Shown here: positions 1 through 62,215 of the stretch, piece after piece | How the letters are laid out: each line of letters opens with the position of its first letter | How positions within the stretch are numbered: position 1 is the stretch's first letter | IMG/VR virus record: IMGVR_UViG_3300044844_001006 | Coordinates: 1-62,215 of that record | Length of the DNA stretch: 62,215 nucleotides | Direction: 5' to 3' (one strand) | From: a virus | Lineage: Duplodnaviria > Caudoviricetes | The notes under the pieces: model-generated | Databases searched by the model: none | Told to the model about the DNA's origin: nothing | What the model saw: the letters and a program-made list of their open reading frames with translations, nothing else | Program-made: the position numbers and the translations under genes

Positions 1-1754
1 GCTAGGCCATTTTGGCCATTATCAAAGAAGCCAACACCCTTAACGGTCTTAGTGGCTGATACTGTGAATGTCCAGCCATAGCCATAGACAGCCGAACTAT
101 TCCAGGCTATGGTGCTACCACCAGCGAACGTGTAATCACTGCTATCGGGGACGCTTGTAATAACACCTGATCCACTGCCAGCAAACAACTCGTACACTAT
201 CCCGATCGTTCCGCTTGAGATTGATACACTGGTCAGTGATTGGGTTGATTCGGTCAGGCTGTACGGGGCTTGGAGCAGCCAGGTCAGAGAACGACTCACG
301 CTTTCCCGTTGTACGTTCTCGGCCACAGCTCCAACGGTGCTGCTCCTGGTTAGCTCTGCTGCGTACACATCCCCCTCGACCCCAGCCGTCCCGAAGCTGG
401 CCCAAACGTTGCCAGGTGCCATCGGGTCAAACCCGTTCGGGGCGTTGATCGTGTTCGCCAGGGCGGGGGTGCTGTTGGTCGTCGGGGTCACGGTGGGCAG
501 CCCGGTAGCAGCCACCATCATCGGGAACCAATCAGCACCGCTCGCCCCGGTCACCAGACCCGCGCCGCCGTCCAGCATTGCATCACAGCCCACGACAAGC
601 CCTTGAGAGTCCCAGGCAAAGGTCGTGCCGTTGGCGCGAAACCTGCCCACGGTGCCGGCCGCCTCCAGGTAGAGGGTGCCCATGGGTTCGCTTGGGAGGT
701 TGCGCAGCTCGGTGGTGATGCTCTTGCCGTTGGCCATCCCTGAGAGGATGTAGTGGATCGCCCTGCCGTATTCGTAGGCAGCAGTGGCGCTGGAGACGTA
801 GACGTACTTTAACCCCGTACCATTGTCGCCAGAATCCGTAGCGGGCCGCAGGTAGCTATCAGGGGCAAACTGCATATCGTATTTATCCGTGCTATTGGTT
901 CCACCGGAGCCAAACGACAAATCAGATAGCTGGCTTTTGTATGGGTCACCTATTGGATTGAAAAGATTCCAGCCGCCGTTAGTATTAAGGGTGTTTTGAG
1001 TATCCCTTAGCCTATCGTTTTGCTGGTCTAGCTTGCTGGGCTGAGCTGGGGCAGTGCCTCGCCCGATGTTGATTGTCTTCTCAACGCCGCTGCTCACCAA
1101 CGAACTCATGCGAGATACAAGGGTGTAGGTGCCGCTGATTCGATCGGCATCAGTTGCCCGCTTCAGGCCAGCCATGATGACCGATGCAATCGTCTTTCCG
1201 GCAGAGGTGGCTCCCCAGGCTTGATGAACAATGGTGGTTTGCTTTGTCAGGTCAACCGCCTTGTTTTCCTCTTTCTCTACAATGGTCTTACGGGTCAGTG
1301 TGTTGCCTACCCCTAAATCGATGTTTTTATAGTTCTCGATTGCCAAGCCACCAGCAAAAGCAATAGTTGGTTCGTACTCATATGTCGTTACCTCTCGTTC
1401 AATAGGGCCATCCTGGGTGATGATGTATTTGTTGAATGTTTCGGTTCGCTTGGTCAGCAACGAACCGGGAAAAGCGGGACTACCTGCTTCTAGTTTTGAC
1501 TTCCACCGGGTCGGGTTAGCAGCGCCTACACAGGTTGTGGTCGTGGAAATGGTATTGGCTACAACGTCCTGGGTTTGCCGTTTGCCATCCTTATCGATAT
1601 ACTCAATCGTCGTGTACTGTGTTACCACTTCCGACGTTGACGCAAAGCTCACCTGATCGGATCGTGTCTCAAAGGAATCTCCCACCTTCAAGCGGTACTC
1701 AACCGCGTACACTTCGGCAGGGCTGATTGTTTGTTGGTAGGTCCAGTTCTGCAT
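1..1754 (-). CDS. Large tail/baseplate-associated protein, running off the left edge (not in the ORF track)
   Basis: ATG at 1754 overlaps the upstream TGA. Hand translation is open to position 1 (MQNWTYQQTISPAEVYAVEYRL...YGWTFTVSATKTVKGVGFFDNGQNGLA). Lies downstream of the tape measure gene. Confidence 0.8.
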   Translation of the reverse strand, partial: MQNWTYQQTISPAEVYAVEYRLKVGDSFETRSDQVSFASTSEVVTQYTTIEYIDKDGKRQTQDVVANTISTTTTCVGAANPTRWKSKLEAGSPAFPGSLLTKRTETFNKYIITQDGPIEREVTTYEYEPTIAFAGGLAIENYKNIDLGVGNTLTRKTIVEKEENKAVDLTKQTTIVHQAWGATSAGKTIASVIMAGLKRATDADRISGTYTLVSRMSSLVSSGVEKTINIGRGTAPAQPSKLDQQNDRLRDTQNTLNTNGGWNLFNPIGDPYKSQLSDLSFGSGGTNSTDKYDMQFAPDSYLRPATDSGDNGTGLKYVYVSSATAAYEYGRAIHYILSGMANGKSITTELRNLPSEPMGTLYLEAAGTVGRFRANGTTFAWDSQGLVVGCDAMLDGGAGLVTGASGADWFPMMVAATGLPTVTPTTNSTPALANTINAPNGFDPMAPGNVWASFGTAGVEGDVYAAELTRSSTVGAVAENVQRESVSRSLTWLLQAPYSLTESTQSLTSVSISSGTIGIVYELFAGSGSGVITSVPDSSDYTFAGGSTIAWNSSAVYGYGWTFTVSATKTVKGVGFFDNGQNGL

Positions 1755-2542
1755 CAGCCAGTCCCCGTGTTCCAGGTGTACGCCTCTTCTCCCGGCGTTT
1801 TGGGTTTGTAGTTAGGTGAGGTTTCCACGGTGGGCCAGATCGACTGCCCGTAGCTGATCGTGATCTCTTCCGGTGGCGGGGGGTTGCCAATCGCCTCGAT
1901 GGTGAGTGTCTCGTTGATCGTCAGGAACGGGCCTTTGGTGGCAGGAGTCAGCACCTTGCGAAGCCGTAGCTTGTCGGTAGCATCGATGAAACCGTAGAGC
2001 CCTGCTTCCGCGATGATCCGGCTAGCGATTTCTAGGTAGCCATCCGATAGGTCAATGCTGGTCACCGCCTTGGCGAACGTGATCTCAGGGTTGCTGGTGG
2101 CCTGGGTGATCCCGCACCGGTCAAGGGCAACGGCCACCACGCTGCTCAGGAAGCAGATATTTGGCGTCGAGCCTGCTGCGACATCAACCGGTGTCCACGC
2201 TGGGTAGTCGGTGGCGTAGTAAATCTCGGGCTGCGCAAGGTCCCACTTCAGGGCCAGCAGGCAACCGACGGTCAGGGTGGTCTCGTTTTCGATCGGATCG
2301 CTATCTGCCTTGATCACCCGCAGGCGCCTAGGGAACCGCGTGAGCCTGCCGCCCGGTAGCCGCACCCCCAGCAGCAGCTCAGACCCCTTTGCGGGTTGGA
2401 TTAGGCCGCTGATCACCACCTCGCCTTGCGTGCGCAGGAGGCCCACCCCCGGCGCCAGCGGATCATCCGATAGCTGCCCGCTGATCACGGGGCCAAGGTT
2501 GCTGAATACCTGTGCGCGAACATCAACCGGTGCGACTGACAT
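1754..2542 (-). CDS. Putative tail hub/minor tail protein
   Basis: 262-aa ORF, translationally coupled within the operon after the tape measure gene. Confidence 0.6.
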   Translation of the reverse strand: MSVAPVDVRAQVFSNLGPVISGQLSDDPLAPGVGLLRTQGEVVISGLIQPAKGSELLLGVRLPGGRLTRFPRRLRVIKADSDPIENETTLTVGCLLALKWDLAQPEIYYATDYPAWTPVDVAAGSTPNICFLSSVVAVALDRCGITQATSNPEITFAKAVTSIDLSDGYLEIASRIIAEAGLYGFIDATDKLRLRKVLTPATKGPFLTINETLTIEAIGNPPPPEEITISYGQSIWPTVETSPNYKPKTPGEEAYTWNTGTG

Positions 2543-3312
2543 CAGGCAGCCCTCCGCTTGAGTTTCACGGTCACGATGTAGCGCTCCACCACCGCGCCAC
2601 CGCTGACGATCTGATCGCGCTCCAGGCCCAGCTCACCCACCGGCCAGAAGTCGGTAGCGCTAGGGCGGGCTGCGATCGTGGCCGTGAACCACGCCTTCAC
2701 CGCAGTCCAACCGGCGGAATTGGTGACCCCCCGAACGGTGCGCACCTCAGAGGCCACCAGGGGCCCCCGTGCCACGAATCCCCCGGTGGAGGTGGGCTCC
2801 AGGGTTGGGCCATCCTCAAAGGCCTCGGGCTGATCCAGTAGCGCCAGCGTGGTGGTGCCGAGGGTGATGGTGCCGTAGGCAGGCAGGAAGGCATCACCCC
2901 CTAGGCGGGCCTTCTCGTTCTGCCGTAGCAGCACCGCCAGCTGCTGCGCTGCATCGATCAGGGTGAACGACACCTTCACCCATGCCCCGCCTTGCACCGT
3001 CTCGCCAACCGGCGCCCCGGTGAACCAACACGCCAGGCTGGTGACACTGCGGCCATGGGCGGAGCAGGTCAGCGCCACGGTGGCCCCCACGGCACGGCTG
3101 GCAATGGTGGGCGACTCCTGAATCTTGGCCGCCTGCCACGCATCGAAGATCGTGCAGGTAGTCACCCACTGCGCCGGGGTGCAGAGGCCCGCCACGCTGA
3201 ACCGCCTTGCCGTCAGCCCCTGCTCCGTCTCCGCCTCGGCATACCCGATCGGCTGCGCCTGCAGGTATCGCAGTGTCAGGGTGGAGGCTCCGTAGACGAG
3301 CTGAATGCTCAT
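2542..3312 (-). CDS. Putative distal tail/minor tail protein
   Basis: 256-aa ORF directly after the tape measure gene. Confidence 0.6.
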   Translation of the reverse strand: MSIQLVYGASTLTLRYLQAQPIGYAEAETEQGLTARRFSVAGLCTPAQWVTTCTIFDAWQAAKIQESPTIASRAVGATVALTCSAHGRSVTSLACWFTGAPVGETVQGGAWVKVSFTLIDAAQQLAVLLRQNEKARLGGDAFLPAYGTITLGTTTLALLDQPEAFEDGPTLEPTSTGGFVARGPLVASEVRTVRGVTNSAGWTAVKAWFTATIAARPSATDFWPVGELGLERDQIVSGGAVVERYIVTVKLKRRAA

Positions 3313-3322
3313 CAGGGCACCC

Positions 3323-6300
3323 TCAGAACATCCGCGCTGTCGTCTTCGCCAGCTTCAGGCCGGAACCGTCCCCGCGCACCCCGACCGACACGTTCCACGC
3401 TTTGCGCCTCAGCTCGGCTACTTCTTGGCTCAGGTTTCCAACCGCGAGGGCCAGATGGGCTACTGCCGGATCGGACCCACCACGCAGTACGCCAGCACCG
3501 CCGCCGAGGGCCCCGGACTCCTTCAGGCGGCTGGTGATAGCAGCAGGGATCACCGTGCCCTTGGAGGGGGGCGTCCATAGGCTGTTGGCGGGCCGGTTGA
3601 TCAGGGACAGAGCGCCAGATGCTGACAGGAACGCCTCCTGCCCCAAGCTCATCCCGCTGGGGCCGTCGTTGATGCGGTACGTCTGGCCAGCATCCACAGG
3701 GCCACCCGTGAAGCGGGCAGGGGGGAGGCCGGCGGCAGAGGCGAGGGAGAGGTAGAACCTCTCAGCAGCGTTGGCCGCATTGCCCATGTTGGTGCTAAGC
3801 CCTGCCGCCTGGCCCTTAGCTGCAGCGGTGGCTTTGGATGCCACGCCCATGAAGTCCTTGATGTCGTTCGCAGCGGGCCCCACCCCCTTACCCAGAGCCT
3901 GTCCGATCTCGTAGTAGCCCTTGCCGGTATCCCGCACCCGGAGACCCACATCCCGCGCCAACTGGGCAAAGGCGCTCTGCTGGGCAAGCGGCACCTTCAG
4001 GCTGTCACCCACGCTCTTGAACTGGTCGGCGGTGCCTTTGGCAGCCTTGAAGGTGCCATCTGCGGCGAGCTGTAGGCCCTTTGCCTCGGCGGCAGCAAGG
4101 GCCCTATAGATCGCTTCCTCGTTGGTGGCATCAGCGATCCTGCCCTGTATGGGCTGGATTTGCTGAAGGATCCCCAGGTTTTCATTGGCAATCTGCCTGT
4201 CAATATCCTTGATTTCTAGGTTTGCCTTTGCCGAGGCTTCCGCTTCTTTGTTGCTTTCGTTGATTGCTTTTGTTACCTCAAGCTCTGCTTTTTTGTACTC
4301 TGCATTTGCTTTCCTTACCTCACTGTTTGCCTCTGTAAGTGCCTGTTGCTGCTTCAATGCCAGCAGATCTCTTTCTAGTCCCTGCTGTGCTACTAATCCT
4401 TGAAACTTGGCGCTCATGGCGGCAGCTTCTATCTCTTCACCTCGGCGCTTAATTTCATCCAGCTCTCGTTCGCTTGCCTTACGCTCTTGAGCATCTTTTA
4501 GCTCAAAGTCGTTGCGGCTTTTGATGATACCAAAGCGGGAATCCTCTAGGCTGATCAATGCCTGGCCAAGATTGATGCTGGCCTGCTGTACGGAAACAAG
4601 CGAGTCGCTCTGTGCTTTGCTGAGCTTGTCCTTTGCAGCGCTAAGGGAAATTGTATTATCAACCTCAATCAGTCCTAGCCTGTTTTGCTCTTTTTGAGTA
4701 TCAAGTAAATCCTGTGCAATCTTTTTGGTGTCTCCTTTGGCCTGATTAACTTTGCCAGTGTTTTCAACCTGCTTAGTTGTCTCAATGTTTAGTATCTTAT
4801 TGAGTTCTAGAGTCTCTACCAGTCTTTGCTGAAACTCTTGGCTTGCCTTTCTGGCACCATCGTTTCCCGTGGCTCCTGCGGCACCGGAAAAAACACTAGC
4901 CCAAACCAGCTTAAGACTTTGAGAGGCTTTATCTAGTAATCCGACTTTCTGGGTGAGGTCAACAACGGCATTAGCCGTGTTAGTAATAGGTGCAACATTT
5001 ACCTGTGCCGCTTTGTTTATGGTAGGTGCAACGTCTTTGTTGAACTTCGCCGACAGATCTATGAGCTTAGCGAGCTTATCGAGATACGAGGCGACTTCGG
5101 GTAGAGACTGACCAACCGTTGTAGCTAAGTTGCTAGTTGCATTTTGAATCTTTTTAATGCCGCCTTCTATTGTGCTGGTTGCCACTTCACTTGCCTTAGC
5201 TGCAGCACCGGCACTGCTAACTTGGTTATCAAGTAGTTGGTTGTACGATTTTAGTCCATCATTCAGCAATGGCTGTACGGCAGCCTGCGCTTCAACCGAC
5301 CCGAGCAAGATAGCCAGCTTGTCAGCCGCTCCTCCTCCCTTAGCCTGTACATCTGCAAGGAAACCACCAAAGCCACGGGCCTGTAGTCCCGCTAGGTCAA
5401 AGCTAATTCCCAGGCTCGCCGCTAGGTCTTTTGCCTGCTCGCTTGGCTTGAGGATCGAGCTAATCGCCTGACGGATCCCGGTAAATGATTGAGCTACCGG
5501 GACTCCTTTCAAGGTTGCTGTAGCAATGGCAGCATTCAACTCCGAGATCGGAATACCAGCGGCAGCAGCAACAGATGCCACCGTGCCGATCTGCTCGGCA
5601 TACTCCCGAACCGTGATAACACCGTCGGCTTGGGTTTGCACAAAGCCGTCTACGATGCTCGTAGCATCAGCCGTGGTTAGCCCGTATGCGTTGATAACTC
5701 CGGTAACGGCCTTAGTTACGTCGTTCAGCTCGGCGAAGCCACCTGATGCCCCCAGTGATGAAGCCCTAAGGATGTCCGTGATCTGTGCAGTAGTCGTAAA
5801 GCCGCTGGAAGCAACATCATAGGAGGCCTTTAATAGCTCAACTCGGCTTACATTGCTATCAAGCTCAATCGAAAGGTCGAACAGTTTATCCTTAAGATCA
5901 CTTGAGTTGATACCTAGCGTCCTTACTGCCGCTCCCGCTGAATCAAGCTCTGTAATTTGCTTGCCGACAAACTGAAGCGCTGAGCCAGCCGAGAGAACGG
6001 CCCCAGCCTGCAGGGCAAAGCCCTTAAGCTCTTGCCCTAATCCCTTGATGATGCCGCCGCCGCCACCTAACGCTTTGTCTACTTCCTTTTGTGTTTGCGC
6101 TATCTGCCTTTGAGCCGCAACGAACTCTTTTGATCCGATGGCGGCTTTGTTCAGGGTTTGATCTAGCTCACTAAGCCTGGTCTTGAGACCCCCCAGTGTA
6201 GTGACGCTTGAACCAACGCCCTTATCCAGCTCTTTTAGTTGCCCGCGCAGCCGCTCCAGCAGCTTGTCGTTGGCGGCAAAGCCCTGTTGAAACTCCTGCC

Positions 6301-6394
6301 CCGCCTGCTTCCCCGCCTGCCCGATCTGCCGCGAGGCATCGAGCACACCCTTTACATCGGCGGTGACTTTAACGACCCACTCGTTGCCTGCCAT
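3323..6394 (-). CDS. Tail tape measure protein (TP901-like core)
   Basis: 1023 aa, Ala/Gly/Gln-rich and helical, with core motifs such as ASYDVASSGF, EYAEQIGTVASVAAAAGI, ISSILKPSEQA and a C-terminal RFTGGPVDAGQTYRIN motif. Confidence 0.92.
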   Translation of the reverse strand: MAGNEWVVKVTADVKGVLDASRQIGQAGKQAGQEFQQGFAANDKLLERLRGQLKELDKGVGSSVTTLGGLKTRLSELDQTLNKAAIGSKEFVAAQRQIAQTQKEVDKALGGGGGIIKGLGQELKGFALQAGAVLSAGSALQFVGKQITELDSAGAAVRTLGINSSDLKDKLFDLSIELDSNVSRVELLKASYDVASSGFTTTAQITDILRASSLGASGGFAELNDVTKAVTGVINAYGLTTADATSIVDGFVQTQADGVITVREYAEQIGTVASVAAAAGIPISELNAAIATATLKGVPVAQSFTGIRQAISSILKPSEQAKDLAASLGISFDLAGLQARGFGGFLADVQAKGGGAADKLAILLGSVEAQAAVQPLLNDGLKSYNQLLDNQVSSAGAAAKASEVATSTIEGGIKKIQNATSNLATTVGQSLPEVASYLDKLAKLIDLSAKFNKDVAPTINKAAQVNVAPITNTANAVVDLTQKVGLLDKASQSLKLVWASVFSGAAGATGNDGARKASQEFQQRLVETLELNKILNIETTKQVENTGKVNQAKGDTKKIAQDLLDTQKEQNRLGLIEVDNTISLSAAKDKLSKAQSDSLVSVQQASINLGQALISLEDSRFGIIKSRNDFELKDAQERKASERELDEIKRRGEEIEAAAMSAKFQGLVAQQGLERDLLALKQQQALTEANSEVRKANAEYKKAELEVTKAINESNKEAEASAKANLEIKDIDRQIANENLGILQQIQPIQGRIADATNEEAIYRALAAAEAKGLQLAADGTFKAAKGTADQFKSVGDSLKVPLAQQSAFAQLARDVGLRVRDTGKGYYEIGQALGKGVGPAANDIKDFMGVASKATAAAKGQAAGLSTNMGNAANAAERFYLSLASAAGLPPARFTGGPVDAGQTYRINDGPSGMSLGQEAFLSASGALSLINRPANSLWTPPSKGTVIPAAITSRLKESGALGGGAGVLRGGSDPAVAHLALAVGNLSQEVAELRRKAWNVSVGVRGDGSGLKLAKTTARMF

Positions 6395-6395
6395 G

Positions 6396-7100
6396 TCAGC
6401 TCTCCGGTGTCACGACGTACTGGGTGGGGTTGGTCCAGCTGATGGCGTACTGATCCAGCACCCCGAGCCCCTGCCCCGGCGCATCACCGCCGATCGGCAC
6501 CGCACGGCACCCCGGCAAGAGGCTGATGATCCGCTGCGTCAACGCCTGCAGGGCCGTCAGATCAACTGCGGGTGAAGGCACCACCACACCAGCAGCCACG
6601 GCAGCCGAGGCGATGGTGCTGCCAGCTAGGGCATAGCTGAGGGTGAACGGTGCGGTCGTAGTCGCAGCGGTGACCGTGAAGGTGCCATTCAGGGCAGCGA
6701 AGGGGGCAGGGAGAGCGCTCACCGCTACCTGCTTGCCCACGCCGAAGCCATGGGCCGCCGCGAAGGTGAGCGTGGCCGTGCCTGATGCAAGGGCGGCATT
6801 GGTAATCGCCTGCGGGGCCACCTGCAGGGCAGACCACTCGCTCACGTACAGCCGGAACTGTGGGTTCAGACCCGTCTCCCCGGTAAGCATCGCCTCGGGG
6901 CTGTAGTCGGGGTTGTTGAGGATCACCACCTCCAGGCCAGCCACGGCCACCCCCTCGGGCAACTGCTCATTGCGGCGCACCACGGCGATGGCAGGGATTG
7001 CCGTACCGCCCCGTGGGGTGTAGCTGCCCAACGCGGGGGCCACTACGGCATCAGTCGCCAGCAGGTCGTACAGCTCCTGTGCAGTGGCGGGAAGGCTCAT
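6396..7100 (-). CDS. Putative tail terminator/completion protein with an inserted beta-rich domain
   Basis: 234 aa, immediately upstream of the tape measure gene. Its internal ATLTFAAAHG...NGTFTVTA domain is shared with 10601-11434 and 56864-57553. Confidence 0.55.
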   Translation of the reverse strand: MSLPATAQELYDLLATDAVVAPALGSYTPRGGTAIPAIAVVRRNEQLPEGVAVAGLEVVILNNPDYSPEAMLTGETGLNPQFRLYVSEWSALQVAPQAITNAALASGTATLTFAAAHGFGVGKQVAVSALPAPFAALNGTFTVTAATTTAPFTLSYALAGSTIASAAVAAGVVVPSPAVDLTALQALTQRIISLLPGCRAVPIGGDAPGQGLGVLDQYAISWTNPTQYVVTPES

Positions 7101-7149
7101 GCCTCAGCTTTCCCTGCAAGTGGGCCGATCTGGGAGCCGGGTGGCGTTG

Positions 7150-7190
7150 CGCTTCCCAAACGGCTTACAGATGGGGTAGTATTGAAAAGT
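7150..7190 (+). promoter_or_regulatory. Candidate promoter/operator for repeat-RAMP locus A
   Basis: TAGTAT -10-like hexamer just before the first repeat tract. It is preceded by an ACGGCTTA motif also found upstream of locus B. Confidence 0.45.
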
Positions 7191-7193
7191 CAG

Positions 7194-7525
7194 TGCATCG
7201 CCGCGCTCTGCCCCGCATCGCGACGCCGCGCCTCGCTCCGCATTGGGGCCCTTCGGGGCCCACAACTCACCACTGAGCCATTTGGCTTTCTGGTGGGCTG
7301 ACGCCTACCACGCCGCCACCCGGCGCATCGCTAAGCGAAGCCTCGCCTCGCGCAGCCTTGCAACGGCCCCGGCTTCGGCTGGGGCACAACCCATCACAGA
7401 GCTTCATGTTCTCTGGTGGGCTGATAGCTCACCACTCCGCATTGCTGCGCAGATCGCCGTGCAGCGCCGCTGCGCCTCGCCTAGCGAAGCCACGCAAACC
7501 GCAGGGGCCTTGTTATCAGGGCCCA
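7194..7525 (+). ncRNA. Array A-left: three units of (Y/A)GC-NN pentamer tracts separated by conserved hairpins (candidate guide RNAs)
   Basis: Tracts at 7194-7243 (10 pentamers), 7309-7363 (11) and 7433-7502 (14). Each is followed by a GC-rich hairpin, and units 2 and 3 are preceded by a hairpin ending CTGGTGGGCTGA. Confidence 0.8.
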
Positions 7526-7552
7526 CTCAACCATCCTAAGAGGATTCAATCA

Positions 7553-8182
7553 ATGGCATTTCGCCGCTTTGAGCTAACGCTTGAGGGCACACGCCCGCTC
7601 ATTTGCAGTAACCCCTGCACAGTTGATCCACTAGGCCCCCACGCCGAAGCGATCAAGTATTTCACCGGCCTCAAAAAGAACCGCAATGAACACGCCCTGA
7701 GGCGGCTGCATTGGTTGTTCTCCGGCTACTGGGGAACCGAAGGCACATTCACCTACGGGCCCAGCTTGGATGGTGATTCCAAGTTTAGTGGCTTTGCTGA
7801 GCCATTCCTGCCTGCTCAGAACCTGCAGCGTTGCATCCGCGATGGTGCCACGGCGTGGAAGCTGGGCAAGGACACCAAGCGGGCAATCGTTGTCGAGGGT
7901 GATGCACCGCTCGCTTACGACGGCCCCACCGATGCCGAGCTGATGTACGACGACCCGCGCTTTGCCTCAATCGCTCCCACAGGAAGGGGCACCATGGCAG
8001 TGCGGGTAAGGCTGCCCCAGTGGAGCGCTACCTACCGGCTCCTGGTGAATGACGAGATCATTGATCCCACCACGCTGGCAAAGATCCTAGATCGTGCTGG
8101 CATTGCCGAAGGCCTCGGCACCTGGCGCCCCATGCACGGTCGCTTTCAGGTAGTACAGCTCGAAGAGATTGAGGTGGCCTGA
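7553..8182 (+). CDS. RAMP/Cas7-like protein A (209 aa)
   Basis: N-terminal strand FELTLEGTRPLI, central FLPAQNLQRCIRDGA and C-terminal glycine-rich loop GIAEGLGTWRPMHGRFQV match RAMP-superfamily motif order. ATG 7553 follows an AAGAGG Shine-Dalgarno-like site. Confidence 0.72.
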   Translation: MAFRRFELTLEGTRPLICSNPCTVDPLGPHAEAIKYFTGLKKNRNEHALRRLHWLFSGYWGTEGTFTYGPSLDGDSKFSGFAEPFLPAQNLQRCIRDGATAWKLGKDTKRAIVVEGDAPLAYDGPTDAELMYDDPRFASIAPTGRGTMAVRVRLPQWSATYRLLVNDEIIDPTTLAKILDRAGIAEGLGTWRPMHGRFQVVQLEEIEVA

Positions 8183-8697
8183 TGAATGACCCCAAGATTG
8201 CCTCAATCGACGCTTACCACCTTTACAAGGGCCAGACCATTTCGGCCGATGTTGTGTGGGAGCACTTCGCAAATCGGCGACCCGACACCGTGGCCAGTTG
8301 GGTCATGGAGCACGGGGACGAGGCGCTGGCTAGGGCTGCTCGAATGCCTCAGGTTCTGCTTCAGGTTCGTGGCTGGCTTGACCGTGATCGCAGCAAAGCG
8401 GAGCTTCCGCCGCTGGTGATGAACACGGCAGGTGGCGGCATCAACGTGCTCACCGATGACAAGGCCTCAACCTACCTGAACGATCAGGCGTTCCAAGGGT
8501 TGCGCCGCCATCAGCGGGCATCCACTCGGCTTGTTGCCGCCGTAGATGAATCCAAGCTGACCGGTGCCGCACGTCGAGAGCATCAGAACCGGATCAACGT
8601 GCATAGCTTCATTGCTGCATCCGCTCAGGGCGCCCAGCGCCAGCTCAGGCTCCTGAGGCAGAACGGGAAGAAGGCACCGAAGCTGGAGGGGGGCTGA
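8182..8697 (+). CDS. Hypothetical protein, accessory gene of locus A
   Basis: 171 aa, TGATG-coupled to the RAMP-like gene and enclosed by the arrays. Confidence 0.8.
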   Translation: MNDPKIASIDAYHLYKGQTISADVVWEHFANRRPDTVASWVMEHGDEALARAARMPQVLLQVRGWLDRDRSKAELPPLVMNTAGGGINVLTDDKASTYLNDQAFQGLRRHQRASTRLVAAVDESKLTGAARREHQNRINVHSFIAASAQGAQRQLRLLRQNGKKAPKLEGG

Positions 8698-8855
8698 TGT
8701 GGGATCCAGCTGATTTGATCTTGCGACTTCTTGGCGGGGAGTCCCTTAGCCGCAGGCAAAAGGCGTGCATTCGGCAGCACTTGCAGCGTGTTGTCGGCCG
8801 TTTTTCACCCAGCGAATCCGCAGCAGCGGAAGCGCTGGGCCTGGCGGACATCTAA
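8697..8855 (+). CDS. Small hypothetical protein (52 aa, MWDPADLILRLLGGE...)
   Basis: TGATG-coupled to the previous gene and hand translated. Confidence 0.5.
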   Translation: MWDPADLILRLLGGESLSRRQKACIRQHLQRVVGRFSPSESAAAEALGLADI

Positions 8856-8887
8856 TGACCTGGGCATCCGCAAGGTGTAAGCCCTAG

Positions 8888-9222
8888 AACTGCGCCGCTC
8901 GCTACGTCGCCTTTCACCGCCGCCCCGCTCTACGCGCCGCACCGCACAGGGGGTCTCATGCGAGGCCCCACACCTCACCGCTAAGCCCCCTGGCTCTCCG
9001 GTGGGCTGACGCCTACCACGACGCGACACCACCCAGCGCCGCTCGACGCAACGCAACGCGCCGCACCGCACAGGGGGCCCAGTAATGGGCCTCACACCTC
9101 ACCGCTGAGCCATTGGTTCTCCGGTGGGCTGATGCCTACCACTGCTCCCTGCGCCGCGTTGCAAAACAGCGCTCCGCTTCGCATCGCACCGCACCGCACA
9201 GGGGCCCCTTTTTGGGGCCCAC
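8888..9222 (+). ncRNA. Array A-right: three units of CNC/YGC-NN pentamer tracts with the same hairpin scaffold
   Basis: Tracts at 8888-8947, 9017-9071 and 9140-9199 all end CGCAC CGCAC AGGGG plus a hairpin. The linker CACACCTCACCGCTRAGCC...CTCCGGTGGGCTGAYGCCTACCAC is repeated. Confidence 0.82.
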
Positions 9223-9254
9223 CCCAATCATTCACAGACACCCCCGAACACACC

Positions 9255-9566
9255 ATGAAAACCTTCTCAGTTACATTCAGCCTTACTCTTGATGTTACCT
9301 GCGCAGATCATTTAGATACTGATTGGGTAGCAAAGCAATTCGCCTACAAAAGTGATAGGTTTTCTACCCTTTGTATTGCAGGCGATCCTGAGGGCGAGAT
9401 TGCAATACAGGCTGCATCATCCGGCATAGAGAGTATTCGAAGGTATGATAGCCCAAAGGTATCGGCGACTCCCAAATCCGAGGCTCCCGCATTTCCTGCC
9501 CGTACCGGAAACCGCATTACTGACATGCTTTCTAATCCAGCCATTAGAAAGATGATTGGGTACTAG
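9255..9566 (+). CDS. Hypothetical protein (MKTFSVTFSLTLDV...)
   Basis: ATG after a C/A-rich leader. AT-richer than the genome average. Confidence 0.65.
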   Translation: MKTFSVTFSLTLDVTCADHLDTDWVAKQFAYKSDRFSTLCIAGDPEGEIAIQAASSGIESIRRYDSPKVSATPKSEAPAFPARTGNRITDMLSNPAIRKMIGY

Positions 9567-9625
9567 TAGCCTCTCCCAGTCCACCCAATCCCCATCCCCT
9601 ACTTACCATTATTGAGGATTTAGCT

Positions 9626-9988
9626 TTGGCTCACTACTGTGCTCCAGGTTTTCAGTTTGATGGAAAAGGATTTAGCCCAACGAATACACCGCCAAGCGTC
9701 AAGGCTGTGTGTGAAGGGTTGTTTGCACTTGGCTCGGGCGTCACTTTGGCAGGAGAAAAGCGTCTGGCTTTTCTTGCTGCATTGCATCAAGCCATACAAG
9801 AAAAACACATTGATCTTTCAGATCCTAACCCTGTCGCTGGCATTGAATGGGAAACCTTAGTCCCTGGTGCTGAATGGGAAGCCTTAGTCGACACGGGCGA
9901 AGGAACAATCAAGGTCACAGTAGAATGGCGGGTATCTATTGCCCCGCTACCTGAGGCGTCTGATGCGCTGGGTCTGCTCCCCAGTTGA
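9626..9988 (+). CDS. Hypothetical protein
   Basis: 120-aa ORF, TTG start preceded by GAGG. Confidence 0.5.
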   Translation: MAHYCAPGFQFDGKGFSPTNTPPSVKAVCEGLFALGSGVTLAGEKRLAFLAALHQAIQEKHIDLSDPNPVAGIEWETLVPGAEWEALVDTGEGTIKVTVEWRVSIAPLPEASDALGLLPS

Positions 9989-10021
9989 CCCGGAAACCTG
10001 CCGCAACACTGCCAGCCCGCC

Positions 10022-10255
10022 ATGGAAGCCCCAGTCATGGAAGCCCGCTCCTGCCCACGCTGCGGCGCCCGATGGCTAGGCGAGCAGCTTTACTGGGCCA
10101 CCGGCAAGAAGGCCTCAGAGCTTGATCTGGCGGGCCTCGTCTGCAACATGGTCAACGATCCGGTCTGCATCAACCCACTTAAAGGCCATGAAGGTGGCGA
10201 CACCTGGGCCAAGCGCATGGAGCGGGTCAGTCAGCCGCTTAGTGCTGAGGCATAA
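10022..10255 (+). CDS. Small Cys-containing hypothetical protein
   Basis: CPRCGARW...LYWATGK...DLAGLVCN. Preceded by a GGAAACCT motif. Confidence 0.7.
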   Translation: MEAPVMEARSCPRCGARWLGEQLYWATGKKASELDLAGLVCNMVNDPVCINPLKGHEGGDTWAKRMERVSQPLSAEA

Positions 10256-10261
10256 AAGGCA

Positions 10262-10290
10262 ATAAAAAGCCCCGGCAGTACCGGGGCCAT
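10262..10290. terminator. Intrinsic terminator between convergent genes
   Basis: AAAAAGCCCCGGCAGTACCGGGGC hairpin with an A-tract (U-tract on the minus strand). Confidence 0.65.
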
Positions 10291-10325
10291 CACCTCAAAC
10301 ACCGGAATTTCCGTTGTTTGCTTGG

Positions 10326-10598
10326 CTACCACTTCACCCTGTTTGCCCAGTAAGCGGCACTCATCGGGCCCTTTGCGATGTTGTCAGCATGGCGGGCCTT
10401 GAAGCTCGCACGGCGGGCTTTCTGCGCATCGGTGCGAGGGTTCTTCCCGGCACCACTCACCCCCTGCTGACCGAACCGGATCAGCCGCACCTTCTCGCCC
10501 TCCTTTGCTAACACCGCATGGCTCTTGGTGGCGTGCTGGGGGGTGCGCTTGGGCTTGTTATAGCCCTCAAACGTCTCCCCCCGAACAGTAATCGCCAT
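10326..10598 (-). CDS. Small basic phage protein
   Basis: GYNKPKRTP..HATKSHAVLAKEG..VRLIRFGQQG...SAAYWANRVKW, a motif pattern familiar from aquatic phages. Confidence 0.8.
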   Translation of the reverse strand: MAITVRGETFEGYNKPKRTPQHATKSHAVLAKEGEKVRLIRFGQQGVSGAGKNPRTDAQKARRASFKARHADNIAKGPMSAAYWANRVKW

Positions 10599-10600
10599 GA

Positions 10601-11434
10601 TCAGAGCAGATCGAGGCCGACCTTGCCGTAACCGGCCAGGCTCACCTGGAACTTGATCACCGTGCCAGCAGTCTGCTCAGGCTGGTAGCTCTCAAAGAAG
10701 CCATAGCCGTACTCCACCTGCTTCCCGTTGTTCGGGCCGATGACGGCGTACTCAACCATCAGCTTCTCGCTCACGTTGAACTCTTCACAGATCCGCATGG
10801 CACGCCACGCAGGGTCGGCGAAGTTCATCGCCCCGCTGATGCTCCAGGTCTTGTCCCTGGCGGTAGGAATCGGGGTGTTGTAGCTGCCCGCCTCGTCGTC
10901 GTAGGTGGTGACCGATTCCTTGGTGGTGCTGTTGCTGGGCTGGATATTGGTCAGACCCAGCAGGCGGAACGGGGGGTCGGTGCCGTCGAGCAGGAGTGAG
11001 GGGGCCACCACACCAGCAGATACGGAAGCAGTGGTGATCGCCGAGCCGGTCAGGGCATAGGTCAGGGTGTGCGGCGATGTGGTTGTAACCGCCGTCACCA
11101 CGAACGAACCGTTGATGGTGGCGAACGGAGCAGGAAGATCCTTCACCACGATCCGCTTGCCCACCGTGATGCCATGGGCATCAGCAAAGGTCAGGGTTGC
11201 GGTGGTGGTGGTACTGACCGCATTGGTAACCGCCTTGGTGCCGACACCGAATGCAAAGGTATCGCCGGTTCCAGCCGTGATGATCTGGGCGGTGGAGCTT
11301 TGCAGGGTGGTGTTGTCGATGAACTTGCCGGTGCCAAGCCCGCCGAGGTTGACGCGGGTAAGGTCAACCGCTGAAGCCTTGAGAGGGGTGAAGAAAAACT
11401 TGAACCCGTAGGCCTGTTCCCACACTTGGGGCAT
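10601..11434 (-). CDS. Major tail tube protein with an inserted beta domain
   Basis: ESVTTYDDEAG...KTWSISG...GYGFFESY...IKFQVSLAGYG fits a tail-tube pattern. Neighbours the tail chaperone. Confidence 0.75.
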   Translation of the reverse strand: MPQVWEQAYGFKFFFTPLKASAVDLTRVNLGGLGTGKFIDNTTLQSSTAQIITAGTGDTFAFGVGTKAVTNAVSTTTTATLTFADAHGITVGKRIVVKDLPAPFATINGSFVVTAVTTTSPHTLTYALTGSAITTASVSAGVVAPSLLLDGTDPPFRLLGLTNIQPSNSTTKESVTTYDDEAGSYNTPIPTARDKTWSISGAMNFADPAWRAMRICEEFNVSEKLMVEYAVIGPNNGKQVEYGYGFFESYQPEQTAGTVIKFQVSLAGYGKVGLDLL

Positions 11435-11521
11435 GATCCTGCCGGCGCTGCCGGTGCGTTACCTCGCAGGTTCCCGCCATGGCTTAAGACGCCTCAGCGG
11501 CTTAGGTGGGAAAGCTCAGGC

Positions 11522-11785
11522 ATGGCTTCTTACCCTCGCGGCGTTTCTCACTGCCCCCATAACGCACGGCGCCCATATCAGGCTCGCGTGTGGTGGGCTG
11601 GAAGGCGGTGGAGCCTGGGCTATTTCACGTCAATTCAGGCAGCAGCGCAGGCGGTGGAGCAGTGCTACCGGGAGATAGAACGATGGGCAGCCATGAGTCT
11701 GCCGCCGCCCATGCTGGCGCTGCAGCATCGGGAGCGGGTGGGACGTGCAGGGTCACCAGCCGGTGCGGATCATTCGCCAACCTGA
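11522..11785 (+). CDS. AP2-like DNA-binding protein
   Basis: YPRGVS...YQARVWWAGRRWSLGYFTSIQAAAQA matches the AP2/ERF domain pattern. Confidence 0.7.
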   Translation: MASYPRGVSHCPHNARRPYQARVWWAGRRWSLGYFTSIQAAAQAVEQCYREIERWAAMSLPPPMLALQHRERVGRAGSPAGADHSPT

Positions 11786-12323
11786 AGACGCGATCTTGCC
11801 CGGCTGCGGTGTCCTCCGCTAGCAGGAGCCCCCGCCAGCCGTCCTGATGTTCTAACGGGGCGAGTAGCAGGGCATCGTCTGCCAGCAGGGCAAGCAGCGG
11901 AGGCGGTGGCGTCCCCTCCCCGGCGGTGGCCAGAGCGTCGTAGAAGGCCATGGCGAACCCTGGCACCTGCCTCGCCTCGCACAGGGCCAGCATCGCCGCA
12001 CCGGCAGCAGCAGGGGGCCCCTCGGCTGCGTCCTGATTCTTGGGCGGCAGGAACCAGCAGAACTCCTCCATCGTGAACGGCTCGCGGCGCTTCTCGGTGT
12101 CCCGGTGAGCGCTGGCATACCAGGCGTGGAAGTTGGCGATCGGCCGCTCTGCCGCGTGCAGCCGTTCCCTCAGGAGGCGGGTGCCTTGGTCAAGCGCTTC
12201 CCAGATGGTGACTTCCGGGCACCAGGCGAAGTGCTCGCTGGTGAAGGCGTGGTGACGGGGCCAGAGGTCGCAGAGCTGCCAGAAGATTGCGCCCCAGTCG
12301 GTTGGGGCAGGTTTGGCTTTCCC
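11625..12323 (-). CDS. Tail assembly chaperone, -1 frameshift extension (lambda gpT-like part)
   Basis: The -1 frame is open from GGGAAAG (12317-12323) through TDWGAIFWQLCDLWP... into the 11625-12071 ORF. Confidence 0.7.
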   Translation of the reverse strand, partial: GKAKPAPTDWGAIFWQLCDLWPRHHAFTSEHFAWCPEVTIWEALDQGTRLLRERLHAAERPIANFHAWYASAHRDTEKRREPFTMEEFCWFLPPKNQDAAEGPPAAAGAAMLALCEARQVPGFAMAFYDALATAGEGTPPPPLLALLADDALLLAPLEHQDGWRGLLLAEDTAAGQDRVFRLANDPHRLVTLHVPPAPDAAAPAWAAADSWLPIVLSPGSTAPPPALLPELT

Positions 12324-12877
12324 AGGCTGTCGGCCATCAGTTGCAGGGTGGCCTCGGGATCAGCCGGTGCAGCGCCGCCGCGTTGCTCGCGCAGCATGAA
12401 GCTGTAGATGGCGTTGCGCAGGCCCTCGGTGAGGTTGCGGGTGTCGTCGTCGGTCCAGGCGGCGCAGGAAGGATCCACCTTGCCCAGCCGGTAGACGATC
12501 GCGGCGGTGACCAGCCGGGTGACTTGGGCCTCGTTCTGAGCTGACAAGCGGTTGTCAATGTCGCGGATCAGGCGGTGCTCCCGCTGCCGGATAGCGTCCT
12601 CCAGGGGCTCCAGCACCACCGGTATGCCAATGTGCTTTGCCATCAGGCGGGCCGCCACAAGGTTCGCCGTGGCCTCTGGTAGGTCGTCTGCCTCGCGGAT
12701 GATGCTTGCTAGGCGGTGGGTCTGTTCGTTCACCGTGCTCTGGTAGTCGATCTCATCGAGCAGGATGCGCTCCCCCACCAACAGGGCATTGAACACCGGG
12801 AACTCCAGGATGCCGGTGGTCTCATCCCCCACCTGCTCGACCTTGACTTCCGGGACGGTGACAAAGGGAAGCGGCAC
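12170..12877 (-). CDS. Tail assembly chaperone (lambda gpG-like)
   Basis: 235 aa with a Gly-Lys slippery site CTG GGA AAG near the C terminus, followed by a low-complexity tail. Confidence 0.72.
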   Translation of the reverse strand: MPLPFVTVPEVKVEQVGDETTGILEFPVFNALLVGERILLDEIDYQSTVNEQTHRLASIIREADDLPEATANLVAARLMAKHIGIPVVLEPLEDAIRQREHRLIRDIDNRLSAQNEAQVTRLVTAAIVYRLGKVDPSCAAWTDDDTRNLTEGLRNAIYSFMLREQRGGAAPADPEATLQLMADSLGKPNLPQPTGAQSSGSSATSGPVTTPSPASTSPGARKSPSGKRLTKAPAS

Positions 12878-13033
12878 GGTGCTGCGGTTGTGTTTTCTCA
12901 GCTTGCCGTTGTGGCTTAGGGAACCGCAATGGCTTATGATGTGGGGGCTGGGGGTTGCGCTGGCGTGGGCGAGCGTCTGACGCTACGACCGCTGCTCTTC
13001 CCCCGGCACCCATTCACCACCGACCGACCGACC

Positions 13034-13543
13034 ATGACCGACTTCCGCGCCGAACTGGATAAGACAAGAGGAGCCGAGGCGAGCGTTGAGCAAGTAGCTC
13101 AGATCGTCTACGAAAATGCCATGCTTGCAACTGCACCCGATCACGCCAAGCCGCATTGGCCAAGCTGGGCTGACCTTCCCAATTCAGATGCTCGCATCCA
13201 CGCGCTGAACACGGCTGAGATTATCCTCACCCGCTGGGGCCGCCCTGCAGCACCCGCGCCGAAGCCCATCCCGGTGAGTGAGCGGCTGCCGGAGGATGCC
13301 GACTGCCTGGTTATCCCGCCACTCGGGACAAGCACTTTCCCTCTCCGCTACTGCTGGCAGGCCAGTGAGATCATGCACTGTGGCCAAGCGCTACTGATCT
13401 GGGATTGGAAGCTGGTGCCGCACACGACAGATAAGCACTGGCCTTTCACGTACTGGCTGCCAGCGTCAACTCGATTCCTGCCGACGACGGTAGATCCTGC
13501 CAAAACCAACTCAGTAGCCGATCCCAACGAGGCTGAGGCATGA
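13034..13543 (+). CDS. Hypothetical protein with a DUF551-like module
   Basis: PIPVSERLP...TYWLP motifs. ATG after an ACC-rich leader. Confidence 0.65.
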   Translation: MTDFRAELDKTRGAEASVEQVAQIVYENAMLATAPDHAKPHWPSWADLPNSDARIHALNTAEIILTRWGRPAAPAPKPIPVSERLPEDADCLVIPPLGTSTFPLRYCWQASEIMHCGQALLIWDWKLVPHTTDKHWPFTYWLPASTRFLPTTVDPAKTNSVADPNEAEA

Positions 13544-14067
13544 GCACAGACTTCCGCGCCGCAGAAGGTGAGCAGTGGCTGCCGGTGCCTGGCTATGAAG
13601 GCTGCTACTCAGTCTCTTCACTGGGCAATGTCCGCAGCGAAAAACGAACAGTGCCTAACGGGCCCTCTCGTTATCGAGTCCTGGATCAAAGGATTTTGAA
13701 GCAATGGAAAAGCTCAGATGGGCACATGAGTGTAGAACTCTGTAAACAAAGCAAAACACAACGTTTTGTGGTTGGCAGGCTTGTTGCACATGCATTTTTC
13801 GGTCCCCCTCCTGCAGGGAAATATGTTCTTTATGGTCCTTTAGGCAAGGGCTGCAATGCTATTACAAACTTGTTTTATGGCACTTTGAGTAGAAATGACG
13901 CTTTAATGGCTGCCAACGGCACATTGATCCAGCCTGAACTTAGAGACAGCCGTACGCCGATAACGCTTCTACGGGTTGGGGCCTCTTGCGGTGGCGGTGC
14001 TCATCTTACTTCCGATGAGTGTCATTGCATCCTTACCTTGCTCGCCACACCCTTAGTCAACCCTTAA
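13540..14067 (+). CDS. NUMOD4-domain protein with a degenerate HNH region
   Basis: EQWLPVPGYEGCYSVSSLGNVRS is a NUMOD4 motif. The HNH region appears to lack the catalytic His (VLYGPLGKGCNAITNLFY). Confidence 0.75.
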   Translation: MSTDFRAAEGEQWLPVPGYEGCYSVSSLGNVRSEKRTVPNGPSRYRVLDQRILKQWKSSDGHMSVELCKQSKTQRFVVGRLVAHAFFGPPPAGKYVLYGPLGKGCNAITNLFYGTLSRNDALMAANGTLIQPELRDSRTPITLLRVGASCGGGAHLTSDECHCILTLLATPLVNP

Positions 14068-14116
14068 GACCCGCCACCGCCACCTGACTCACACCACCAC
14101 CGACACCAAGACACCA

Positions 14117-14563
14117 ATGAAACCAAGACTGATAGGCAGGATTGACAACTTTCAACATCCGCAGCGCAACTGGGAGGAGATGGTTGAAGTTGGTCAAGTT
14201 GAATCATACATAACCTCTTTGGATGAATGGGACTTCCCCGCCCTTGCAAGACTTGCAAATGCCGCCGGATACGTCCCGTGTCAGACAGGTAGATATGCTT
14301 CGGTCACCTTTCTACCTTGCAACGGCAGCATAAAATGGCACACGGACCCAGGAAGCGGCGTAAACGTTGCTTGTCTTGTCGGCAACGGCGGCAGTATCTA
14401 CCCATTGCCAGAGTTGATCACAAAGCATGGAGCGCTTGAGGTTAGCCTAGGTGACGTGTTTGTTTTTAACACTAACCTAGGTCACGCATGGCTATCACAT
14501 GATTTATGCGTACTAGCCAGCATCACGGTGAAGAGAAGGCGCAGTTCAAAGGGCTTAACCTAA
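14117..14563 (+). CDS. Putative 2OG-Fe(II) oxygenase/cupin-fold protein
   Basis: HxD motif (WHTD) and a distal His (GDVFVFNTNLGHAW). Confidence 0.55.
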   Translation: MKPRLIGRIDNFQHPQRNWEEMVEVGQVESYITSLDEWDFPALARLANAAGYVPCQTGRYASVTFLPCNGSIKWHTDPGSGVNVACLVGNGGSIYPLPELITKHGALEVSLGDVFVFNTNLGHAWLSHDLCVLASITVKRRRSSKGLT

Positions 14564-15000
14564 GACCCCGCCACCACCCTCTGGATGCGCTGCTGCAGCT
14601 TCCGGCCAAGCGGGAACACCGGGATCCCCGATACCTGCACCGTGCCCCGCACCGCATCAGTCCACGGCCTAGCCGGGAGGATGGTGCCATTGCGCAGGCG
14701 GGCTCCTTCGTGTACGGCGGTGGCGTACTGGGCGCTCCAGCGTGCCTCCAGGACGTAGGGATTGGGCGAGGAATAGGCAAACGACTGGCGAAGGGTGCCG
14801 ATGTCCACGATGTTGCGTGGGCTGCCGACGCTTCCGACTCGACGCTTCGTCTCCCGTGGCCATTGCCAAGCCTGTTTGTCAAATGAAGTCTGATACTTGT
14901 TGATCAGCTCAGCAAACGTGTCCTGCACGATTCCTGCCAGCATCTGATTCATCTCCCCAGGGCCGGGGCCAGCAACTGTGGTTTCTACCCGGATGCTCAT
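14560..15000 (-). CDS. Tail completion protein (HK97 gp10-like)
   Basis: RNIVDIGTLRQS...YATAVHEG...PARPW motifs. Confidence 0.7.
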   Translation of the reverse strand: MSIRVETTVAGPGPGEMNQMLAGIVQDTFAELINKYQTSFDKQAWQWPRETKRRVGSVGSPRNIVDIGTLRQSFAYSSPNPYVLEARWSAQYATAVHEGARLRNGTILPARPWTDAVRGTVQVSGIPVFPLGRKLQQRIQRVVAGS

Positions 15001-15003
15001 GGC

Positions 15004-15471
15004 TCAGATCGCAGTAAACAGGGCCGCCTTGAACTTGTCCCCCAGTGCCTCGCGTAGCTCGCTGCCGATCCCGCCGACTCCAAAGGGAAACTCCAGGATG
15101 CGCAGCTGCCCCTGTTCGGCGCCATTGGCCAACGTGGGCAGCACGGTGAGATCGGTGAGCACCGCCTGCCCGGTAGCTCCTGGCAGCATCCCAGCGGGCC
15201 TGTAGCCCGTCTCATTCCACGTGAGGGAAGTACCGACCACTAGCCAGCTCGCGGAGCCCAGCAGCGCCCAGCGGGTGATGAAGCCTTCAAGCATCAGCGA
15301 GCCCGCCTTCACCCCCGGTAGATCCTGCTCGCTGCGCCCTTGTGGCTTGGCGAACGCCTCGACCACCACCGCAGGGCCAGCAGCAGGCACCCCCGCACGG
15401 AAGTTCGTGATCGTCCCCGGCGGTTGCCACAGCATCCGCAGGTTCGCGTATTCGGCGAAGTCGGTGGCCAT
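15004..15471 (-). CDS. Putative head closure/neck protein
   Basis: 155 aa, between the adaptor-like and gp10-like genes. Confidence 0.5.
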   Translation of the reverse strand: MATDFAEYANLRMLWQPPGTITNFRAGVPAAGPAVVVEAFAKPQGRSEQDLPGVKAGSLMLEGFITRWALLGSASWLVVGTSLTWNETGYRPAGMLPGATGQAVLTDLTVLPTLANGAEQGQLRILEFPFGVGGIGSELREALGDKFKAALFTAI

Positions 15472-15965
15472 CAGCTACGAACCAGCATCGCCATTCCGCT
15501 GCCGCTGCCGCTGACCGGTTGGATTCCCAGCGTCTGGAAGATCCGCCCTTTTAAGGACTCCAAACGTCCGCCGAGCACGGCGCCGGCCGTCCCACCAGCG
15601 CCGCCCGATTCGTACTTCACCCGCAACAGGCTGGTGTCCCACTCCAACACGTCGGCCTTGCTCTTCAGCTCGTCGCGGCTGAGGCTCTTGCCAGGGGTTG
15701 GGCCTTCGTAGCTCGCGGCGTTGTTGAGGTGCGCTTTGCCCGATTCCACCTGATCCGCATAGTCCGCTTCCAGGTTCTCGATCTCGTCGATCCATCGTTG
15801 CACCTGGGTTACGGCAGCAGTGGAGGTGATCGCCACCCGGTTGAGGATCGCGGTTAGCTCAGTGAGGTTGGTCACCGACAAGGGCCAGCCCGCGTAGCCC
15901 CGGATCAGCTCACGGTCATCCTTTGGGGTGATCCGCCACAGGCTGTTGAGGACGGGGATGGACAT
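15471..15965 (-). CDS. Putative head-tail adaptor
   Basis: 164 aa (KADVLEWD motif), first gene of the neck cluster, preceded by a GGAAACCT motif. Confidence 0.55.
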   Translation of the reverse strand: MSIPVLNSLWRITPKDDRELIRGYAGWPLSVTNLTELTAILNRVAITSTAAVTQVQRWIDEIENLEADYADQVESGKAHLNNAASYEGPTPGKSLSRDELKSKADVLEWDTSLLRVKYESGGAGGTAGAVLGGRLESLKGRIFQTLGIQPVSGSGSGMAMLVRS

Positions 15966-16023
15966 GGCGCCGCACGATCTAGCGCAGGTTTCCAGGAAAC
16001 CTCAGGCAGTGACCGGAAACCCC

Positions 16024-16140
16024 GTGTACAACGACAAAGCAGGCAAGGGCATGGCAATGGGCAAAGCTGGCAAGGGCAAAAAGCAGGCCATGCCGAAGAA
16101 GCCCAAGCCTGCCAAGGGCGGGGGCATGAAGGCGAAGTGA
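16024..16140 (+). CDS. Very small Lys/Gly-rich basic peptide
   Basis: ...MAMGKAGKGKKQAMPKKPKPAKGGGMKAK, preceded by GGAAACC motifs. Start uncertain (GTG 16024 or ATG 16051). Confidence 0.45.
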   Translation: MYNDKAGKGMAMGKAGKGKKQAMPKKPKPAKGGGMKAK

Positions 16141-16449
16141 TCAATCAGGGGCCAGCCAGCTCCTGATCCGCTCCTCCCTCGCGGCAGTGTGGAACGGCTG
16201 CGCGTGATACCAGGCCCACACATCACAGTGGTTTTTGCTGACGTTGCAGCCAGCACATGCCGGCACAAGGTTCGATCGCACCGTCATGCCCCCCTTCACC
16301 TTGGGGATCACGTGGTCAAGCGTGATCTTCTCTGGCTCGCACCCGCAGTAAGCGCAGGCACCATCCCATGAATCGATGATCTCCCGCCTGAAGCTGTTTT
16401 TTGTGACACGTTTGGAAACAAGCTGAGATCCTTCAATCCGATAGGACAC
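16141..16449 (-). CDS. HNH endonuclease
   Basis: CAYCG...TLDHVIPKVKGG...NLVPACAGCN..K. Confidence 0.9.
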   Translation of the reverse strand: MSYRIEGSQLVSKRVTKNSFRREIIDSWDGACAYCGCEPEKITLDHVIPKVKGGMTVRSNLVPACAGCNVSKNHCDVWAWYHAQPFHTAAREERIRSWLAPD

Positions 16450-16452
16450 GTG

Positions 16453-17598
16453 TTACTCGGTGAAGACCGGGAATGAACCAACGAACCCCAAGCGGCTGTG
16501 CAGGAACCTCATGCCCTGCTGCGGTCGCTCGGGCCTATAGCCCTGGCGGTGGCCATAGGGGGCGCAACCGGGAAGGCTGCCGTTACCGGTGGCCCTGCCG
16601 AAGCTAAGAGTATGAAAATGGCCGTGGAATGTGTTATCAGCTGGGATACTCTGATCCAGGTTCTTTACGTGCTTGTCCACGTTCCACAGCGGGCCAGCAG
16701 CACCGCCGTTGTACTTCACCGAATCACCGTGGAAGAACCTAATCCGCTTGTCGTAAACATCTAGGTAAAGGCAGTCGGCATCAGCGATCTGCCACACCAG
16801 GCGCGGTTGGTCTCTGTAGTGCCTCCTGAGGTTGTGATACATCAAATGAGCAAAACTGTTCTCAGTGGCGTTGCTCTGCTGCTTCTTAGTGGTCCGGTCA
16901 TGGTTGCCCACGTTGCAGGGCACCATGATCCGCTCCAGATCGGAATGGGCGAGCAGGTAGTCAAAGCCCCGCACTAGGGCCAACTGACACCGCACGATCT
17001 GCTGAGTAGTGGTCAGGGTTTGGTTCTGTACGGCGTCGTTGTGCAGCTCCCCTTCAATCATGTCCCCACCCAGCCAGACCACCCCTTCGCGGATGGTCAT
17101 GGTGTTGCGCTGGCCGTTGATGATCTTTAGGGCATTGCGGAACACCGCATCGAGCCGGTCGTCAAAGATGTCCGGGTTGAACTCGTTAAGATTGTTCACC
17201 GCTGATGGCTTGACCACCATTCCGCAGTGAATATCACTGATCATCAGGATCGGTGCCGCCTCCTCCCTTTCGGGATCTGCCGGTGGCTCGATGGTCCCTT
17301 GATCGAAAATGTCCCTGATCTCCAGGGCCGTGGTCAGGGCATCCTGCACCGTCTCCAGTTTAGCCAAGGCCCGCTCTGCCGATGCTTTGGCGTCCCTCAC
17401 CTCAGCCCTAAGCCTGCGAGCATCAAGCTGGAGGGCTAGCAGCTCTTCAGATGTGTCCGATCGCTTGCCATTCGGGCACATGCCCGGCTTACAAAAGGGG
17501 CGGCGGGTTCCGGCCTCGTCGTGCCATTCGATGGCGCTCTCTTCAATCCATTCCCGGCAGGAGCTGCTGCGGCGGCATTGGAATGTACGCTCAGCCAT
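16453..17598 (-). CDS. Calcineurin-like metallophosphoesterase with N-terminal Cys cluster and coiled coil
   Basis: SDIH, GGDMIEG, GNHD, FHGD and GHFH motifs in the canonical order. Confidence 0.85.
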   Translation of the reverse strand: MAERTFQCRRSSSCREWIEESAIEWHDEAGTRRPFCKPGMCPNGKRSDTSEELLALQLDARRLRAEVRDAKASAERALAKLETVQDALTTALEIRDIFDQGTIEPPADPEREEAAPILMISDIHCGMVVKPSAVNNLNEFNPDIFDDRLDAVFRNALKIINGQRNTMTIREGVVWLGGDMIEGELHNDAVQNQTLTTTQQIVRCQLALVRGFDYLLAHSDLERIMVPCNVGNHDRTTKKQQSNATENSFAHLMYHNLRRHYRDQPRLVWQIADADCLYLDVYDKRIRFFHGDSVKYNGGAAGPLWNVDKHVKNLDQSIPADNTFHGHFHTLSFGRATGNGSLPGCAPYGHRQGYRPERPQQGMRFLHSRLGFVGSFPVFTE

Positions 17599-17601
17599 GG
17601 C

Positions 17602-17790
17602 TCAGGCCAGCCTCTGCAGCCAGACCCGAGCACCCACGCCAATGGACCGCTCCAACATGCTCACGACCTTGTGAGCGGTGCGTTGGGGCAGGTTCAGGGC
17701 AACATCACGCAGTACCTGCCGGGTGGCCTCCTCATCCCTGGCGCCAACGGTGGCGTGGAGGGTCAGGAACGCGCGTAGGTCGGGTGGCAT
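17602..17790 (-). CDS. Small hypothetical protein
   Basis: MPPDLRAFL..., preceded by a GGCAAGCT motif. Confidence 0.55.
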   Translation of the reverse strand: MPPDLRAFLTLHATVGARDEEATRQVLRDVALNLPQRTAHKVVSMLERSIGVGARVWLQRLA

Positions 17791-17927
17791 GGCGCGGCGT
17801 TGCGTTTCCTTAGCTTGCCGTGGTGGCTTAGGAAAGTGCAATGGCTTATGATGGGCAAGCCGGAGGGTTCCCTGTTCTGCGCAGGGACCGATCTACCTCC
17901 GGCACCCCCTTCACCACAAGAGAAACC

Positions 17928-18176
17928 GTGACCAAGCTCCTGATCGCCTCAGTGCTAGCCCTGACCTTGACTGGCTGCGTGAGCCCCGACCACGCCCAGC
18001 AGGTGCTAGTTGATGCTGGCTACTCCAACGTGCGAACAGGCGGCTATTCGTGGCTTGGCTGTGGCAAGAGTGACATTTATGCCACTAATTTTGAGGCAGT
18101 AGGGCCAACGGGCAGGCCGGTTAAAGGAACTGTTTGCAGCGGGTTTTCCAAGGGTGCCACAATACGCTTCCACTGA
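17928..18176 (+). CDS. Putative lipoprotein
   Basis: Signal peptide with lipobox LTLTGC. Mature part ends GRPVKGTVCSGFSKGATIRF. Confidence 0.75.
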   Translation: MTKLLIASVLALTLTGCVSPDHAQQVLVDAGYSNVRTGGYSWLGCGKSDIYATNFEAVGPTGRPVKGTVCSGFSKGATIRFH

Positions 18177-18216
18177 ATTACGCCTTTTACCCCCTTCACC
18201 ACCACCACCAACGACC

Positions 18217-18600
18217 ATGCCTGAACCCGACTTTCGCGCCGCCCTGCAGCAGCTAGCCGATGCTGTTGACGGGTGGGAGATGGAGCCCGCAGCGGATGAC
18301 CCGCTGGCCGTCGCCATGGATCACGCCCACAAGCTGCTGCGGGCCGCCGATGAAAGCGAGCGGCTGTCATCCGGGAGGCTGGTCAGCGAACGGCTAGACG
18401 AGCTTCTCACTGAGGTCGAGCAAAGGGATCTTAAGCCTACTGAGGTCATTCTAGGCAGCCGTGCGTTTCAGCTTTATTGCAAAGAGAGGCACATGCACGC
18501 AGGTGGATGGACACAGATGCTCGGTGGCTATCACGGCCTTCCGGTAACCAAAAGCGACTCAGAAGCTGCTGAGTATGTTGCTATTGAATACCAGCAGTGA
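18217..18600 (+). CDS. Hypothetical protein
   Basis: MPEPDFRAALQQL..., ATG after a CCA-rich leader. Confidence 0.65.
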   Translation: MPEPDFRAALQQLADAVDGWEMEPAADDPLAVAMDHAHKLLRAADESERLSSGRLVSERLDELLTEVEQRDLKPTEVILGSRAFQLYCKERHMHAGGWTQMLGGYHGLPVTKSDSEAAEYVAIEYQQ

Positions 18601-18634
18601 CGCCACACGACCAACCCACTTGCCACCACCAACA

Positions 18635-19141
18635 ATGACCAACCGACGCATCCGGCGACTAACCAACAAGGAAATACGGGAAATTGCAGAAGATGAAATA
18701 CCTGTAGCGCTGGAGAGGTTGATGGGAGGCAGTCACGATGCACGCGCCATTGCCTTTGCTGAGCTGACCAAGTTTGCCCGCGCCATCATCGCCTGCGCAA
18801 TAGCCACCCCCGCACCGGAAGAGCTAGAGCCGAACGACCCCGACGTAGGCCGCATCCTGCGGTTGGCCGAGATCGTCAGGGAAGTGGACGGCAAGCACGA
18901 TCTAAGCGCAGCGGCCCTGGCTGAGGCGATCCTGGCGCATCCTGGGTTCAGCGGCTGCCACGATGGCCCCGTGGCTCCGCCAGCACAGGGGGAGGTGAAT
19001 GAACTGGTGGCAGCGCTGGAGGCCGATGCAGAATGCGTAGAGGTTGAGCATTACGACCTGTGCAATATGACAGCCGATCAAATGCGCCGCATCGCCGAAC
19101 TCCTGAGGGCACGCCCCGCTCTGCTAGCGCTATGGTTTTAG
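18635..19141 (+). CDS. Hypothetical protein
   Basis: ATG after a CCA-rich leader, with a REVDGKHDLSAAALAEAIL module. Confidence 0.65.
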   Translation: MTNRRIRRLTNKEIREIAEDEIPVALERLMGGSHDARAIAFAELTKFARAIIACAIATPAPEELEPNDPDVGRILRLAEIVREVDGKHDLSAAALAEAILAHPGFSGCHDGPVAPPAQGEVNELVAALEADAECVEVEHYDLCNMTADQMRRIAELLRARPALLALWF

Positions 19142-19166
19142 CTCGGCCCGCAGGAGTACATCCCCA

Positions 19167-19589
19167 ATGCCTGACGCCACCACCCCCAACCTCCTGCACT
19201 GCCGGTTCTGCGGGAGCACTGATGCCAACTTACACGACGAAAACTTTCATAACTTTGTTGAGTGCGGCAACTGTGAAGCAAAAGGGCCGGCTTTTAGCTA
19301 TGATGAAACTGACAGCATGGATAAAGCTATCGCTGCCTGGAACCAGCCCAGCCCTTGGCAGCCGATTGAAACGGCGCCAAGGGATGGGACTGATTTCATC
19401 GCCTACAACGAGTTCACGGGTCCTTACATCACGGCAGCAAAGTCAATTTTCCCCATCGCCGCGCCGCCTGATGGCACGATCAGGTTTCCGATGCACTACT
19501 GGCATGGGCAAAAGGGTACTTGGTTCCCCGAGCCAACCCACTGGCAACCCCTCCCCAGCCCACCCATCACCCCCAGCCCCCATGCTTGA
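19167..19589 (+). CDS. Lar-like (restriction alleviation) Zn ribbon fused to a DUF551-like domain
   Basis: LLHCRFCG...VECGNCEAKGP...AIAAWN, then WQPIETAPRDG...PTHWQPLP. Confidence 0.7.
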   Translation: MPDATTPNLLHCRFCGSTDANLHDENFHNFVECGNCEAKGPAFSYDETDSMDKAIAAWNQPSPWQPIETAPRDGTDFIAYNEFTGPYITAAKSIFPIAAPPDGTIRFPMHYWHGQKGTWFPEPTHWQPLPSPPITPSPHA

Positions 19590-19824
19590 CGCCAACGACC
19601 CAGCCTTTCAGCAGCAATACCCCAACGGCGCCACCGTCTACGACCGCACCGGGCGCAGAATTGCCAACGTGATCGCGTGCAACCCGGAGACCGGGGAGGT
19701 GATCACCTTCGACAGCAGCCAGCTAACGCGGGCATGCGGCTTCTGGCCCGCGCCGCTGACGATTGAGCCCTGCCAGTGGCTTCACATCGGGATTGTCAAC
19801 CACTTTGCCCCGCTTTGTCAACCA

Positions 19825-20964
19825 TTACCCCCTAGCCGCCGCCCTCCTAGCCGCCAGCTCCCCTATCGCCTCGCTGAACGTCCGCCCATCCATCGGGGCA
19901 TCCAACGGCGCCGAGGGCGGGATACTGCGCTTGCGATCGGGGAACAGATACCGCTCGCTGGCCGTTGGAGTCGTCAGCGCCCGCTGTAGCAGCCCCCGCG
20001 CCTTCTCCTCACTGATCCCCTCGGCCTTGGCCAGGGCCCTCACGCCTGCCGCCTGCTCCTCCCGCCAGAACTCACCATCGAGCAGGGTGTCACGAATCAC
20101 CGCATCCTCTTCCAGCACCTCATTGGCAGGCACCGGAACCGGTGTGCAGCGGCATTGCGGGTGGGCAGGGATCACCACCTGATCGGCCGGGAAGATCTGC
20201 CCATGGCGGCTGAGGCAATACCGACAGGCCCGCTCATCGGTGGCAGCGACCCACCGGATGAACGCGTAGCCTTCCTTCAGGTTGTGATCAATCGCCCCCT
20301 TCACATAGGCATTGGCCAGCTCACTGCGAGCGATCACCTCAGCCCGCTGCCTGAGCCCCATGCGGGCCGTCTTTCCCGTGGGGTCGGTTGTGCCCTCCAG
20401 CGCCCCGAGGATCTGCCGTTCCAGCCGCCTGGAGCCCCAGCCACGGGCTACCCCTTCGCTCACGATCTGGGCGATCTGATCACGGAACCGGGCCGTTTCG
20501 CCCTGCATGAAGGCGGTTGCGGCCTGGGTGGCAGCACGGACCGCCAGTGGGTTGGCACCGGCATAGGTGGCGGTGGCACCGGTCACGATGGTCTGGAGGG
20601 CCGCAGCAGCCTCACCACCAACGGATAGGGCTTCGACTAGATCGGTAGTGAACCTCCGCTGCCAGGCTGCGATCTCCTCAGGCGGCAGGAACTGCTGAGC
20701 ATCCCGCAGGATGGCCTGATACTTGGCGGTGGCCTCGCCGGAGCTGTAGGCACCGGGGGCCCTGATCGGGTTCCCCTCGGGGTCCAGGGCCTCGGGCCCC
20801 ACGGCGTTCAGGTAGGCGGCGTAATGGCGCTTCAGGTCGCCCAGAACCCGGTCCAGAGCGGTGCGGAGCATGGCGGTGGTGTTGGCCACCATGCGCCCTT
20901 CCAGCTCATCGAGGATGGCGGCGTAAGAGTCAACGCTGCTGATGATGCGGTCGCCCTGGGCCAT
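19825..20964 (-). CDS. Head morphogenesis protein (SPP1 gp7/Mu gpF family)
   Basis: RAEVIARSE...WVAATDERACRYC...PAHPQCRC. Confidence 0.88.
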   Translation of the reverse strand: MAQGDRIISSVDSYAAILDELEGRMVANTTAMLRTALDRVLGDLKRHYAAYLNAVGPEALDPEGNPIRAPGAYSSGEATAKYQAILRDAQQFLPPEEIAAWQRRFTTDLVEALSVGGEAAAALQTIVTGATATYAGANPLAVRAATQAATAFMQGETARFRDQIAQIVSEGVARGWGSRRLERQILGALEGTTDPTGKTARMGLRQRAEVIARSELANAYVKGAIDHNLKEGYAFIRWVAATDERACRYCLSRHGQIFPADQVVIPAHPQCRCTPVPVPANEVLEEDAVIRDTLLDGEFWREEQAAGVRALAKAEGISEEKARGLLQRALTTPTASERYLFPDRKRSIPPSAPLDAPMDGRTFSEAIGELAARRAAARG

Positions 20965-20967
20965 GGG

Positions 20968-21507
20968 TTAGGACTTCTTTTTCCCCCGGCGCTTGCTCCC
21001 GAATGTCGGAGATGTGGCCGTGCTCAGCCGTTGGCGTCTACCAAACGTCATGGGGCTGCCGTAACTGTTGTAGAAAGCCCGTGCGGCTGCCGCCGTCCTA
21101 TCTGCACGAGCCTGCCGCTGATTGCTTGCCGCAAACCGCTTATCTGGAGCGGTGGCTCGTCGCTGGGCCCCACTAAGGGCATTTTCTCTGTCTGATTCGT
21201 TGATACCTCGACGGAGAGACGTTCCTCCTGCCCGCTTCATGCGAGCTGCAAAGGCGTCTCCGTCAATGCGTGCCCGCTGCTTGGCGGCGGCGGGCTTGGC
21301 TGCAGGGGCTACAGGCTTGGCCACCTTCGGCCCCTTTGCCTTGCCACCCTTGCCCACGGTGCCAGCCCTAGGCGCTGCTGCCATCCGGCTGGTCTGCGTC
21401 GCCCGCTTGTTCCCGCTCGCCGTCTTCAGCCTGCCGCCCCGAGCGGTCGCTCCACTGCCTGCGCTAGCGAAACGACCATTATTGTCTCGGGAATAACGGC
21501 GGGCCAC
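20968..21507 (-). CDS. Highly basic hypothetical virion-associated protein
   Basis: Starts MARRYSRDNNGRFAS and is Arg/Lys/Ala-rich. Preceded by GGAAAGCT. Confidence 0.7.
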   Translation of the reverse strand: MARRYSRDNNGRFASAGSGATARGGRLKTASGNKRATQTSRMAAAPRAGTVGKGGKAKGPKVAKPVAPAAKPAAAKQRARIDGDAFAARMKRAGGTSLRRGINESDRENALSGAQRRATAPDKRFAASNQRQARADRTAAAARAFYNSYGSPMTFGRRQRLSTATSPTFGSKRRGKKKS

Positions 21508-21647
21508 GGTGCTCAGACAGGCTTCTGCCTGAGCTTTCCGCTGCTACGGCTTCTTGATGGTGTTCGCGGGCCGAGGGGCCTTGATCACCTTCCGCACCCC
21601 ATCAGCGGGCCTCAAGCGGCGGCCGATGGCGGTGACTACCGGGGCGC

Positions 21648-21803
21648 TCATTCGCCCTCCCCCTCCTCATCGTCGCTGTCTTCCAGGGCAGCCATCAGCA
21701 CATTCTGCTTGGCCGTCTCCAGAATGCCGACCACCTCGAACACGCTGCACAGCGATTCGAAGATGGCGGTGCTGATCGCTCCGTAAAGATCATCCGCAGT
21801 CAT
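21648..21803 (-). CDS. Small acidic hypothetical protein (51 aa)
   Basis: MTADDLYGAISTAIFESLCSVFEVVGILETAK..., hand translated. Preceded by GGAAAGCT. Confidence 0.55.
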   Translation of the reverse strand: MTADDLYGAISTAIFESLCSVFEVVGILETAKQNVLMAALEDSDDEEGEGE

Positions 21804-21835
21804 GGGGCCTCTGCTGTTACGGCTTAGCTTTCCGC

Positions 21836-23341
21836 TCAGGCCACCGGCTGCGATTCATCCAGCGGTGTGGTCATGTCCAGCGGCGTGGTCGTGTCGTTCC
21901 GCCCTGGTGTTGGCGCCCCCAGCGTCGGCCGCTCGCGCCGGATCCGCTCCATCTCATCCTCCACGCTGCTCGTTGCCCGGTTGAAGCCACCGCGCTGCAA
22001 CTCCTCCACCGCGCTCTCCTGGCTGATCAGCGGCTCACCACCGGTTAGATCCATCAGCGCCTTGGCACCCTGCGCATCGAGTGGCGGGACAAAGGCGTTC
22101 TCGTCCATCGTGAGCCCAGCGCCGACAGGCAGCACCTCCCCGGTATACAGGCACCAGATCGCTAGGATGGACTGCATCACGGACTTCTTACGCTCGCCCA
22201 TCGCCTTGATGCTCACCTGCGTCCTGCCGCCTTCCAGTTGCGCCTGGGTGGCCGTCTTGGTGATCTTGCTATCACCGCTGAGGAAGCCCAGCAGCTGATG
22301 ATTGATCAGTTCCTCCACTTCCTTGATCTGCTCTCGCTGCTCGGCCAGAGAGGTTGCTGAGGGCTCACGGAAGAAGAAGTCCCCGTCCTTGTCAACATCG
22401 ACAGCCGTGTTAGGGCCAATCACCAGCGGTGTGACTGCTTGGCCAGGCATTGGCGGCGGGGCACCCTTCCGCACTGGCACCGGCATGGCGCACTTGCGGG
22501 TTTTCTCCTTCAGGTCAGAGCGCATCTGGAAATGCTCGATGCAGTGCTCTACTACCTGCCGCAATGGCTGCCCACCTTTGCCGAACCCGGCCTTTTCGGC
22601 TGGATACCAAACTACCGGGCAGATCGGCAGCGGCTTCTGTTTGGCGTCCAGGTATTGACCATTGCTCACCTCATCAATTGTCAGCCTGCCGTCTGCCTGC
22701 TTGGTCAACTTGTACAGCGTCCATTTCCCTGCCTCGATCACCCGGTAGCGCTCCTCATAGATCACCCCAAAGTCGCCATCGGGGGAATCAATCTCAGCCC
22801 ATTCCAGGAATGTGCAGCGGGTCACCACCTCCACCGAATTGACAATGGCGGTCCGCCAGTTCAGGCAGGTTGACCGGGTGCGGCTAACCAGATACGGGCG
22901 CCGCTTCAGTGCAGCCTCGTTGGCCCCATCGGTAGGTTGACCATCGGGCATCTCGACCAGGACCGGCACCCCGCCATCTCGAAGGCATAGGGCATCCACG
23001 GTGAGCCACCACGCCTCAAGGCTATTGCCCTCTAGGTCAATGTTGTCCATCGCCTTCTCAAAGGTCGGCGGTGGGTTCACTAGGTCGCTACGCGATAGCA
23101 CCCCTGCGAAGGCTTCGATGCCAGCCCTGAAGAAGTCGGCGAACACCGCACGGCCCAGCCTGCCCTCATAGGCAGCCGGTGGTTCTGCTGGTTCGGCCGG
23201 CAGATACTTCTTCTTGGTCTCCTCACCCTTCAGGCAATACCAGGCGTCGTAGGCTCGCTCTAGATCCTCGGCGTGCTCCCGCAAGATCGGATGCCGGAAC
23301 GACGGCAACTTCGGGTCGGTTCCAGGATGTTCAGATTGCAC
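21836..23341 (-). CDS. Portal protein (DUF4055-like)
   Basis: 501 aa between terminase and gp7-like genes, with YLPAEPAE...YEGRL.RAVF and NIDLEGNSL motifs. Confidence 0.85.
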   Translation of the reverse strand: MQSEHPGTDPKLPSFRHPILREHAEDLERAYDAWYCLKGEETKKKYLPAEPAEPPAAYEGRLGRAVFADFFRAGIEAFAGVLSRSDLVNPPPTFEKAMDNIDLEGNSLEAWWLTVDALCLRDGGVPVLVEMPDGQPTDGANEAALKRRPYLVSRTRSTCLNWRTAIVNSVEVVTRCTFLEWAEIDSPDGDFGVIYEERYRVIEAGKWTLYKLTKQADGRLTIDEVSNGQYLDAKQKPLPICPVVWYPAEKAGFGKGGQPLRQVVEHCIEHFQMRSDLKEKTRKCAMPVPVRKGAPPPMPGQAVTPLVIGPNTAVDVDKDGDFFFREPSATSLAEQREQIKEVEELINHQLLGFLSGDSKITKTATQAQLEGGRTQVSIKAMGERKKSVMQSILAIWCLYTGEVLPVGAGLTMDENAFVPPLDAQGAKALMDLTGGEPLISQESAVEELQRGGFNRATSSVEDEMERIRRERPTLGAPTPGRNDTTTPLDMTTPLDESQPVA

Positions 23342-23380
23342 CGCCGCCCGTACTCTTTGCCTGCTAGTGGAGCTTTCCGC

Positions 23381-24295
23381 TTAGAGCTTCACCGCCTTGG
23401 GATGGGGCTTGCGGCGGGCAAACAACGAAGGCTGCACTACCTCAACCGGTGCGGGCCTTGGCTGGCGGGGGCGCCGCCCGCGGGGCGCGGGGGCAACGGT
23501 GGCAACGTCAAGCCCTAGCAACCCCTGGCGGAACTGCTCCAGGGTGCGGCCACGTAGCTGCGCCTTCAGTCGGTTGTGGAACTGAATCATCGGGCCCGAC
23601 GGGAAAGGCCGCTTGAATGGATCAGCCGCCCACCGCTCTAGGAGGCCACGATCAGCGGGGCGCAGGTTGGCGAACGCTGCATCGGTGAGGGCATAGAGCG
23701 CGGGGGCAAGGGCTGCCTCCGTGGCCTGGGGCTGGTGTTGGCTGAATAGGGTCAGCTCGTCCTCCAGCTCGATGGTGCCGACCATGCCGCCGAGCATTTC
23801 GGTGATCTCGTCTTCGCTGAACACCGGCAGGACCTCAACGATCTGCGCCAGGGTTTGCCCTTCGGCAATCAGGCGCCGAACCTTAGGGTAGTGCTCGCGC
23901 CACTTACTGGGCATCTTCACGTCGTAGCCGTGATCCCGGATGTGGTGTTTGATGGCCCCCTCGATGAACATGCACACGCAGGTTGAGAGCGCATAGGGCC
24001 GGTCTGTGGCGGGGTTGATCCTGTGCGGGTCATAGCGGCGGCACCCGTTGATCAGCCCCTCCAGGGCGGGGCCGATGAAGTCTTCAAAGGGGCGGGAGCA
24101 GCGGCGAGACCACTTAGCAGCGGCTGCCTCGGCTAACCCCTGGTTCTCGACAATCAGCCGCTCGGATAGCTCGGTGCGCGGTGGCACTCCAGGCTTAGCG
24201 GGTTGTTCTAGCGGCGCACCCTTGCGCTCCCTGCGCTTGCGCTTGGGGGCTTCCTGAACGTCGTCGGCAGGTTGTGGCTGGGAGATGGCGGTCAT
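23381..24295 (-). CDS. Phage-encoded RNA polymerase sigma factor (SigF/SigB-like)
   Basis: Region 2 pattern LIVENQGLA...FEDFIGPALEGLINGCRRYDP...FIEGAIKHHIRDHGYDVKMP. Region 4 looks divergent. Confidence 0.8.
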   Translation of the reverse strand: MTAISQPQPADDVQEAPKRKRRERKGAPLEQPAKPGVPPRTELSERLIVENQGLAEAAAAKWSRRCSRPFEDFIGPALEGLINGCRRYDPHRINPATDRPYALSTCVCMFIEGAIKHHIRDHGYDVKMPSKWREHYPKVRRLIAEGQTLAQIVEVLPVFSEDEITEMLGGMVGTIELEDELTLFSQHQPQATEAALAPALYALTDAAFANLRPADRGLLERWAADPFKRPFPSGPMIQFHNRLKAQLRGRTLEQFRQGLLGLDVATVAPAPRGRRPRQPRPAPVEVVQPSLFARRKPHPKAVKL

Positions 24296-24657
24296 AACCG
24301 GCGGCAGGATTCACGGACGCGATCCTTAGCGTCCTGAGACCATTGCTTTGCCTTGATTGCCAACTCGTCGGCTTCACAGGCCTGCCGTTTCTGCTCAAGG
24401 GCGGCCCGGCGTTCGTCCTGATCATTGCGGAGAACGGCTATCGCTTCAACGGGTAAGAGGATGCGCCCGCCTGCATCAGCACCAATCGCAGGGTGGGCCT
24501 GCTGGTATTCGTAGAGCTTGCTTTGGCTCATTCCGTGCGGGGTGGATCCATAGTATTGAATGCCGGCCATCGGGATCATCTCCGACCAAACCTGCTCCAG
24601 CAGCCAATCGCAGACTGCAGGCGGCGGTAAATGCGGGTCGCGGGGGGTGGTATCCAT
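24292..24657 (-). CDS. Hypothetical protein
   Basis: ORF coupled to the sigma gene. Start uncertain. Confidence 0.5.
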   Translation of the reverse strand: MDTTPRDPHLPPPAVCDWLLEQVWSEMIPMAGIQYYGSTPHGMSQSKLYEYQQAHPAIGADAGGRILLPVEAIAVLRNDQDERRAALEQKRQACEADELAIKAKQWSQDAKDRVRESCRRL

Positions 24658-24853
24658 GTTGGTGGGGTTTAATGCGGGAGCGGAAGTCATGGCAGCAAAA
24701 GGAGATACAGAATTATCAGCCAAATCACAAGTGATTCAACTGCTGCGATATTGATATTCTTGCTATATCGCGCCTTGAGCGCTTTCACCTCTTCGGCGAG
24801 ACTTTCAAGGGAGACTGGAGGCTTGTCCATAGGTTTGGTGGGTTGGTGGGTGT

Positions 24854-26428
24854 TCATCGGAAACCGGGGATAGCGGACCGCCGCCGGGGTGGTGGGGTCT
24901 CCGGCTGCTGCAGCAGTGCGGTGGAGCCATGGCCGTAGGTGGCGGTGCTCACCCGCATGGGGCCGGTGCTCGCGCAGAAGTTGAGCGCCTGCGTGGTTTC
25001 ATCCACGAGGTCATCAAAGGTGCCTGATGGGAAGGCCATCACCTGTCCCACGTACTCGCTTAGCCATGGGGAATGACGCGGTAGGAACACACGGCCCTGG
25101 CGGAACATCACTGAAGCGGCCTCAGCCCGTGCCACCTTGCCGCCGAGGGGGTTGACGGCATGGACGGCATAGGCAGCCTCGCGCTTGAGTGTGTCGATGA
25201 TCGCTGGGCCGTTAGCCTTGTCTTCGATCAGCAGCTCATTGAATTTCCACACCGGCTGCAGGCGGCGCAGCATGTCGAGAGTGTCGGTAAAGCCCATGCG
25301 GCGGTTTACCTGATCGACCCGGAACATGCCCTCCTGGGTCTGAAGCCAGAGGCCGATGCCCACCATGTCGGACCCTGCCGAATCCTTAAAGGTGGCGTCC
25401 ACTGAGGCCAGCTTGCGGATGCCGTACTCGGGCAGCAGTACATCACCTTCCTCCCCTTTTTGACCGGGCAGCACGTAGAACCGCAGGGTGTCGCGGCTGA
25501 AGATGGTCCCGGCGCTTTCAGTGGGTGCCTGCTGGTAGATCGCTTCCCAATCACGGCGGGGCGTGTTGGCCCGCTTGCGCTCGATCCACGCCTCATCGAA
25601 GCGGGTCGGGTCGAGGGCCTGGCCAGGCTCGCGATCGTCATGCTCACGGGTGACCGTGCGCGGCAGGGATTTGATCGCGTTGGCAGGGGTGGCCTCGATC
25701 GGCATTGAAACCACATGCCAGGGCTCGCATTGGGCAGTGAGCCCCTCCTTCTCCAGTTCCTCGTTCTTGGTCAGGAGGTAACCGATCAGGTCGTTGCTGT
25801 GCCAGCGGGTGTGAACGATCACCACAGCATTGCCCGGTTCTTCCCGTGTGCTCAGCACCGAATCCCACCACGAGTGAACCTGACGGCGCCAGGCGGCGGA
25901 ATCGGCCATCTCGCGGGATTTGATCGGGTCATCCACCACGATCAGATCGCCGGGGTTACCGGTGCCTCCTCCCACGCCAGCAGTCCAGAGGCCGCCGATG
26001 CCGCTGGTTCCCCACTTCTTCACGCCACCTGAGGTAGGCGAGAGGGCACCACCGGAAGCGGTGAAATAGTCGCGGGCATCCTGGGAGAAGCCCTCGGCCA
26101 GGGTGGCGGTATGGCAGCCGATGCCGACTGAGCGATTCGGGTAGCGGCGCAGGAAGTAGCCCGGCAGGAAGATTGAGAAGATGGTGCTCTTGTAGTGGCG
26201 CGGGGGAAGCTCCACCATCAGGCGGCGGATCTCACCATTGGCGACACGCTGACCAAGGGCGACTAGGCGGTGGGTGTGGTCGCTCCAGGGGAAACTGGGG
26301 CAGACCGAACAGATGTACTCCTTAAAGGTGCCGGCGATGGGGGCCTGGGTCTTGCTGGTGTTGGCATCGCGCTCCAGCTCCAGCACGGCGAGGCGCGAGG
26401 ATGGATCAGGGGCGCGGATGGGGGTCAT
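24854..26428 (-). CDS. terL: Terminase large subunit
   Basis: Walker A LPPRHYKS, Walker B LIVVDDP, YQQAP, and nuclease-domain motifs SVDATFK, IEDKANG, DDLVD. Confidence 0.95.
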   Translation of the reverse strand: MTPIRAPDPSSRLAVLELERDANTSKTQAPIAGTFKEYICSVCPSFPWSDHTHRLVALGQRVANGEIRRLMVELPPRHYKSTIFSIFLPGYFLRRYPNRSVGIGCHTATLAEGFSQDARDYFTASGGALSPTSGGVKKWGTSGIGGLWTAGVGGGTGNPGDLIVVDDPIKSREMADSAAWRRQVHSWWDSVLSTREEPGNAVVIVHTRWHSNDLIGYLLTKNEELEKEGLTAQCEPWHVVSMPIEATPANAIKSLPRTVTREHDDREPGQALDPTRFDEAWIERKRANTPRRDWEAIYQQAPTESAGTIFSRDTLRFYVLPGQKGEEGDVLLPEYGIRKLASVDATFKDSAGSDMVGIGLWLQTQEGMFRVDQVNRRMGFTDTLDMLRRLQPVWKFNELLIEDKANGPAIIDTLKREAAYAVHAVNPLGGKVARAEAASVMFRQGRVFLPRHSPWLSEYVGQVMAFPSGTFDDLVDETTQALNFCASTGPMRVSTATYGHGSTALLQQPETPPPRRRSAIPGFR

Positions 26429-27447
26429 GCGGCCACCCCGGCAAACAGGTCGGGCTGGACTGCCTTCAGAGATTGCGTCCCGACGCGGTGCCAGTGATAG
26501 CAGCGCTCAATGCCGATGAACTCCCGGCCCAAGGCAAGACAGGCTTGGCCCGTTGCCCCGCTACCAGCAAACGAGTCAAGCACCACGGCGCCGGGCTTGG
26601 TGCTGCTGCTGATGATGTGCCGCAGCAGGGCCTGGGGCTTCTCGCATGGGTGCTTCCCTGGCCGTGGCTGCACGGTGCGGAAGGTCCAAACATCGGTGAA
26701 CGGATCAAAGCGGGTGACGTTGAACGGGCGGCGGAGATCCTCGTAGTTGCGGCGGAGATCCTCGTAGTCGCGGCGGAGATCCTCGTAGTCGCGGCGGAGA
26801 TACTCGTGCCCTGGGCCATTGTTGAACAAGTGCCGCAGCTTGGCGTAGGCGTCTTCGGTGGGCAGCGCCCATTGGCTGGCCCCGAAATAATGGCCAGCCA
26901 TGCCCGACGTGCCCAAGCACTCGTCAACCTGCCGGTTTGTGATGCCTGCCCTGTCGCGCTCCTGAAGCAAGTACTGGCGCAACGGCTCAAACACGCCAGC
27001 GCGAAGCTCTGCGCATTGATCAGCCCAACCTGACCCGTGGAGGGCTGAGCCATCCGCCCCGAACTGCTCGGCAAAGATCACCGCTTCCCACGGCGACATG
27101 TAAGACCGCAGTGCCTCCTTTTCTGCCTTTTCATGCCATCCCTGGGCCTTGGTCCACCGGATGTTGTTCAACACCTGGAACCGCTGCCCCAGCATCACCT
27201 CAACCCGTGCCGCCATCTGCGGGGAAGCAAAGCAATAGAGCGACCCGTTGGGCTTGAGAACCCGCTGCCACTGCTCGGCCACCTGATCTAGCCAAGCAAG
27301 AAAAGCGGCCGGGTCGTCCCATTGGCGATCCCAGTCCTCGTCCTTGACGCGGTAGTACGGCGGATCGGTCACCACCGCATCCACGCTGCAATCCGGCATG
27401 GTGCGCAGCACGTCGAGGCAGTCGCCAAGGTGGAGCTGAGCGTTCAT
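26425..27447 (-). CDS. DNA methyltransferase (N6A/N4C, beta class)
   Basis: TDPPY, HPCEKP and VLDSFAGSG motifs. Confidence 0.93.
   Translation of the reverse strand: MNAQLHLGDCLDVLRTMPDCSVDAVVTDPPYYRVKDEDWDRQWDDPAAFLAWLDQVAEQWQRVLKPNGSLYCFASPQMAARVEVMLGQRFQVLNNIRWTKAQGWHEKAEKEALRSYMSPWEAVIFAEQFGADGSALHGSGWADQCAELRAGVFEPLRQYLLQERDRAGITNRQVDECLGTSGMAGHYFGASQWALPTEDAYAKLRHLFNNGPGHEYLRRDYEDLRRDYEDLRRNYEDLRRPFNVTRFDPFTDVWTFRTVQPRPGKHPCEKPQALLRHIISSSTKPGAVVLDSFAGSGATGQACLALGREFIGIERCYHWHRVGTQSLKAVQPDLFAGVAA
26729..26800. repeat. 21-bp in-frame tandem repeat (RRDYEDL x3) in the methyltransferase
   Basis: GCGGCGGAGATCCTCGTAGT(C/T) repeated about 3.5 times. Confidence 0.9.
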
Positions 27448-27722
27448 CCCACCGGCCCCACGCGATACACCGCCCAATAGGCGCCGGGCCCTGGGTGGTC
27501 CGTAACGTCAATCAACTGATGCTCACGTAATGCCGCAATCCGCCTGCTCACGGTGGACTGCGAACACTGCCAGCGGGTCATCATCTCGGCGGTGGTGATC
27601 TCCGGGACACCGCCTGCCGCAATGCGCAAGCCAAGCCATTCAGCCAGCTCCAGGCAATCAAGTAGGGTGCCTTCACTCACGTAGGGCCGTCGTGCCAGCA
27701 GGGTGCGGACGAGATCGGTCAT
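27444..27722 (-). CDS. Winged-helix HTH protein
   Basis: TTAEMMTRWQCSQSTVSRRIAALREHQLI. Confidence 0.7.
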   Translation of the reverse strand: MTDLVRTLLARRPYVSEGTLLDCLELAEWLGLRIAAGGVPEITTAEMMTRWQCSQSTVSRRIAALREHQLIDVTDHPGPGAYWAVYRVGPVG

Positions 27723-27946
27723 CAGCGACGCCTCCAGAAGTCTGGATTCATCAGCAACTCAGCCGTTGAGACCAACAACCAGAGCGCACCGACCAGCATC
27801 ACGCCGCCAGCAAGCATCTCAAGGCCGTTTGGCCCGCCTACGGGAGGTGCGCCAACCTCGGACCTTAGGTCACTTTGAGCAGCGCTGATAATCCTTGCGC
27901 CACTTTGGGCGGCGGCGTTGATTACAAAGATCGATGCCCCTGTCAT
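27722..27946 (-). CDS. Small membrane protein
   Basis: One hydrophobic segment followed by a basic C terminus. Coupled to both neighbours. Confidence 0.5.
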   Translation of the reverse strand: MTGASIFVINAAAQSGARIISAAQSDLRSEVGAPPVGGPNGLEMLAGGVMLVGALWLLVSTAELLMNPDFWRRR

Positions 27947-28467
27947 ATTCCTTCCCCCTCGTCAGCAGGAGGCGTCCCGAGGCCACGGGCCTGGATCTGC
28001 AGCAGCACCCGGCGCTCATCGTCTGGGGTGAGCCCAGCAGAGGCAAGGGCATCCATCACGGTGGCGACGGTCTTGCGCTCTACGCGGCGATCGGCAGCAG
28101 CATCCGAGAAGAAGTCCCGCAGCCTGGGGTGATGCGTCAGCAGCCATGAAGCGGCCCATGCGTTTCCGGGAGTGTCATTGGTGCCTACTGCAGATTTACG
28201 AAGGCCGCCTAAAAGGTTTTGGCACTCTTCCGCATCAGCTAGAAAGATGGCGGCCCGAAACTGGTACTCAAGACTGTCTTCGCCCTTGTTATCCGCGTTT
28301 CTGATCCACGTGTGAGCAGTGGTTCGGCCAATACCAAGCCGATCAGCGATCAGGGCAACAGGAAGCCCGTGGGCTGCTTCTAGACGAGCCGCTTGCACCA
28401 ATTCACTGGTGAGCTTGGTGGGACGGCCGCCAGCAGGCACAGGCGTGGTTGTGTTGCGGTCGCGCAT
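27943..28467 (-). CDS. Terminase small subunit-like HTH protein
   Basis: GRPTKLT...IADRLGIGRTTAHTW...WAASWLL, upstream of terL. Confidence 0.7.
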   Translation of the reverse strand: MRDRNTTTPVPAGGRPTKLTSELVQAARLEAAHGLPVALIADRLGIGRTTAHTWIRNADNKGEDSLEYQFRAAIFLADAEECQNLLGGLRKSAVGTNDTPGNAWAASWLLTHHPRLRDFFSDAAADRRVERKTVATVMDALASAGLTPDDERRVLLQIQARGLGTPPADEGEGI

Positions 28468-28519
28468 AGTCTAAGCCATAATTGCCGTTTGGGAACGGCA
28501 ACGGCTACCCACGCAAGCG

Positions 28520-29236
28520 CTAGACCTTGGCGAGAGTGACGCCAGCCGCCTGCCCTTGGTATTTGCCATCACCGTAGGGGTTATCGCAGGGCACCCCTTC
28601 GTAGAAGAGTGCTTGGCAGATCCCTTCATTGGCATAGATGCGGCAGTCGGAGCCGCTGCTGTTGCTGATCTCCAGGGTTAGATAACCTTCCCAGCCGGCT
28701 TCACCTGGGGTGAGGTTCACGATGATGCCGCAGCGGGCGTAGGTGCTCTTGCCGATGAACTGGGCGGTGACATTGGATGGGAGCTTGAGGTAGGGGATTA
28801 CTGCCCCAAGGCCGTAGGTGTGGCCGGGGAGGATGAAGTAGTCACCATCCCGCTCATCGTGGTGCAGCTCTGCGTGAGCCAGGCAGCGGTCATCAAAGTT
28901 CTTCGGGTCAACGATCAAGCCAGGGACGTGCCGGAAGATGCGGAAGTCCGTAGGCGAAAGCGTGAGATCGTAGCCGTAGGAGCTGGTGCCGTAGCTGATG
29001 ACCGGTCGCTGGAAGTGGCCGTAGGGGGCGCTGCCGGGAAGCGGGTTTTCCACCTGCCGAATCTTCCCCGGCTCAAACGGGGTGATCATGCCCCGCTCTG
29101 CAAGCTGGCGGATGCGCCAATCGGGGATCGGGCCGCCGGGGCAGGGAATGTAGATCGGGGCGTCGTTTGGGAAGCGGGTCTTTTTTCGCTCGGGTGTGGC
29201 GGTCATTTGGTGATGGGGTTGGGTGGGGTCGGTCAT
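28520..29236 (-). CDS. dcd: dCTP deaminase
   Basis: ISYGTSSYGYDL, GKSTYARCG, TPGEAGWEGYLTLE, YANEGICQ and KYQGQ motifs. Confidence 0.95.
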   Translation of the reverse strand: MTDPTQPHHQMTATPERKKTRFPNDAPIYIPCPGGPIPDWRIRQLAERGMITPFEPGKIRQVENPLPGSAPYGHFQRPVISYGTSSYGYDLTLSPTDFRIFRHVPGLIVDPKNFDDRCLAHAELHHDERDGDYFILPGHTYGLGAVIPYLKLPSNVTAQFIGKSTYARCGIIVNLTPGEAGWEGYLTLEISNSSGSDCRIYANEGICQALFYEGVPCDNPYGDGKYQGQAAGVTLAKV

Positions 29237-29535
29237 GGTTCGGACGGGGGCGGGGTCGGCGGGCTCAGCTGGGTTTGGCCCTCGTCCATGCGGATCGGAT
29301 CATCAAGCCAGGCTCGCCGGACCTGCTCCTGCTCCCATGCCCAGTAGCGGATCAACTGGGCCGCCAGCGGCTGCTCAGGCGGTCCAGCCGGTGATGCTGG
29401 CTTGCGGCCCGACGGCGGTGGGTTACTGCCACGGCGACGGGCGTTGGACTCTCGCCAGTAGCCGCTACGGCGGAGGGATGTGAGAACCCAGGCCAGGTTG
29501 GCGCCAAGGACGAGGCCGAGCAGAAAAGTGCCCAT
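29233..29535 (-). CDS. Small membrane-anchored hypothetical protein
   Basis: Begins MGTFLLGLVLGANLAWVL. Coupled to neighbours. Confidence 0.5.
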   Translation of the reverse strand: MGTFLLGLVLGANLAWVLTSLRRSGYWRESNARRRGSNPPPSGRKPASPAGPPEQPLAAQLIRYWAWEQEQVRRAWLDDPIRMDEGQTQLSPPTPPPSEP

Positions 29536-29930
29536 CACTGCCCCTCCTGCACGGTTTGCGCGGTTCCCGGATGGCACCCGACCCCGTCGAGCCAGTCGGC
29601 TACCTGGGAGGAGCCCCCGTGGCGCTCGCGGAGTTGCCGAGCGATCTCGTGGGCCACGGCGGCGGAGTCGCGGCGGCAGTCGGCGCAGATCGCCTCGACC
29701 GGGCATGGACCGCCGACTGGGCAAGCGCCACGGCACACCGCTAGGGCCAAGCGATCGGCGGGGGTGAGTTGAGTTGCCGGGGATTGCTCGATTGCCGGGG
29801 GTGCTGGCCACGGCAAACCAGCCTGAGGGGCTGGGATCGGCCGCCAGGGGCCGTTTTGGTCGTCGGCTCCGTGCCAGCCGTCAGATCTCTTCCAAACGTA
29901 GCGGGGAAGGTCGGGGAGGCATTCAAACAT
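29535..29930 (-). CDS. Hypothetical protein with a Cys cluster
   Basis: MFECLPD...CRGAC..C...CADC. Confidence 0.55.
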   Translation of the reverse strand: MFECLPDLPRYVWKRSDGWHGADDQNGPWRPIPAPQAGLPWPAPPAIEQSPATQLTPADRLALAVCRGACPVGGPCPVEAICADCRRDSAAVAHEIARQLRERHGGSSQVADWLDGVGCHPGTAQTVQEGQ

Positions 29931-30912
29931 TGGAGGGCTCCAGTTCGGCGGCGATGTCAATAAGTTTGCGGCGAGCATCAAGTATGACCCTGTTGGCATC
30001 ACACCATTCCTGAGCGGTTACACCTTGCCCTATTTCAAATGATGGCAGTGGCAGTATGTGCTCCATTGAGGCCAAAAACGCAGCGGCTAACCCGTGTTCC
30101 AGGCTGACCGCGACGTTGGCCAGGAAGTCGTCTTTGGCCGCCTGCGCGGCGGGGGAAAGTGGTTTGCTCACGCCTCCACCTCCCCCGGCCTGGGGCAGCG
30201 GGATGGCTGGCGGGGCGGGACGGCCCCAGCGGGCGAGGGCTCGAAACACGATTCCTGTTAGCTCATCCCTTGATGCGCCATTCCAGAGCGGAAGCCGGTT
30301 AATCCATTCGGCAACATCTCGCTCACTCGGCGGCGCTGGTGGGGCGGCGGGGCGGCCATTGCGATCAGCGGCGATAGCGCGGACTTGGGCCCATGCCAAC
30401 TGCTCAGACGAGTCCAGGGATTCCCACTTGTTATACTCATCGGCCTGAGTATTCCACTGGGTCTGCAGCTCATGCTCTGAATAGAGGCCGGGCGGGATCT
30501 GCTCTGACGTGGTTGCAAGGGCAATAAGGCGGAGGTCGAAGTTGGATGCCTCCCGCGCTGGCGGGGTGGCGGGGCGAGCAGCCAGCACAGCCCGGAGACC
30601 CCGAAGGTGGATCTCATCGGCGGTGCCGCCCTCGGCGCTGCATGCCTGGTAAAAAGTCTGCAGCAGCTCCAGAGCCTCCCCCTGGTGCTCAGGGTCGATG
30701 TAGTTGGCGGGCAAGGTTGGTGGGGTGGCGGGATGTCCCCAGCGGGCGAGGGCGGCGTAAACCAGGGCGGGCACATCCTCAGGCGCAACCCCTATCCGCA
30801 GGTCTCCTAGGTCGCTGGAGTGCTGCTGCGTCAGCTCGGCAATCTCGGCGAGGCTCGGCCCCTCCCCCTCCGGCTGGGCAAGCTGGTTGATGTGTTCGGG
30901 GTTGGTGCTCAT
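29923..30912 (-). CDS. Modular hypothetical protein, possibly two genes fused across a G-tract
   Basis: 329 aa with repeated ARWG(H/R)PA/Pro-rich linkers. Internal GTGA-type start at about 30172. Confidence 0.6.
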   Translation of the reverse strand: MSTNPEHINQLAQPEGEGPSLAEIAELTQQHSSDLGDLRIGVAPEDVPALVYAALARWGHPATPPTLPANYIDPEHQGEALELLQTFYQACSAEGGTADEIHLRGLRAVLAARPATPPAREASNFDLRLIALATTSEQIPPGLYSEHELQTQWNTQADEYNKWESLDSSEQLAWAQVRAIAADRNGRPAAPPAPPSERDVAEWINRLPLWNGASRDELTGIVFRALARWGRPAPPAIPLPQAGGGGGVSKPLSPAAQAAKDDFLANVAVSLEHGLAAAFLASMEHILPLPSFEIGQGVTAQEWCDANRVILDARRKLIDIAAELEPSNV

Positions 30913-31316
30913 GTTGCCTCCGTAGTGGCGGCGACTTCCTGTTCAACCCGCAGAGCCCAGCCCCACGGGTTGCGGCCGGCATCAATGCCAGCATGAAAAA
31001 TATCAACCAGCATAGCATAAAGCTCTATCTTCTCTGTAATTGTTAAGTCAATTTCATCTAGCTTACGCTTGGCTAGTTGATCTTGATACCAAAGCTCAAA
31101 AGCCGCAAAGTCTCGCCAGTAATCATCAGCCGCATCACCTTTGCTCCATGGGCTCACGGGCCAACTGTGCTGTTCTGGCCAGGTTTCATCCCAACCGCAG
31201 CGGCCAGGGCAAAAGCTGGTACAGGACTCGCCGGACTGCTGGAAGAACCCTCCGCGATCGGAGTTACGCCACCAGAACCGGCCGATCCGGCCGCCGTGGC
31301 AGTTGATTTCAATCAT
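30909..31316 (-). CDS. Hypothetical protein
   Basis: 135 aa, overlap-coupled in the minus-strand operon. Confidence 0.55.
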   Translation of the reverse strand: MIEINCHGGRIGRFWWRNSDRGGFFQQSGESCTSFCPGRCGWDETWPEQHSWPVSPWSKGDAADDYWRDFAAFELWYQDQLAKRKLDEIDLTITEKIELYAMLVDIFHAGIDAGRNPWGWALRVEQEVAATTEAT

Positions 31317-31909
31317 CGATTAGCCTCCTCACGCAGCAGCAGCGAGCAAGCGTGTTGGCCCTGCAGATCAAACCACGCGGCCACCTCGCGAATCGCGGCG
31401 CGGGCAGTCCCATCCCCGTAATGCCCAAGCACGTTCGCTACCCGCTCCACCAACCCCCCAACAGGCGCGGCCGGTGGTGCGGGCTGGGGGATTGGGGGCT
31501 GGGCGGCGCCGTGCTGGCGGCCGAGGTTGTAGACGGCGCGTAAAGCTGGAACGAGGCCGTCAACTTCATGCCATAGATCAATCAATTCGTCATCCGTAAC
31601 TACCGGGGCGACCTCGGGGGTGGGCTGAGCAGCCAGCTCAACGGTGCCGGGGATCGGGCGCTGCTCCAGGGCCATGATCCGCTTCAAGTGATCGTCACTC
31701 CAGCGCATCAACTTGTCCACGTCCTTGCCCCATTCGAGGGTGGCCAGCCGCTGGGTTTCGTATTTCTTCTCAAGTGCCTCCAGCCGCTCCAGCAGATGCA
31801 GCAACACTTGAGCGGTGACGCCGCCATCAAGCCTGGCGGTCTGGCGCAGCCAAGCCAGGGTTTCGGGGGGAAGTGGTCGGAGAGCGGTCTCGGGCGGAGT
31901 GTTGCTCAC
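31313..31909 (-). CDS. Hypothetical protein
   Basis: 198 aa, overlap-coupled, with a C-terminal ARAAIREVAAW module. Confidence 0.65.
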   Translation of the reverse strand: MSNTPPETALRPLPPETLAWLRQTARLDGGVTAQVLLHLLERLEALEKKYETQRLATLEWGKDVDKLMRWSDDHLKRIMALEQRPIPGTVELAAQPTPEVAPVVTDDELIDLWHEVDGLVPALRAVYNLGRQHGAAQPPIPQPAPPAAPVGGLVERVANVLGHYGDGTARAAIREVAAWFDLQGQHACSLLLREEANR

Positions 31910-32072
31910 GGCTTTACCTCCAGGGGTAAAATGCGCACTTCCATCCCTTGCGCTAAAAGCTCCTTGGTGCGTTTTGACGCTTCGGAGAACCCCCCAATGC
32001 GTTCAGTGCCGACCAGTGCGCGGCGACCAGGGCCAGGAGTGCGTTTGATGTACCAGCTAATCTGATAGGTCG

Positions 32073-32411
32073 TCATCGAAGGGGATCCTCAAAGGGGTGG
32101 TCGTAGGTGATCATTGGCGGGTCGGTAGGCTGCGGTTGATCGGTCGGAAGTACCGGGATTCCGTTAAAAGTGGGTAGGCCACTTGCATTGCGGGCTATAA
32201 AGTCGGCAAACAGCTCGTCATCGGACAGGGGAGCTGCCCATTCCCCGCACCAATCGCTAGGCATAACGAGGGGCCATTCAGCCCATACCTCGTCTTGGGT
32301 CGCTTGCGATGGCTTGGGGGCATAGCGGTTGCAGGTTCCTTCATTGGCGCTGACCATCACGCTGAAACGACAGTTAGCGCAGCACGAAGCGATGTCGATT
32401 GCGTCACTCAT
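32073..32411 (-). CDS. Cys-rich hypothetical protein
   Basis: CANCRF...CNRYAP...WPLV...DWCGEW. Confidence 0.7.
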   Translation of the reverse strand: MSDAIDIASCCANCRFSVMVSANEGTCNRYAPKPSQATQDEVWAEWPLVMPSDWCGEWAAPLSDDELFADFIARNASGLPTFNGIPVLPTDQPQPTDPPMITYDHPFEDPLR

Positions 32412-32636
32412 CGGACCATCGGTGCTACGTGGCGTTGGTGCAGCAGTTGCTGATTGGCGTCCTGTAAGGCTAAAGCTTGACCGAGGATGACAGCTCCTAG
32501 GAACAGCAGGAGAGCCAGGATAGCGGGCCCTACTCGGCTATCGGTGGTTTCACTGCGGGGCGTTGCTTGGAGTAGCGACGCTGCGTGATCCAGAGGAGAA
32601 GTAGAGCGGCGGCGATGAATCGGGGGAAGGGACGGC

Positions 32637-32843
32637 TCAAGAGAGTTGCCCGCAGAGGCTGATGGCTTCACAGCGAAGGACAACGGCGCCGGGGTGGCGG
32701 GCTTCAAAGGCTTGCTTAGCGTCGTGAGCGCTCCAGCCGTCAGGCGTGATCCATTCGGTGTGCAGGGAGTCGCTGGACTGGAAGATGCTGGGGAGGATGG
32801 AGGTTGCACGAGACGGGTTGTGGTAAGTGAGTGAGAAGACCAT
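32637..32843 (-). CDS. Small hypothetical protein
   Basis: 68-aa ORF in the operon. Confidence 0.45.
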   Translation of the reverse strand: MVFSLTYHNPSRATSILPSIFQSSDSLHTEWITPDGWSAHDAKQAFEARHPGAVVLRCEAISLCGQLS

Positions 32844-32846
32844 GGA

Positions 32847-33110
32847 TCAAACCAGCTCCTTACCGGTACAGGAGGGGAAGTCCGGCAGGTAGCACGCAGG
32901 GGGAAGGGGTGGTAGCGATGCGTTGGTGAGGAGGGAGCTGATGGTGTGAAGCCGCCTGCGCCAGTTCGTGAGAGCTAAGGGATCCACCGGCTTGCCGTCC
33001 TCGCGGCTGTTGTCCTCAAGAGCGCGGGCGGCGGATTCGGCATCGGCCAGCAGTTGATCCAGCGCGGTGGCTACCGGCTGCTGGCGGGGGGTGTGGTTAA
33101 TCGTGGGCAT
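32847..33110 (-). CDS. Hypothetical protein
   Basis: 87 aa, ATG after a C-rich leader. Confidence 0.55.
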   Translation of the reverse strand: MPTINHTPRQQPVATALDQLLADAESAARALEDNSREDGKPVDPLALTNWRRRLHTISSLLTNASLPPLPPACYLPDFPSCTGKELV

Positions 33111-33146
33111 TGGTAGCGGGGCGGTGTGGTTTGGGAAGCGCAGCGG

Positions 33147-33386
33147 TCAGGCGTACGCGAAAGCATCTTCCTCAGCCGGCAGGAGCACAGTGAGGCGGTA
33201 AGGCGCCTGGGTCTCGTCGTAGCTAGCCAGGGTGGTGGCTAGGTCTTCGGCGTCGGTGTAGTCGTTGTTGTCGTCGTTTTCGACGTAGAACCAAGGCGCC
33301 AGATCGTCGGATTGCCGCTGCTCGACAATGGAGCAGAGAGGGTGGTCGCTGATGGTCAGCAGGGCATCGGCAAGGAGGGTGGACAT
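33147..33386 (-). CDS. Acidic hypothetical protein
   Basis: MSTLLADALL..., downstream of an ACGGCTTATGAT promoter-like motif. Confidence 0.55.
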   Translation of the reverse strand: MSTLLADALLTISDHPLCSIVEQRQSDDLAPWFYVENDDNNDYTDAEDLATTLASYDETQAPYRLTVLLPAEEDAFAYA

Positions 33387-33537
33387 GGGCGGTCGGGGGG
33401 TGGTGGTGCCGGGTTGTCCCCGGTCCACAAATCATAAGCCGTAAATGCGCTTTCGTAAAGCCCTACCGCCGTTGCGTTTCAGAAACAGTAACAATGGGCG
33501 CCAAAAGGAAAGCCCCGGCGGTTGCCAGGGCCAGGGA

Positions 33538-34155
33538 TCAGGCGGTGAGGGCCACCTCGTATCGGGGGCTAGCCCCGAGCCTGCGGGTGCGCGATCGGTG
33601 CCGCGTCAGGCCATCAAGCACCGTGGTGGCTACCGCCTGCTCCCAGATCGCGAGGGCTTCCTCGTCCGATGCAGCGTGGATCACGATGCGGGCGGCGTTG
33701 AGGCACCCTGCGCGGTTGGCGGTGGGCTGGCGGTGGTTGGTGGTGAGCGGTGGGGCGGGTGGAGCGGGCTGGAACTGCTCCAGGAACCAGCCATCCATCC
33801 AAACGGCAAAGGCGGGGCTGATCCAGCGGGCGAGGTCCACGGCGAGGCGGGGATGGATCCAGGTGCCCCGCAGGTGGTTGGGGCCGGTGCCGATGGAGGT
33901 CACCAACAGGTCGGCCGGAATTCCGGCAGACCCCGAAAGGGCCTGCAGGTACTCGGTTGTGCGCTCGTTGGTTTGGTAGTGGTTCCAGCGGCGACCACCG
34001 GCCTTGCACATCGCCGTAGCGTTCACGTAGCCATCCATCTGGCGCCGTTGGATCGGGTGGCCGTTCCACTCGCGGGCCTCGATCTGGGACTGTGCGGGTT
34101 GCGCGGGGGGCAGGGCGAGGGGTTCGCCGCAGCATTCGCAGGTTGCGCGTTGCAT
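33538..34155 (-). CDS. KilA-N domain protein (antirepressor-like)
   Basis: DGYVNATAMCKAGGRRW...GTWIHPRLAVDLARWISPAFAVWMD. Confidence 0.9.
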   Translation of the reverse strand: MQRATCECCGEPLALPPAQPAQSQIEAREWNGHPIQRRQMDGYVNATAMCKAGGRRWNHYQTNERTTEYLQALSGSAGIPADLLVTSIGTGPNHLRGTWIHPRLAVDLARWISPAFAVWMDGWFLEQFQPAPPAPPLTTNHRQPTANRAGCLNAARIVIHAASDEEALAIWEQAVATTVLDGLTRHRSRTRRLGASPRYEVALTA

Positions 34156-34158
34156 GGC

Positions 34159-34347
34159 TCAGGCCTCCACAAAGGTGAAGGTGGCAGCCAGGTAAGCCGG
34201 GGATGTGGCGCACAGCTCCGCGATAGCGGCGCGGGCCTCGGCTTCGGTTTCAAAGTCGTTGGGGTAGCCAAGCTCCCACAGGGCACGCTCAACATCGGAC
34301 GCGAAAGGGGACCCGCCCGGGGAGGCGGGCATCATGGCCGTTTTCAT
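34159..34347 (-). CDS. Small hypothetical protein
   Basis: ORF directly upstream of the KilA-N gene. Confidence 0.45.
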   Translation of the reverse strand: MKTAMMPASPGGSPFASDVERALWELGYPNDFETEAEARAAIAELCATSPAYLAATFTFVEA

Positions 34348-34552
34348 GGGTAGTTCAGGTGTCGAAAGCATTCGGCACTGCTGCCGAACACCCCGAGCAT
34401 AGCCCAAAGGGAAAGGGCCAGTCATTGGCCAGCCCTCTCCGGTTGAAACCGGGCCTCCAGTACGGTTTCAGGAAGGTGTCGACAGGCACCCTCCACCGCG
34501 TCCGCCCTTACGGGTAGGACCGACCCGGCAGCACCAGGCTACCGGCTGCCGC

Positions 34553-35092
34553 TCATGCGCTCACCCTCTCGCGTGGCAGCTCCAGCCCCAGCCGTTCCAG
34601 GGCCTCCACCACGTCAGTCAGCGAGGTCACGCCGAACTTGCGGATGTCCAGCAGGTCGGTAGGGGTGAGCTGCATCAGGTGGCCCACGGTGTTGATCCGT
34701 GCCCGCTTGAGCAGGTTGTATGCGCGGGCCGTGCGGAGGTCTAGCTGCTCGATCGGCACCGAATCATCGAATGTGGCGGAGATCCCCTGGGGATGACCAG
34801 ATGGCAACGAAACCAGTTGCGCTGCCGTGGTGGCCTTATGCAGCGACCCCTGCAGCTCCGCCAGGCTGGCCTCAAGGCGATCCAGCCGGGTGAGCCATAT
34901 CGATCCAGGCGGGGTGAAGGCTGCGGGCTCGGGCTCTGATTCGGGCTTGCCGGTCCATATCCGCTCCTGCGTGTTGAATCTGGCGCCGCAGGCATGACAC
35001 ACACAGCGGCGCCGCTTCGCTTGCTGCTTGGGCTGGTAGCGGGATTCGATGACCCGGTGACCAGTGGCCTTGCACTCGGGACAGGGGATCAT
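34553..35092 (-). CDS. NrdR-type Zn ribbon fused to an RNA polymerase alpha C-terminal domain
   Basis: CPEC...RVIESR...RRRCVCHACGARFNTQE, plus PIEQLDL..RAYNLLKRARINTVGHL...LLDIRKFGVTSL. Confidence 0.82.
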   Translation of the reverse strand: MIPCPECKATGHRVIESRYQPKQQAKRRRCVCHACGARFNTQERIWTGKPESEPEPAAFTPPGSIWLTRLDRLEASLAELQGSLHKATTAAQLVSLPSGHPQGISATFDDSVPIEQLDLRTARAYNLLKRARINTVGHLMQLTPTDLLDIRKFGVTSLTDVVEALERLGLELPRERVSA

Positions 35093-35201
35093 GGCCGGCC
35101 TCCCCTTATCCACAGGCTGTGAAACCAGATACCGCAGGCGAAGGCTTGCAGCAGCATCAGCTCCAGCACGATGGCCTTGAGGGCCTCGGGTGTGTAGAAG
35201 A

Positions 35202-36704
35202 TCATGCTGCGTTGGCCCTCATGTAGCGCGCCATCCGCGAGGTGCTGCCGTTTGGCGCGGGTTCAGCAGCCTTGCGGCGGGGCTTCTTCTTGGCCAGCTG
35301 CTCCGGCAGCACCTGCCCCTTGATCCGTGCATAGCGGGCATTCACGGCAGCCCACACCTCCTCATCCAGGAACTCGAAATGCACCGTGCCTTTTTTGTAG
35401 GCGCGGAAGCGGAAGAATCCCCACTCGTACCACTCGCCTGGCCAGAAGATCCCGTCACCGGAAGGCTTCTCAGGTTGGGCCACCTCGTCGTAACTGCGAC
35501 CAGTGATAAAGCAGAGCGCTTTGATTAGGTCGCGGATCTCGTCGCTCTGGCTGCCGTAGGTCTTGAGGTTGACGCCACGGTTGTTGTAGGACAGCTCCGC
35601 CATGTAGGCGCGGATGAAGCGGCGGTTCAGCATGTAGCCGCTGTTCGTGACCCAGCCCTCCACGCCCCAGCGGTTCTCCTTTGTGTGCTTGGTGAGGCTG
35701 TCGATCGCCTGCTCTACGGCACGGTCTACCCGCTGCTCCTGCGTCCCCGCCACGATCTGGAGCATCCGGTAGATGTTCCGCTCGGTGAAGGGGATCTTGG
35801 ACTGCTCCTCCACAAAGGCGTTGATTTCCTTCTGCAGGTTGCTGGTCGCCATCTGCGCGGGCAGAAACGCGGCAAACACGTGCTTCCATGCCGCCTTCTG
35901 CAGGTCCTTGCGAAAGCGGTTGCGGGTGACCGGGGCCCCCTCGACCGTGACCTGCAGGCCAAGCTCCCCACCAAAGAACCCGTCGAGCACGCTGCGCAGG
36001 CGCACCCCGGCTTCTACCTGCTCGTCGAAGATGCGACAGGCCTCCACGTAGCGCTTCACAATGTCGCGGCTGCGGCGGTAAGGGATCAACCCCTCGCCTT
36101 GGGCCTCGATGTCGTCAGGCCCGAGGAAGAACCCATCGAACTCATCAGCGGTGCTTACACGTTGCCCCGGCACCGGCTTGCGAAGGCGCACCATGCCGAC
36201 ACTCACCCGCGTGGGGCGCTCGGCGGTAGTGAAGCATTCGCCTAGGCACTCGCTGCTGCCGTAAGCCTCCACCAGGGTAGCTAACTGCAACTGCAAGCGG
36301 CGGTAGCGGCCTTCGCAGGTGTTCCAGTTGCATAGGGCCACGATCTCGCAGCCGGGCGGGGCGATCTCCCAGGCGTGCAAGATGTGGGCCTCGTCCGCCG
36401 AGAAGGGCGGGTTCATCACGATCAGATCAATGTGCGACACATCGGCGGCTTGGACTTGCAGGAAGTCTTCATGCAGACAACCGCCAAGGTGATGGCCTGG
36501 AATGCCATTCACGATTGAACGCAGCTGCGGCTCTTTCTCGCACCACAGCACCTCAGCAGCGCCACGGTTGAGGCACTCGCGGATCAGGTTGCCACTACCG
36601 GCGCTGGGTTCGAGGATCGTCTTGCCCCGTAGGTCGAGGCAATCGAGCATGGTGGCCGCTACTTCGGGCGGGGTGGGGTAAAAGTCAGAAGAAAATAAAC
36701 TCAT
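35202..36704 (-). CDS. SAM-dependent DNA methyltransferase with a DUF4942-like C terminus
   Basis: DFYPTP, ILEPSAGSG and MNPPF motifs, with C-terminal FFRFRAYKKGTVHFEF. Confidence 0.85.
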   Translation of the reverse strand: MSLFSSDFYPTPPEVAATMLDCLDLRGKTILEPSAGSGNLIRECLNRGAAEVLWCEKEPQLRSIVNGIPGHHLGGCLHEDFLQVQAADVSHIDLIVMNPPFSADEAHILHAWEIAPPGCEIVALCNWNTCEGRYRRLQLQLATLVEAYGSSECLGECFTTAERPTRVSVGMVRLRKPVPGQRVSTADEFDGFFLGPDDIEAQGEGLIPYRRSRDIVKRYVEACRIFDEQVEAGVRLRSVLDGFFGGELGLQVTVEGAPVTRNRFRKDLQKAAWKHVFAAFLPAQMATSNLQKEINAFVEEQSKIPFTERNIYRMLQIVAGTQEQRVDRAVEQAIDSLTKHTKENRWGVEGWVTNSGYMLNRRFIRAYMAELSYNNRGVNLKTYGSQSDEIRDLIKALCFITGRSYDEVAQPEKPSGDGIFWPGEWYEWGFFRFRAYKKGTVHFEFLDEEVWAAVNARYARIKGQVLPEQLAKKKPRRKAAEPAPNGSTSRMARYMRANAA

Positions 36705-36707
36705 GGC

Positions 36708-37877
36708 TCAAAAAGGGGCGCAATGAAAGTCCCCTGGGAGAACCAGCGACCAATCAACCTCAACCGCCGGGTGCAGCGTTCCATCGGCAATGGCGCGGGC
36801 GGCGGTGCCGGGGTCCATGGTGGTGAGGGTCGTGGTAAGGGCAGCCACGAACGCATCCCGGCGCTGCTGCTTGGCCTCCTCAGCCCTAGCAGCCGCCTCC
36901 CGCAGTTCCGCCTCCATCTCAGCTTGCTGCTTGACGCGGGCCGCCTCCCTTGCGGCGGCTTCCTCAGCCCGGCGCTCCGCTTCTTCCTGCGCAAGGCGGG
37001 CCGCCTCCACCTGAGCCAGTGCCTGAGCTTCCCGGGCGGCAATCGCTTCCCGTTCCTTGTGTGCTTGCTCATCAGCAGCAAGACGCTGGCGCTCGGTTTC
37101 AGCTTTACGGGCCAGGCGATCGGCCTCCACCGCTTCCCGTTGAAGCTGCGCAATGCGATCGGCCTCTTCGCGGGCTGCCTTCTCGGCACGTAGAGCCTCC
37201 AGCTCTATGCGCTCCGCTTCCTGTGCAGCCAGGGTGTCGTGCAGGGTCTGCAGCCGCTCTAGTGCCTCAGCGCAGCGGTTGGCGCCAGCCTCGCTGAACT
37301 CTTCCAGCGTGGCGGGGTCAATCGTGGCTAACTCTGCCAAGCGGGCATCAGCGTCTAGGGAGGTTTCAATCCCTTCGGTGAGCGCAGCAATGCGATCCAG
37401 GACAGCCCGGTGCGCTTCGATGCGGGCCTCTTCCCGAGCCTCAATCGCCTTGATGGCCGTTTCGTGCGGCTCGATCAGGCCTTGAACGGCTGCTTCCAGC
37501 GTCTTGGCGGTTTCATCAACCGTCTTGCCGCGGTGGAGATGAACTGCCTTGGCGTCCTTCCGGGCTCTCTCAATCTTGCCCTTGAGCTGACGCAGCTCGT
37601 AAACCCAGGAGCGGGCCTGCTTGTTGTCCCACTTGTCGTCGTAGTCAAAGACCTTGCTGGGGGCCTCTCCTTCGGCGATAGCGATGTCACAGGCGATAGC
37701 TTCCCATCGGCTGATCGCCTGCGCTTCGGCTGCCGGAACAATGGCGGCTTGGGGGGCGGCAGTGGCCTCCGCAGCGGCTGGGGCCTCGGCGGGCAGCACC
37801 TCTGCGGTGACGGCTGGGGGTGCTGCGGTGGTGGCTTTGGCGGTTTTGGCTCTGGCCTTGGTGGTGGTGGCGGTCAT
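36708..37877 (-). CDS. Coiled-coil hypothetical protein
   Basis: About 389 aa, Ala/Glu/Arg-rich, with an LKGKIERARKDAKA...GKTVDETAK motif. Confidence 0.75.
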   Translation of the reverse strand: MTATTTKARAKTAKATTAAPPAVTAEVLPAEAPAAAEATAAPQAAIVPAAEAQAISRWEAIACDIAIAEGEAPSKVFDYDDKWDNKQARSWVYELRQLKGKIERARKDAKAVHLHRGKTVDETAKTLEAAVQGLIEPHETAIKAIEAREEARIEAHRAVLDRIAALTEGIETSLDADARLAELATIDPATLEEFSEAGANRCAEALERLQTLHDTLAAQEAERIELEALRAEKAAREEADRIAQLQREAVEADRLARKAETERQRLAADEQAHKEREAIAAREAQALAQVEAARLAQEEAERRAEEAAAREAARVKQQAEMEAELREAAARAEEAKQQRRDAFVAALTTTLTTMDPGTAARAIADGTLHPAVEVDWSLVLPGDFHCAPF

Positions 37878-37969
37878 GTGGTGGTGATCGTTTCGGAACG
37901 ACCTAGGTACGATACCATTTTGAAACCGCAACGGCTTAGGCCAGCGGCAATTCATCACGAAACACCACC

Positions 37970-38617
37970 ATGGCAGCCACCACCAAGACCAAAACCCAAG
38001 CCCCCGAGGAGGCCATCAGCATCAAGGCGCCGGATTTCCGGTTCCTGGAGATCAACATCCGAGGCACCAGCCCCCTCGTGGTCAACCGCTTCTCGGCGAA
38101 AGCCATCGAGATGATGCGGGCCACGCAGGAGGCAGGTAGCGCCGCTAAGTCCAAAAAGACGCGGGAGCCGAAAGATTTCGATGCCCTGTTTGAGAACGCC
38201 AAACACGTCTCAAACGACGGCTGGGAAGGGATCCATGCTGCCGCCTTCCGCAATGGCGCCATCAGTGCCTGCAGGGCTGTTGGCTACAAGATGACCCACG
38301 CAAAGCTGGCGTTTTGCGTGCTGGCCGATGGCTTCGACCGCGTAGACGGTGCCCCGCTGGTGCGCATTTCCGAGGGAGAGGCTGAGCAGTGGGTGGCCCC
38401 AACCCGGAACGCTACAGGTGTAGTCGATCTGCGCTGCCGTCCGATGTACCGGGAATGGGCTGCCGTGTTGCGGATCCGTTACGACGCGGGGATGCTCAGC
38501 TCCAGCGATGTGGTGAACCTGATCAGCCGCGTAGGGCTCCAGGTCGGCATCGGCGAGGGGCGACCCGATAGCAAAGCCAGTGCAGGACTTGGGTTTGGCC
38601 TTTTTGAGATCACCTGA
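37970..38617 (+). CDS. RAMP/Cas7-like protein B (215 aa)
   Basis: LEINIRGTSPLVV, GIHAAAFRNGAISA, DLRCRPMYREW and glycine-rich loop GLQVGIGEGRP...GLGFGLFEI. Same motif layout as 7553-8182. Confidence 0.75.
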   Translation: MAATTKTKTQAPEEAISIKAPDFRFLEINIRGTSPLVVNRFSAKAIEMMRATQEAGSAAKSKKTREPKDFDALFENAKHVSNDGWEGIHAAAFRNGAISACRAVGYKMTHAKLAFCVLADGFDRVDGAPLVRISEGEAEQWVAPTRNATGVVDLRCRPMYREWAAVLRIRYDAGMLSSSDVVNLISRVGLQVGIGEGRPDSKASAGLGFGLFEIT

Positions 38618-38769
38618 TGAAAGACCCAACCGCCAATCAATTCGCCATAACTCTGCTGTTACTCCTGACAGCGTGGGCCGTGTGCTTCCTGTGGTTCAAT
38701 CCAACCGGCTGGACAGTTGCGTTTGTGCTGGTCGCTGTTGCATTTCGAGTGGCCCCACGGTTTTTATGA
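38617..38769 (+). CDS. Small two-helix membrane protein (50 aa)
   Basis: TGATG-coupled. MKDPTANQFAITLLLLLTAWAVCFLWFNPTGWTVAFVLVAVAFRVAPRFL, hand translated. Confidence 0.6.
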   Translation: MKDPTANQFAITLLLLLTAWAVCFLWFNPTGWTVAFVLVAVAFRVAPRFL

Positions 38770-39535
38770 CGCAGGCATGGCAGGCATGGTGCGGAAGGCG
38801 TGGCCGCGACTCGCAAGTGTTGGCGCGGCAGGCATGGCCCGGTCAGGTCGGAACGGCCAAGCCGGGAGGGCGTGGCAGGACAGGCATAGCAGGCATGGCT
38901 TCGGAAGGCACGGCCAGGCCAGCCCTGGCAGGCAAGGTGTGGCCACGGTGGAAGATCAGGCGCGGCTGGCTAGGTGTGGTCGGGCTAGAGCAAGGCACGG
39001 CTGGCAAGGCCTCCTGGGCACGAGCACGCGGGGCATGGCAGGCGAGGTAATGAGGGCATGGCTGGGTCTGGTGTGGCAGGGTGCTGCAGGCATGGCTAGG
39101 TGCGGAAGACAGGCTCGGCAGGCACGGCAGGCAAGGCGACGATGGGCCTGGAAGGCACGGCCAAGCAAGGCAGGCGTGGTAGCGACGGCAGGATCAGGCA
39201 TGGATTGGCAGGCACGGCGTGGCGAGATCAGGAGCGATCGAGGAACGGCAAGGGACGGCAGGCATGGCTGGCTAGGTGAGATCTGGCGTTACTTGGGCTG
39301 GCGAGGTGAGACGCGGCAGGCATGGCACGGTCTGGATGGGTAGGGACTGGCAGGCCTGGTAGGCAAGGCCTGGTGGTGTACGTCGTCGCAGGCACGGCGA
39401 GGGAGGCCCGGTGAGCATGGCGGGGCGAGGCGCCGCAGGCCTGGCTTGACGGCGTAAGGCACCGCACGATGCGGCTCGGCTGGCGTGTTGCGGTTGCCAA
39501 ATGGCAGCAGAATAGGGGTCCGAATGGGCCCCCCT
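38770..39535 (+). ncRNA. Array B: ~730 bp of GGY-NN pentamer repeats punctuated by GGCA/GGCT tetramers (candidate guide RNA array)
   Basis: For example GGCAT GGCTG GGTCT GGTGT GGCAG GGTGC. Recurrent GCAGGCATGG boundaries, ending in a GGGGTCC-GAAT-GGGCCCC hairpin. Confidence 0.82.
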
Positions 39536-39556
39536 CATTCACTATCCCCTGATGAC

Positions 39557-40123
39557 ATGAACGACTGGGACTTGATCAAGGCTGAACCTGAATACGTCTT
39601 CCGAATCGAAGATGGCGAGGAAGTGATGGGCATTGATGCCCAGACCGCTGGCAGCGAGCTAGACCGCATCAGGCGGCGTGATGGCACGATCCGCCCTGCT
39701 GCGGTGGTGGACGAGGCCAGGCCCGAGGAGGCTCCCTTGCATCCGGCGTTTGAGTGGCGCGATCCGGTGGCCGCTGAACAGTGGCGCGAGCATCAGGCCA
39801 CCACCCTAATCAAGGTGGTGCGGGTGGTGCCTGCTGCTCCAGTAGCGCCCCGCGTAGCATCGGTGCGGCCGGTGATGCAGGCGGCAGCACCGGTGGTCGA
39901 GCGCTATGACCCGATGGCTAAGGAGGTACTGGAGGCCGTGGGCCTAGTGGTGGAGGCTCGCCGCAAGGTTGAGGAGCTGAAACTACGCACCCAGCGCATG
40001 GGTGATCGCAAGTCGATGGCGGTGCTGGGAGTCGCCTTCGGGATGCTGGACGAGGCCCATGAAGCGTTGACTAACTGTCAGGTCAGCAGCACATGGGAGC
40101 GTCAACTGCAGCAGGCCCGGTGA
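39557..40123 (+). CDS. Hypothetical protein, accessory gene of locus B
   Basis: 188 aa, with GSELDRI...PAAVVDEARPEEAPLHPAFEWRDPVAAEQWR...ATTLI. Confidence 0.8.
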   Translation: MNDWDLIKAEPEYVFRIEDGEEVMGIDAQTAGSELDRIRRRDGTIRPAAVVDEARPEEAPLHPAFEWRDPVAAEQWREHQATTLIKVVRVVPAAPVAPRVASVRPVMQAAAPVVERYDPMAKEVLEAVGLVVEARRKVEELKLRTQRMGDRKSMAVLGVAFGMLDEAHEALTNCQVSSTWERQLQQAR

Positions 40124-40140
40124 GACTGTGGCGGAGATCG

Positions 40141-40168
40141 AGGGGGCCGTGGGGCCCCTTTTTTATTG
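40141..40168 (+). terminator. Intrinsic terminator closing locus B
   Basis: AGGGGGCCGTGGGGCCCC followed by a T-tract. Confidence 0.7.
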
Positions 40169-40191
40169 GCTGGCTACACGGTGTCCGGGGG

Positions 40192-40482
40192 TTACTTACC
40201 CTTCGGCTGACCATCGGGTCCAATGGGGATTCCGCCGACATACCAACGCTTCATGGATTCAAATGCGAGGGACGTATCCACCTCATCCGAGTAGCGGGCA
40301 TAGGCGGCGGGATCGGCACCTTCCATCGGGTGACGGGTGCCGAGATAGCCGATGGATCCCCCGCGCCAGATGGTTCCGCAATCGGCAGCAGCCTCATGGG
40401 CACGAGCTAAGGCGCAACGGCTGGCATTTTCAGCCCAGGAATGGAAAACAGAAGTAGGAGCGGGAGCGGTGGCGGCGATCAT
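40192..40482 (-). CDS. Hypothetical protein
   Basis: MIAATAPAP..., ATG after a CCA-rich leader. Confidence 0.55.
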   Translation of the reverse strand: MIAATAPAPTSVFHSWAENASRCALARAHEAAADCGTIWRGGSIGYLGTRHPMEGADPAAYARYSDEVDTSLAFESMKRWYVGGIPIGPDGQPKGK

Positions 40483-40537
40483 GGCGGTCGGTGGGGTGGT
40501 GGTGTGGTTGCCGGATGGGCTCCGGAGGGCCGTGGGG

Positions 40538-40714
40538 TCACCAGCGGGCAACCCGTTGCTCTAGTGCTTTAAGAGCTTCAAAGTCGTACTGGCTCAGGGA
40601 TCCGCTGCTGCCGTTAGCTAGCTGGCTGATAGCCAGGCAGATCAGCCCCATTTCTGTGTCGCGGAGTTCGATCTGGCGGATGGGCTCGGCTTTGAATGCT
40701 TCGATGTTGGTCAT
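40538..40714 (-). CDS. Small hypothetical protein (58 aa)
   Basis: MTNIEAFKAEPIRQIELRD..., hand translated. Follows the repeated promoter. Confidence 0.6.
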   Translation of the reverse strand: MTNIEAFKAEPIRQIELRDTEMGLICLAISQLANGSSGSLSQYDFEALKALEQRVARW

Positions 40715-40836
40715 GACTGGCGGTGGGTGGCGGGGCTCTCGTCCCCTGTCTTCATAGTGTAGCGCTTAGCGTTACGGTCAGCGGGACCAGGGCAGGCCAG
40801 TTCACAAATCGTCGCAATCTGGCCGGTCGGCTGAGA

Positions 40837-41112
40837 TTAGAGGTGATCGCTTGCCTGCGCCATCCAGGCCTCGACGTATGCCTGCACCTCGGCCAGCTTG
40901 CGGAACATCTCAGCCCGCTCGTCTCGGGCCTGCTGCCAGGCGGCAGCGCCTTGCGGGTAGAAGTCGCGGGCGTTGCAGGTGGCGGCGGCTAGGGCGTCGC
41001 TGGCCCTGTCGATGGCCTGGTAGACGGCGTGGTACTCATCGGCCAGGGACTTGGCCCCGGTGCCGTTCATGTGGATGGTGGGCAGGGCGTAGGCGGTGGT
41101 GGTGGCGGGCAT
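40837..41112 (-). CDS. Hypothetical protein
   Basis: 91 aa, LPTIHMNGTG...NARDFYPQG. Confidence 0.7.
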   Translation of the reverse strand: MPATTTAYALPTIHMNGTGAKSLADEYHAVYQAIDRASDALAAATCNARDFYPQGAAAWQQARDERAEMFRKLAEVQAYVEAWMAQASDHL

Positions 41113-41172
41113 TGGTCGGAGGCGGTGGGTTGGTGGTTTGGTTGCCGGATGGGCTCTGGAGGGCCGTGGGGG

Positions 41173-41550
41173 TCAGAAGCTGCCGTACTTGACACCGTGC
41201 TTTGCGGTGATTGATTTCTTCTTTGCTGTGCACGCCTCGCGGAGTGCCGTTTCATGGTCGGACATCCAACCCTTTGCTTCGCTGGCGGCAGTCGCCATGA
41301 AGGCCCGCAGGCTGCGGCATTCGTCACTGGTCCGGTACTCCCAAGAGGCTCGGCCGATTGCGGCGGCGGCCTCTTGGAAGACTTCTTGTTTGATCTGCTT
41401 TTGGGTCTTGCCGCTGTTGCGGGCGGCGCAGGTCCGGCCGTAGTGGAGAATCCCGCCGTCGCTCAGCTGCATAGCGACCGTGGCCTTGAGGTCGGTGCGT
41501 CCGCAGCAGTCGCAGGTATCAATTTCGTCGGTGATGTAGAGGGCTTTCAT
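41173..41550 (-). CDS. Zn-finger-like hypothetical protein
   Basis: TCDCCGRTDLKATV...HYGRTCA. Confidence 0.7.
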   Translation of the reverse strand: MKALYITDEIDTCDCCGRTDLKATVAMQLSDGGILHYGRTCAARNSGKTQKQIKQEVFQEAAAAIGRASWEYRTSDECRSLRAFMATAASEAKGWMSDHETALREACTAKKKSITAKHGVKYGSF

Positions 41551-41656
41551 GGTCGGTGGCCTGGTGGTGGGTGGTGGGAGATCTCCCTCCCGGTTCCCAT
41601 ACTGTAGCGCCTAGCGTTACGGCACAGGAGCCAGCGGGAGGCCTGTTCACAACCCG

Positions 41657-41896
41657 TCACACTGTCCGCCGCCGGGCTCGGCTCTGCCGCACCCGCTCAG
41701 CCTTGGCATCTCTGCCCTCTGGGGTCAGCCGTTCCCAGCACCTACGGCACAGCTCCCCGTAGGTTGGCTTGCTGGTGTTTCCGCCGCTTGTGTTGCGACC
41801 GCAAGCGGCGCAGACGGGCGGCTGCCAGGGGGTGCCAGCCTGCTGCCGCTGGCGGAAGCGGCGCTGCCGATCGGCAGCGGTGGGGTCGTTAGGCAT
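41657..41896 (-). CDS. Small basic Zn-finger protein
   Basis: MPNDPTAADRQRRFR...CAACG...LCRRCW. Confidence 0.6.
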   Translation of the reverse strand: MPNDPTAADRQRRFRQRQQAGTPWQPPVCAACGRNTSGGNTSKPTYGELCRRCWERLTPEGRDAKAERVRQSRARRRTV

Positions 41897-42060
41897 TGGC
41901 ACTGTGGCGGCTAAATAGCGCTTCCCGTGCAGCATCACCGGCATTTGAGGCGCGGCGGTAAGCAGGGCTTTGGCCTTCGCGGCTTCGGATGGTATCCGCA
42001 GCTTCGATGAGGGCAAAGTGAGCGGCTTGCAGAGCTTTTGTTAGGTCGGCGGCGGCGGGG

Positions 42061-42249
42061 TCAGGCATCCTGCACCTCCACCATGGCGGGCCAGTCGGGC
42101 ATGGTCGGGTCGTAGGCGTCTTCGAGAGCCTGGCGAAGTTCGGCGCGGGTGACGCGAATCACGCCGCCATCGGCGCCCCATTCGTGGAAGTGGCTGCCCA
42201 AGTGCGTCCGGGCTAGAAGGTCGTCAACAGTTGGGATGGGCTGGGTCAT
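42061..42249 (-). CDS. Small hypothetical protein
   Basis: MTQPIPTVDDLL... Confidence 0.5.
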   Translation of the reverse strand: MTQPIPTVDDLLARTHLGSHFHEWGADGGVIRVTRAELRQALEDAYDPTMPDWPAMVEVQDA

Positions 42250-42304
42250 GGTTGTTGCTGCAGTGGGATGAGTTGCCGGGGCAGGCCCCCGGCGGGCAGG
42301 GGGG

Positions 42305-42466
42305 TCAGGCGGCTTTGACGTGGAGGCCTTGAGCGATCTCTTTAAGTTCGGATTCAGTGCGGAAGACCAGCATGAGCCAAAAATCTCCGGTGACTGCAAG
42401 GTTGTTGGCCTTGATGACGTTCATGATGTCGTGGCGGAGGGCTTGCTTGCGTTGGGTGGTGGTCAT
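42305..42466 (-). CDS. Small hypothetical protein
   Basis: MTTTQRKQALRHDI..., first gene after a repeated promoter. Confidence 0.55.
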   Translation of the reverse strand: MTTTQRKQALRHDIMNVIKANNLAVTGDFWLMLVFRTESELKEIAQGLHVKAA

Positions 42467-42571
42467 GGCTGGTGGTGGGTGGTGGAAGCTCTTGCCCCCG
42501 ATGCACATACTGTAGCGCCTAGCGTAACGGTCAGCAGGGCCAAGGCAGGCCAGTTCACATAACGTCACACG

Positions 42572-42760
42572 CTACGCGAGCAGTTGCCGCACCCTCCAGC
42601 GGCTGCACCCCAGCCGCTCGGCGATGCGCTGCTGGCTGAGCCCCTGGCGCTTCCAGCGCCGGGCCCGGTCGCGTTTGGTTTCGAGGGCCCAGGCGATAAC
42701 AACCAGGACGATCAACAGGGGCGTGAGCACCCACAGCAGGGCGCATGAAATGGCGGTCAT
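42572..42760 (-). CDS. Membrane-anchored HTH protein
   Basis: Hydrophobic N terminus plus GLSQQRIAERLGCSRWRVRQLL. Confidence 0.7.
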   Translation of the reverse strand: MTAISCALLWVLTPLLIVLVVIAWALETKRDRARRWKRQGLSQQRIAERLGCSRWRVRQLLA

Positions 42761-43047
42761 GGTTCGGTAGTGGTGGTGACCAACCGGGGCCGCTCAGGGC
42801 CTCGCCGGTTGGGTGGAAATGGTTTGCTCCCGGACTACTGGGAGCGGTTCGGCCCGGTTTGACGCCTATGGCCGGCTGGCAGTCGGATCGTTCCGACCCG
42901 CTCATCATAGAGCCTAGAGCCGCCGATCGGTTGTGCAGTTGCAACATTCCGAAACACTGCTTACTGGTATGATGCAGGAGCAACGGGGTGGTTCCTGTTG
43001 CGTCAGGCCGGTCGGCCTGGTGGTGAGCGAAGCCCTTGGCGTGATCG

Positions 43048-43479
43048 TCAGGGGCTTTGCTTTTGGAGCGGGATCAGGGTGATCAATGCGCCCGGTTTCT
43101 CCAGCCCCACGCAGTAGCGCTTCTGCCAGGTGCAGCTCACGATGCGAGCGTCATCCTCCAACAGGGAACCCGTGAGGCCGTCTTCGGTGCTTCTGAGCAA
43201 CTTGGACCCGTCAGGCTTGACAGCGTGATGCTCGGGGGCTGAAGACCGCAGGGCACCTTTAGGCGTGTAGTGCCCCTTGGGCCGCAGGAACAGGAACACC
43301 ACCGACATAGAAACGGGCCCCCGGATGATCGGGAGCCCGGTAGCAATGGCGGCGCTGGTGACCAGCGCTCGCCAGGGTTTGACGTTGCGGCAGGATTCAA
43401 TCATCACCCCCTTGCCAAGGTGGCGCTTGCTCCCTTGCGGTGCCGGCGCCATGCCCTCGACTCGGAAGGTGTAGGCCAT
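43048..43479 (-). CDS. rusA: RusA-family Holliday junction resolvase
   Basis: PAPQGSKR...KPDGSKLLRSTEDGL...EDDARIV. Confidence 0.88.
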   Translation of the reverse strand: MAYTFRVEGMAPAPQGSKRHLGKGVMIESCRNVKPWRALVTSAAIATGLPIIRGPVSMSVVFLFLRPKGHYTPKGALRSSAPEHHAVKPDGSKLLRSTEDGLTGSLLEDDARIVSCTWQKRYCVGLEKPGALITLIPLQKQSP

Positions 43480-44132
43480 CAGAAGGGCACCTCCTCGTCC
43501 GATGGGGGGCCGCCCCAGCCACCGCCTACTTCGGCATCCCGCTTGTTGCCCAGCAGATCAAGGCGATCCACGCGAATCACCGGCTTAGACCGCTCTTCCC
43601 CGGTGCTGCGATCGGTCCACAGCTCCAGCTTGAAGGATCCGGTGATGCCCAGCAGGGAGCCCTTGCGCACGTAGTCGGCAGCGACCTGGGCTTGCTTGCC
43701 CCAAACCTCAAGATTGAACCAGTCGGCTTCATCGCGACTCATGCGATTCACGGCCAGGGAGAGATTGGCCACCATGCTGCCGGATTCAAAGTAGCGGGCT
43801 TCGGGATCACGACCGGCACGGCCCACCAGGCTCACGATGTTGATGCCTGGCGTGCTTAGCGGGGTGACTGCATGGAATGAACTGACCTGCAGCTCGGGTG
43901 GGCGGTTCTTCTCGATGCGAAGGCGTCCGGTGAGCACGTAATGCTTACCTGGCTTGATGCTCGCTCCAGCCTCATCCGCGAGGTTCCCCCATGCCGTGAC
44001 TTGCAAGGGCATAGGCGGATCGTTGTCGCGGTATGCGGCGACTTCTACTGAGATGATGGCTTTATGCTTGTCGCCAACCGCTTTGATCGTGGGAGCTGCC
44101 TTGACAAGGGCCAGCAGGGTGAGGCTGTTCAT
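43479..44132 (-). CDS. ssb: Single-stranded DNA-binding protein with two tandem OB folds
   Basis: INIVSLVGRAGRDPEARYFESG...WFNLEVWGKQA...YVRKGSL...EEVPF, preceded by a second OB-like repeat. Confidence 0.9.
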   Translation of the reverse strand: MNSLTLLALVKAAPTIKAVGDKHKAIISVEVAAYRDNDPPMPLQVTAWGNLADEAGASIKPGKHYVLTGRLRIEKNRPPELQVSSFHAVTPLSTPGINIVSLVGRAGRDPEARYFESGSMVANLSLAVNRMSRDEADWFNLEVWGKQAQVAADYVRKGSLLGITGSFKLELWTDRSTGEERSKPVIRVDRLDLLGNKRDAEVGGGWGGPPSDEEVPF

Positions 44133-44182
44133 CGTATGTGGTGTTAGTGGATGTTGCCGGGTTGACCCCGGCGGGCCATAGA

Positions 44183-45001
44183 TCAAGCGGCGGTGGGAAC
44201 GTCCCAGGTGGCAGGCAGATCGGGGTCGTCGTCGGTCAGGGCAGCACCGGCAGCGTTGTACTTCTGGACCCATTCCTCGGGAACTCCTGTGGTTGCCAGC
44301 TTGTGCTGAGTCGCCTCAGAAAGGCCAGCAACGGCGGCTGTGCCCCCCTTACTGATCTCAGTGGCCATGGCACGCATACCTGCTTCGGTTAGCCCCGCTT
44401 GCTGGCAGCGCAGGTAGGCCATGGCGGCTGTGGTGGGCTGAGTACCGCCAGCGGCCTGCTGCTGCGGTTGGGCAGCCTGTTGCGGCTTGGCTGGTGCCTG
44501 GCGTGTGGGCGCCGATTGACGGGCTGCGGTTGTATTGGCTGCAGGCTTAGCAGCGGCGCTCGGCTCGTCGCGGTGGGGATTCTCTACGGGTTCCTTAGCC
44601 CAGAGCTGCCAGGCCAGGCCAAACGAGGCGGCGGCGGCGGTGCATAGGCAGCGGCGGTGGGTGTCCGTTAGATCGCGAGCATCGATCTTGGCGAGGGGAA
44701 CCGCTGCGTTGCGGTTGTCCATCACCGCCTGGGGAAAGTCTGGGGTCAGGGCATCGCCGGGCCCTTCGAAGTAGCCGACCACGTATCCGGTGCCGTTGGG
44801 GGCTTCCCATACGTGCCGCCCCTCGGCGGTGGGGCGAAGGTGGAACTGCCAGCCGGGGGCGTGCTCACGCAGAAGCTGAGCAGCGCGGGCCCAGTTGATG
44901 TAGTCAGCCGCGTAGGTGCCGGTGCCTTTGGTGTCAATGTCGGCGGCGCTGATCACGCTGCCTAGGTTTGGAGGGGCCAACGGGCCCAAGGCTTCGGTCA
45001 T
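44183..45001 (-). CDS. ssDNA-annealing protein (DUF1071/Sak3-like)
   Basis: YINWARA...AVMDNRN...HRRCLCTAAA..FGLAWQLWAKE, adjacent to ssb. Confidence 0.75.
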   Translation of the reverse strand: MTEALGPLAPPNLGSVISAADIDTKGTGTYAADYINWARAAQLLREHAPGWQFHLRPTAEGRHVWEAPNGTGYVVGYFEGPGDALTPDFPQAVMDNRNAAVPLAKIDARDLTDTHRRCLCTAAAASFGLAWQLWAKEPVENPHRDEPSAAAKPAANTTAARQSAPTRQAPAKPQQAAQPQQQAAGGTQPTTAAMAYLRCQQAGLTEAGMRAMATEISKGGTAAVAGLSEATQHKLATTGVPEEWVQKYNAAGAALTDDDPDLPATWDVPTAA

Positions 45002-45133
45002 GGGGAGGTCGGTGGTGGTGTTACCAGGGGTTGGCTGTGGGGGCTGCCCCCTGGCTTTTTGATTTTAACCCATGCCTAAGCCGTTTGGGAAGCGCAGCGG
45101 CTACTCTGCCTGCGAAACCGAAACAGCCTCTCC

Positions 45134-45346
45134 ATGGCAGCCATCCGCATCCTTGCAGAAGATCAGGAGCAGGCAGATCAGGTGTGGCGGGGCTTGTGCG
45201 AGCAGACCGCCATCACCGAGGCTGAGGTATGGCTAGGTGGTCACTACCTGTTCCACGTGGTCAGGCGCGGCGGCGGGATGCAGACAACTCTGCGTGCAGT
45301 TCAGTCGGCCCATAGTCCCCTTCCGGTAGTCCTCGAAGCGTCCTGA
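45134..45346 (+). CDS. Small hypothetical protein
   Basis: 70-aa ORF after a promoter-like region. Overlaps the 3' end of the convergent gene. Confidence 0.4.
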   Translation: MAAIRILAEDQEQADQVWRGLCEQTAITEAEVWLGGHYLFHVVRRGGGMQTTLRAVQSAHSPLPVVLEAS

Positions 45347-46109
45347 CCGTCTCTGCCAGCATGAACAGCTCCTTCTCCAGCTCAGCTTTGGAGTAGTCGG
45401 CGGTTCCGAGGATCACGCTGCGCAGGTGATCCCGGCGATCCGGCGAGGCTGAGGAGGGGTAGGCGGCCAGCACGGCATCCAGTGCCTCGCGCATGGTCTG
45501 CCCCTGTGCCAGCCGCTCCTGGGCCAGCCGGTCGAACAGGTCGGCGAGAGCCTGGCTAAGGGCCCTGGCTTCGCTGGGGCTCAGGTTGACCTCAGCGAGG
45601 TACGGGAGCACCAGGTAACCGGCCTGCAGGTCGCAGAAGTCGGCATAGTTCAGGGCTTCATCCGTGTGATGCGGGTGATGCAGCCAGATTGCGTTATTTA
45701 GCCACAGCTCCTCAATCCGGTAGGCCGAGTGCGGCCCGTAGCGCCTCATGCACACTTGTTCGCCACGCCGCTGCCACAGCCAGATAGCTTCATTGGCGCC
45801 GCCTAGGGCGTCAAGGTTGCGGTGCGAGGGCTTGACGACAGATCCGTTGCGCAGGTGGCTGAGCTGTGGCGATGACAGCCAACCCTTTTCACTCATCGCC
45901 CAATCGGCAATGGAGCCGAGCTGCTCATGGGACAGGCCAGAGCGGGCGAGCCAGAAATTCAGCACGGCCGATAGGTGCTGCCGACCCTGCAGGTGTCGCC
46001 GGGAGGACAGTTGACGGCCTGGTGGGAGTGTGTCGGGCACGAGCGTAGGCGGGGGTGGGGGCTGGGCAGGCCAGTCAAGGGCCTGCCGCAGATCAGTGGT
46101 GGTTTTCAT
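45261..46109 (-). CDS. Putative XRE-like transcriptional regulator (repressor candidate)
   Basis: LARSGLSHEQL...LSSPQLSHLRNG is HTH-like. Divergent from the replication operon. Confidence 0.5.
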   Translation of the reverse strand: MKTTTDLRQALDWPAQPPPPPTLVPDTLPPGRQLSSRRHLQGRQHLSAVLNFWLARSGLSHEQLGSIADWAMSEKGWLSSPQLSHLRNGSVVKPSHRNLDALGGANEAIWLWQRRGEQVCMRRYGPHSAYRIEELWLNNAIWLHHPHHTDEALNYADFCDLQAGYLVLPYLAEVNLSPSEARALSQALADLFDRLAQERLAQGQTMREALDAVLAAYPSSASPDRRDHLRSVILGTADYSKAELEKELFMLAETVRTLRGLPEGDYGPTELHAELSASRRRA

Positions 46110-46339
46110 AAAAGCAACGCTACGACCTTTTACGGCTTACAGCTTGTGATCTTGATCAATGCCTTGCGGCACCGTGCGGCAAGCGGGTTCGTGGCAGTTC
46201 CGAAAGCGGAGCAGCCCGCTGCAGTTCGGGTAGGATGGGCCCGTGCTGGCTAGGGCTCGACCCGCTGCCAGGCACAAAAAAGCCCCCCGTGCGGCCAGCT
46301 CGGGAGGCTTTCAGATCAACAATCGCGGAATTATTGTAC

Positions 46340-47401
46340 ATGACCGAAGCGATAGGAGCTGCCGATCAGGTAGCCGGTTTAGCTCAGCCCAGGATCACGC
46401 GACCAAGGTTTGCTCAGGTGCCAATCGCGCTGCTAGAAGCCTGCGCCGAGCGCAAGGGCACCCTGTTCGTTTACGCCTGGCTTTGGCATTACGCAGGGCA
46501 TGACGATCAGGCATTCCCATCCATCACCAGGCTGGCCCTGGAGTGTCGGATGAAGGTGGATGACGTTCGATCGAGCCTGCGCTGGCTTGTGGAAAACGGC
46601 TGGATCAGCCGGGTTGATCGGGTTGGGCAGACCGCTCTTTTTCACGTGAGGTACGAGCAGACCCCTCCCCCAAAAGGGGTACCCCTCCCCCAAAAGGGGG
46701 ATACCCCAAAAGGGGTACCCCACCCCTCCCCCAAAAGGGGTAGGGGACCCCTCCCCCAAAAGGGGGACCCTAACAAGAGGGATTTAACAAGAGGACTTGA
46801 ACAAGACTTAGAACCCCCCTTACCCCCCAGTGGGGGGAACGCGGGCGAGGGGCAGGGCGAGCTGATCACGGTCGAAGCCATGCCCGTTGCCGTGCCCGTT
46901 AACGCTGCGCTTTCCAAAAGCTCAGAAACGGCTAAGATTCCAGAACCACCACCGCAGACCATGGCCCTGACCAAGCCACCATGGAAGCCACGCTTCCAGC
47001 CATCACACGACCTGATCCCTACCGAGCTACTGCCCGTCCATCCCGAGATCTTGGGCTTCTGGGCCGTGAAAGCCGGAGCCCGCACACAGCTCGCCTGGGA
47101 TGGCCTGCTCAAACAGCTAGCCCTGATCCAGCAGGATCCTCTAGGGGGCACCGAAGCTGTTCGTAGCCAGCTCCAGGAGGGCATCGATCGGGCACCGATC
47201 AAGCCGTGGATGTCGGTCACTCACTCGCTGTGGCGCACCTACGGCATGAAGGGCTCCCGCAATGGTGGCAGCAACCGCCGCCCAACCCCTGAGGAAAACG
47301 CTGCCGCTGCCGTCGCGTTCATCCAAGCCCGCGATGCCCGCAAGGCTGCCGCTGCTGCCGCCGCCTCTCAGCAAACCCTGCTCGCTGAGGTGGTCGCGTG
47401 A
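46340..47401 (+). CDS. Replication initiator (N-terminal winged HTH)
   Basis: AFPSITRLALEC..KVDDVRSSLRWLVENGWI, followed by internal iterons as in lambda O-like initiators. Confidence 0.82.
   Translation: MTEAIGAADQVAGLAQPRITRPRFAQVPIALLEACAERKGTLFVYAWLWHYAGHDDQAFPSITRLALECRMKVDDVRSSLRWLVENGWISRVDRVGQTALFHVRYEQTPPPKGVPLPQKGDTPKGVPHPSPKRGRGPLPQKGDPNKRDLTRGLEQDLEPPLPPSGGNAGEGQGELITVEAMPVAVPVNAALSKSSETAKIPEPPPQTMALTKPPWKPRFQPSHDLIPTELLPVHPEILGFWAVKAGARTQLAWDGLLKQLALIQQDPLGGTEAVRSQLQEGIDRAPIKPWMSVTHSLWRTYGMKGSRNGGSNRRPTPEENAAAAVAFIQARDARKAAAAAAASQQTLLAEVVA
46661..46770 (+). repeat. Iterons, candidate origin of replication
   Basis: ACCCCTCCCCCAAAAGGGG at 46661, 46681, 46722 and 46747, plus a partial copy at 46703. 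Confidence 0.85.
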
Positions 47402-48132
47402 TCAGCCTCCAGCAGTTCCAGGTAGCCATCACCTCGCTGATGCAAATCCTGCCGATGGCGAAGCCGTTATCAGCAGCGGCCCTGGTGATGGCCTGGGACA
47501 CGTTCCCAGAGCGGGCGAAGATCGACCTAACGGACGAAATTCTGCTGTTCGCGGTGCAGCAACGGGTGCTCGACCCAGAGCCTCCCAAGGGCATGGCGCC
47601 CCACGTGGCCCTGCTGCGGTACGCCTACCCGGTCGATCGCACCATCCGCCGCGAGCGCGGGGAGGATGTAATCAGCGATCAGCCGATGGTGGACCGGGGC
47701 CTCCGCAGGGATCTTGCCCAGCGCATGGCCGCTCCCGATCGGTTTCACGACCCAGCCCCCGCCCGAAACGAGCAGGCGCCACCGCAGCAGCCGCAGCTAC
47801 CCGCCGGCTCGACCCAGTGGCACCCCGATCACCTGACCACAGAGCAGCGCCGCGCCCATGTTCGTGCCGTGGCTTCTGCGGTTTCCAAACTGCGCGAGCG
47901 AGGCATAGATTCCAGAATCTGGAAGCCAGAGCAGCTTGCGCAGGGCCGGTGGTGGTTTGAGAAGGCGCTGCAGGGGTTCTGGCCCTTGGAGGCTGACGAC
48001 GGGGGCATTGCAGCCGCCTGGGTGCTCCGCAATGCCAACCGGGCTGATCAGCTCCTGGAGGCTGCCGGCGACGGCAATCTGAACGCGCCCCCAGCCGAGG
48101 CGGTTGTGGCTAGCTTTGCGGGGGGCCGGTGA
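47398..48132 (+). CDS. Hypothetical protein, possible helicase loader by position
   Basis: 244 aa, GTGA-coupled to the initiator. Confidence 0.55.
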   Translation: MISLQQFQVAITSLMQILPMAKPLSAAALVMAWDTFPERAKIDLTDEILLFAVQQRVLDPEPPKGMAPHVALLRYAYPVDRTIRRERGEDVISDQPMVDRGLRRDLAQRMAAPDRFHDPAPARNEQAPPQQPQLPAGSTQWHPDHLTTEQRRAHVRAVASAVSKLRERGIDSRIWKPEQLAQGRWWFEKALQGFWPLEADDGGIAAAWVLRNANRADQLLEAAGDGNLNAPPAEAVVASFAGGR

Positions 48133-48401
48133 TGTTCACCCCAGTTCGCGCCTACTCATGCCGCCCCGCTGGCGAGGAGTGGCACATGGTTGTGTTTGCT
48201 GCCACTAGCAAGCGTGCCCGCTTACTGGCCTATCGCGCCGGTCCGAGCGGTGAAGATGACAATTACATCGACTGGCGCTCTCGCCGCTTCCCTGAGGCTG
48301 ATGGGCTTCGTGCCAGCGAGGCGGTCTGGACTCATGCTCCTGACGCGCCGGAATCGGTGCGCACTGAGGCTTCGGGGCTGTGGCAGGAGGCGGACTGGTG
48401 A
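48129..48401 (+). CDS. Hypothetical protein
   Basis: VVFAATSKRAR...YIDWRSRRFPEAD. Confidence 0.65.
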   Translation: MMFTPVRAYSCRPAGEEWHMVVFAATSKRARLLAYRAGPSGEDDNYIDWRSRRFPEADGLRASEAVWTHAPDAPESVRTEASGLWQEADW

Positions 48402-49039
48402 TGTTCACCCCCACCTGCAAGCCGACCCCGATCCCCGGCATCTACCAGCACACCAGCGGCGCCATGATTGGCCGCACGGTGGCCGAGGTAATCGCCAGCC
48501 TCTACCCCGAGCAGCGCATCAGCCAGCCCAACGGCACCATCCGCCGCGCCTTTGCCCGCATGGCCCGCCAGCGGGCAGCAGGAGGGCCTGTGGAGCGCTT
48601 CAGCGGGGGGAGCGACCCGATCAGCCGGACAACCGCGCACCTGACCTCCTGGAGCCTCTGGGACGAGCCTCAGATCATCGCGGCGCCGATCCACCTTGCC
48701 GACCGCCGCCTCCGGGTGGCCACCACCGCAGACCTACTGCTCCGCTTCCCTGATGGCGCCCTGGGTATCGCCCTGTTGATCACCGAGGCCCAGCCCCCAG
48801 CCATCCCCGAAGCCTGGCTGGCTGCGCTTGGCGGGGCCCTGGTGATGGCCTCCGATCAGCTGCGCACCCTGATCGATCGACCCTTCTTGATCTGGGCCAG
48901 CCCCCTTGGCGTCTCCACCACCGAGCACGACCCGGACGCCTGCACCGTGCCCTGGGTCACTGGACTTGAAACGGCTGCTTGGCTTCATGCGTTACGAAAC
49001 GACAGCACCGGCTTTACGAAAGCTGAGCCAGTGGCTTAG
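48398..49039 (+). CDS. Hypothetical protein, possibly a degenerate PD-(D/E)XK fold
   Basis: RVATTADLLLRFPDG resembles the exonuclease xAGTxD motif but the catalytic D-x-K is absent. Confidence 0.5.
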   Translation: MMFTPTCKPTPIPGIYQHTSGAMIGRTVAEVIASLYPEQRISQPNGTIRRAFARMARQRAAGGPVERFSGGSDPISRTTAHLTSWSLWDEPQIIAAPIHLADRRLRVATTADLLLRFPDGALGIALLITEAQPPAIPEAWLAALGGALVMASDQLRTLIDRPFLIWASPLGVSTTEHDPDACTVPWVTGLETAAWLHALRNDSTGFTKAEPVA

Positions 49040-49087
49040 AGTTGCGGAACGGCAACAGCCGCACCACCACCAACGACCCGCAACACC

Positions 49088-49276
49088 ATGGACATTTCTC
49101 GACACCTCTCGCTAGAGCCACGCGCAGACGATCCTGATATGACCCCGGCCGAGCGCAACAGTCGCGCCTATCTGCGGGCTCAGTACGAAGCTTGGCGTGC
49201 AGCCAACCCGTTTTCAGATGTCCTGGATTTCGCGCTGCACGTTGTCCGCACCCAGCAACAGGGGGTGGCGGCGTGA
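49088..49276 (+). CDS. Small hypothetical protein
   Basis: 62 aa, ATG after a CA-rich leader. Confidence 0.55.
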   Translation: MDISRHLSLEPRADDPDMTPAERNSRAYLRAQYEAWRAANPFSDVLDFALHVVRTQQQGVAA

Positions 49277-49644
49277 GCCACATTGAATTCCCGGCGCTGA
49301 CGCCGGAAGCGCATAGAGCGTTTGCCGCAGCCGAGGAGACGCGGCAAGCGTTCGTCGAAGCCGATAGCCCTTGCTTTGACCAGTTGCCCCGGTGGTTTCG
49401 CCGCTGCCTCGCCGCCTTTCTGCGTGAAGCGCTAGGTCAAGCGGGGGTTTCTTCGGCTACCACATTCAGCGATGGGTCAATTATTGACAAGCTTTTTGCC
49501 ATCGCCAACAACCTCCACAGCCCTCTGCCACCTGCGCCCCCGCCAACCCTGGCTCAGGCTCGGGCGGCTGATCTGGAAACGCAAGAGGGCATTGAAACGG
49601 TTCGCGCTTTCCTGGCGGCGCTGGGGGAGGGTGGGCAGCCATGA
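49273..49644 (+). CDS. Hypothetical protein
   Basis: GTGA-coupled, with a CLAAFLREAL module. Confidence 0.55.
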   Translation: MSHIEFPALTPEAHRAFAAAEETRQAFVEADSPCFDQLPRWFRRCLAAFLREALGQAGVSSATTFSDGSIIDKLFAIANNLHSPLPPAPPPTLAQARAADLETQEGIETVRAFLAALGEGGQP

Positions 49645-49768
49645 CCCTCGCCCTATCCATCCGCCAGCTGCGGGCAGACCTGGCGACGGCGAAGCAGGAG
49701 GCCAAGGGCTTGCGGGCTGAGTTGGCGTTGATGTACGGGGAGCCCCCCGGCCCAGAGGAGCACCACTG

Positions 49769-49990
49769 ATGGCCGCTGCTCGCGTGCTGCTCACCGTTGC
49801 GGAAGCTGCCGAAGCCCTTAAGGTTTCAGATCGGCACATCAAGCGCCTGATTGCTGAGGCCGACGCCAACCGCAAATCCCGCTGGCGCTGGGGCCGGGAG
49901 TTGATCGACCTGGCGCCTGTTGGTAGCAGCAGGCGCTGCGTGCGGGTCAATGTGGGAGCGGTGGTGCCAAGATTACTTAATCATCATTAA
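49769..49990 (+). CDS. Excisionase-like HTH protein
   Basis: LLTVAEAAEALKVSDRHIKRLI, next to the integrase. Confidence 0.75.
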   Translation: MAAARVLLTVAEAAEALKVSDRHIKRLIAEADANRKSRWRWGRELIDLAPVGSSRRCVRVNVGAVVPRLLNHH

Positions 49991-49993
49991 GTT

Positions 49994-50188
49994 ATGACAA
50001 TGAACGACTGGCAACCGATTGAAACCGCGCCGAAGGACGGAACCGAAATTTTGACGTGGGACGGCAACGAGCATCAGATCCTGTGGTGGTTAGATGCTGT
50101 CGGATGGGTTGGCGATGATGACTTTCTGGATAAATTGCCCACCTACTGGCAGCCGCTGCCGGAGCCTCCAGCCTTACTCACCTCCTAG
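49994..50188 (+). CDS. DUF551-like protein
   Basis: WQPIETAPKDGTEIL...PTYWQPLPEPP. Confidence 0.8.
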   Translation: MTMNDWQPIETAPKDGTEILTWDGNEHQILWWLDAVGWVGDDDFLDKLPTYWQPLPEPPALLTS

Positions 50189-51178
50189 CGCCCGCTCCGC
50201 CGCTTCGGCAACCTGCCAAGGCTGAATGTGAGCGCGGTAGGTCCGGGAGTGCTGGCCTGGGGTGTGACCCATCAAGCGAGCAGCGGTGTAGATGTCAAGC
50301 CTGCTGCCGCCCTCTCGCCACAGTCTCCCGCCATAGGCGTGGCGAAGGGAGTAAGGGCGCCACGGCAGCCCCTGCCGCCGCAACTCCTTATTGAGCCACT
50401 TGCTCACCGCCTCGGGGCGATCGGCGCTGCCCTCCAGCCGCAGCCGCAACCGCCGATCCCGCAACCCGAACCGCTCCACCCACTCGCGGGGCAGGGGCAC
50501 CACCGTGCGAAACCCGGTCTTGGTGCCATCCGCCACCTGGCACAGATCGCGCTCGATCAGCGTCGCCCCTTCGATCTCATGCGGCCTGAGCCCGTAGGTG
50601 GCCATCAACCCCCAATACCAGCGCACCGGATTGGGCGCCCCCTCCACCCACTCGATGATCTCGGCATCGGTCGGCACCGCCACCAACTCCGCTTGGCTGT
50701 AGGTGGGCAGTGGCACCTCTGGGAACGGCACCGCTACCAACCGCGACAGGTGCCGCAGGAGGTAGTACAGCTCCTTGTAGCTGCAGGTGGCCCGGTCGTA
50801 CCGCTCCAGGGCCTTGGCCATGCTGGCGGTCGTGCAGGCGCCCCCCTGTGGAACCTGCCGCAGGCGCCCGAGATAGTTCACCTGCCAGGTGCTCTCGCCC
50901 GTGCGCCCCAGCACCACCCGAGCCCGGTAGAGCTTGGCAATGGCCTCGCGCCAGGTGATCGCTCCCGAGGCCTGATCCAGCCAGTACCCCCACTCAAACG
51001 TCCCCGTGCTGAGCTGCCGCTCCAGTGTCTGGAGCTGCTTCAAGGCGGTGCGGCGGTTGATCGGCGTGTCGTCAAGCTTCAGGGCGATGCGGGACTGTTG
51101 CAGCCCTGGGGCCCCGTCACGCCTAGGCAGCCTGGCCAGCAGGTAGAGCCGCCCACGCTGGGTGTTGATCGAGGCCAT
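50174..51178 (-). CDS. int: Tyrosine integrase (cyanobacterial phage type)
   Basis: Catalytic set in YGLRPHE, TKTG, YSLRHAY, MGH and HSRTY. N terminus RGRLYLLARLP. Confidence 0.92.
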   Translation of the reverse strand: MASINTQRGRLYLLARLPRRDGAPGLQQSRIALKLDDTPINRRTALKQLQTLERQLSTGTFEWGYWLDQASGAITWREAIAKLYRARVVLGRTGESTWQVNYLGRLRQVPQGGACTTASMAKALERYDRATCSYKELYYLLRHLSRLVAVPFPEVPLPTYSQAELVAVPTDAEIIEWVEGAPNPVRWYWGLMATYGLRPHEIEGATLIERDLCQVADGTKTGFRTVVPLPREWVERFGLRDRRLRLRLEGSADRPEAVSKWLNKELRRQGLPWRPYSLRHAYGGRLWREGGSRLDIYTAARLMGHTPGQHSRTYRAHIQPWQVAEAAERALGGE

Positions 51179-51179
51179 G

Positions 51180-51440
51180 GGGAATACGACGCGGCGAAAA
51201 AGCAGAGCTGCACCCGACGCACGGGCCGTGCATAAACTACGCTCTGCCAGTCCCTTCCTGTCCCTTGCTGTCACCTAAGGCAGCACCACTGCACCCGGTT
51301 AGATCGCCCTCAGTGCCTGCACTTTGCCTTAAACGGCAGGCCAGAACCGCAAGATACAAATCCTCGTCGATTTCGCGGATATCGTATTCCCTACCCAGTC
51401 ACCGCAAGGTTTTTCGGCGGTGGTGCATAAGCTGCCCATC
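51180..51440. other. Candidate attP region
   Basis: Non-coding gap beside int, with inverted GGGAATACGA copies (51180 and about 51382) and direct GTGCATAA copies (about 51228 and 51423). Confidence 0.4.
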
Positions 51441-51483
51441 ACCACCACGACACGGAAACCTTCGGAACCACAGCGATAGTCCG

Positions 51484-51702
51484 GTGCCTGATCCTCTCGT
51501 CCCGGTCCAGGAGGTGGTAGTGGTCTGCGGAGAGCCGATCTGGCGCATCTGCGCTGGAAATCTTTGCGTGGAGTCAAAGTGTGGCGCAGCGGCCTGGCGG
51601 AGCCTCCGGCGCCTCTGCTGGGATGCAGGGGTCACCCTGGCAACCACAGGCATCACAGGGCCCAGCGTGGGGCCCCCTCCGTTGCCGGATCCAGGGGTCT
51701 AG
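51484..51702 (+). CDS. Small hypothetical protein
   Basis: GTG start about 25 nt after a GGAAACCT motif. Confidence 0.5.
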   Translation: MPDPLVPVQEVVVVCGEPIWRICAGNLCVESKCGAAAWRSLRRLCWDAGVTLATTGITGPSVGPPPLPDPGV

Positions 51703-52442
51703 CTGAACAGCCAAGCCCAGCCCGACCCGGCGCCCTCTGCCTCCCATCGCGGGTTGAAGTTCCGATAGCTGTAGCGGAGGCCCCGCCCGCTGGTCCCGCC
51801 GCTGCGCAGCCAGCCGCCGCGAACCAGATCAAGCTCGCCGAACGGATCCATCACGCTCCAGCCGTGCGCGTCAAACCCGTAGCAGGCCAGCCAGTGGCCA
51901 CCGCCGGACGGGGCGCCAACAGGACCTCTGTGAAGGTATCCCATTGCCAGGGGCAGGCCCGCCCGGATCTCCGCCTGGGCTTGGGAAGCTGAGCATTCCT
52001 TCGTGAATCGCGCCTTGACCCCCAACTTTTTTAGAGCCTCTTGGTGCGCCGCTTGGCTGGTGGTGTCCCCGTGGCGGCGGACGATTTTCAGGTAGTCGGT
52101 GTCATCTTTGATGCCGCCCACCCCCAGGTAGGCCAGGCACATGGCCACGGCACTGGACTGGCACTGGCGCCACCCCTCGGGGCCATCGCTAGCGTTGATC
52201 TGGGAGAAGTAGGGGAATCCCGCTAGGGGATTGGTCGGCAGTGCTGCTGGCGGTTCTACAGGCTCAGCCTGCTTGCCGTCCTGGCTCCAGGTGGCAAACC
52301 ACGGTCGATCACGGCGCATTGCCACCGCGTACCCATTGGCGGCAAGATCAGCTTCCAACTCGACAACCGCCGCCGACTGATGGGGCAGAGCCCGCCAGTA
52401 CCTGAACAGCTGGTGCAGGGCAATAGGGGAAGCGTTGGCCAT
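51699..52442 (-). CDS. C39-like cysteine peptidase (putative endolysin)
   Basis: PYFSQ...RQCQSSAVAMCL...GGGHW...DPFG, beside holin-like genes. Confidence 0.82.
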   Translation of the reverse strand: MANASPIALHQLFRYWRALPHQSAAVVELEADLAANGYAVAMRRDRPWFATWSQDGKQAEPVEPPAALPTNPLAGFPYFSQINASDGPEGWRQCQSSAVAMCLAYLGVGGIKDDTDYLKIVRRHGDTTSQAAHQEALKKLGVKARFTKECSASQAQAEIRAGLPLAMGYLHRGPVGAPSGGGHWLACYGFDAHGWSVMDPFGELDLVRGGWLRSGGTSGRGLRYSYRNFNPRWEAEGAGSGWAWLFS

Positions 52443-52499
52443 GGTCACTTCAGGTTCTACCCTAGGTTTCCCGGCAAGCTGAGGCACACGCACGGCGCC

Positions 52500-52790
52500 G
52501 TGCCTACCGCTGTCATCGCCTGGGATCTTGAGAGGGTCTTCCTCCTGGAAGGCAAGCGCGGGCTAGGCATCATGGGACGTGCTTTTGATCTTTTACCGGG
52601 AGGCACAATGTTCTCAGCCTCCTGCATTCTGCGCGGAATTGTTGGTGTGACCGTTAAGATGATCAGCAGCAGTAAAGCTGAGGTTGTCAATTTTGAGCCG
52701 GTCGTAATAGCCCGAGAAGACACCGACCCGAAAGACCTAGAGGAATGGCACACGGAACTGTTAGAGGCCTTCCACACCCAACCCGCCTAG
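52500..52790 (+). CDS. Hypothetical protein
   Basis: GTG start after a GGCAAGCT motif. Confidence 0.5.
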   Translation: MPTAVIAWDLERVFLLEGKRGLGIMGRAFDLLPGGTMFSASCILRGIVGVTVKMISSSKAEVVNFEPVVIAREDTDPKDLEEWHTELLEAFHTQPA

Positions 52791-53023
52791 TGCGTGGGCG
52801 GCTCCGGTGGCACCTCAGATTCTTGCCGCCGCCGCCCATCCAACTGCGCCAACAGGGTGCCGCCTGTCGTGGCTGCCGCCAGGGCCCCGGTGCCTGCAGC
52901 CTTCCAGATTTCCACGCACTCCCCGCCCTGCGACTGGCAGTAGATCGCCCCGCCAAACCCTCCGGCAGCAGCAAGGCCGAGGCATAGGGCCACGGTGTTG
53001 ATGATGACCTCCCGGCAGTTCAT
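52787..53023 (-). CDS. Holin-like membrane protein
   Basis: 78 aa with two hydrophobic segments, upstream of the peptidase. Confidence 0.5.
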   Translation of the reverse strand: MNCREVIINTVALCLGLAAAGGFGGAIYCQSQGGECVEIWKAAGTGALAAATTGGTLLAQLDGRRRQESEVPPEPPTH

Positions 53024-53274
53024 CTTGCCTCTAGTCGGGTTACGCGCCGATCAATGCTGAGCGCATGTTCCTCAATTTTTTCTATCCGACCCTCTGCCGC
53101 AAGTTGGCGGCTAAGAGTAGCTTTCTGATTTTCAAGTACCAGGTCTAATTGCCTGGGAACTGTTAGCCCAATATACCCAATCCCTGCAACCGCCAGCAGT
53201 ATCAAGCCTGCCGCAACCTGCGGAGTTACGTTTGACCAGAACGATTGCGCTTGGTCCTGTTCGTCTGGGAGCAT
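53020..53274 (-). CDS. Membrane protein with coiled coil (lysis-associated)
   Basis: One transmembrane segment, then ...IDRRVTRLEAR. Confidence 0.6.
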   Translation of the reverse strand: MLPDEQDQAQSFWSNVTPQVAAGLILLAVAGIGYIGLTVPRQLDLVLENQKATLSRQLAAEGRIEKIEEHALSIDRRVTRLEAR

Positions 53275-53331
53275 GGCAGGGTAACCTCTGCCTCAGTTTT
53301 CCCGATCCTGCAGCGGTGCTGCAAATTTGGG

Positions 53332-53937
53332 CTAGGCGGGCTGATCAGGCGCCCCAAGCGCTCGAATCAGCTCGGCTGATAGGTGGTACGTGGTGGCGAT
53401 CTGAGCCATACCGCTAGCCACCTCTGGGGATACCAATCCGGCCCGGCGAAGGTTTAGCCATGCAGCTATAAACGGGGCCTGGTCGCTGGCAGCCCCCAGG
53501 ACTGCGGCGTCTATGGCGGACAGGGCCGTGCTAGCCCGAAGTAGTCGCTGAAGCCTTTCCCCCTCTGCGGTTAGCAACTCAGATTCCAGAATCTGCCGCG
53601 CCTTGATACGAGCAGCGGCGAAGGCCGCCGATTGCAATAGCTCTGCCTGAAATGCAGACCAGTTAGGCGGGGGAGCTAACGCGGAAACCTCGCGGAGTTC
53701 CCATCCATACGTCACCGTGCCGTTTACGTCACGATCTGAATCTAAATTGGTGATTTCGATTATAGGGGGTCGAGAGTGAACGGCGTGAATAGAAGTGTCG
53801 TAATCTGTTGGTTGTTCATGCTCTACAACCTCTAGCACGAAAAACTGTGCGCGATCCAGTCCCACCACGGGTTCGCTGTCCTGGCGGGGGTAGGGGAGCA
53901 ACTGGTTGGTGGCGCGGTCGAGAAGGAGGCGGGTCAT
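53332..53937 (-). CDS. Tail fibre-associated hypothetical protein
   Basis: PYPRQDSEPVVGLD N terminus. Follows the LamG gene. Confidence 0.6.
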   Translation of the reverse strand: MTRLLLDRATNQLLPYPRQDSEPVVGLDRAQFFVLEVVEHEQPTDYDTSIHAVHSRPPIIEITNLDSDRDVNGTVTYGWELREVSALAPPPNWSAFQAELLQSAAFAAARIKARQILESELLTAEGERLQRLLRASTALSAIDAAVLGAASDQAPFIAAWLNLRRAGLVSPEVASGMAQIATTYHLSAELIRALGAPDQPA

Positions 53938-53950
53938 GGTGGTTCAGTGA

Positions 53951-54649
53951 TTAGAGGTTAGGGAATGGCGCGGTTGGGACGGTGATCGTTCCGCCGCTAT
54001 ACAGGGCGTTACGAGTTACCCTAAACTCATTGATGTAGCCATTCAATCTATAATTATTATTGTAAGCGATAGTAGAGGCTGGGTTGCTGCTGCCAATTGT
54101 GAATGGCCCCGTGTTTGACAAGTTGTTAGTAAATGCAGTTGAGCTAGTTCTTGTGCCGTTGACATAGATGTTTAACGTGCCTGATTGCCGCACAAATGCA
54201 ACATGGTTCCATTGGTTGAGGCTCAGCGCACCGGAACCAAAAAAGCCATTGCTATAAATCTGTGCCCCGTTGTTATTGTTGGAGCCAACAATAAAAATTA
54301 TTCCACTTGAGTTTAAGTGATTGCCAATTTCTAGCAATCCCGAATACTGGTTAAGGGTGTTTTGATACAGGAACGCTTCAACCGTGAAGTCCCCTGTCCC
54401 AAACGCAAGCAGCGCATTCGATGGGACCGTGAGATAGCTCCCCAGTGTGTTGGGGAAATAGATCGAGCCGCCTCCGAACTTGCTTGGAGTGCTGCTGATA
54501 CTTGGAGCAGGGGAACCGCTTGCCGTGACCGTCCGGCCATAGGTGCTGCTATCAACGATTGGCGACGAGGTGCCATGCAGCAATATCAGGCTGGTGGGGC
54601 CAGTGACTGGGGCCGCAAACCTATAACTATTGCCCCAATACTGCAGCAT
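53951..54649 (-). CDS. LamG/concanavalin A-like protein (receptor-binding candidate)
   Basis: SKFGGGSIYF, FGTGDFTVE, WNHVAFVR..GTLNIYVNG and GYINEFRVT motifs. Confidence 0.88.
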   Translation of the reverse strand: MLQYWGNSYRFAAPVTGPTSLILLHGTSSPIVDSSTYGRTVTASGSPAPSISSTPSKFGGGSIYFPNTLGSYLTVPSNALLAFGTGDFTVEAFLYQNTLNQYSGLLEIGNHLNSSGIIFIVGSNNNNGAQIYSNGFFGSGALSLNQWNHVAFVRQSGTLNIYVNGTRTSSTAFTNNLSNTGPFTIGSSNPASTIAYNNNYRLNGYINEFRVTRNALYSGGTITVPTAPFPNL

Positions 54650-56208
54650 TAGCCCTCCCTCCGGGTCTGCGCAATTACTTTCAGGCCAGCGCCTGCAACA
54701 AGGCTGCCGATCTGCCTTACAAAGAGGGTAACGGAAGACCCGACTGCGATTGTTGGTGCAGATGCAAATGCAGTAGTAAACGCACCGGCAGATGCCGTGG
54801 AGTTAGTAGAGCCCGCCGCAATGGTTGGGTAGGTGCCACCACTGGCAGGTAGGTAGATCGAAGTCCCACCAACCCGAATGTCAAACTGCAGCGCCGCACC
54901 TGTTGGAGCAGTTGCCACGGCCCAGATTGGCAGGCTGGTGAGCGTGGTTGCGTGGGGCCAGTAGGGGATTGTGACCTTGGCGACGGTTGATGATGCAGTG
55001 AGGGCCGTTGTCTCATCAGAGAGCGGAATCACTAGATCCGCCAACGTGGCCAGGTTGGTGCCGTTGAACGCCAGGCCGATAGGGGTGTAAACCTGCGGAG
55101 CGCCAGCAGATGCGGCGCCCAGAATGCCAGCGGATTGCGTCAACCCGCTGGCGCCGATGGCACCAGAGCCAGCAGCGCTCAGGTTACTGCGGGCTGTCGA
55201 GGGGTTAACTAGGTCGCTCAGGTTGCTGGCCTTCACTAGCAGGCCAGACAGATCCTGATCCCCAGTATTCGTGCCGGTGATGCTATCGAGCTTGGCCTTT
55301 GACGCCGACCCTGCCCACCAGGATGCCGCCGCCGCTTCGCCCCTGGCGGTCGTGAAATACAGGTTGACCGACCCCTCTGGCACCGCATCAGTGCTGCCGG
55401 GGCTGGGGTTGATCTCGACGTAGACCGAGCCCGACCAGCGGTAGTTGCGATTCGTGGCAAGGCTGACGTAGAGCTTCCCCGCCTCGCCAGTTGCCGGGAA
55501 CGCCGCGACGTTGACGAACTCCAGAACGTCATCCACAAATCCAGGGAGCTGCGCAGAAGGCACCTGGCCCCCCACGAGATCGGCTTTTGCTGCCAAGGCT
55601 GAAGTCAGCCCAGTAGGCTGCACCGCCGTATCAGCCTTTGCCCCCTGCGCTGCCGTGGCATAGGCGGTCGCGTCCGTCGTTGCGGCAGTGCCCAGGCCAG
55701 TCACATCCGCTGGCGCGAGCGTCACCGCTCCAGTACGCCCAGCGACGCTTTGCACCGGGGCCGCTGCTGCTGCCTCTGCTGCGGTGGCGTAGGTGGGGTG
55801 CGGGTCCGCCGCTGCTGCGTGCGCCGCTATCGCCGCTGCTGCTGTGCCCGCCGCGTCTGCGCCCACCTGGGCCGCCGTTGGCATGGCGTGTCGGTGATCG
55901 CCTTTGCTGCCTACTAACGCCGTGCCTGCTGATGGGGTGCCAAGCGGTTCGGGGGTGCTATCCGACAGGGACGCGCCGCCAGTACCCGTCAGCGTGAATT
56001 GAACCGATCCCCAGTTAGACGTTTTCGGACCATAGACATCCCCGTTACTGCGCAGATAGAAATCACCGGCAAGACCAAGGCTGGACGCCGGAACCGCCGT
56101 ACCCGTCAGCCACCGTGAACCTATCGGCCCCTGAGGACCTGGGGTGACAACATCAACAACAACTGGCCCGCTGGGAACCAGAACATCAATAACCGCAGGG
56201 CAGCTCAC
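54649..56208 (-). CDS. Tail fibre protein
   Basis: GPQGP, VQSVAGRTGAVTL, QLPGFVDDVLE...GEAGKLY...YRWSGSVYVEI, TDAVPEGSVNLYFT and NTGDQDLS fibre motifs. Confidence 0.88.
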   Translation of the reverse strand: MSCPAVIDVLVPSGPVVVDVVTPGPQGPIGSRWLTGTAVPASSLGLAGDFYLRSNGDVYGPKTSNWGSVQFTLTGTGGASLSDSTPEPLGTPSAGTALVGSKGDHRHAMPTAAQVGADAAGTAAAAIAAHAAAADPHPTYATAAEAAAAAPVQSVAGRTGAVTLAPADVTGLGTAATTDATAYATAAQGAKADTAVQPTGLTSALAAKADLVGGQVPSAQLPGFVDDVLEFVNVAAFPATGEAGKLYVSLATNRNYRWSGSVYVEINPSPGSTDAVPEGSVNLYFTTARGEAAAASWWAGSASKAKLDSITGTNTGDQDLSGLLVKASNLSDLVNPSTARSNLSAAGSGAIGASGLTQSAGILGAASAGAPQVYTPIGLAFNGTNLATLADLVIPLSDETTALTASSTVAKVTIPYWPHATTLTSLPIWAVATAPTGAALQFDIRVGGTSIYLPASGGTYPTIAAGSTNSTASAGAFTTAFASAPTIAVGSSVTLFVRQIGSLVAGAGLKVIAQTRREG

Positions 56209-56567
56209 GTCGTCCTCCGTGCTGGCCGGAATGTCGGCACTGCTGGGCCAAACGCAACATGAACATCATCCGCAGGCTCATTACCAGGAGCCACCGCCAA
56301 GATGTTGTAAACCCACTCCTTTCCTACCTTGAGGCTGTTCACCGTCGCTTCGGGCAAGATTGCTACCAAACTGCCGGCCGCGGAATCCGATTCGCTAAGA
56401 TCCAGCTGGTAAATCAAGCTGCGCTTGGTATCACTCACAAACCCGTAGATGGTCCAGCCCGTAAAAATGAACGGTGTCGTCTTGGCCGTGTTTGCCCACA
56501 GCTTCAGCTCCAGACGGGCATCAACACCCTGCTCCATCTCCCAGGTTTTCCCTTCAACCCAGGCCAC
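56205..56567 (-). CDS. Fibre-attachment/baseplate-like hypothetical protein
   Basis: 120 aa, beta-rich, directly upstream of the fibre gene. Confidence 0.55.
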   Translation of the reverse strand: MAWVEGKTWEMEQGVDARLELKLWANTAKTTPFIFTGWTIYGFVSDTKRSLIYQLDLSESDSAAGSLVAILPEATVNSLKVGKEWVYNILAVAPGNEPADDVHVAFGPAVPTFRPARRTT

Positions 56568-56570
56568 AGA

Positions 56571-56804
56571 TCACGCCTCGCTGTCTGAGCTTTCCGTCCA
56601 TGCCTCGTCTTTCTCCGTTGCCGGGTCGTCAGCCGCGAACCGTCCACCCTTCACCCGTGCCCGCTTGCGCTTCGGCATGGGGCAAGCCACCGCTTCATCC
56701 GTGGCCCGCTCAGTAGCCTCCGCCGGGGCCTCCTTGGGCTCGCTCTCGGCCGCCACCTGCTGCGGTTGCTCCAGGTTCATGCCGTAGCCGATAGGGAAGT
56801 TCAT
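56571..56804 (-). CDS. Small hypothetical protein
   Basis: KRARVKGGRFAADDPATEKDEAW motif. Confidence 0.65.
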   Translation of the reverse strand: MNFPIGYGMNLEQPQQVAAESEPKEAPAEATERATDEAVACPMPKRKRARVKGGRFAADDPATEKDEAWTESSDSEA

Positions 56805-56863
56805 GGGGCTCCAAAGTGAAAGGGCCCCGAAGGGCCCTGGGTAAACACAAACCGCCTAGCGGC

Positions 56864-57553
56864 TCACTCCGCAGGAACCAGCGCCACCGTGTTGGTACCA
56901 ACCGGCACAGCGGCACCGTTGGTCACTGTCCCGGTCGCCGATGCTGAGGCGATGTTGGACTGGGTGGAGGTGTAGCTGAACGTGGTGGAGGTCACTTCCG
57001 TAATGGTGAAGGTGCCGTTCACCAGCGGGTTAGAGCAACCCACAGTGACAACCTCACCCACCAGCATGGTGTGAGCAGCCGACAGGGTGATGGTCGCCTT
57101 GTTGGTGGTGAGCGCCACGTTGCTGATGCTCAGCGTGCCAGTGCCGGGGCGAACCCGAACCGCAGCAACCCGAACATCACCGGTCACTGAACCGGCAGCC
57201 TTGACGGCATCCCGGATTTGCTTACCGCCGACAACCACCTCGTTGGGGTTGGATTGCCCAGTCCCAATCGTGATCACGCCGATGTTGGCGTAGGCCGAAG
57301 CGGAGCTAAGGGCAGCACCCTCAGCAACGTGAGCAGCTTGCAGCACGTAGCCGCCAGCGGAGTTACTAGACTGGCCATAGGCGACTAGCTTCCAATCGTT
57401 CTGGGCTGCCAGGTTGGTAGTAAGCAACCGAGCGGCACCGGTACGAGTTTCTGCAACTCGGCCACGGGCACCGGCCTTGACTTCGCCGACCATTACGGTC
57501 ATTGCATCCAGTAGATAGCCCCTTCGGGGGGCCAGTCCAGTTGCGCGTGCCAT
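56864..57553 (-). CDS. Capsid decoration/minor capsid protein with an inserted beta domain
   Basis: Follows the major capsid gene. PRRGYLLDA N terminus, and carries the shared ATITLSAAH...NGTFTIT domain. Confidence 0.6.
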   Translation of the reverse strand: MARATGLAPRRGYLLDAMTVMVGEVKAGARGRVAETRTGAARLLTTNLAAQNDWKLVAYGQSSNSAGGYVLQAAHVAEGAALSSASAYANIGVITIGTGQSNPNEVVVGGKQIRDAVKAAGSVTGDVRVAAVRVRPGTGTLSISNVALTTNKATITLSAAHTMLVGEVVTVGCSNPLVNGTFTITEVTSTTFSYTSTQSNIASASATGTVTNGAAVPVGTNTVALVPAE

Positions 57554-57603
57554 GAATCAAAACCTCAGGAAATTAGGGAATGGATGGATCAATAGAGCAA
57601 TGA

Positions 57604-58518
57604 TCAGGCTGTCATTGCAGCATTGGTGATGCCGTATGCGCGGGCAGCAGATCTGCCGTTCAAGATTGCAAGGCCAGCCCCCCATTCAATCCGGGTGCGA
57701 TCAACTGGAGCATCCTGGACGTGGCCAAATGCCGTTACGTCAACCCCGTATCCACCAGCCGAATCAGGGCCTTGGATGCCCGTGACTTGTTGATCGCCAT
57801 AGGCGACGCAGTAAACACTTGTGGTATTACCGGATTCAGTAAAGCCTTGGATGGGGACGTTCTGGGCGTTGGTGTCAGTAACGACAATCGGCGTCTCACC
57901 GTAAGTAGTGATCAGTTTGCCAAACTCATCCCTGGTGGTAGTCAGGAACCCGCCAATAGTGGTGCTGCGACTGGCGGCGGTAAGAAGCCGGCGCATCGCT
58001 TTGCCCATGTGGATAACCTTGTTGTCGCCGTCTACGGAGTCAATCAACTCATCCAGTTTTTGCAGCGAAAACGCCCCATTAGAATTGAAAGCTTGGGAGC
58101 TTTCAGTTCCGATTCGCTTCTTTAGGCCGTCAAAGGCACGGGGGTCAACCGACTCGTCTCCGTTAAACCAGTAATCTTCAAACGTAAGCCGCATAGAGCG
58201 CAGCTTGGCTTCAATTTGTTGGGCCTTTACTTGTGGTCCCTTGTTCTTGATGAGGTGCATATCCACGTCGATGTCGCCGCCAAACGGCTTGAGCCGTTCG
58301 TAATCGGGGTTCATGACCCCGTAAGTGACATCGAAGGTTTCGTTTACGCCACGAAAGCCAACCGCAGGCAGCTCGGCCTCAGTCATGTAATCAATGCCGC
58401 CTTGCACATCAAGGAAAGGCACGATGCGGATCACTTGACTCTCGGCGAGAGCGCGAATAACGACCACCCGTTGCTGATTGGTATCAGTCTTGGCGGCCTC
58501 CAGAAGTGTTAGTCCCAT
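57604..58518 (-). CDS. Major capsid protein
   Basis: MGLTLLEAAK...VGFRGVNE...FGGDIDVD...FNGD...FDGLKKRI...RIEWGAGLA, downstream of the scaffold. Confidence 0.9.
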   Translation of the reverse strand: MGLTLLEAAKTDTNQQRVVVIRALAESQVIRIVPFLDVQGGIDYMTEAELPAVGFRGVNETFDVTYGVMNPDYERLKPFGGDIDVDMHLIKNKGPQVKAQQIEAKLRSMRLTFEDYWFNGDESVDPRAFDGLKKRIGTESSQAFNSNGAFSLQKLDELIDSVDGDNKVIHMGKAMRRLLTAASRSTTIGGFLTTTRDEFGKLITTYGETPIVVTDTNAQNVPIQGFTESGNTTSVYCVAYGDQQVTGIQGPDSAGGYGVDVTAFGHVQDAPVDRTRIEWGAGLAILNGRSAARAYGITNAAMTA

Positions 58519-58549
58519 TGGGGGAAATTCAGGTGAAGGTCAAAGGGGT

Positions 58550-59515
58550 GGCATCACGCCAAAGAGTCACCGCAGGGCATCACGCCAAGCTGTTTTTGGT
58601 TGGGACCAACCAAGGCATCACGCCATCGGTTGGTCCCTGTTGCTCGATCTTTCCCTGACCCCTAAGCCGCTAACAGCCGATCAACTGAAAACGTCCGCAA
58701 TAGCGGTGCTAAGGGGCACGACCATTAGATCCCTGCTGTTGGAGACGCGACCATCACGGCTGCTACGTGCCCCGCCGCCGGTTCCCATCGCGGGCTCGAA
58801 GTTGCGCCCCCACACGGGATCGGATTGCAGTCGCCGGAGCCACTTAACGGGTTCAAAGCGCTTGCCGGTTTCCGGGTCGATCTCTGGACTGCCGTTGGCA
58901 TCAACGACCACAAGTGCGCCGTCTTCATTGCGGAACTGAGGGCCAAAGCGGCTCCAGACCGAATCAAAGGGGGTGCTCCCGTCGATTTCGGATACCTCGG
59001 TGGATCCTTTGGCGCCGATGAATGCCTTCTCGGCTAGCTGCCGTACCAGCTCACGCTGGCGGGCCTCCCGCTCGGCCTGAAGGGCGGTGGTGGATGCTTC
59101 CAACTGCTGCGAGTATTTGGCCTCGATCTGCTGGCGCTCCAGGGCCGCTTGCTGCTCGATCAGCTCCCGCCGTGCCTGCTCCTGCTGGGCCTTGGCCTGT
59201 GCCTCGCGTACCGCCTCAGGGTTGGTCGTGGTCAGTTCCCGCAGCTGGGCTTCCATGGCCCCGATGCGGCGGTCCTTCTCGCGGTTGGCAGTGCGTTCAC
59301 GGTCGAGGGTGTGACGCAGCCGGGTTACGTCATCTCCATCTCCTTCGCCATCACCAGTTCCGGCGGCAGGGTCGCTAGGGCCCTGGCCTGCACCGGCCCC
59401 AGCCGCTGCGCCACCGCCTACGCCAGCGCCGCCGCCACCCTCGCTGCCACCCTCAGGGCTCTGGAGGATGAACTGCTCAAACCATCGCGTTTTCATTTAG
59501 TCGGGGCATCACGCC
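58550..59515 (-). repeat. GGCGTGATGCC mini-hairpin motif x4 in the capsid and scaffold leaders
   Basis: GGCATCACGCC on the plus strand at 58550, 58576, 58614 and 59505. Confidence 0.85.
58681..59496 (-). CDS. Capsid scaffolding protein
   Basis: Gly-rich acidic N terminus and long coiled coil, upstream of the major capsid gene. Confidence 0.8.
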   Translation of the reverse strand: MKTRWFEQFILQSPEGGSEGGGGAGVGGGAAAGAGAGQGPSDPAAGTGDGEGDGDDVTRLRHTLDRERTANREKDRRIGAMEAQLRELTTTNPEAVREAQAKAQQEQARRELIEQQAALERQQIEAKYSQQLEASTTALQAEREARQRELVRQLAEKAFIGAKGSTEVSEIDGSTPFDSVWSRFGPQFRNEDGALVVVDANGSPEIDPETGKRFEPVKWLRRLQSDPVWGRNFEPAMGTGGGARSSRDGRVSNSRDLMVVPLSTAIADVFS

Positions 59516-59675
59516 CGCGAGCAACTACAGCGCAGCTTTCCGGCTTAGCGTTTGCCCTGTGGCTTAGGTCGCTGGCGGCGCTCCTGTTCGCGTTCGGCAG
59601 CGGCCATACGGTTGGCGAGCTGCCGGGTTTGCACCGTCTCTAGGAGGGTTTCGATGGAGTCAGGCTGGTGGGTTG

Positions 59676-60950
59676 TCATATGTTTATGCCAAGTAGGCTG
59701 AGTTGATCGCGGCAATAGGAACCGCCGTGGTAGTCGTATGCAATAAGCATCTGATGGTCAGTGCCCAGTTCGACGGCATTAGCGGCAGGCTGTTGATCCA
59801 ATTCATCCTCAAGGAGTGTTGGCGTTACCGGCTGAGTTGCAACCGTAGCCCCAGGTATCACTCCAAACACCCCCCGTTCGGTAATTGGGGATGCGTAGCC
59901 TACGCTATCTCGTCGGTATCCTACTATTGGGATCTGGCCCGCTCCTGTCTCGTTTTGGAATTCCCCCAGAGCAGCATCAGCGTTAAATGTGCCTGGGTTT
60001 TTGTGATATAAAAAAGAAGCGGAAGAAGAGGCCCGAGCGTTGCTTGGCAGGCCCATTGCGTTAATTGCAAGGCCTGAACCTCTCCAGGCCTGCCCAATAG
60101 TTGCTTGCTCGTGTCCCCACGCTCCAGAACGTGTATCATTGTAGGCCTTTACAAGATTATCAAACAATGTTGGAAGCTGGGTAATAGCTGGCAACCTTAT
60201 CACGGATTCTTTTTTGATTAGGTACGTTCCAATGCTTTCGACTAAATATGTTGATGTTTCCGCGTAGGTCATTTGTACTGTACCGAGGCCTCCCCAGCCG
60301 TAGACACCGTTGGATTGCGTTGTGTACCTGACAATCGCCGAAAGCAAGACTATTGAGTCATCGCCAGCCGGCAAGGCAAACCACCAAACATCAAATTCAT
60401 TATTTAGAGACCTATTTAGGGTGCCGTCAATTTGTGTATAAAATAAGGGTGGCTCAACAGATTGGTATTCTCGCCAATTTTGATATGCCAAAGTAGATGT
60501 CCAGTTAAAAGTGAACACATCAGTAATCCAGTTTTCTGCGCTGCCAGACCCGATGTGTAGCCTTAACTCACAGGCGCCAGTCCATACTTCGGTCCCGCTG
60601 CAAGTCCTTACAACAGCAAAGCTTGTTCCAGCCCCATCGTATATGTTAGGTATAATAACTCCAGTAGACTGACTACAGCTAAGGCCATTTGAATAAGCAG
60701 GAGTGCCTAAAGTGTTGTTGTTTGCAACCCAGCCCACTCCTACGGCAACCTGACCTCCAATTACAAAGCTCGGTTCATCTCTCTTTCTAGTTATCAGTGG
60801 CGCCGGAGGCAGGGCCATCTCTCGCTTCAAAGCCTCCTTAGACCAGTCGCCGCTTCTCTTTGCTTTCTTCGCCCGGTTCTTAAGCATCCGAGCCCTTACC
60901 AGGTCCAGGATCTTCCATGGCACCGGATTGATGTCAACGATCAGGCTCAT
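59676..60950 (-). CDS. Tail-associated protein with a lower-GC central and C-terminal region
   Basis: 424 aa in the tail operon. Confidence 0.65.
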   Translation of the reverse strand: MSLIVDINPVPWKILDLVRARMLKNRAKKAKRSGDWSKEALKREMALPPAPLITRKRDEPSFVIGGQVAVGVGWVANNNTLGTPAYSNGLSCSQSTGVIIPNIYDGAGTSFAVVRTCSGTEVWTGACELRLHIGSGSAENWITDVFTFNWTSTLAYQNWREYQSVEPPLFYTQIDGTLNRSLNNEFDVWWFALPAGDDSIVLLSAIVRYTTQSNGVYGWGGLGTVQMTYAETSTYLVESIGTYLIKKESVIRLPAITQLPTLFDNLVKAYNDTRSGAWGHEQATIGQAWRGSGLAINAMGLPSNARASSSASFLYHKNPGTFNADAALGEFQNETGAGQIPIVGYRRDSVGYASPITERGVFGVIPGATVATQPVTPTLLEDELDQQPAANAVELGTDHQMLIAYDYHGGSYCRDQLSLLGINI

Positions 60951-61345
60951 CCTTGCGCGAGCAGTAGGACGTAGCTTTCGCTCTGCCCAGCCTGCATCGT
61001 TTTCGCTGTCGGCAGCAGCACCACTCGATCGGGATAGGTGCGGTTGTCCACCTGTAGCACGATCGCATCAAACGTGAAACCGCTGCCTGATGCCGTTAGT
61101 GACAGCGTGAACTGCGGCAGTTCGTAACGGGCATTACCGCTGTTGAAGCTGCCGGTCCCGATCGTGCCGGTTTTCTCTGTGTACCCGTTCCCATTCGATA
61201 GCTTCACCGCGTTCCAGGCACTCATCAGGCTGGCCTGGGTCAACACCACGCCATTGCGGTAGGCTAGCAGCAGCTTGTAGGTCTTGCCTTCGTAGGTGAG
61301 CTGCGCTTGTTTGCCCAGCGCATCCGGTGAGATCAGAACGTCCAT
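60947..61345 (-). CDS. Minor tail protein, paralog of 61376-61828
   Basis: Shared motif AW.AV..SxGNGY...GSFNS...R(Y/F)E. Confidence 0.7.
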   Translation of the reverse strand: MDVLISPDALGKQAQLTYEGKTYKLLLAYRNGVVLTQASLMSAWNAVKLSNGNGYTEKTGTIGTGSFNSGNARYELPQFTLSLTASGSGFTFDAIVLQVDNRTYPDRVVLLPTAKTMQAGQSESYVLLLAQG

Positions 61346-61375
61346 TGCAGCAACCGCTTACGGGAGCTTTCCCGA

Positions 61376-61828
61376 TCAAGCCGTCACCGTGAACCCATCG
61401 GTGAACAGGTTGACCGTGTAGGGGCGGCTTGCGCCCGCTGCAAGGCTGATGCTGGGGCTTTCGGTGAGGACGAACGACACGCCCGTGCTCCAGCTCACCG
61501 CACCACCGCTGCCGATGGTGCCGATTACCAGGTAGGCAGCGTTCCATGTCAAGCCAGCCCCTCCTGAGGAAGCAGAGAACTGACACGTCTGGGCAGCCGC
61601 TTCAAAGCGGTCTGTGGCGCTGTTGAAGCTCCCCTCGGGGATTGTCCATTCACACCTGGCGTAGCCGTTGCCGCTGCGCTCTACCGCGTCCCATGCCGCC
61701 GTAGTTGAACCGAGGCCTGGCGATCCTGTTGTGGTTGTAGCCAGACACAGCCGCGCCTTCTTTCCTGCGTAGCTGTTGGCAAACAAGCGACCCGCCTCAA
61801 AGGGGGTCTGAATCATCGCGGCAGGCAT
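61376..61828 (-). CDS. Minor tail protein
   Basis: 150 aa, preceded by GGGAAACCT. Confidence 0.7.
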   Translation of the reverse strand: MPAAMIQTPFEAGRLFANSYAGKKARLCLATTTTGSPGLGSTTAAWDAVERSGNGYARCEWTIPEGSFNSATDRFEAAAQTCQFSASSGGAGLTWNAAYLVIGTIGSGGAVSWSTGVSFVLTESPSISLAAGASRPYTVNLFTDGFTVTA

Positions 61829-61859
61829 AAGCGGCTAATGTCTGCTCTAGGTTTCCCGG

Positions 61860-62215
61860 CTACTCAAAAAAGATCGTGGGGCCGAGGTATGCGGTTCCAT
61901 CACCGGAAACAGTTCCAAAGACATAACTCGAATTTTCCCAAACGTTCACGCCGTAGTTTACGTTAGCAGGGAGTGTCAGTACGCTTACATTTTTAACAAC
62001 TGAATCAACGTTTGCCGTATTCAATGGTCTCGCGAGTATCAGGTAAGTATTCCCCGATGTCAGTTGTTTTCCTGCAACGTTACTATCTAGGTCTACCCTT
62101 CTCCAAACGCCACTGAGAGCGGCTGCTGTTCCGCTCGGGACAACGATTGAAGAAATGCTATCTGCCGCGTTAAAGTTTTCCTGATAAACAAAATCTATAA
62201 ACGGGTCTACGGTGA
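61860..62215 (-). CDS. C-terminal fragment of a CDS entering from the right edge, probably the end of the 1-1754 protein
   Basis: Open frame TVDPFIDF...SIVVPSGTAAALSGVWRRVDL...LTSGNTYLI...YLGPTIFFE-stop. Confidence 0.7.
   Translation of the reverse strand, partial: TVDPFIDFVYQENFNAADSISSIVVPSGTAAALSGVWRRVDLDSNVAGKQLTSGNTYLILARPLNTANVDSVVKNVSVLTLPANVNYGVNVWENSSYVFGTVSGDGTAYLGPTIFFE

Follow-up and report, generated by a model that had tools for sequence, protein, structure and literature searches.

A vrRNA of a phage VIPR cassette probably guides Vipr to the adjoining tail gene in rival siblings

The closest described relatives of the locus reported here are the systems named VIPR, for Viral Interference Programmable Repeat. 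According to the VIPR preprint (bioRxiv 10.64898/2026.04.26.720920), Vipr is a RAMP protein, and its vrRNAs comprise GGY/NN repeats followed by a 3' tail; the NN pairs read double-stranded DNA and leave out one base at a time, in most cases the one at the codon wobble position. The preprint calls natural targets at an NN match of at least 80% and reports no self matches that high. It further states that the characterised type II systems repress rather than cut, and its Methods name alternative repeat forms, YNNNG among them. In a second, structural preprint (10.64898/2026.04.26.720927), both the resolving of the protomers and the unwinding of the DNA are described as running from the 3' tail toward the 5' end. 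A third (10.64898/2026.10.15.759431) concerns solo and VIPR+ vrRNAs of the SUSP1 family that target the vipr genes or vrRNAs of relatives, with a lower score against self.

The window, by which we mean the whole stretch of DNA analysed here (62,215 bp, an entire virus record with a G+C content of 61%), carries such a system. The cassette at 7140–9250 is a VIPR system, and the tract of chief concern in this report, A2, is one of its six vrRNAs. The carrier is probably a temperate tailed phage from fresh water. The insert lies on the plus strand between a tail-tube-like gene (10601–11434) on one side and, on the other, the tape measure gene (3323–6394; PF10145) with the 234-aa tail-module gene upstream of it (p234; 6396–7100, minus strand); an integrase-like gene is found at 50174–51274. 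The insert comprises, in order, units A1–A3, a 209-aa gene (vipr1, encoding a RAMP/Cas7-like protein; 7553–8182), a 171-aa accessory gene (vap-like; 8182–8697) whose start overlaps the vipr1 stop, a 52-aa ORF (8697–8855), units B1–B3, and small genes, with all of the coordinates given here referring to the plus strand. The stretch that holds the 52-aa ORF is skipped in sibling contigs, and it is missing from one carrier, G001. Likewise on the plus strand are the repeat tracts themselves: A1 (7189–7243) and A2 (7309–7363) with 11 pentamers each, A3 (7433–7502) with 14, two of them degenerate, B1 (8888–8947) with 12, B2 (9017–9071) with 11, and B3 (9140–9199) with 12.

Each of these six tracts of 11–14 units keeps to one 5-nt phase. 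Position 3 of the pentamer is C in every unit except one, and position 2 is mostly G; the resulting consensus, xGC/NN, corresponds to YNNNG in the register of the VIPR preprint. Among sibling carriers, the NN pairs vary while the scaffold is kept; tract A1 is near-identical in four of them (L043, L047, L055 and L075). All three B tracts end in the pairs AC AC. A GC-rich hairpin of 7–8 bp is predicted 3' of every tract, its stem letters differing from unit to unit; that of A2 (8 bp; 7366–7385, plus strand) follows the tract directly and begins the tail. A second hairpin (CCCATCAC...GGTGGG; 7387–7424, plus strand) stands between units: it occurs at the internal units and is absent after A3 and B3. 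The predicted fold of the A2 unit has a z score of -3.5.

Other readings of this stretch were considered and set aside. An ORF at 7243–7539 was rejected as a coding gene, as its conserved "WWAD" mirrors the inter-unit hairpin, and the units are spaced 123–124 nt apart. G-quadruplex and DGR-like interpretations of the tracts were also dropped: VIPR explains the 5-nt code, and no reverse transcriptase was present among the genes scanned. There was no CRISPR repeat-spacer array or cas set; the repeats found are the vrRNA units, and no Cas family was detected in ten neighbouring genes. Rfam gave nothing at gathering score over the whole window, and a search of 7100–9300 at E <= 5 gave two noise matches and no hammerhead. 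Neither a tRNA nor a tmRNA was found in the window, and blastn of 7100–9300 against phage records returned no match. A promoter scan of 6950–9350 yielded 0 sites; a TAGTAT hexamer at 7177–7182, spotted by eye, is unsupported by that scan.

The product of vipr1 is recognisable both by sequence and by predicted fold. In a phmmer search, it matched PDB entry 36pp ("SUSP1 Vipr protein") in two segments over residues 7–205 (E = 1.4e-11), and it falls in phrog_4652 (E = 2.7e-26), a family whose function is listed as unknown. It has relatives in Felixounavirus as well as in phages of Gordonia and in mycobacteriophages, and it is 27% identical to a Felix-like Vipr; the homologues in Felixounavirus wV8 and mycobacteriophage LittleE adjoin GGT/NN and GGC/NN pentamer tracts. 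The AF2 model (pLDDT 87.8) had 55 fold matches in the PDB at E <= 0.001. The matches listed are subunits of type III, IV and VII CRISPR effectors, e.g. Csm3, Cmr-beta and Csf; the best (Cmr4, Csm3 and Csf2) had a Foldseek probability of 1.00 and E values from 7e-6 to 7e-4, at a sequence identity to the Cas7 chains of 7–12%. The protein shares its predicted fold with the Cas7 backbone of class 1 CRISPR effectors and, by analogy, would form a filament on its guide RNA with periodic disruption of pairing. The periods differ: here it is 5 nt with two bases read, whereas in class 1 CRISPR it is 6 nt with five read.

The 171-aa accessory gene is kept in five of the seven sibling carrier loci (the other two loci are incomplete) and has at least 181 database relatives. 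Its product fell into no Pfam or PHROG family, a PDB sequence search came back empty, and its helical model matched no fold at E <= 0.001; nor does it resemble what the second genes of the wV8 and LittleE loci encode. Neither a nuclease family nor a nuclease fold came up for the genes from 7553 to 10255: no Pfam family reached the cutoff, and the sole PHROG was phrog_4652, from vipr1. An HNH gene at 13540–14067 belongs to a different island from that of the VIPR cassette.

How does this locus compare with the type II VIPR systems of SUSP1 and the Pseudomonas fulva prophage? Shared features are a small RAMP protein, here a homologue of SUSP1 Vipr; a core of two genes with vrRNA arrays around it on one and the same strand; tracts of 9–16 pentamers, each pentamer made up of a constant trinucleotide and a variable NN, with a structured 3' part behind the tract; and one-base-skip reading with wobble alignment against targets in competing phages. 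They differ in the repeat, which is xGC/NN (YNNNG register) here and GGY/NN there, and in the 3' part, which here is predicted to be one or two simple hairpins (SUSP1 has a pseudoknot). The accessory protein is unlike the second gene of Felix-like or LittleE loci, and the host is a freshwater organism, as opposed to the E. coli and Pseudomonas models. With the SUSP1-family vrRNAs (10.64898/2026.10.15.759431), A2 has in common a target in a close relative, an identity below 0.8 to self and above 0.8 to non-self, and a wobble-aligned footprint. Those vrRNAs, however, are directed at vipr, a vrRNA or a satellite recombinase, whereas A2's inferred target is a structural gene, in the tail module, that directly flanks the cassette; in addition, the discrimination here, unlike theirs, lies in a two-codon allele (EL vs. 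GI). What is unusual is that the inferred target gene directly adjoins the cassette.

From position 7309 onward, A2 divides into the pentamers cacGC cgcCA cccGG cgcAT cgcTA agcGA agcCT cgcCT cgcGC agcCT tgcAA. These are eleven units of the form xxC/NN in a single phase, with pairs 1–9 as the presumed guide. The neighbouring gene p234 starts, on the minus strand, with MSLPATAQELYDLLATD. Its codons 7–17 (AQELYDLLATD; 7082–7050, minus strand), which we call the self site, read GC CA GA CT TA GA CT CT GC AC GA. A2 agrees with this site at 16/18 bases over the first nine pairs and at 17/22 (77%) over all eleven, with mismatches at pairs 3, 4, 10 and 11. Because 7100 - 7082 = 18, the match is in codon phase, and the unread base is the wobble position. 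The tract and the self site are 227 bp apart. A first-pass annotation, made from the letters alone, had drawn attention to this likeness; its eleven pairs are exactly reproduced from 7309–7363, and its scores and codon phase are confirmed, with the measured distance replacing its estimate of about 250 bp.

When all six tracts were scanned as NNx patterns against both strands of the 62,215 bp, the single best match of A2 was this very site (7051–7082, minus strand; 17/22), and the runners-up scored 16, 15 and 15. A score of 17/22 or more was also reached by 75 of 1000 pair-order shuffles of A2 (P = 0.075), and 17/22 by 6.6% of 1000 eleven-pair tracts with pairs drawn from the pool of all 71. 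Since six tracts were tested, the own-genome match is not significant by itself; the annotation had called it borderline on its own, and we concur. The significance of the match comes instead from the sibling alleles of p234.

To gather these alleles, we searched IMG/VR for orthologs of the 234-aa gene and obtained 95 candidate stretches, of which 78 encode a relative; these represent 77 distinct loci, and 70 have a readable N-terminus. In 15 of the 70, the N-terminal peptide is AQGIYDLLA, encoded as GC CA GG AT TA GA CT CT GC, to which A2 corresponds at 18/18 over nine pairs and at 19/22 (86%) overall. Most of the other loci have the EL form (16/18 against the A2 core). It was the near-match to self that prompted the collection of this set, and the search patterns also contained the self N-terminal peptide, a choice that inflates the EL count. 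The GI and EL alleles differ at exactly pairs 3 and 4 (GG/AT vs. GA/CT), that is, by two read bases. On the basis of sequence, then, pairs 1–9 of A2, read with the one-base skip, spell codons 7–15 of the flanking tail-module gene in its sibling AQGIYDLLA allele. The first-pass annotation had proposed as the true target the ortholog in a sibling phage, with an AQGIYDLLA-like peptide, and this proposal is well borne out: the GI orthologs fit A2 better than self does.

The specificity of this correspondence was examined in larger collections. The exact nine-pair NNx pattern of A2 occurs at 15 sites in 2.9 million IMG/VR contigs, and all 15 are codons 7–15 of orthologs; all 15 genes begin M[ST]L[PS]. 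The background for nine-pair patterns in IMG/VR is about one unrelated match per pattern: the EL-allele pattern had 36 matches, comprising 35 orthologs and 1 unrelated sequence, and the A1 nine-pair pattern, run as a control, had 0. In 596 Gb of prokaryote genomes the A2 pattern had 7 matches, none of them related. In a metagenome collection it had 45, comprising 7 orthologs and 38 unrelated sequences; about 18 of the 38 are copies of one repeat family of 40–47% GC. This family scores 20–21/22 against A2, but its composition, an in-frame stop codon and the size of the collection led us to judge it a chance match.

Shuffled versions of A2 rarely do as well. Against six whole sibling genomes (357 kb), 0/300 shuffles reached 19/22; against 824 kb of sibling DNA, the probability of 19/22 or more was 0.005, and 0/2000 reached 18/18 over nine pairs. 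The match also requires the one-base skip, as the real A2 read with a skip of 0 or 2 against the same 824 kb attains only 16/22 and 14/18. Among 24 tract strings from the eight VIPR-1 carriers, several of which are overlapping or partial parses, A2 alone reaches 85%.

The two 3'-most pairs of A2 (CT AA) fit no allele (1/4 bases). Pentamers 9–11 (..gc, ..ct and ..aa before a CGGCCCC hairpin) are found again, with the same hairpin type, in an unrelated tract that the carriers L053 and L056 have. To judge from this recurrence, these pentamers are probably constant scaffold rather than guide; if so, this would explain why pairs 10–11 fit no allele. A change of pair 10 from CT to CC in other samples likewise points to scaffold. 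Given that unwinding proceeds from the 3' tail (10.64898/2026.04.26.720927), the 3' mismatches of A2 might matter.

For the other five tracts (A1, A3, B1, B2 and B3), no convincing target emerged from scans of sibling genomes, nor, for A1, from the IMG/VR pattern search. B2 has a best own-genome match of 18/22 (82%) at 39773–39804, with a shuffle P of 0.004–0.027, and two of its matching pairs are the shared terminal AC AC. In 28 ortholog loci, the corresponding site scored 14–17, none above self; the B2 self match is thus probably due to chance. The B2 pattern with up to 3 mismatches had 0 matches in five sibling genomes. Patterns with 3-base spacing likewise found in IMG/VR 0 other vrRNAs with A2's guide and 0 vrRNA guides against the EL allele.

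The scores of A2 against the two alleles lie on either side of the published threshold: the carrier's own allele, AQELYDLLA, at 77% is below 80%, and the GI allele is at 86%. Depending on how far xGC-type repeats tolerate mismatches, the two mismatches may give self incomplete protection. The cassette is found at the same site in eight genomes (the window, G001 [= L005], L043, L047, L053, L055, L056 and L075), of which the window alone has A2. Among the VIPR-1 carriers, the GI allele occurs in G001 alone, which has only two A-units and lacks A2, a combination that fits self-avoidance. The expectation that cassette-free relatives would match A2 better than carriers do, also raised at the outset, is not demonstrated by the counts: GI codons are present at 14 of 59 loci without VIPR-1, at 1 of 7 carriers and at 1 of 4 undetermined loci. 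One of these 16 GI-codon loci reads GIF, and there A2 fits at just 15/18.

The geometry of the insertion site places the target close to the cassette. In cassette-free siblings such as L015, an opposite-strand 77-aa gene (p77) abuts the 234-aa gene across a 53-nt gap, and the stretch upstream of the ATG that the window shares with these siblings is only some 20 nt long. The target begins 18 nt inside p234, and, given the short shared stretch upstream, it lies some 40–75 nt away from the edge of the cassette. Different genomes have different inserts between the tube/p90 genes and p234, and this island is thus a hotspot. One genome, L006, has the N-terminal allele of the window, but a gene with a DGQHR motif, which we take to be a ParB/DndB-like signature, in place of VIPR.

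We consider it likely, with a probability of roughly 0.8, that A2 directs Vipr to the tail-gene start of rival siblings bearing the GI allele while sparing self. By analogy with the published systems, each pentamer would be bound by one Vipr1 protomer, with the constant xGC hidden and the two variable bases presented; these bases would then pair with double-stranded DNA, every third target base being skipped. We infer that the A2 complex would sit on the gene start in GI-allele siblings, be they superinfecting, co-infecting or co-resident prophages, and there block transcription into the tail-module gene as well as into the genes for the tape measure and the distal tail. The carrier's own operon, with its EL allele, would be left alone. 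In a co-infection, the carrier's own proteins could complement in trans a silenced structural gene of the sibling. As the cassette strand is opposite to that of the late genes and an integrase is present, however, expression from a prophage would exclude siblings without supplying tail proteins in trans.

Three other accounts must be weighed against this one. The likeness might be fortuitous, a GC-rich periodic tract resembling GC-rich coding sequence. The window-only P of about 0.07 per tract with six tracts, the 38 unrelated among the 45 metagenome core matches, and the comparable B2 self match (18/22), which did not improve in 28 ortholog loci, all fit such an account. It is hard to square, though, with the result that none of 2000 shuffles attained 18/18 in the 824 kb from siblings, with the location of 15/15 IMG/VR matches at one homologous site over a background of about one unrelated match per pattern (1 of 36 for EL, 0 for A1), and with the need for a one-base skip; we regard chance as hardly credible. 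Alternatively, the imperfect self site could be the real target, such that A2 tunes its own tail operon and the fit to siblings is incidental. The site is, after all, the best own-genome match of A2, in phase, and at the 5' end of the gene preceding the tape measure gene, and a sufficiently high tolerance for mismatches would permit such regulation. Yet 77% lies under the 80% level at which the published systems lack self matches, the perfect 18/18 core resides solely in a different allele, and, were A2 a regulator, the other carriers should have it as well, but of the eight the window alone does. Self-regulation thus appears very improbable.

The remaining account invokes a homing-like or poison-antidote drive, in which A2 marks the cassette-free or GI allele beside the insertion point. 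Binding, with or without a nuclease, would stall or break the rival genome, and repair from the carrier would then copy in both the cassette and the resistant EL allele; in a variant, tight linkage (227 bp) merely keeps guide and immune allele together. There is precedent for the arrangement in the free-standing homing endonucleases of T-even phages, which bring about intronless homing and marker exclusion: a selfish insert is specific for the rival's allele of a neighbouring gene, and the carrier's allele is resistant through a few base changes. The A2 cassette has the same geometry, except that its recognition is RNA-guided and that it has no recognisable nuclease. Several features would suit a drive: the target is 18 nt inside the gene and near the cassette edge, the upstream sequence in common with cassette-free siblings is short (about 20 nt from the ATG), read bases are changed in the self allele, and the island is an insert hotspot. 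Against it, Pfam, PHROG and the helical vap model without a fold match reveal no nuclease in the cassette, the characterised type II systems repress rather than cut, the cassette occupies this site in seven other carriers that lack A2, and carriers do not have the GI allele less often (1/7) than non-carriers do (14/59). We therefore consider a drive unlikely. The first-pass annotation had offered an eroded self site, used for regulation or for homing-like spread, as its second option; with the self site at 77% and no nuclease recognisable in the cassette, neither is needed to explain the data, and both survive here only as the rival accounts just described. The preferred reading remains the targeting of GI-allele siblings.

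In computational terms, A2 supports the one-base-skip code with a target that occurs in nature, and it does so in a VIPR clade that is distant from the models in E. coli and Pseudomonas and has a different repeat consensus. It would also be a clean case from nature in which two read bases of a structural gene tell self from non-self, and it points to rivalry among siblings over the allele of the tail gene that flanks the cassette. The allele pair (15 GI and 35 EL contigs in IMG/VR) is a ready substrate for measuring mismatch tolerance. More speculatively, A2 might constitute a linked poison-antidote pair with the resistant EL allele, which lies 227 bp away at the cassette edge, and next-door targeting might be a general design rule for vrRNAs directed at relatives. 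Were this so, the guide would disable GI-allele rivals, guide and immune allele would almost never be split by recombination, and the cassette and the flanking allele would spread together among the sibling phages; the pair would be analogous to homing or marker exclusion, but guided by RNA and free of a nuclease. We find this extension rather doubtful, but the A2/EL pair allows one to ask if the cassette spreads because guide and immune allele are linked.

The A2 core also appears in contigs assembled from other public runs, which are labelled as freshwater and lake water. One of these contigs is identical to A2, and two have pair 10 changed from CT to CC. One of the latter two, a contig of 157 nt that spans 7245–7379, comes from an RNA-library run and is at most a hint of transcription, as DNA is possible in such libraries.

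Within its own genome, B2 (9017-9071), one of the vrRNA pentamer tracts of the VIPR-1 cassette, matched best in this analysis at window positions 39773-39804 (+), where 18 of 22 read bases (82%) agreed; this value lies above the published level of 80% for natural VIPR targets. The match is in codon phase (codons AEQWREHQATT) and falls inside an ORF (39485-40123) that immediately follows the second VIPR array. At 28 loci orthologous to this ORF, B2 scored only 14–17, and two of the matching pairs at the self site are AC AC, which is common to all B tracts. The self match of B2 is probably a product of chance. Tract B3 (9140-9199) agreed with the sibling phage genome G005 at 31649-31683 in 19 of 24 read bases (79%; shuffle P ~0.02). 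A repeat family of 40–47% G+C in metagenome contigs L123-L163, all from one assembly, matched the code of A2 (7309-7363) in 20–21 of 22 read bases, with an in-frame stop codon; it was judged to be a chance match within a collection of very large size.

The second VIPR-like locus occupies 37970-39540. It encodes a 215-aa homologue of phrog_4652 (E 2.9e-16), which also had a weak match to PDB 36pp (E 0.034). The gene is followed by ~700 nt of G-rich, GGC/GGT-periodic sequence, in which the phase changes often and the motif GCAGGCATGG recurs. Related arrays are also present in siblings G001, G002, G003, and G004.

The space from the tail-tube/p90 genes to the 234-aa gene is an insertion hotspot (seen at window positions 9252-10255 and at 600-2270 of sibling contig L006), whose content differs among siblings: a 77-aa gene (phrog_484) alone, VIPR-1, or other genes. 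In L006, for example, the inserted DNA codes for a protein of 295 aa that contains DGQHR, a putative ParB/DndB-like motif, and adjoins a 234-aa gene whose N-terminal allele is that of the window. Inside the VIPR-1 cassette, a 52-aa ORF (8697-8855) separates array B from the accessory gene. G001 lacks this ORF, and contigs of two other sequencing runs skip the stretch (158–185 nt); it is an indel.

A domain of ~70 aa (consensus ATLTFA.AHG..VGK...V..LPAPFA..NG.F.VTA.TT..P.TL.YAL.GS) occurs in the products of both the 234-aa gene (at 6560-6790) and the tail-tube-like gene of 277 aa (at 11080-11290). A further plus-strand island (12929-14563), located within the minus-strand structural region, includes a gene (13540-14067) for an HNH endonuclease (phrog_1492, E 2.5e-32).

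Follow-up and report, generated by a model that had tools for sequence, protein, structure and literature searches.

A putative VIPR system with a CGC guide handle carried in the tail gene region of a temperate siphovirus-like phage

What function could be served by six tracts of five-base repeats that surround a single 209-aa gene among the tail genes of a phage? In the window, which means the whole stretch of 62,215 nucleotides analysed here, the earlier note had pointed to these tracts as candidate guides and had mentioned a report on phage systems named VIPR. Both preprints in question do exist (10.64898/2026.04.26.720920, 10.64898/2026.04.26.720927; bioRxiv 2026): VIPR is described there as a CRISPR-like RNA-guided DNA silencer with a 1-nt-skip code and a guide mechanism in which one protein subunit is assigned to each pentamer. 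We consider it probable (roughly 0.8) that a temperate siphovirus-like phage carries a complete VIPR system here as cargo, and that it is aimed at sister phages.

All six tracts were found where they had been claimed, on the + strand and with a 5-nt period. Read in the register Y3-N4-N5-x1-G2 they are made up of 70 C-NN-C-G pentamers in total. Y3 is C in 69/70 units, as the near-constant third base of the earlier description requires, G2 is G in 57/70, and x1 is C in 49/70 and G in none, while all four bases are used at N4 and N5, where the dinucleotides are near-random. The NN string is distinct in each tract and none is common to any two, which agrees with the earlier description as well. 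The periodicity had been called strict, and this holds for the period only: there is no register slip within any tract, yet 13 of the 70 units miss the Y..G frame, and wear is greatest in tract 4, where 7 units out of 12 fit. Two scans of the whole genome demonstrated that the tracts are not due to chance. A CGC-NN score of at least 18/24 over 8 pentamers was reached in the 62-kb genome only by the six tracts and by one marginal site (2983), and the combination of at least 9/10 C with at least 7/10 G was found in five of the six tracts and nowhere else on both strands of the 62,215 bases. A period-5 signal at 17773-17827 turned out to be ordinary coding sequence.

The 209-aa reading frame is intact, and its product matches the PDB entry 36pp_D ('SUSP1 Vipr protein') with E 1.4e-11 as a single sequence and with E 4.8e-17 as a profile of 14 relatives; in this comparison the G-loop GLGTWRP aligns to GVGDWRP. 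It also matches phrog_4652 (E 2.7e-26), and tblastn with the protein returned 129 phage records, among them Felixounavirus (the SUSP1-like group), which is 27% identical across 98% of the protein. The earlier note, which took the protein for a RAMP/Cas7-like one, had proposed to check its fold on a model. The AF2 model (pLDDT 74.5, below 50 in the G-loop) aligns best to Csm3 (4qts_C) with Z 9.8 and an rmsd of 3.3 over 123 residues in VIA-align, where all 50 matches listed are Cas7-type RAMPs (Z 7.5-9.8 to Cas7-family chains), and Foldseek ranks effector chains of the Cmr, Csm and Csf kinds highest (E about 1e-3). By homology and predicted fold the product is thus a Vipr homologue with a Cas7-type (RRM/RAMP) fold, and since both properties coincide, the locus is assigned to the published VIPR systems, which supports the relationship suggested in the earlier note. 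The features of the locus are collected in Table 1.

Table 1. Annotated features of the locus and of the adjoining tail genes
Feature	Position	Strand	Remarks
Tape measure gene	3323-6394	-	
Tail gene adjoining the cassette	6396-7100	-	
vrRNA2 target site, carrier's allele	7057..7085	-	codons 6-15 of tail gene 6396-7100
Candidate promoter of upstream array	7153..7182	+	TTCCCA, 18-nt spacer, TAGTAT; read from sequence
vrRNA1 (putative)	7196..7261	+	10 pentamers 7196-7245, then hairpin A 7245-7261
Inter-unit element 1	7262..7310	+	hairpin B, alternative hairpin C
vrRNA2 (putative)	7311..7385	+	11 pentamers 7311-7365, then hairpin A 7366-7385
Inter-unit element 2	7386..7434	+	
vrRNA3 (putative)	7435..7524	+	14 pentamers 7435-7504, then hairpin A 7504-7524; final unit of upstream array
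vipr	7553..8182	+	209-aa Cas7-like RAMP, G-loop GLGTWRPMHGRF
vap-like accessory gene	8182..8697	+	171 aa, mostly helical
Terminator-like hairpin and T run after vap	8771..8806	+	consensus match only
Conserved leader GGGCATCCGCAAGGTGTAAGCCC	8862..8884	+	precedes first tract of downstream array
vrRNA4 (putative)	8890..8969	+	12 pentamers 8890-8949 (7 fit Y..G, worn), then hairpin A 8949-8969
Inter-unit element 3	8970..9018	+	
vrRNA5 (putative)	9019..9093	+	11 pentamers 9019-9073, then hairpin A 9073-9093
Inter-unit element 4	9094..9141	+	
vrRNA6 (putative)	9142..9220	+	12 pentamers 9142-9201, then hairpin A 9201-9220; final unit of downstream array
Tail protein gene	10601-11434	-	

The conserved two-hairpin scaffold of the earlier description could be recognized in a differentiated form. 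A GC hairpin (hairpin A) stands directly 3' of every tract (6/6 copies), and a second conserved element occurs in four copies, solely between neighbouring tracts, so that the last tract of each array, vrRNA3 included, is not followed by it. This inter-unit element can form two mutually exclusive helices, hairpin B or hairpin C. No Rfam family matches it. A hammerhead ribozyme between the guides was considered and rejected: with E values up to 10 admitted, the Rfam scan across 7000-9400 revealed no ribozyme family, only three chance-level rows. Processing through tRNAs was likewise discarded, as ARAGORN finds no tRNA in the window.

The stretch proposed as promoter of the upstream array is conserved before differing cargo genes in the sister phages L065, L067, L072, L074 and L076; a consensus promoter scan did not call it, so that we infer this candidate function from the sequence. 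The leader motif of the downstream array also precedes the first tracts in the related loci L017, L010 and L022; it may act as a promoter or serve as a signal for processing. The vrRNA1 tract has an identical copy in loci L005-L008, and CAGTG at 7191-7195 might be an extra unit of it. None of the 27 related loci contains an equivalent of the 52-aa ORF 8697-8855, which therefore was not counted as a gene.

A vap-like gene lies directly 3' of vipr in 25 of the 27 related loci, the other two ending before this point. Its product has no match in Pfam, PHROGs or PADLOC, and no similarity to the neighbour genes of wV8 or Trine; the model has a pLDDT of 80.8 and its best Foldseek E is 0.4. Winged-helix regulators occur among the low-probability Foldseek rows, which is a hint only. 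The survey of homologues for neighbouring periodic tracts, proposed in the earlier note, gave a consistent picture: at the CGC threshold, tracts lie on the vipr strand in 25/27 related loci, and the CGC logo, the locus plan and intact vipr and vap genes are kept in relatives down to 48% protein identity.

The carrier genome encodes an integrase, a tape measure protein, a portal and a terminase. The tail genes on either side of the + strand cassette are encoded on the minus strand, and in 7 of 15 sister-phage contigs the start of the tail gene abuts the homologue of the window ORF 10022-10255. Compared with these seven contigs, sequence comparison identifies the cassette as an insertion, and the antisense insertion into the tail operon that had been claimed is consistent with both observations. 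The sister phages with the targeted tail operon have the same cargo hotspot.

How closely does this locus resemble the systems described? The small single-RRM RAMP with G-loop and thumb that characterizes VIPR is present as the SUSP1 Vipr homologue; tandem five-base repeats next to vipr, about 9-16 units in VIPR, are represented here by 10-14 units; every tract has its structured 3' tail; the 1-nt-skip recognition is seen in silico for vrRNA2, for which only skip 1 gives a perfect match; and the locus is a minimal one with a vap-like gene on a phage, in which no CRISPR array was found and no cas genes were seen among the ORFs scanned. The canonical GGY handle (YNNGG) does not occur in any of the 70 units, but the preprint names NNNGG, YNNNG and NNNNG as alternative repeats (10.64898/2026.04.26.720920), and since YNNNG forms are admitted there, the lack of GGY does not exclude membership. 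The idea of a different variant holds in its details, since the CGC triplet, the plain hairpin tail and the inter-unit element are distinctive; C-NN-C-G, however, is formally covered by the YNNNG repeats already named.

The closest known relatives are the type II systems (SUSP1, Pseudomonas fulva prophage), with which the locus shares the homologous Vipr and the phage carrier, a two-gene core of vipr and an accessory gene that has vrRNAs on either side, five-base units of a fixed triplet plus NN with a structured element 3' of the tract, a 1-nt skip on the wobble position and a target in a competing phage. It differs from them in its extra inter-unit element, in an accessory protein unrelated in sequence and in the kind of target, which is a tail gene of sister phages here and satellite or lysis-lysogeny regulators in the published cases. 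Two semi-constant units and then a plain GC hairpin form the tail here, in place of the SUSP1-type pseudoknot seen in wV8. A structured RNA element between guides is also a feature of VIPR with alternative repeats, and ribozyme-interspersed arrays are reported in types I and V of the seven types (10.64898/2026.04.26.720920, fig. S19 legend); the element found here differs from those in not being a hammerhead.

With the Cas7 family (Csm3, Cmr4, Csf2, Cas7-11) the protein shares the RRM/RAMP fold, the G-loop and the thumb. One subunit per fixed step of guide RNA is the established principle of the class 1 backbone, also referred to in the VIPR preprints (10.64898/2026.04.26.720920, 10.64898/2026.04.26.720927); here each step would span 5 nt, of which 2 bases are read, as against 5 read bases in a step of 6 nt, and a DNA target would be read with gaps. 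The repeat-spacer array with cas1/cas2 or a multi-subunit effector that defines class 1 CRISPR-Cas was not found. TRF detected no CRISPR-like tandem array in the phage genome, and comparison of 23 of its roughly 97 ORFs with PHROGs and of 44 with Pfam revealed no cas families, vipr being the only RAMP found among them.

The fixed triplet of this locus is CGC and not the GGY of type II. In the CGC clade (38 distinct tracts, 380 units) Y3 is C in 93% and G2 is G in 81% of the units, x1 is C in 76% and G in 2%, and N4 and N5 are flat. The residues contacting the triplet were mapped via an alignment with wV8, in which 9 of the 10 residues named in the preprint stand where its numbering places them. 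H17 and D177 of SUSP1 Vipr, which read G1 according to the preprints (10.64898/2026.04.26.720920, 10.64898/2026.04.26.720927), correspond to S19 and T190 here, whereas K33, R138, W178 and R179 (SUSP1 numbering) are kept, the last three being the G2/Y3 contact residues R151, W191 and R192 in the numbering of this protein. The Vipr proteins of wV8 and of Gordonia phage Trine have H and D at both positions, and their tracts are GGT-NN and GGC-NN, respectively. We propose that CGC replaced GGY because both G1-reading residues were exchanged; S19 and T190 may thus set which triplet Vipr holds, a link of residue and base drawn from an alignment at 27% identity and from three clades.

In order to find targets, 45 guides of the family were compared under 4 skip rules, with reversed controls, to 624,295 bases of related phages, and only vrRNA2 of the window at skip 1 reached 18/18 NN positions. 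Lengthened by one unit, the match extends to 20/20; the guide part (7306-7355) has the NN string AC GC CA GG AT TA GA CT CT GC, and since its first unit (AC) is part of the constant 5' flank, the match of this unit may be chance. The 20-base pattern has 15 exact matches in IMG/VR, and all 15 are located at codons 6-15 of the orthologous neighbouring tail gene, where NN pairs coincide with codon positions 1-2 and the skipped bases with wobble positions. They represent 4 DNA variants that differ at the skipped bases only, and vipr was seen in 1 of the 15 target contigs in the flank examined. No match of the pattern was found in 596 billion bases of prokaryote genomes.

The other guides gave a poorer yield. 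Equal-size 10-unit patterns of vrRNA1, vrRNA5 and vrRNA6 had no match in viral contigs, and guide 1 with up to 3 mismatches had none in 16 whole related phage records. Five matches to an 8-unit pattern of vrRNA1 were taken as chance, since they lie in unrelated contigs (GC 0.37-0.63) with no common gene and do not extend. For vrRNA5, 22 fixed bases gave no match in metagenome contigs, and the 37 matches obtained with 18 fixed bases were also ascribed to chance because, beyond duplicates, they show no kinship to the window or to each other. Viral contigs, among which records near the window may be missing, contained neither a rival guide directed at the allele of the window itself nor another carrier of the vrRNA2 guide. 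A target was found for one guide (vrRNA2) out of six, the searches with vrRNA1, 5 and 6 having given nothing convincing.

Taken together with the published mechanism, these results suggest how the system might work. With transcription of the + strand, each side of the vipr-vap pair would yield three of the six vrRNAs, which would be processed to units of 10-14 pentamers ending in the GC hairpin. Along such an RNA every five-base unit would be occupied by one Vipr subunit that clamps the fixed C1-G2-C3 and presents the two variable bases, and the filament so formed would read double-stranded DNA as NN-x-NN-x and block transcription. The earlier idea of a non-contiguous guide, in which the triplet is held and the NN displayed, corresponds to the mechanism described in the preprints, and the perfect 1-nt-skip match of vrRNA2 is in accordance with it. 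This guide would be directed to the first codons of the sister phages' copy of the tail gene that adjoins the cassette. Since it fits the sister allele, from which that of the carrier departs at two NN positions, the most likely role of the system is to silence the tail operon of relatives that compete with the carrier within one host, while the carrier's own allele would be spared.

Could the guide serve the carrier itself instead? vrRNA2 might hold down the carrier's own late tail operon, for example in lysogeny; that the sister allele fits perfectly would then reflect nothing but shared ancestry of the site. The own site, 15 nt within the gene adjoining the cassette, matches at 18/20 NN positions, and as the preprint counts matches of at least 80% as targets, self-silencing has to be considered; vrRNA5 likewise shows an in-phase 19/24 match to the own ORF 39485-40123. 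The exact match, on the other hand, is to a different allele, present in 15 contigs of which 14 have no VIPR in the flank examined. The two mismatches of the own allele fall in the adjacent central units 4 and 5 and change two amino acids (EL in the QELY of the carrier, GI in the QGIY of the target allele), as expected of an escape allele; the preprints report no self-hits above the cut-off in their authors' sets (10.64898/2026.04.26.720920, 10.64898/2026.04.26.720927), and according to them disturbed NN pairing abolished silencing in SUSP1. Self-regulation is accordingly regarded as unlikely.

A locus of VIPR descent whose parts no longer cooperate, the CGC units being left unbound for instance, would explain the degenerate vrRNA4, the five guides with no known target and the absence of G1, which is essential in SUSP1 (10.64898/2026.04.26.720920, fig. 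S12 legend). Decay or idleness would hardly be compatible with a logo, a locus plan and intact genes preserved among distant relatives, with NN strings that vary while the frame is kept, with G1-contact residues changed together with the base, and with a perfect natural target for one guide, and we consider it very improbable. Least credible of all is a reading of the tracts as features of the DNA itself or of the minus strand (recombination sites, bidirectional terminators or GCG-NN RNA): although CG-rich pentamers look alike on both strands and the strand of the RNA cannot be deduced from matches to double-stranded DNA, the triplet would read GCG on the minus strand, with a purine where the pocket described for SUSP1 excludes purines, whereas the + reading keeps G2, Y3 and their contact residues, places a hairpin 3' of each tract like the tail of the published vrRNAs, and agrees with the strand of the tracts in related loci.

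An active system directed against sister phages would be of interest in several respects. VIPR has been described, in the preprints, from E. coli and Pseudomonas examples, and the present locus offers natural support for the 1-nt-skip code from a distant, high-GC, uncultured phage lineage with a different fixed triplet. In ecological terms, a guide against the tail operon of a sister phage would amount to phage-against-phage exclusion with a visible escape allele. The exchange of H17/D177 for S19/T190 could serve for building orthogonal VIPR tools.

The handle might even have changed repeatedly. The relatives L020 and L021 (77% identical) appear to have a YUC handle in which G2 is replaced by U, together with S19D and a changed thumb, and this form is absent from the repeat forms named in the preprint text (10.64898/2026.04.26.720920). 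That the handle was re-coded more than once within one close Vipr clade is a tentative suggestion; if the YUC form is real, the sets of Vipr and guides would be mutually orthogonal and co-infecting phages could not hijack them. As part of the same speculative reading, the two-state inter-unit element could perhaps be a new self-contained processing module. No Vipr relative was detected in the prokaryote genome contigs (genome_contigs collection). As regards the host, the only name came from a MAG labelled Altererythrobacter, which has a 46%-identical protein.

Judged from its sequence, the cassette is a genuine VIPR system and probably an active one, adding a further member to a kind already known. 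VIPR has been described in two 2026 bioRxiv preprints (10.64898/2026.04.26.720920 and 10.64898/2026.04.26.720927), according to whose text the guides (vrRNAs) consist of 9-16 YNNGG units and a 3' tail, each unit binds one Vipr protomer, with GGY held and NN presented, and double-stranded DNA is recognised with one base skipped per unit, mostly the codon wobble base. It is further stated there that the targets sit in competing phages and satellites, that there are seven types, with NNNGG, YNNNG and NNNNG as alternative repeats, that the arrays of types I and V are separated by hammerheads, and that the accessory vap genes are of six kinds (10.64898/2026.04.26.720920, 10.64898/2026.04.26.720927). 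The earlier note had pointed, correctly, to a report of phage Cas7-like proteins with GGY/NN repeat RNAs under this name.

Pfam held no family for the 209-aa ORF at 7553-8182, which matched phrog_4652 (2.7e-26) and, by tblastn, 129 phage records, with 34.5% identity in Gordonia phage Trine and 27%, near full length, in many Felixounavirus phages. The single solved chain matched was 36pp_D, 'SUSP1 Vipr protein' (E 1.4e-11 alone, 4.8e-17 as a 14-sequence profile). The Cas7/RAMP fold expected for this protein was supported by structure comparison of its AF2 model (pLDDT 74.5, pTM 0.74): the best Foldseek matches were all Cas7-type RAMPs (E ~1e-3), and in VIA-align, where Csm3 4qts_C gave Z 9.8 and rmsd 3.3 over 123 residues, all 50 listed rows were Cas7-family chains. 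Since the fold library predates the release of the Vipr structures, the direct link to Vipr is the sequence match to 36pp_D.

The six tracts of five-base units that the earlier note had placed at 7150-9230 are present on the + strand, each followed directly by a GC hairpin, and two tests over both strands of the 62,215 bases found them near-unique: a CGC-NN score of at least 18/24 returned the six tracts and one marginal place at 2983, while at least 9/10 C with at least 7/10 G returned five of the six and no other place. Y3 is C in 69/70 units, G2 is G in 57/70, x1 is C in 49/70 and G in none, and all four bases are found at N4 and N5. The periodicity, called strict in the earlier note, holds in that no register slip occurs inside any tract, but 13 of the 70 units miss the frame and tract 4 is the most worn; each tract does carry its own NN string, as had been claimed. 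The C-NN-C-G units are formally covered by the YNNNG form of the preprint text.

Pentamer tracts of the VIPR cassette and the ORFs carried with it
Feature	Position	Strand	Remarks
Tract 1	7196-7245	+	register Y3-N4-N5-x1-G2 of the VIPR preprint
Tract 2	7311-7365	+	register Y3-N4-N5-x1-G2
Tract 3	7435-7504	+	register Y3-N4-N5-x1-G2
Tract 4	8890-8949	+	register Y3-N4-N5-x1-G2
Tract 5	9019-9073	+	register Y3-N4-N5-x1-G2
Tract 6	9142-9201	+	register Y3-N4-N5-x1-G2
Cargo ORF	9255-9566	+	GC3 0.48, no family, travels with the VIPR cassette
Cargo ORF	9626-9988	+	GC3 0.40, no family, travels with the VIPR cassette

The same arrangement was recognized among relatives. An IMG/VR scan matched 28 stretches, 27 of which encode Vipr relatives (76-98% identity, plus a 48% group); CGC-type tracts lie on the vipr strand in 25 of these 27 loci at the threshold set in the analysis, so the neighbouring tracts looked for in homologues do recur, and the inter-unit core motif is found in 24. 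In 38 distinct tracts (380 units) Y3 is C in 93%, x1 is C in 76% (G in 2%) and G2 is G in 81%, with N4 and N5 flat; a constant frame with NN turning over would be the pattern expected of guides. The protein search gave 94 Vipr relatives, nearly all metagenomic, the only named one being a 46%-identical protein from an Altererythrobacter-labelled MAG; none was found in species-representative genomes.

The value of the locus lies firstly in a re-coded handle (CGC) accompanied by matching residue changes. The family was aligned with wV8 (Felixounavirus, 27% identity). Of the ten SUSP1 residues that the preprint text names, wV8 shares nine; the exception is position 175, with V in place of T. On this alignment the SUSP1 G1 contacts H17 and D177 correspond to S19 and T190 in the Vipr of the window, and K33, R138, W178 and R179 are kept in its clade. 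Both wV8, with GGT-NN tracts, and Trine, with a GGC-NN tract shortly 3' of its vipr homologue, have H and D at the G1-contact positions. Because these clades use GG-type triplets and the S19/T190 clade CGC, we infer, on the basis of three clades and an alignment at 27% identity, that the change of base 1 goes with the loss of both G1-reading residues.

In two related loci with the same plan (L020:2270-2480 and 3680-3765; L021:2240-2480 and 3750-3835) the units read C-NN-Y-T. Their Vipr proteins, 77% and 76% identical to that of the window, respectively, carry D where SUSP1 has H17, and their thumb is altered (AGRTSRGT). Across their 60 units, T occupies position 2 in 75%, and C is invariable (100%) at Y3. 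The preprint text names no such YUC triplet among its repeat forms. In wV8 (EU877232) the 'DR_4' repeat_region features (L029:2262-2319 and 3655-3712) coincide with the conserved tails of GGT-NN tracts, which surround its Vipr homologue gp95. In Trine (MH271318) the clean GGC-NN pentamer tract (L030:3120-3194) lies just 3' of gp41, the Vipr homologue, within the annotated CDS gp40; it is probably an unannotated vrRNA, which makes the annotated gp40 start doubtful.

Secondly, the code with one skipped base gains independent support from sister phages, in which one guide has a clear natural target. For each of 45 family guides, nine variable units were searched for in 624,295 bases of related phages (16 whole records and 11 shorter loci besides the window), allowing 0-3 skipped bases; reversed guides served as controls. 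In all classes the best scores clustered at 13-16/18, apart from one 17 at skip 3, and the only perfect 18/18 was that of vrRNA2, the second guide of the window, at skip 1. Its site falls in a related contig (G001), within the orthologue of the window gene 6396-7100 and on the coding strand of that gene; with one more unit the match reaches 20/20 NN positions, and the last two tract units, on the hairpin side, mismatch. The 20-base pattern has 15 exact matches in IMG/VR, each of them 15 nt past the ATG of the orthologous tail gene, with NN at codon positions 1-2 and the wobble base skipped; they represent four DNA variants, differing at skipped bases alone, and encode TTAQGIYDLLA. Control patterns of equal size from vrRNA1, vrRNA5 and vrRNA6 had no match in IMG/VR, and among prokaryote genomes totalling 596 billion bases the vrRNA2 pattern had none.

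The window's own allele, ATAQELYDLLA (7057-7085, - strand), shared by four related loci (L005-L008), has two mismatches to vrRNA2, in adjacent central units; a third allele, AV, in L003/L004 has three. As the own allele still matches at 90%, vrRNA2 may act on the tail gene of its carrier as self-regulation. As to targeting between sister phages, only one of the 15 target contigs shows vipr within the flanks examined, and the IMG/VR scans found neither a second contig with the vrRNA2 guide nor one with a guide against the window's own allele. No targets were found for the five other guides, of which vrRNA1, vrRNA5 and vrRNA6 were scanned against public collections. vrRNA5 matches the window itself at 39770-39804 (+), within ORF 39485-40123, at 19/24 NN positions in codon phase, and the equivalent place in G001 at 18/24; vrRNA5 may be directed at a rival allele of this ORF, and no exactly matching allele was found.

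Thirdly, the guides are separated by an RNA element not described before, which had no family match in the Rfam scan; a tRNA search of the window found none. It lies only between neighbouring tracts, with four copies in the window. In hairpin B an upstream CYCACC pairs with the invariant GGUGGG around an inner stem-loop; pairing holds in 92% of 351 cells across 27 distinct copies, with compensatory change at 6 of 13 pairs, a level reached by 0/500 shuffles (slid controls 31-47%), and RNAalifold recovers the helix. Alternatively, GGUGGG pairs fully with a downstream 6-mer in 27/27 copies, through eight different 6-mers (shuffled mean 8.1, maximum 14). Single-sequence folds choose either helix, not both. 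Since there are n-1 copies per array, the element can be read as a two-state processing or separation module.

The 171-aa gene is directly 3' of vipr in 25 of the 27 loci, the remaining two ending before that point; because this position is fixed, it is a vap in the sense of the preprint text. Its protein, modelled as helical (pLDDT 80.8), gave no convincing family or structural match and no similarity to the vipr-neighbour genes of wV8 and Trine; a DNA-binding role would be a guess. On reading the sequence, a terminator-like hairpin is seen 3' of vap and a promoter-like TTCCCA-18-TAGTAT 5' of vrRNA1, where a consensus scan made no promoter call. The downstream array is headed by a conserved 23-nt leader, which is also present 5' of the first tracts in L010, L017 and L022. 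The expression, strand and ends of the vrRNAs are predictions.

The carrier, a complete IMG/VR virus record (CheckV completeness 100%, 61% GC), is a temperate siphovirus-like phage, as its genes include an integrase, portal, tape measure and tail proteins, besides a replication initiator, terminase and major head protein. The + strand cassette is flanked by minus-strand tail genes. By sequence reading, 7 of the 15 sister-phage contigs have the homologue of window ORF 10022-10255 immediately next to the start of the tail gene that corresponds to window 6396-7100, and the remaining ones include some with other cargo behind a shared promoter-like stretch. Since the site is thus empty or differently loaded, 7101-10021 can be regarded as a cargo hotspot between tail genes, holding here VIPR and two low-GC3 ORFs.

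Elsewhere in the window, iteron-like tandem repeats (46661-46806, periods 20, 25 and 14) lie within the replication-initiator gene (46235-47401) and probably mark the origin of replication. A 186-aa protein (34553-35113, - strand) combines an NrdR-type zinc ribbon with the C-terminal domain of RNA polymerase alpha, an unusual pairing in a phage regulator. A Lar-like restriction-alleviation protein (19167-19589, + strand) and a protein with NUMOD4, a homing-endonuclease-type DNA-binding motif (13540-14067, + strand), are also encoded.

Follow-up and report, generated by a model that had tools for sequence, protein, structure and literature searches.

The tailed-phage genome analysed here very probably carries two separate systems of the Viral Interference Programmable Repeat (VIPR) kind, A and B, since the proteins at both loci are homologues of Vipr. 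One system (B) has the usual GGY-NN guide repeats, and the other (A) has an unusual CGC-NN repeat. VIPR, described only recently, is an RNA-guided DNA-binding system whose code is non-contiguous. According to the accessible text of the discovery paper, a RAMP-like protein polymerizes on an RNA of 5-nt repeats, each consisting of a fixed triplet and two variable bases (NN), and silences matching DNA (10.64898/2026.04.26.720920). VIPR is already known as a kind from 2026 preprints, non-GGY variants included, and its basic biology is not new here; what is known of the mechanism so far was learned from enterobacterial and Pseudomonas phages with GGY systems. The co-residence of A and B provides a natural test of whether triplet identity insulates two systems in one phage. 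The searchable text of the literature contained no report of a CGC/NN triplet, of dual carriage, or of a pocket change at the position of D177 in SUSP1 Vipr.

Two distantly related Vipr proteins are encoded in one phage genome

The window, that is, the whole stretch of DNA analysed, is 62,215 nt long. The features of the system A locus, all on the + strand, are as follows.

7148..7185, +, candidate promoter for the upstream vrRNA-A array, inferred; contains ACGGCTTA (7160-7167)
7186..7311, +, vrRNA-A unit U1: 10 CGC-NN repeats (7194-7243), then a GC hairpin (7245-7261) and another conserved hairpin
7312..7437, +, vrRNA-A unit U2: 10 repeats (7314-7363), then two hairpins
7438..7552, +, vrRNA-A unit U3: 13 repeats (7438-7502) and a hairpin (7504-7524)
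7553..8182, +, vipr-A: 209 aa, non-canonical (CGC-reading) clade; phrog_4652 at 2.7e-26
8182..8697, +, system A accessory gene (vap-like): 171 aa
8697..8855, +, candidate small ORF from the ORF list: 52 aa
8886-9019, +, vrRNA-A unit U4: 11 repeats, two hairpins
9020-9144, +, vrRNA-A unit U5: 10 repeats, two hairpins
9145-9254, +, vrRNA-A unit U6: 11 repeats, one hairpin (9201-9220)

The features of the system B locus are also on the + strand.

37931..37938, +, copy of ACGGCTTA, 31 nt 5' of the vipr-B start codon
37970..38617, +, vipr-B: member of the GGY-reading clade, 215 aa; phrog_4652 at 2.9e-16
38617..38769, +, candidate small hydrophobic ORF from the ORF list, between vipr-B and array B: 50 aa
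38770..39500, +, vrRNA-B array: 105 GGY triplets, arranged as short in-register runs with one-base backward slips
39557..40123, +, system B accessory gene (vap-like): 188 aa; phrog_15946 at 2.3e-20
40140..40161, +, terminator-like hairpin with T run, where the B operon ends

The first-pass annotation had described proteins A and B as similar in length with little literal identity, and this is borne out: BLASTP aligned the two at 26% identity over 58 aa (E 1e-5), and B-type rows of the alignment are 18-26% identical to A. Judged by their profiles, the two proteins are distant homologues. A profile built from A-type sequences only matched a B-only profile with 95.1% probability (E 3.2e-08, 176 columns), and both proteins fall in phrog_4652. 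Protein A matched the solved SUSP1 Vipr structure (PDB 36pp_D) at E 1.4e-11, with 26% identity and homology across nearly the whole length. Protein B, as a single sequence, reached E 0.034 against the same structure, its B-only profile (88 sequences) E 7.1e-07, and a mixed A/B profile 2.4e-11 with 191/201 positions covered. Protein B also shares 52.6% identity with a Cyanophage Cy-LDV1 protein. A G-loop was seen in both sequences (G-x-G-T-W-R-P in A, G-I-G-E-G-R-P in B) and aligns with that of SUSP1. A RAMP-type fold, with RRM core, glycine-rich loop and thumb, would be predicted for A and B by Vipr homology. The initial label of "repeat-RAMP systems" was apt, Vipr being a published RAMP relative per the accessible text of the discovery paper (10.64898/2026.04.26.720920).

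VIPR resembles the backbone RAMPs of Class 1 CRISPR systems (Cas7 family), as far as the published text available describes them, in that a RAMP polymer forms on a guide RNA with bases flipped at a fixed period. The period differs, however, being 5 nt with three bases hidden in VIPR and 6 nt with one flipped in Cas7 RAMPs. We rejected a CRISPR-Cas RAMP (Cas5/Cas6/Cas7) as the identity of either protein, as Pfam assigned neither A nor B to a Cas family. Unlike Class 1 CRISPR, the two loci have neither a CRISPR array nor a cas gene; a tandem-repeat scan found no repeat-spacer array, and tail genes, a methyltransferase and unknowns surround the loci.

The accessory genes of A and B were said to differ, and they do. 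The 171-aa protein of system A matched no Pfam or PHROG family, only viral hypothetical clusters in the Atlas; by tblastn its gene is present in 25 of the 27 A-type loci. The 188-aa protein of system B belongs to phrog_15946 and is homologous to the products of vipr-adjacent genes in Cy-LDV1 (9e-29), UmaThurman (4e-17), Quico (4e-13) and ODay (9e-13); the gene occurs in 54/80 B-type loci. As for the small ORFs, family searches gave no family for the 52-aa ORF of system A, and the 50-aa ORF of system B had no match in B-type loci at E 1e-5.

By homology with SUSP1, each Vipr would polymerize along its own repeat RNA with one protomer per 5-nt repeat, such that the fixed triplet would be buried and the two variable bases exposed. 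The filament would then bind double-stranded DNA matching NN-x-NN-x and thereby keep a competing mobile element from being transcribed. System B is a canonical GGY/NN system whose long staggered array lies in a vipr-array-vap operon. System A sits on the SUSP1-like side of the family, with discrete vrRNAs of ~125 nt flanking vipr-vap. On this model the arrays are presumably transcribed and loaded onto Vipr, each protein would prefer its own array, and the targets are probably other mobile elements.

System A has discrete CGC-NN units on both sides of its genes

Six units make up array A (7186-7552 and 8886-9254), in agreement with the first-pass description of CGC-NN repeats in discrete hairpin-framed units on both sides of the genes. 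Each unit is ~125 nt long and consists of 10-13 repeats followed by conserved hairpins; U3 lacks the second hairpin and continues into the start of vipr-A. Unit boundaries and processing are putative, as read from the DNA, and the number of units differs among relatives. Lag-5 recurrences of CGC number ten upstream and twelve downstream of the genes (shuffle means 1.0 and 1.1, maxima 5 and 4), and 39/65 pentamers in the window start with CGC. That array A is not GGY on either strand was also confirmed: lag-5 recurrence of GGY was zero on the + strand and not above shuffles on the reverse complement. System A thus lies outside the canonical GGY feature, yet this does not place it outside the VIPR family, since the papers permit "a related consensus".

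System A is similar in several respects to the type II VIPR of Escherichia phage phiSUSP1 (PDB 36pp). Both have a homologous protein of ~200 aa, a small accessory gene directly after vipr, discrete vrRNAs with 10-13 pentamer repeats each, upstream as well as downstream of the genes, and repeat tracts that each lead into a structured 3' part; the G-loop W-R pair and the thumb arginine are shared as well. By contrast, the triplet is CGC in A and GGT in SUSP1, three upstream units are found in A versus one in SUSP1, and the tail of each A unit is one or two plain hairpins rather than the pseudoknot described for SUSP1 in the accessible text (10.64898/2026.04.26.720920). The accessory proteins differ too, as BLAST detected no similarity between that of system A and SUSP1 vap1. 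System A also fits the description, in the available text of a more recent preprint, of non-canonical VIPR arrays obtained with a genomic language model, namely 5-nt repeats with a non-GGY triplet, ~10 repeats long, beside a Vipr-like fold (10.64898/2026.10.21.760802). The triplets named in that text are GAC, CAC, WGT and TGH, with CGC not among them, and it does not treat pocket residues or two systems per genome (10.64898/2026.10.21.760802).

We considered whether the arrays act as DNA, for instance as protein-binding iterons or curved DNA bound directly by the neighbouring protein. A consensus scan around the A and B loci found no promoter, as this explanation would have it. Nevertheless, we regard it as highly improbable. 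The tail hairpins of A show compensatory changes in 10/17 pairs, with G-U pairs that are compatible only with + strand RNA; the operon that holds array B closes with a terminator-like hairpin; and transcription of the homologous SUSP1 arrays, and their co-purification with Vipr, are described in the discovery paper's accessible text (10.64898/2026.04.26.720920).

A second alternative, that system A represents a VIPR remnant, decaying or domesticated, whose arrays serve not as DNA guides but, for example, as structured RNA or a protein sponge, is also unlikely, if less remotely so. Some units are degenerate (U4 has CGC in 6/11 repeats), and a target was found for no A guide. A search of 883 kb with 41 unique A-type guides, under the 1-nt skip rule and at <=15% mismatches, gave 2 hits versus 2.2 per permutation and had little power; other skips gave 0 hits (0-nt) and 3 hits (2-nt). 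Exact-match scans of IMG/VR for A guides, likewise of little power, gave 0 matches. Since mismatches were allowed only in the 883 kb, and matches elsewhere had to be exact, this null result weighs little in favour of a remnant. Moreover, A-type loci have retained their arrays along with the protein and the accessory gene, and the key RNA-binding arginines are preserved too. Compared with six relatives, identity in the A arrays is 75%, 90.5% and 96.8% at triplet positions 1, 2 and 3, 57% at NN, and 87% in the tails; well-kept positions 2 and 3 beside variable NN are the pattern expected of live guides.

Array B is a staggered GGY-NN array

Array B, roughly 730 nt in length, carries the canonical GGY feature: GGY recurs at lag 5 49 times (shuffle mean 5.6, maximum 14), and GGC accounts for 88% of in-register pentamers. 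The array had been described as a continuous GGY-NN array downstream of vipr-B. The GGY triplet and the downstream position stand, but the array is not in one register, as it contains ~30 one-base slips. A count of the 104 spacings gave 64 in register, 30 short by one base and 5 long by one base, and in-register runs are short (1-6 GGY triplets, up to 8 pentamers). A slip typically falls at a GGCA|GGC junction, often GGCA|GGCAY, and the same GGCAGGC junctions are found in relatives, namely Cyanophage Cy-LDV1 and Mycobacterium and Gordonia phages.

A figure legend of the discovery paper describes staggered vrRNA arrays in which runs overlap by one base and the register moves back by one (10.64898/2026.04.26.720920, fig. 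S18 legend). Going by the text of this legend, array B is alike in being a long GGY array in which GGCAG|GCAY can be read as GGCAG + GGCAY, and it likely belongs to this published staggered type. It has no discrete structured tails, and hence is not of the form with 9-16 repeats and a 3' structure. Conservation among relatives is 92% at G1, 96% at G2, 83% at Y3 and 86% at N, so that the contrast between triplet and N is weak. The staggered array offers a second architecture in the same genome for comparison.

The repeat triplet tracks the Vipr clade

Across 115 related loci, the triplet tracks the Vipr clade. We scored lag-5 triplets in tandem 5-nt repeats beside vipr at 107 related loci (27 A-type, 80 B-type). 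CGC was the top triplet in 21/27 A-type loci (one tie), while the top triplet in B-type loci was GGC in 68/80 (one tie) and GGT in 2 more. When triplets were mapped onto a tree of 117 Vipr rows, as the first-pass annotation had proposed, the 96 clearly labelled rows required 2 label changes, the minimum for three states. The proposal that the triplet co-evolved with the protein therefore holds at the level of clades, where it coincides with a split at the D177-equivalent residue (below), but essentially as one event rather than many independent ones. Because the link between clade, triplet and residue is a single event on the tree, it is a correlation without replication.

Three further IMG/VR contigs (L001+L032, L019+L044 and L027+L043) carry both systems. 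Related contigs with both systems thus number at least three, and ten other relatives have a single system. Since the relatives are IMG/VR metagenome contigs, the habitat of the phage is probably freshwater.

Loss of an acidic G-loop residue accompanies the change of triplet

In the accessible text of the cryo-EM study of SUSP1 Vipr, the acidic G-loop residue D177 contacts and hydrogen-bonds G1, H17 is the other G1 contact, and a D177A substitution abolishes function (10.64898/2026.04.26.720927). At the alignment positions equivalent to SUSP1 H17, R138, D177, W178 and R179, protein A has S, R, T, W and R, the threonine being T190; both G1 contacts are thus changed relative to SUSP1 (D177 to T, H17 to S). 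Protein B has E at the D177 position. Of the 27 scorable CGC-clade proteins (those having the D177 region; one more, truncated, was left out), 23 have T and 4 have A as the D177 equivalent, which is acidic (D or E) in 89/89 GGY-side proteins. In the alignment, then, the change from G1 to C1 accompanies loss of the acidic G-loop residue. The equivalents of R138 and R179 are kept in both A and B; retention of these arginines, which hold G2 and Y3, fits the unchanged triplet positions 2 and 3 (G, C). The H17 equivalent is N in most B-type proteins. As the GGY side does not conserve H17 either, D177 alone tracks the triplet, and its position in SUSP1 offers a concrete residue hypothesis for reading of the first triplet base. 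Two loci whose proteins are 76-77% identical to A (L020 and L021) have NTC/NN repeats even though their R138 equivalent is still R, and simple contact-residue logic therefore misses some triplet changes.

Systems A and B may form an insulated pair

We tentatively propose, with somewhat less than even confidence, that A and B are a naturally insulated pair, in which the G1-to-C1 change together with D177 to T190 would stop cross-loading of guides and maintain two independent guide sets. A less probable but still serious alternative is that both are VIPR systems that are not orthogonal. Position 1 of A would be relaxed, comparable to the YNNNG class, so that A loads NGC-NN or GGY-NN and shares the guides of B, and the two loci would be redundant or additive. 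Indeed, the first-pass view of CGC as a fixed triplet needs qualification. CGC predominates, but over 446 pentamers across relatives position 1 is C in 77%, T in 14%, A in 8% and G in 2%, and "C, not G" describes it more aptly than an invariant C. Position 1 is also the least conserved of the A triplet, YNNNG and NNNNG are listed as alternative consensus forms in the Methods text of the discovery paper (10.64898/2026.04.26.720920), and D177 to T could reflect lost reading rather than new reading. On the other hand, G is nearly excluded at position 1 (0/65 pentamers in the window) while making up ~20-22% of NN positions in the A arrays, which looks like discrimination against G and not indifference. 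Furthermore, B retains the acidic residue whose replacement in D177A kills SUSP1 function, as given in the available text (10.64898/2026.04.26.720927), and is therefore unlikely to accept CGC.

If A and B are insulated as we propose, the first base of the triplet would be a programmable "address", and swapping one or two pocket residues would re-address Vipr and yield orthogonal VIPR channels. Such insulation, if real, would help where a single cell is to run several VIPR channels.

A shared upstream motif and a candidate promoter

Both loci had been reported to have ACGGCTTA just upstream, and to be possibly co-regulated. The motif is present at 7160 and 37931, but it is not locus-specific, as the window holds 6 copies versus ~1.5 expected. 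Among related loci, it lies upstream in 7/27 A-type and 15/80 B-type cases. Given the 6 genome copies, the differing placement at the two loci and the few relatives that share it, the case for co-regulation via ACGGCTTA is weak. With regard to the region 7148..7185 that contains the first copy, a consensus scan found no sigma-70-like site there. The alignment shows this region conserved 5' of the first repeat in three relatives (L001, L005 and L008), and its hexamers TTCCCA and TAGTAT, separated by 18 nt, can be read as a possible promoter.

Both loci encode Vipr proteins

The accessible text of one 2026 preprint (10.64898/2026.04.26.720920) describes VIPR as a phage system composed of a RAMP-like protein (Vipr), an accessory gene (vap) and vrRNAs that consist of 9–16 YNNGG repeats and a structured 3′ tail. 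According to the same text, double-stranded DNA is bound through pairing with the NN bases, one target base being skipped per repeat, and competing phages or satellites are thereby repressed at the level of transcription; NNNGG, YNNNG and NNNNG repeats are also mentioned in its Methods. As far as the accessible part of a cryo-EM study goes (10.64898/2026.04.26.720927), one protomer sits on each repeat, and in SUSP1 Vipr the first G is read by H17 and D177, the second by R138 and W178, and the third base (Y) lies in a pocket that includes R179. Two later works are a VIPR competition study (10.64898/2026.10.15.759431) and a language-model study (10.64898/2026.10.21.760802). In the latter, 21 clusters of VIPR-like arrays have triplets other than GGY (those named being GAC, CAC, WGT and TGH), with about ten repeats adjoining a Vipr-like fold.

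The two proteins of the window are encoded as follows:

7553–8182, protein A (vipr-A), 209 aa
37970–38617, protein B (vipr-B), 215 aa

Direct comparison of the two gave 26% identity across 58 residues (BLASTP, E = 1e-5), B-type rows of a joint alignment were 18–26% identical to protein A, and neither protein had a family match in Pfam. Despite this low pairwise similarity, both matched phrog_4652, which has no assigned function (A, 2.7e-26; B, 2.9e-16), and comparison of a 13-sequence A-type profile with an 88-sequence B-type profile gave a match of 95.1% probability (E = 3.2e-08, 176 columns). On the strength of the shared phrog and the profile match, sequence comparison indicates that A and B are homologous. 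A mixed A and B profile matched one solved structure, PDB 36pp ("SUSP1 Vipr protein"), over nearly its full length (E = 2.4e-11); the E values were 1.4e-11 for protein A alone, 0.034 for protein B alone and 7.1e-07 for a B-only profile. The A and B loci are thus two members of the VIPR family published in 2026, of which non-GGY variants have already been reported in the accessible text. The first-pass annotation had proposed two divergent repeat-RAMP systems in one phage, and this is borne out by the Vipr homology of both proteins and by two arrays that far exceed shuffled sequence (see below). An initial alternative, that of a TRAP-like ring protein on triplet repeats, was dropped once the homology to Vipr was clear.

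Array A is built of CGC-NN units

Nine stretches stood out when the entire window was scanned for period 5 in sliding steps, and six belong to the two arrays:

7171–7271, array A
7421–7501, array A
9001–9211, array A
38811–38941, array B
39031–39181, array B
39281–39441, array B

Array A is made up of six units, three 5′ of gene A (U1–U3, 7186–7552) and three 3′ of the A operon (U4–U6, 8886–9254), each with 10–13 pentamers in strict register. Among the 65 pentamers the triplet is CGC in 39, TGC in six and AGC in six, and none (0/65) has G at position 1. CGC recurred at lag 5 ten times upstream and twelve times downstream of the genes, against means of 1.0 and 1.1 (maxima 5 and 4) in dinucleotide-preserving shuffles; GGY never recurred at lag 5 in array A, and its reverse complement was not above shuffles. 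These counts uphold the earlier description of array A as hairpin-framed CGC-NN units on both sides of the genes, with GGY on neither strand. In the notation of the accessible VIPR text (10.64898/2026.04.26.720920), the A repeat reads C-NN-C-G and falls within the YNNNG class.

Within each unit the repeat tract is followed by a GC-rich hairpin, to which the four non-last units add a second conserved hairpin. Given 23 such tails, taken from both the window and related loci, RNAalifold predicted 17 pairs, 10 of them with compensatory changes, and G-U pairs at two tail positions are compatible only with a + strand transcript. Rfam returned no family at gathering scores across the whole window, and only two chance-level rows at E up to 10 in 7100–9300; hence the inter-unit hairpin belongs to no known family of ribozymes or other RNAs. 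Between the upstream arrays of the window and of six close relatives, identity was 75%, 90.5% and 96.8% at triplet positions 1, 2 and 3, 57% at NN and 87% in the tails, a triplet-conserved and NN-variable pattern that fits the expectation for guide arrays. The number of upstream units varies between two and three among relatives.

Of the 27 A-type loci, 25 carry the gene that follows vipr-A (8182–8697). Neither Pfam nor PHROG has a family for it, BLAST showed no similarity to SUSP1 vap1, and Atlas look-ups for the accessory proteins of A and B returned viral hypothetical clusters only.

A weak period-5 signal was also seen at 17751–17831, between divergent genes at 16453–17598 (−) and 17841–18176 (+). 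On the − strand its first four pentamers read CGC/TGC-NN and the tail hairpin is absent; it is probably not a vrRNA.

Array B is a GGY-NN array with register slips

Array B lies between vipr-B and a conserved gene (phrog_15946) that is homologous to the vipr-adjoining gene of Cyanophage Cy-LDV1, UmaThurman, Quico and ODay and is found in 54 of 80 B-type loci:

38770–39500, array B, 105 GGY triplets
39557–40123, conserved gene, phrog_15946
40140–40161, terminator-like hairpin 3′ of system B

GGY recurred at lag 5 in array B 49 times (shuffle mean 5.6, maximum 14). Of the 104 spacings between successive GGY triplets, 64 are in register, 30 are one base short and five one base long; the in-register runs hold only 1–6 triplets. 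Most of the short steps are GGCA or GGCT with GG directly after, and GCAGGC recurs along the array, dividing it into pieces of 9–110 nt, mostly with A and then Y-GG after. A GGY-NN array downstream of vipr-B, as first annotated, stands, but it is not continuous in one register. The slips are consistent with the "staggered" vrRNA arrays, with a one-nucleotide overlap, that are named in the legend of fig. S18 of 10.64898/2026.04.26.720920, the comparison being with the legend text.

The triplet follows the Vipr clade

We compared loci from IMG/VR that are related to protein A (27 A-type loci, 48–98% identity) or to protein B (at least 121 B-type loci, of which 80 were used, 50–97% identity). The top lag-5 triplet was CGC in 21 of the 27 A-type loci (one a tie). 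The exceptions were L015 (a three-way tie), L020 (CTC), L022, L024 and L026 (CGC in second place after CCC) and the truncated L025. In the B-type set it was GGC in 68 of 80 (one a tie) and GGT in L087 and L088; the remaining ten had weak or absent arrays within the locus DNA examined. We placed 117 Vipr rows on a quick maximum-likelihood tree; 96 carried clear labels (77 GGY, 18 CGC, one HTC) and 21 were left unlabelled owing to ambiguous triplet counts. The labels changed twice among the 96 rows, which is the minimum for three states; mapped onto the phylogeny, the triplet follows the clade.

We then aligned the 117 proteins to SUSP1. At the D177-equivalent position, 23 of the 27 CGC-clade proteins that cover the region (L025 being truncated) have T and four have A; all 89 others (those of the 80 B-type loci, protein B of the window and eight named phages) have D or E. 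In the window this residue is T190 in protein A and E in protein B. The R179 equivalent is R in all aligned proteins, and the R138 equivalent is R save for nine A-type rows (five with K, four with M). The CGC clade has S, T, G or D at the H17 equivalent (S19 in protein A), the second contact to the first G, but this position does not discriminate, since most B-type proteins likewise lack H there and have N. The alignment is evidence that the first base of the triplet and a single pocket residue vary together. This co-variation is a single clade-level event rather than repeated evolution. The proposal that triplet specificity co-evolved with the protein is accordingly supported at clade level, by the triplet and by its correlation with the D177 equivalent.

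Two A-type loci, L020 and L021 (76–77% identical to protein A), carry NTC/NN repeats and still have R at the R138 equivalent, so residue logic alone cannot explain every triplet change:

L020, 3740–3830, NTC/NN array
L021, 3660–3960, NTC/NN array
L021, 5170–5300, NTC/NN array

Their arrays have TC instead of GC at triplet positions 2–3 with unchanged tail hairpins, a third triplet within the A clade.

In Gordonia phage Trine (L108) and Mycobacterium phage LittleE (L111), GGC-NN vrRNA tracts are separated by elements that contain GGTTCGAxTCC, like a tRNA T-arm:

L108, 3060–3300
L111, 2230–2300
L111, 2380–2430
L111, 3700–3740
L111, 3860–3890

ARAGORN called one tRNA-like gene, at L108 3283–3351. 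The likeness suggests tRNA-like processing signals between these vrRNAs; the word "tRNA" is absent from the main text of 10.64898/2026.04.26.720920.

Dual carriage is recurrent but not the rule

Three other IMG/VR contigs likewise pair an A-type with a B-type system (L001 with L032, L019 with L044 and L027 with L043). A further ten related records carry a single Vipr, A-type in five and B-type in five; eight of the ten have a completeness rating of 90% or more. Given three paired contigs against ten single-Vipr records, dual carriage is recurrent but not the rule. A term search of the main text of the four 2026 VIPR preprints, as far as accessible, gave no mention of orthogonality or co-occurrence of two VIPR systems. 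Likewise, this text yielded no CGC/NN triplet, no recurrent pairing of such a system with a canonical one and no link between D177-to-T and the exclusion of G from position 1; the supplementary figures may already show CGC/NN arrays or these loci. Taken together, CGC/NN, dual carriage and D177-to-T lead to a testable hypothesis, namely natural insulation between co-resident VIPR systems.

We also searched for targets by the published NN-x rule (1-nt skip), with A-type guides only because the in-register runs of array B are too short to be specific. Within the B accessory gene of its own genome (39776–39804, +), guide U5 had 17/20 matching positions and lay in codon phase, a result that only 3 of 300 permutations equalled; guide U2 had a 17/20 codon-phased match in a tail-region gene of the relative L001. 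Pooled, however, 41 unique A-type guides gave 2 hits in 883 kb against 2.2 per permutation, and a 1-nt skip was not preferred. In the absence of an excess over permuted guides, we regard the U5 and U2 matches as unproven, and provisionally as chance. Scanned against IMG/VR for exact matches, guides U5, U1 and U2 gave none.

Genome setting and a shared upstream motif

The window is the entire record (62,215 bases), a tailed-phage genome with a methyltransferase-like gene at 35202–36704. The system A cassette and its neighbouring small ORFs (together 7100–10260) form a + strand island within a − strand tail module:

3323–6394, −, tape-measure protein
9255–9566, +, small ORF 3′ of array A
9626–9988, +, small ORF 3′ of array A
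10022–10255, +, small ORF 3′ of array A, matches phrog_484
10601–11434, −, tail protein

The VIPR locus of LittleE is similarly placed, and those of LittleE, ODay and Medea1 likewise adjoin tail genes.

The 8-mer ACGGCTTA had been noted just upstream of both loci, with possible co-regulation. It is indeed present at 7160 and 37931. The window holds six copies in all, four in + orientation (7160, 21819, 37931, 46132) and two in − orientation (33435, 45077), where base composition would predict about 1.5. Among the related loci it stands upstream in 7 of the 27 of A type and in 15 of the 80 of B type. With six copies and so few relatives, the case for joint regulation is weak; ACGGCTTA is a genome-wide motif of the phage group and, judged by sequence, a candidate phage promoter or operator motif. 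A 20-nt stretch that ends in ACGGCTTA is common to 7148–7167 (+) and 45077–45096 (−), with a −10-like hexamer about 10–12 nt further, and these two copies resemble a single type of promoter. Ahead of vipr-B the 8-mer has a different context. A consensus scan found no sigma-70-like promoter at the A or B locus, and ARAGORN found no tRNA in the whole window.

Two further repeats were observed. At 26728–26807, a 21-nt unit is present in 3.8 copies (96% identity) within overlapping ORFs (tandem-repeat scan), and 46661–46806 is a tandem-repeat region (periods 20, 25 and 14 nt) in which CCCC and GGGG blocks are abundant (CCCCAAAAGGGGT...).

Follow-up and report, generated by a model that had tools for sequence, protein, structure and literature searches.

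A predicted CGC/NN VIPR locus in a freshwater siphophage with a guide that spells the catalytic block of a serine recombinase

Results

Organisation of the phage cassette

The window, by which we mean the whole 62,215-base stretch of DNA that was analysed, is a complete virus record with a siphovirus-type genome. It encodes a portal and a large terminase (TerL) in addition to the tape measure and tail tube genes listed in Table 1. A plus-strand cassette sits between the tail genes and consists of array 1, a gene of 209 codons for a product here termed protein A, two coupled ORFs and array 2. In relatives, arrays are found at the same place as array 1. The 171-aa ORF behind vipr A has no match in Pfam, PHROG or the PDB. 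The promoter-like motif AGGTGTAAGCCC ahead of array 2 has a recurring form, AGGTGTAAG(C/T)CC, that precedes the first array tract in several loci (for example L020 at ~2990 and L025 at ~3870), which makes it a candidate promoter or processing signal.

Searches of the window with Rfam at gathering thresholds returned no family, and no tRNA or tmRNA gene was found in it; blastn of positions 7100-9300 against phage records gave no match. The region is found in freshwater and lake metagenomes, and none of the runs containing the 7100-9300 stretch is listed as an RNA run. Since TerL is 33-34% identical to the terminases of cyanobacterial siphoviruses, its nearest cultured relatives, the host of the phage may be a freshwater cyanobacterium. 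Elsewhere on the minus strand (35202-36704) the genome encodes a 500-aa protein with an N-terminal DNA methyltransferase-like region (phrog_32703, phrog_799).

Table 1. Coordinates of the genes, arrays and tracts of the cassette and of the second locus
Feature	Position	Strand	Remark
Tape measure gene	3323-6394	minus	
Array 1, three vrRNA-like units with a GC hairpin after each	7190-7552	+	upstream of vipr A, behind promoter-like TAGTAT
Tract A1	7197-7241	+	array 1
Tract A2	7312-7361	+	array 1
Tract A3	7436-7495	+	array 1
vipr gene A, 209 aa, predicted Cas7-like RAMP	7553-8182	+	PDB, PHROG and model matches
171-aa ORF, translationally coupled to vipr A	8182-8697	+	in the position of a vap accessory gene
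52-aa ORF	8697-8855	+	ORF reading
Promoter-like motif AGGTGTAAGCCC, recurring form AGGTGTAAG(C/T)CC	8873-8884	+	ahead of array 2
Array 2, three units	8891-9222	+	downstream of 52-aa ORF
Tract A4, 12 NN units	8891-8947	+	first 10 likely guide (8891-8937)
A4 tail: GC hairpin (8949-8969) and conserved linker, second predicted stem-loop ending in GGTGGGCTGACGCCTACCAC	8949-9019	+	covariation
Unit A5: tract 9020-9069 and tail	9020-9142	+	
Unit A6: tract 9143-9197 and terminal hairpin GGGCCCC-TTTTT-GGGGCCC	9143-9222	+	ORF 9255-9566 next
Tail tube gene	10601-11434	minus	
Second predicted VIPR locus: vipr B (37970-38617), 50-aa hydrophobic ORF, GGY/NN-like units (38770-39470)	37970-39470	+	

Five-base tracts, fixed triplets and structured tails

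All six tracts of the window are built from 9-12 five-base units and each is followed by a GC hairpin, behind which the non-terminal units carry a conserved linker of ~50 bases. With at most one mismatch allowed, the window contains 21 matches to CGCNNCGCNNCGCNNCGC where 2.4 would be expected; 17 of these matches fall within 7199-7485 and 8928-9197. The largest count in a shuffled sequence was 9, such that none of 100 shuffles reached 21, and the five-base periodicity is not a product of chance. Within the 63 units of the six tracts the triplet is CGC in 39, its third base is C in 62 and its second base is G in 51.

Triplet degeneracy is greatest in tract A4, which reads TG cgc CG ctc GC tac GT cgc CT ttc AC cgc CG ccc CG ctc TA cgc GC cgc AC cgc AC (8891-8947). 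The initial annotation had listed these dinucleotides and their reverse-complement decode exactly as they are read here. It had placed the tract at 8888-8947, of which the end stands while the first unit begins three bases later, at 8891. The fixed triplets of A4 all share the form Y-N-C (11 of 11) and are CGC in 6 of the 11.

The NN dinucleotides are hypervariable among close relatives, whose triplets are conserved, and 44 distinct guides result. Of 36 distinct units, 25 have AC as the NN nearest the hairpin and 29 have AC, AA or CA as the one preceding it. Because AC-type dinucleotides recur at the last two positions across distinct units, the two terminal AC units of A4 probably belong, in part, to a handle or scaffold, and the earlier suggestion to that effect is largely borne out. 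Guides resembling A3 in relatives (L005, 302-356) show changes at single units (CT to AT, CT to TT), a pattern that would suit guides following the allelic variation of one target.

An alignment of 23 linkers gives 15 predicted pairs, 7 of which show compensatory changes. In these linkers (8970-9019 of the window and others) a GGTGGG stretch is pairable either with an upstream CACCAC-like stretch or with a downstream CCTACC or CCCACC, and this downstream partner covaries between loci. The alternative pairing could represent a pseudoknot, a switch or an inter-unit processing site.

Protein A is a Vipr homologue

VIPR is a CRISPR-like gene silencer first described in 2026, in which a stand-alone Cas7-like RAMP assembles on a vrRNA made of 9-16 YNNGG units with one protomer per unit, burying the GGY triplet and presenting NN (10.64898/2026.04.26.720920, 10.64898/2026.04.26.720927). 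Pairing with the target is described as skipping one nucleotide between successive NN, mostly at the codon wobble position, and its outcome as the transcriptional silencing of competing phages and satellites; where a phage carries the VIPR, the natural targets described include satellites and prophages as well as rival VIPRs (10.64898/2026.04.26.720920).

Protein A matches a single PDB sequence, 36pp_D, the 'SUSP1 Vipr protein' (E 1.4e-11, residues 88-205), with its G-loop GTWRP aligned to GDWRP. It also matches phrog_4652 (E 2.7e-26) and has 1555 homologues at E <= 0.001. An AlphaFold2 model based on 61 aligned homologues has a pLDDT of 96 and a pTM of 0.90. Foldseek with this model returned 32 PDB matches at E <= 0.001. 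Those listed are CRISPR effector-complex entries, led by a Cmr-beta chain and by Csm and type IV chains, and the top matches are Cmr4, Csm3 and other Cas7-family chains with TM scores of 0.45-0.54. Sequence and model together identify protein A as a Vipr homologue and a predicted stand-alone Cas7-type RAMP.

The vipr A gene is present in 27 related viral loci of differing genomic context, and nearly all of these have (NN+xGC)n tracts and a hairpin directly upstream of the gene. The nearest cultured Vipr, that of Gordonia phage Trine, is 34.5% identical to protein A, and no five-base array is present in the ~100 bases upstream of the Trine gene. We classify the locus of the window as a predicted VIPR system because its six tracts flank a gene whose product matches SUSP1 Vipr and models as a Cas7-type RAMP.

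In two of the related loci the units upstream of vipr are of the form xTC/NN (CTC, TTC, ATC) with no conserved G (L023, 3760-3990; L024, 3700-3990), a repeat type that lies outside all classes named in the main texts of the VIPR papers. The Vipr proteins of these loci are 76-77% identical to protein A and share its G-loop GTWRP. They differ from it in the first strand (RPVVLDNCC against RPLICSNPC in protein A) and in the thumb (AGRTSRG against IAPTGRG).

A second VIPR-like locus in the same genome

A further Vipr-like protein is encoded downstream (Table 1). This protein B has 215 residues and the G-loop GEGRP, matches phrog_4652 (E 2.9e-16), is related to protein A by BLASTP (E 1e-5) and aligns with PDB 36pp_D over the G-loop (E 0.034). 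The units that follow span ~700 bases with phase slips and are succeeded by a gene for a 188-aa protein of phrog_15946; relatives G001 and G002 have similar second arrays. One phage would thus carry two VIPR systems, one pairing CGC/NN units with GTWRP and the other GGY/NN units with GEGRP.

Guide A2 matches the tail gene of relatives with one base skipped

The nine leading NN of A2 (7312-7356), read with one base skipped between them, were searched for in the viral collection and match 15 contigs exactly (L065-L079). All 15 matches lie in codon phase at MSLPTTAQGIYDLLAG (AQGIYDLLA), at the start of a homologue of a tail gene, and the sites vary only at the skipped bases. The targeted tail gene adjoins the cassette and the site is near its N-terminus. 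To gauge the spacing, the 44 guides were compared with six complete clade genomes and the other loci at skips of 0, 1 and 2, together with 880 shuffles. A2 alone gave a perfect run of nine, at skip 1; skips 0 and 2 gave runs of 5 and 6, and no shuffle exceeded 7. The published one-base-skip rule is thereby shown to hold in this CGC/NN clade for at least one guide, because A2 matches the tail gene of rival phages exactly and in codon phase.

The phage's own allele of the site (7053-7082, minus strand) encodes AQELYDLLA and agrees with the guide at 16 of 20 positions, leaving two units mismatched. A2 would be aimed at rival relatives and spare its own genome, because the own allele mismatches two units and the relatives match exactly. 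Matching rivals while sparing self is also the behaviour published for VIPR. A2 is the one guide of the six in the window for which an exact target was demonstrated; A1 (9 units) and A3 (10 units) each have no exact match among the viral contigs.

Guide A4 decodes to the catalytic block of a serine recombinase

Reverse complemented, the A4 dinucleotides are GT GT GC TA CG CG GT AG AC GC CG CA. Taken as codon positions 1-2, the 12 units read V V A Y/* R R V S/R T A R Q/H, and the ten-unit target is GCN TAN CGN CGN GTN AGN ACN GCN CGN CAN, that is A-Y-R-R-V-S-T-A-R-Q. Pin-like serine recombinases of ~230 aa form a family in which AYRRVSTARQ is the catalytic block at the N-terminus. When 2,000,000 guides of 12 units were generated at random with the dinucleotide composition of the clade's other 43 guides, Y.RVST..Q appeared in two, in either orientation, and among the 44 real guides it appears in A4 alone. 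A chance origin of the decode is unlikely, even allowing for a few hundred equally recognisable motifs. In its real order A4 fits 11 of 12 residues of the recombinase family, against at most 7 of 12 for ten shuffles of it, and no other guide of the window rose above its own shuffles.

With 20 specified bases about one chance match is expected in collections of the size searched, so it is the position of a match that is telling and not the count. The codon-phased sites by which the initial annotation proposed to support its reading were found in part. The metagenome contigs gave a single exact match to the ten-unit pattern, in frame at MTRHLIAYRRVSTARQGASGLGLEGQ (contig L031), in an ORF that is broken by a stop after 38 codons. 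The 2.9 million viral contigs gave none, also with the serine unit left free, and the eight-unit pattern had four matches there, all out of frame or with stops, as expected by chance. The genomes of 185,579 species contained one exact ten-unit match, which contains a stop and is likewise due to chance.

The 73 homologues of the L031 ORF are a biased set, since a search that begins with shared words favours proteins similar to the query; 72 of them carry PF00239, and most are 220-240 aa long. The family is annotated 'DNA invertase Pin-like'. AYRRVSTARQ is present in 36 of the 73, which agrees with the active-site motif that had been read from the tract at the outset; two have VAYRRVSTARQ and would also fit the eleventh A4 unit. 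The family is encoded on ten viral contigs, where the best NN match is 17 of 20. The nearest named relatives of the subfamily are on bacterial plasmids, at no more than 47% identity, with phage records at no more than 32%; neither the plasmid nor the phage records contain a close relative of the AYRRVSTARQ subfamily.

One lake-water run, X3, contains 38% of the words of positions 7100-9300 of the window. The same run yielded a 226-base contig over the recombinase block with two differing letters, whose flanks (GTG-GAA-CTG before the block and E-S-G-L-G-L-E-A-Q after it) look like those of this recombinase family. Runs X1, X2 and X4 contained nothing covering L031:1-240. Since a database search with the NN string of a conserved motif is bound to return that motif, these matches show that the decode is natural and not that the site is the target.

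The initial annotation had also held that the window encodes no serine recombinase and that the target would be foreign. PF00239 is indeed without a match in the window and in five complete relatives, and the five relatives have no A4 site with three or fewer mismatches.

Discussion

The closest described counterpart of the locus is the Type II VIPR of Escherichia phage SUSP1, which comprises Vipr, vap1 and vrRNAs (10.64898/2026.04.26.720920, 10.64898/2026.04.26.720927, 10.64898/2026.10.15.759431). Both have a lone protein of ~200 aa with a Cas7-like RAMP fold, predicted in our case, and vrRNAs in which 9-16 five-base units (triplet plus NN) precede a structured 3' tail. In both, arrays stand on either side of the genes and the target is read in codon phase with one base skipped. 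Both also have one guide directed towards the active-site strand of a serine recombinase, which for A4 is the probable target. [quoted passage not shown] 4 legend; in print on 16 Oct 2026).

The two systems differ in the fixed triplet, which is GGY in SUSP1 and mostly CGC in the window, and the SUSP1 residues that read G1, H17 and D177, align with S19 and T190 of protein A, where G1 is mostly C. They differ also in the tail, with a pseudoknot reported for the SUSP1 clade and a GC hairpin plus second stem-loop predicted here, and in the accessory gene, which is vap1 in SUSP1 and in the window a 171-aa gene in the position of a vap gene, without a detectable relative. The SUSP1 system was tested experimentally, whereas that of the window is known from sequence.

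Non-canonical VIPR units have been described as NNNGG, YNNNG and NNNNG (10.64898/2026.04.26.720920, methods), and further as GAC/NN, CAC/NN, WGT/NN and TGH/NN (10.64898/2026.10.21.760802, section 2.3). Like the locus of the window, such non-canonical systems have a five-base period, a triplet other than GGY and an adjoining gene for a Vipr-like fold. The CGC/NN repeat fits the printed YNNNG class (10.64898/2026.04.26.720920). The main text of 10.64898/2026.10.21.760802 contains no 'CGC'; figure S10A of that paper, or the supplementary material published with the VIPR papers, may list CGC/NN or the clade. More distantly, protein A resembles the Cas7 backbone of Class 1 CRISPR systems (Csm3, Cmr4, Csf2) in its predicted RRM core, glycine-rich loop and thumb, and the two would share the binding of one protomer per guide repeat and the periodic flipping of bases. 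Unlike Class 1 CRISPR systems, the window has no CRISPR array, no cas1 or cas2 and no other cas genes, and VIPR hides three guide bases in each period of 5 nt, compared with one hidden base per 6 nt in Cas7-based CRISPR.

We consider it likely that A4 is a VIPR guide by which this freshwater siphophage silences the serine recombinase gene of another mobile element. Our claim to have established something extends to the spelling of A4, to the recombinase family that it spells and to the skip rule for A2; the targeted element we infer. By analogy with SUSP1, one protomer of protein A would bind each five-base unit, bury the fixed triplet (mostly CGC) and present NN, and the Vipr filament would pair with double-stranded DNA with every third base skipped and silence transcription. 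The first ten NN of A4 would in this way address the block of the gene that encodes the beta-strand and the catalytic serine, through positions 1-2 of its codons. A foreign target is expected because the window is without a serine recombinase, and the phage may direct the guide against the recombinase gene of a satellite, prophage or plasmid in its host. Silencing of the recombinase would block excision or resolution of the rival element. The invariant codons of the active site combined with the skipped wobble positions would leave the target little room for escape. A guide code that ignores wobble positions had been proposed in the initial annotation and is that of the published VIPR mechanism (10.64898/2026.04.26.720920), in keeping with the codon phase of all 15 A2 sites; the resistance to synonymous escape that was proposed with it is described as part of the same mechanism.

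It is improbable, in our judgement, that A4 is a real VIPR guide with some other true target and that its likeness to a recombinase is a coincidence of scanning many decodes. The scanning was broad, in that six tracts were decoded in two orientations by a reader that knew many motifs. The viral contigs contain no exact A4 target, and the two exact matches in two large collections are about the number expected by chance, one of them plainly so. Set against this, the motif arose in two of 2,000,000 random guides of the same composition and shuffled A4 guides reached at most 7 compatible residues of 12 compared with 11 for the real order. Moreover, all ten guide units, and hence more than the six positions of the motif, agree with the consensus that a natural subfamily shows in 36 of 73 homologues. 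We give equally little credence to a target in the host's own serine recombinase, such as an invertase acting as the switch of a surface receptor or defence locus. The 'DNA invertase Pin-like' annotation of the matching family would suit such a target, as would the location of its nearest named relatives on bacterial plasmids (no more than 47% identity, compared with no more than 32% for phage records) and the absence of the exact site from the viral contigs searched. However, the family is encoded on ten viral contigs, the natural targets published for VIPRs on phages are rival VIPRs, satellites and prophages (10.64898/2026.04.26.720920), and the sister guide A2 is directed at rival phages.

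A protein-binding leader resembling a TRAP binding site, which would regulate the downstream genes, is far less probable still. Runs of ~11 triplets with two-base spacers that stand directly upstream of genes and end in a hairpin do recall such leaders. Yet close relatives conserve the triplets and have hypervariable spacers, protein A is a Vipr homologue, and the spacers of one tract spell a gene of rival phages exactly (15 of 15). We dropped the TRAP-like leader on account of the match to SUSP1 Vipr and the A2 targets.

The locus leaves the picture of what VIPR is unchanged. The noncontiguous code and the resistance to escape are already described, as is the targeting of a serine recombinase active site (10.64898/2026.10.15.759431). 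What is extended is the range of the code, which had been tested in the GGY/NN systems of E. coli and Pseudomonas only and here explains natural targets in an uncultured freshwater lineage with CGC/NN repeats. A4 would add a second, independent case of a guide towards the catalytic block of a serine recombinase and so support the published view that VIPR picks codons that the target cannot change.

The presence of CGC/NN and GGY/NN repeats in one genome, with close relatives that have shifted further to xTC/NN, provides a natural set for the study of how Vipr reads its triplet. Candidate residues for setting the triplet are S19 and T190 in protein A and H17 and D177 in SUSP1, and a possible yield of such work is orthogonal scaffolds for programmable silencing. 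We raise tentatively, and as a proposal that is rather doubtful at present, that silencing of the recombinase catalytic block is recurrent, having arisen independently in an E. coli myophage (GGY/NN) and a freshwater siphophage (CGC/NN), and that CGC/NN and GGY/NN Viprs are mutually orthogonal with the triplet set by a few residues. If true, a recurrent tactic of this kind would imply that undescribed integrative satellites or plasmids with Pin-like recombinases of ~230 aa parasitise freshwater phages.
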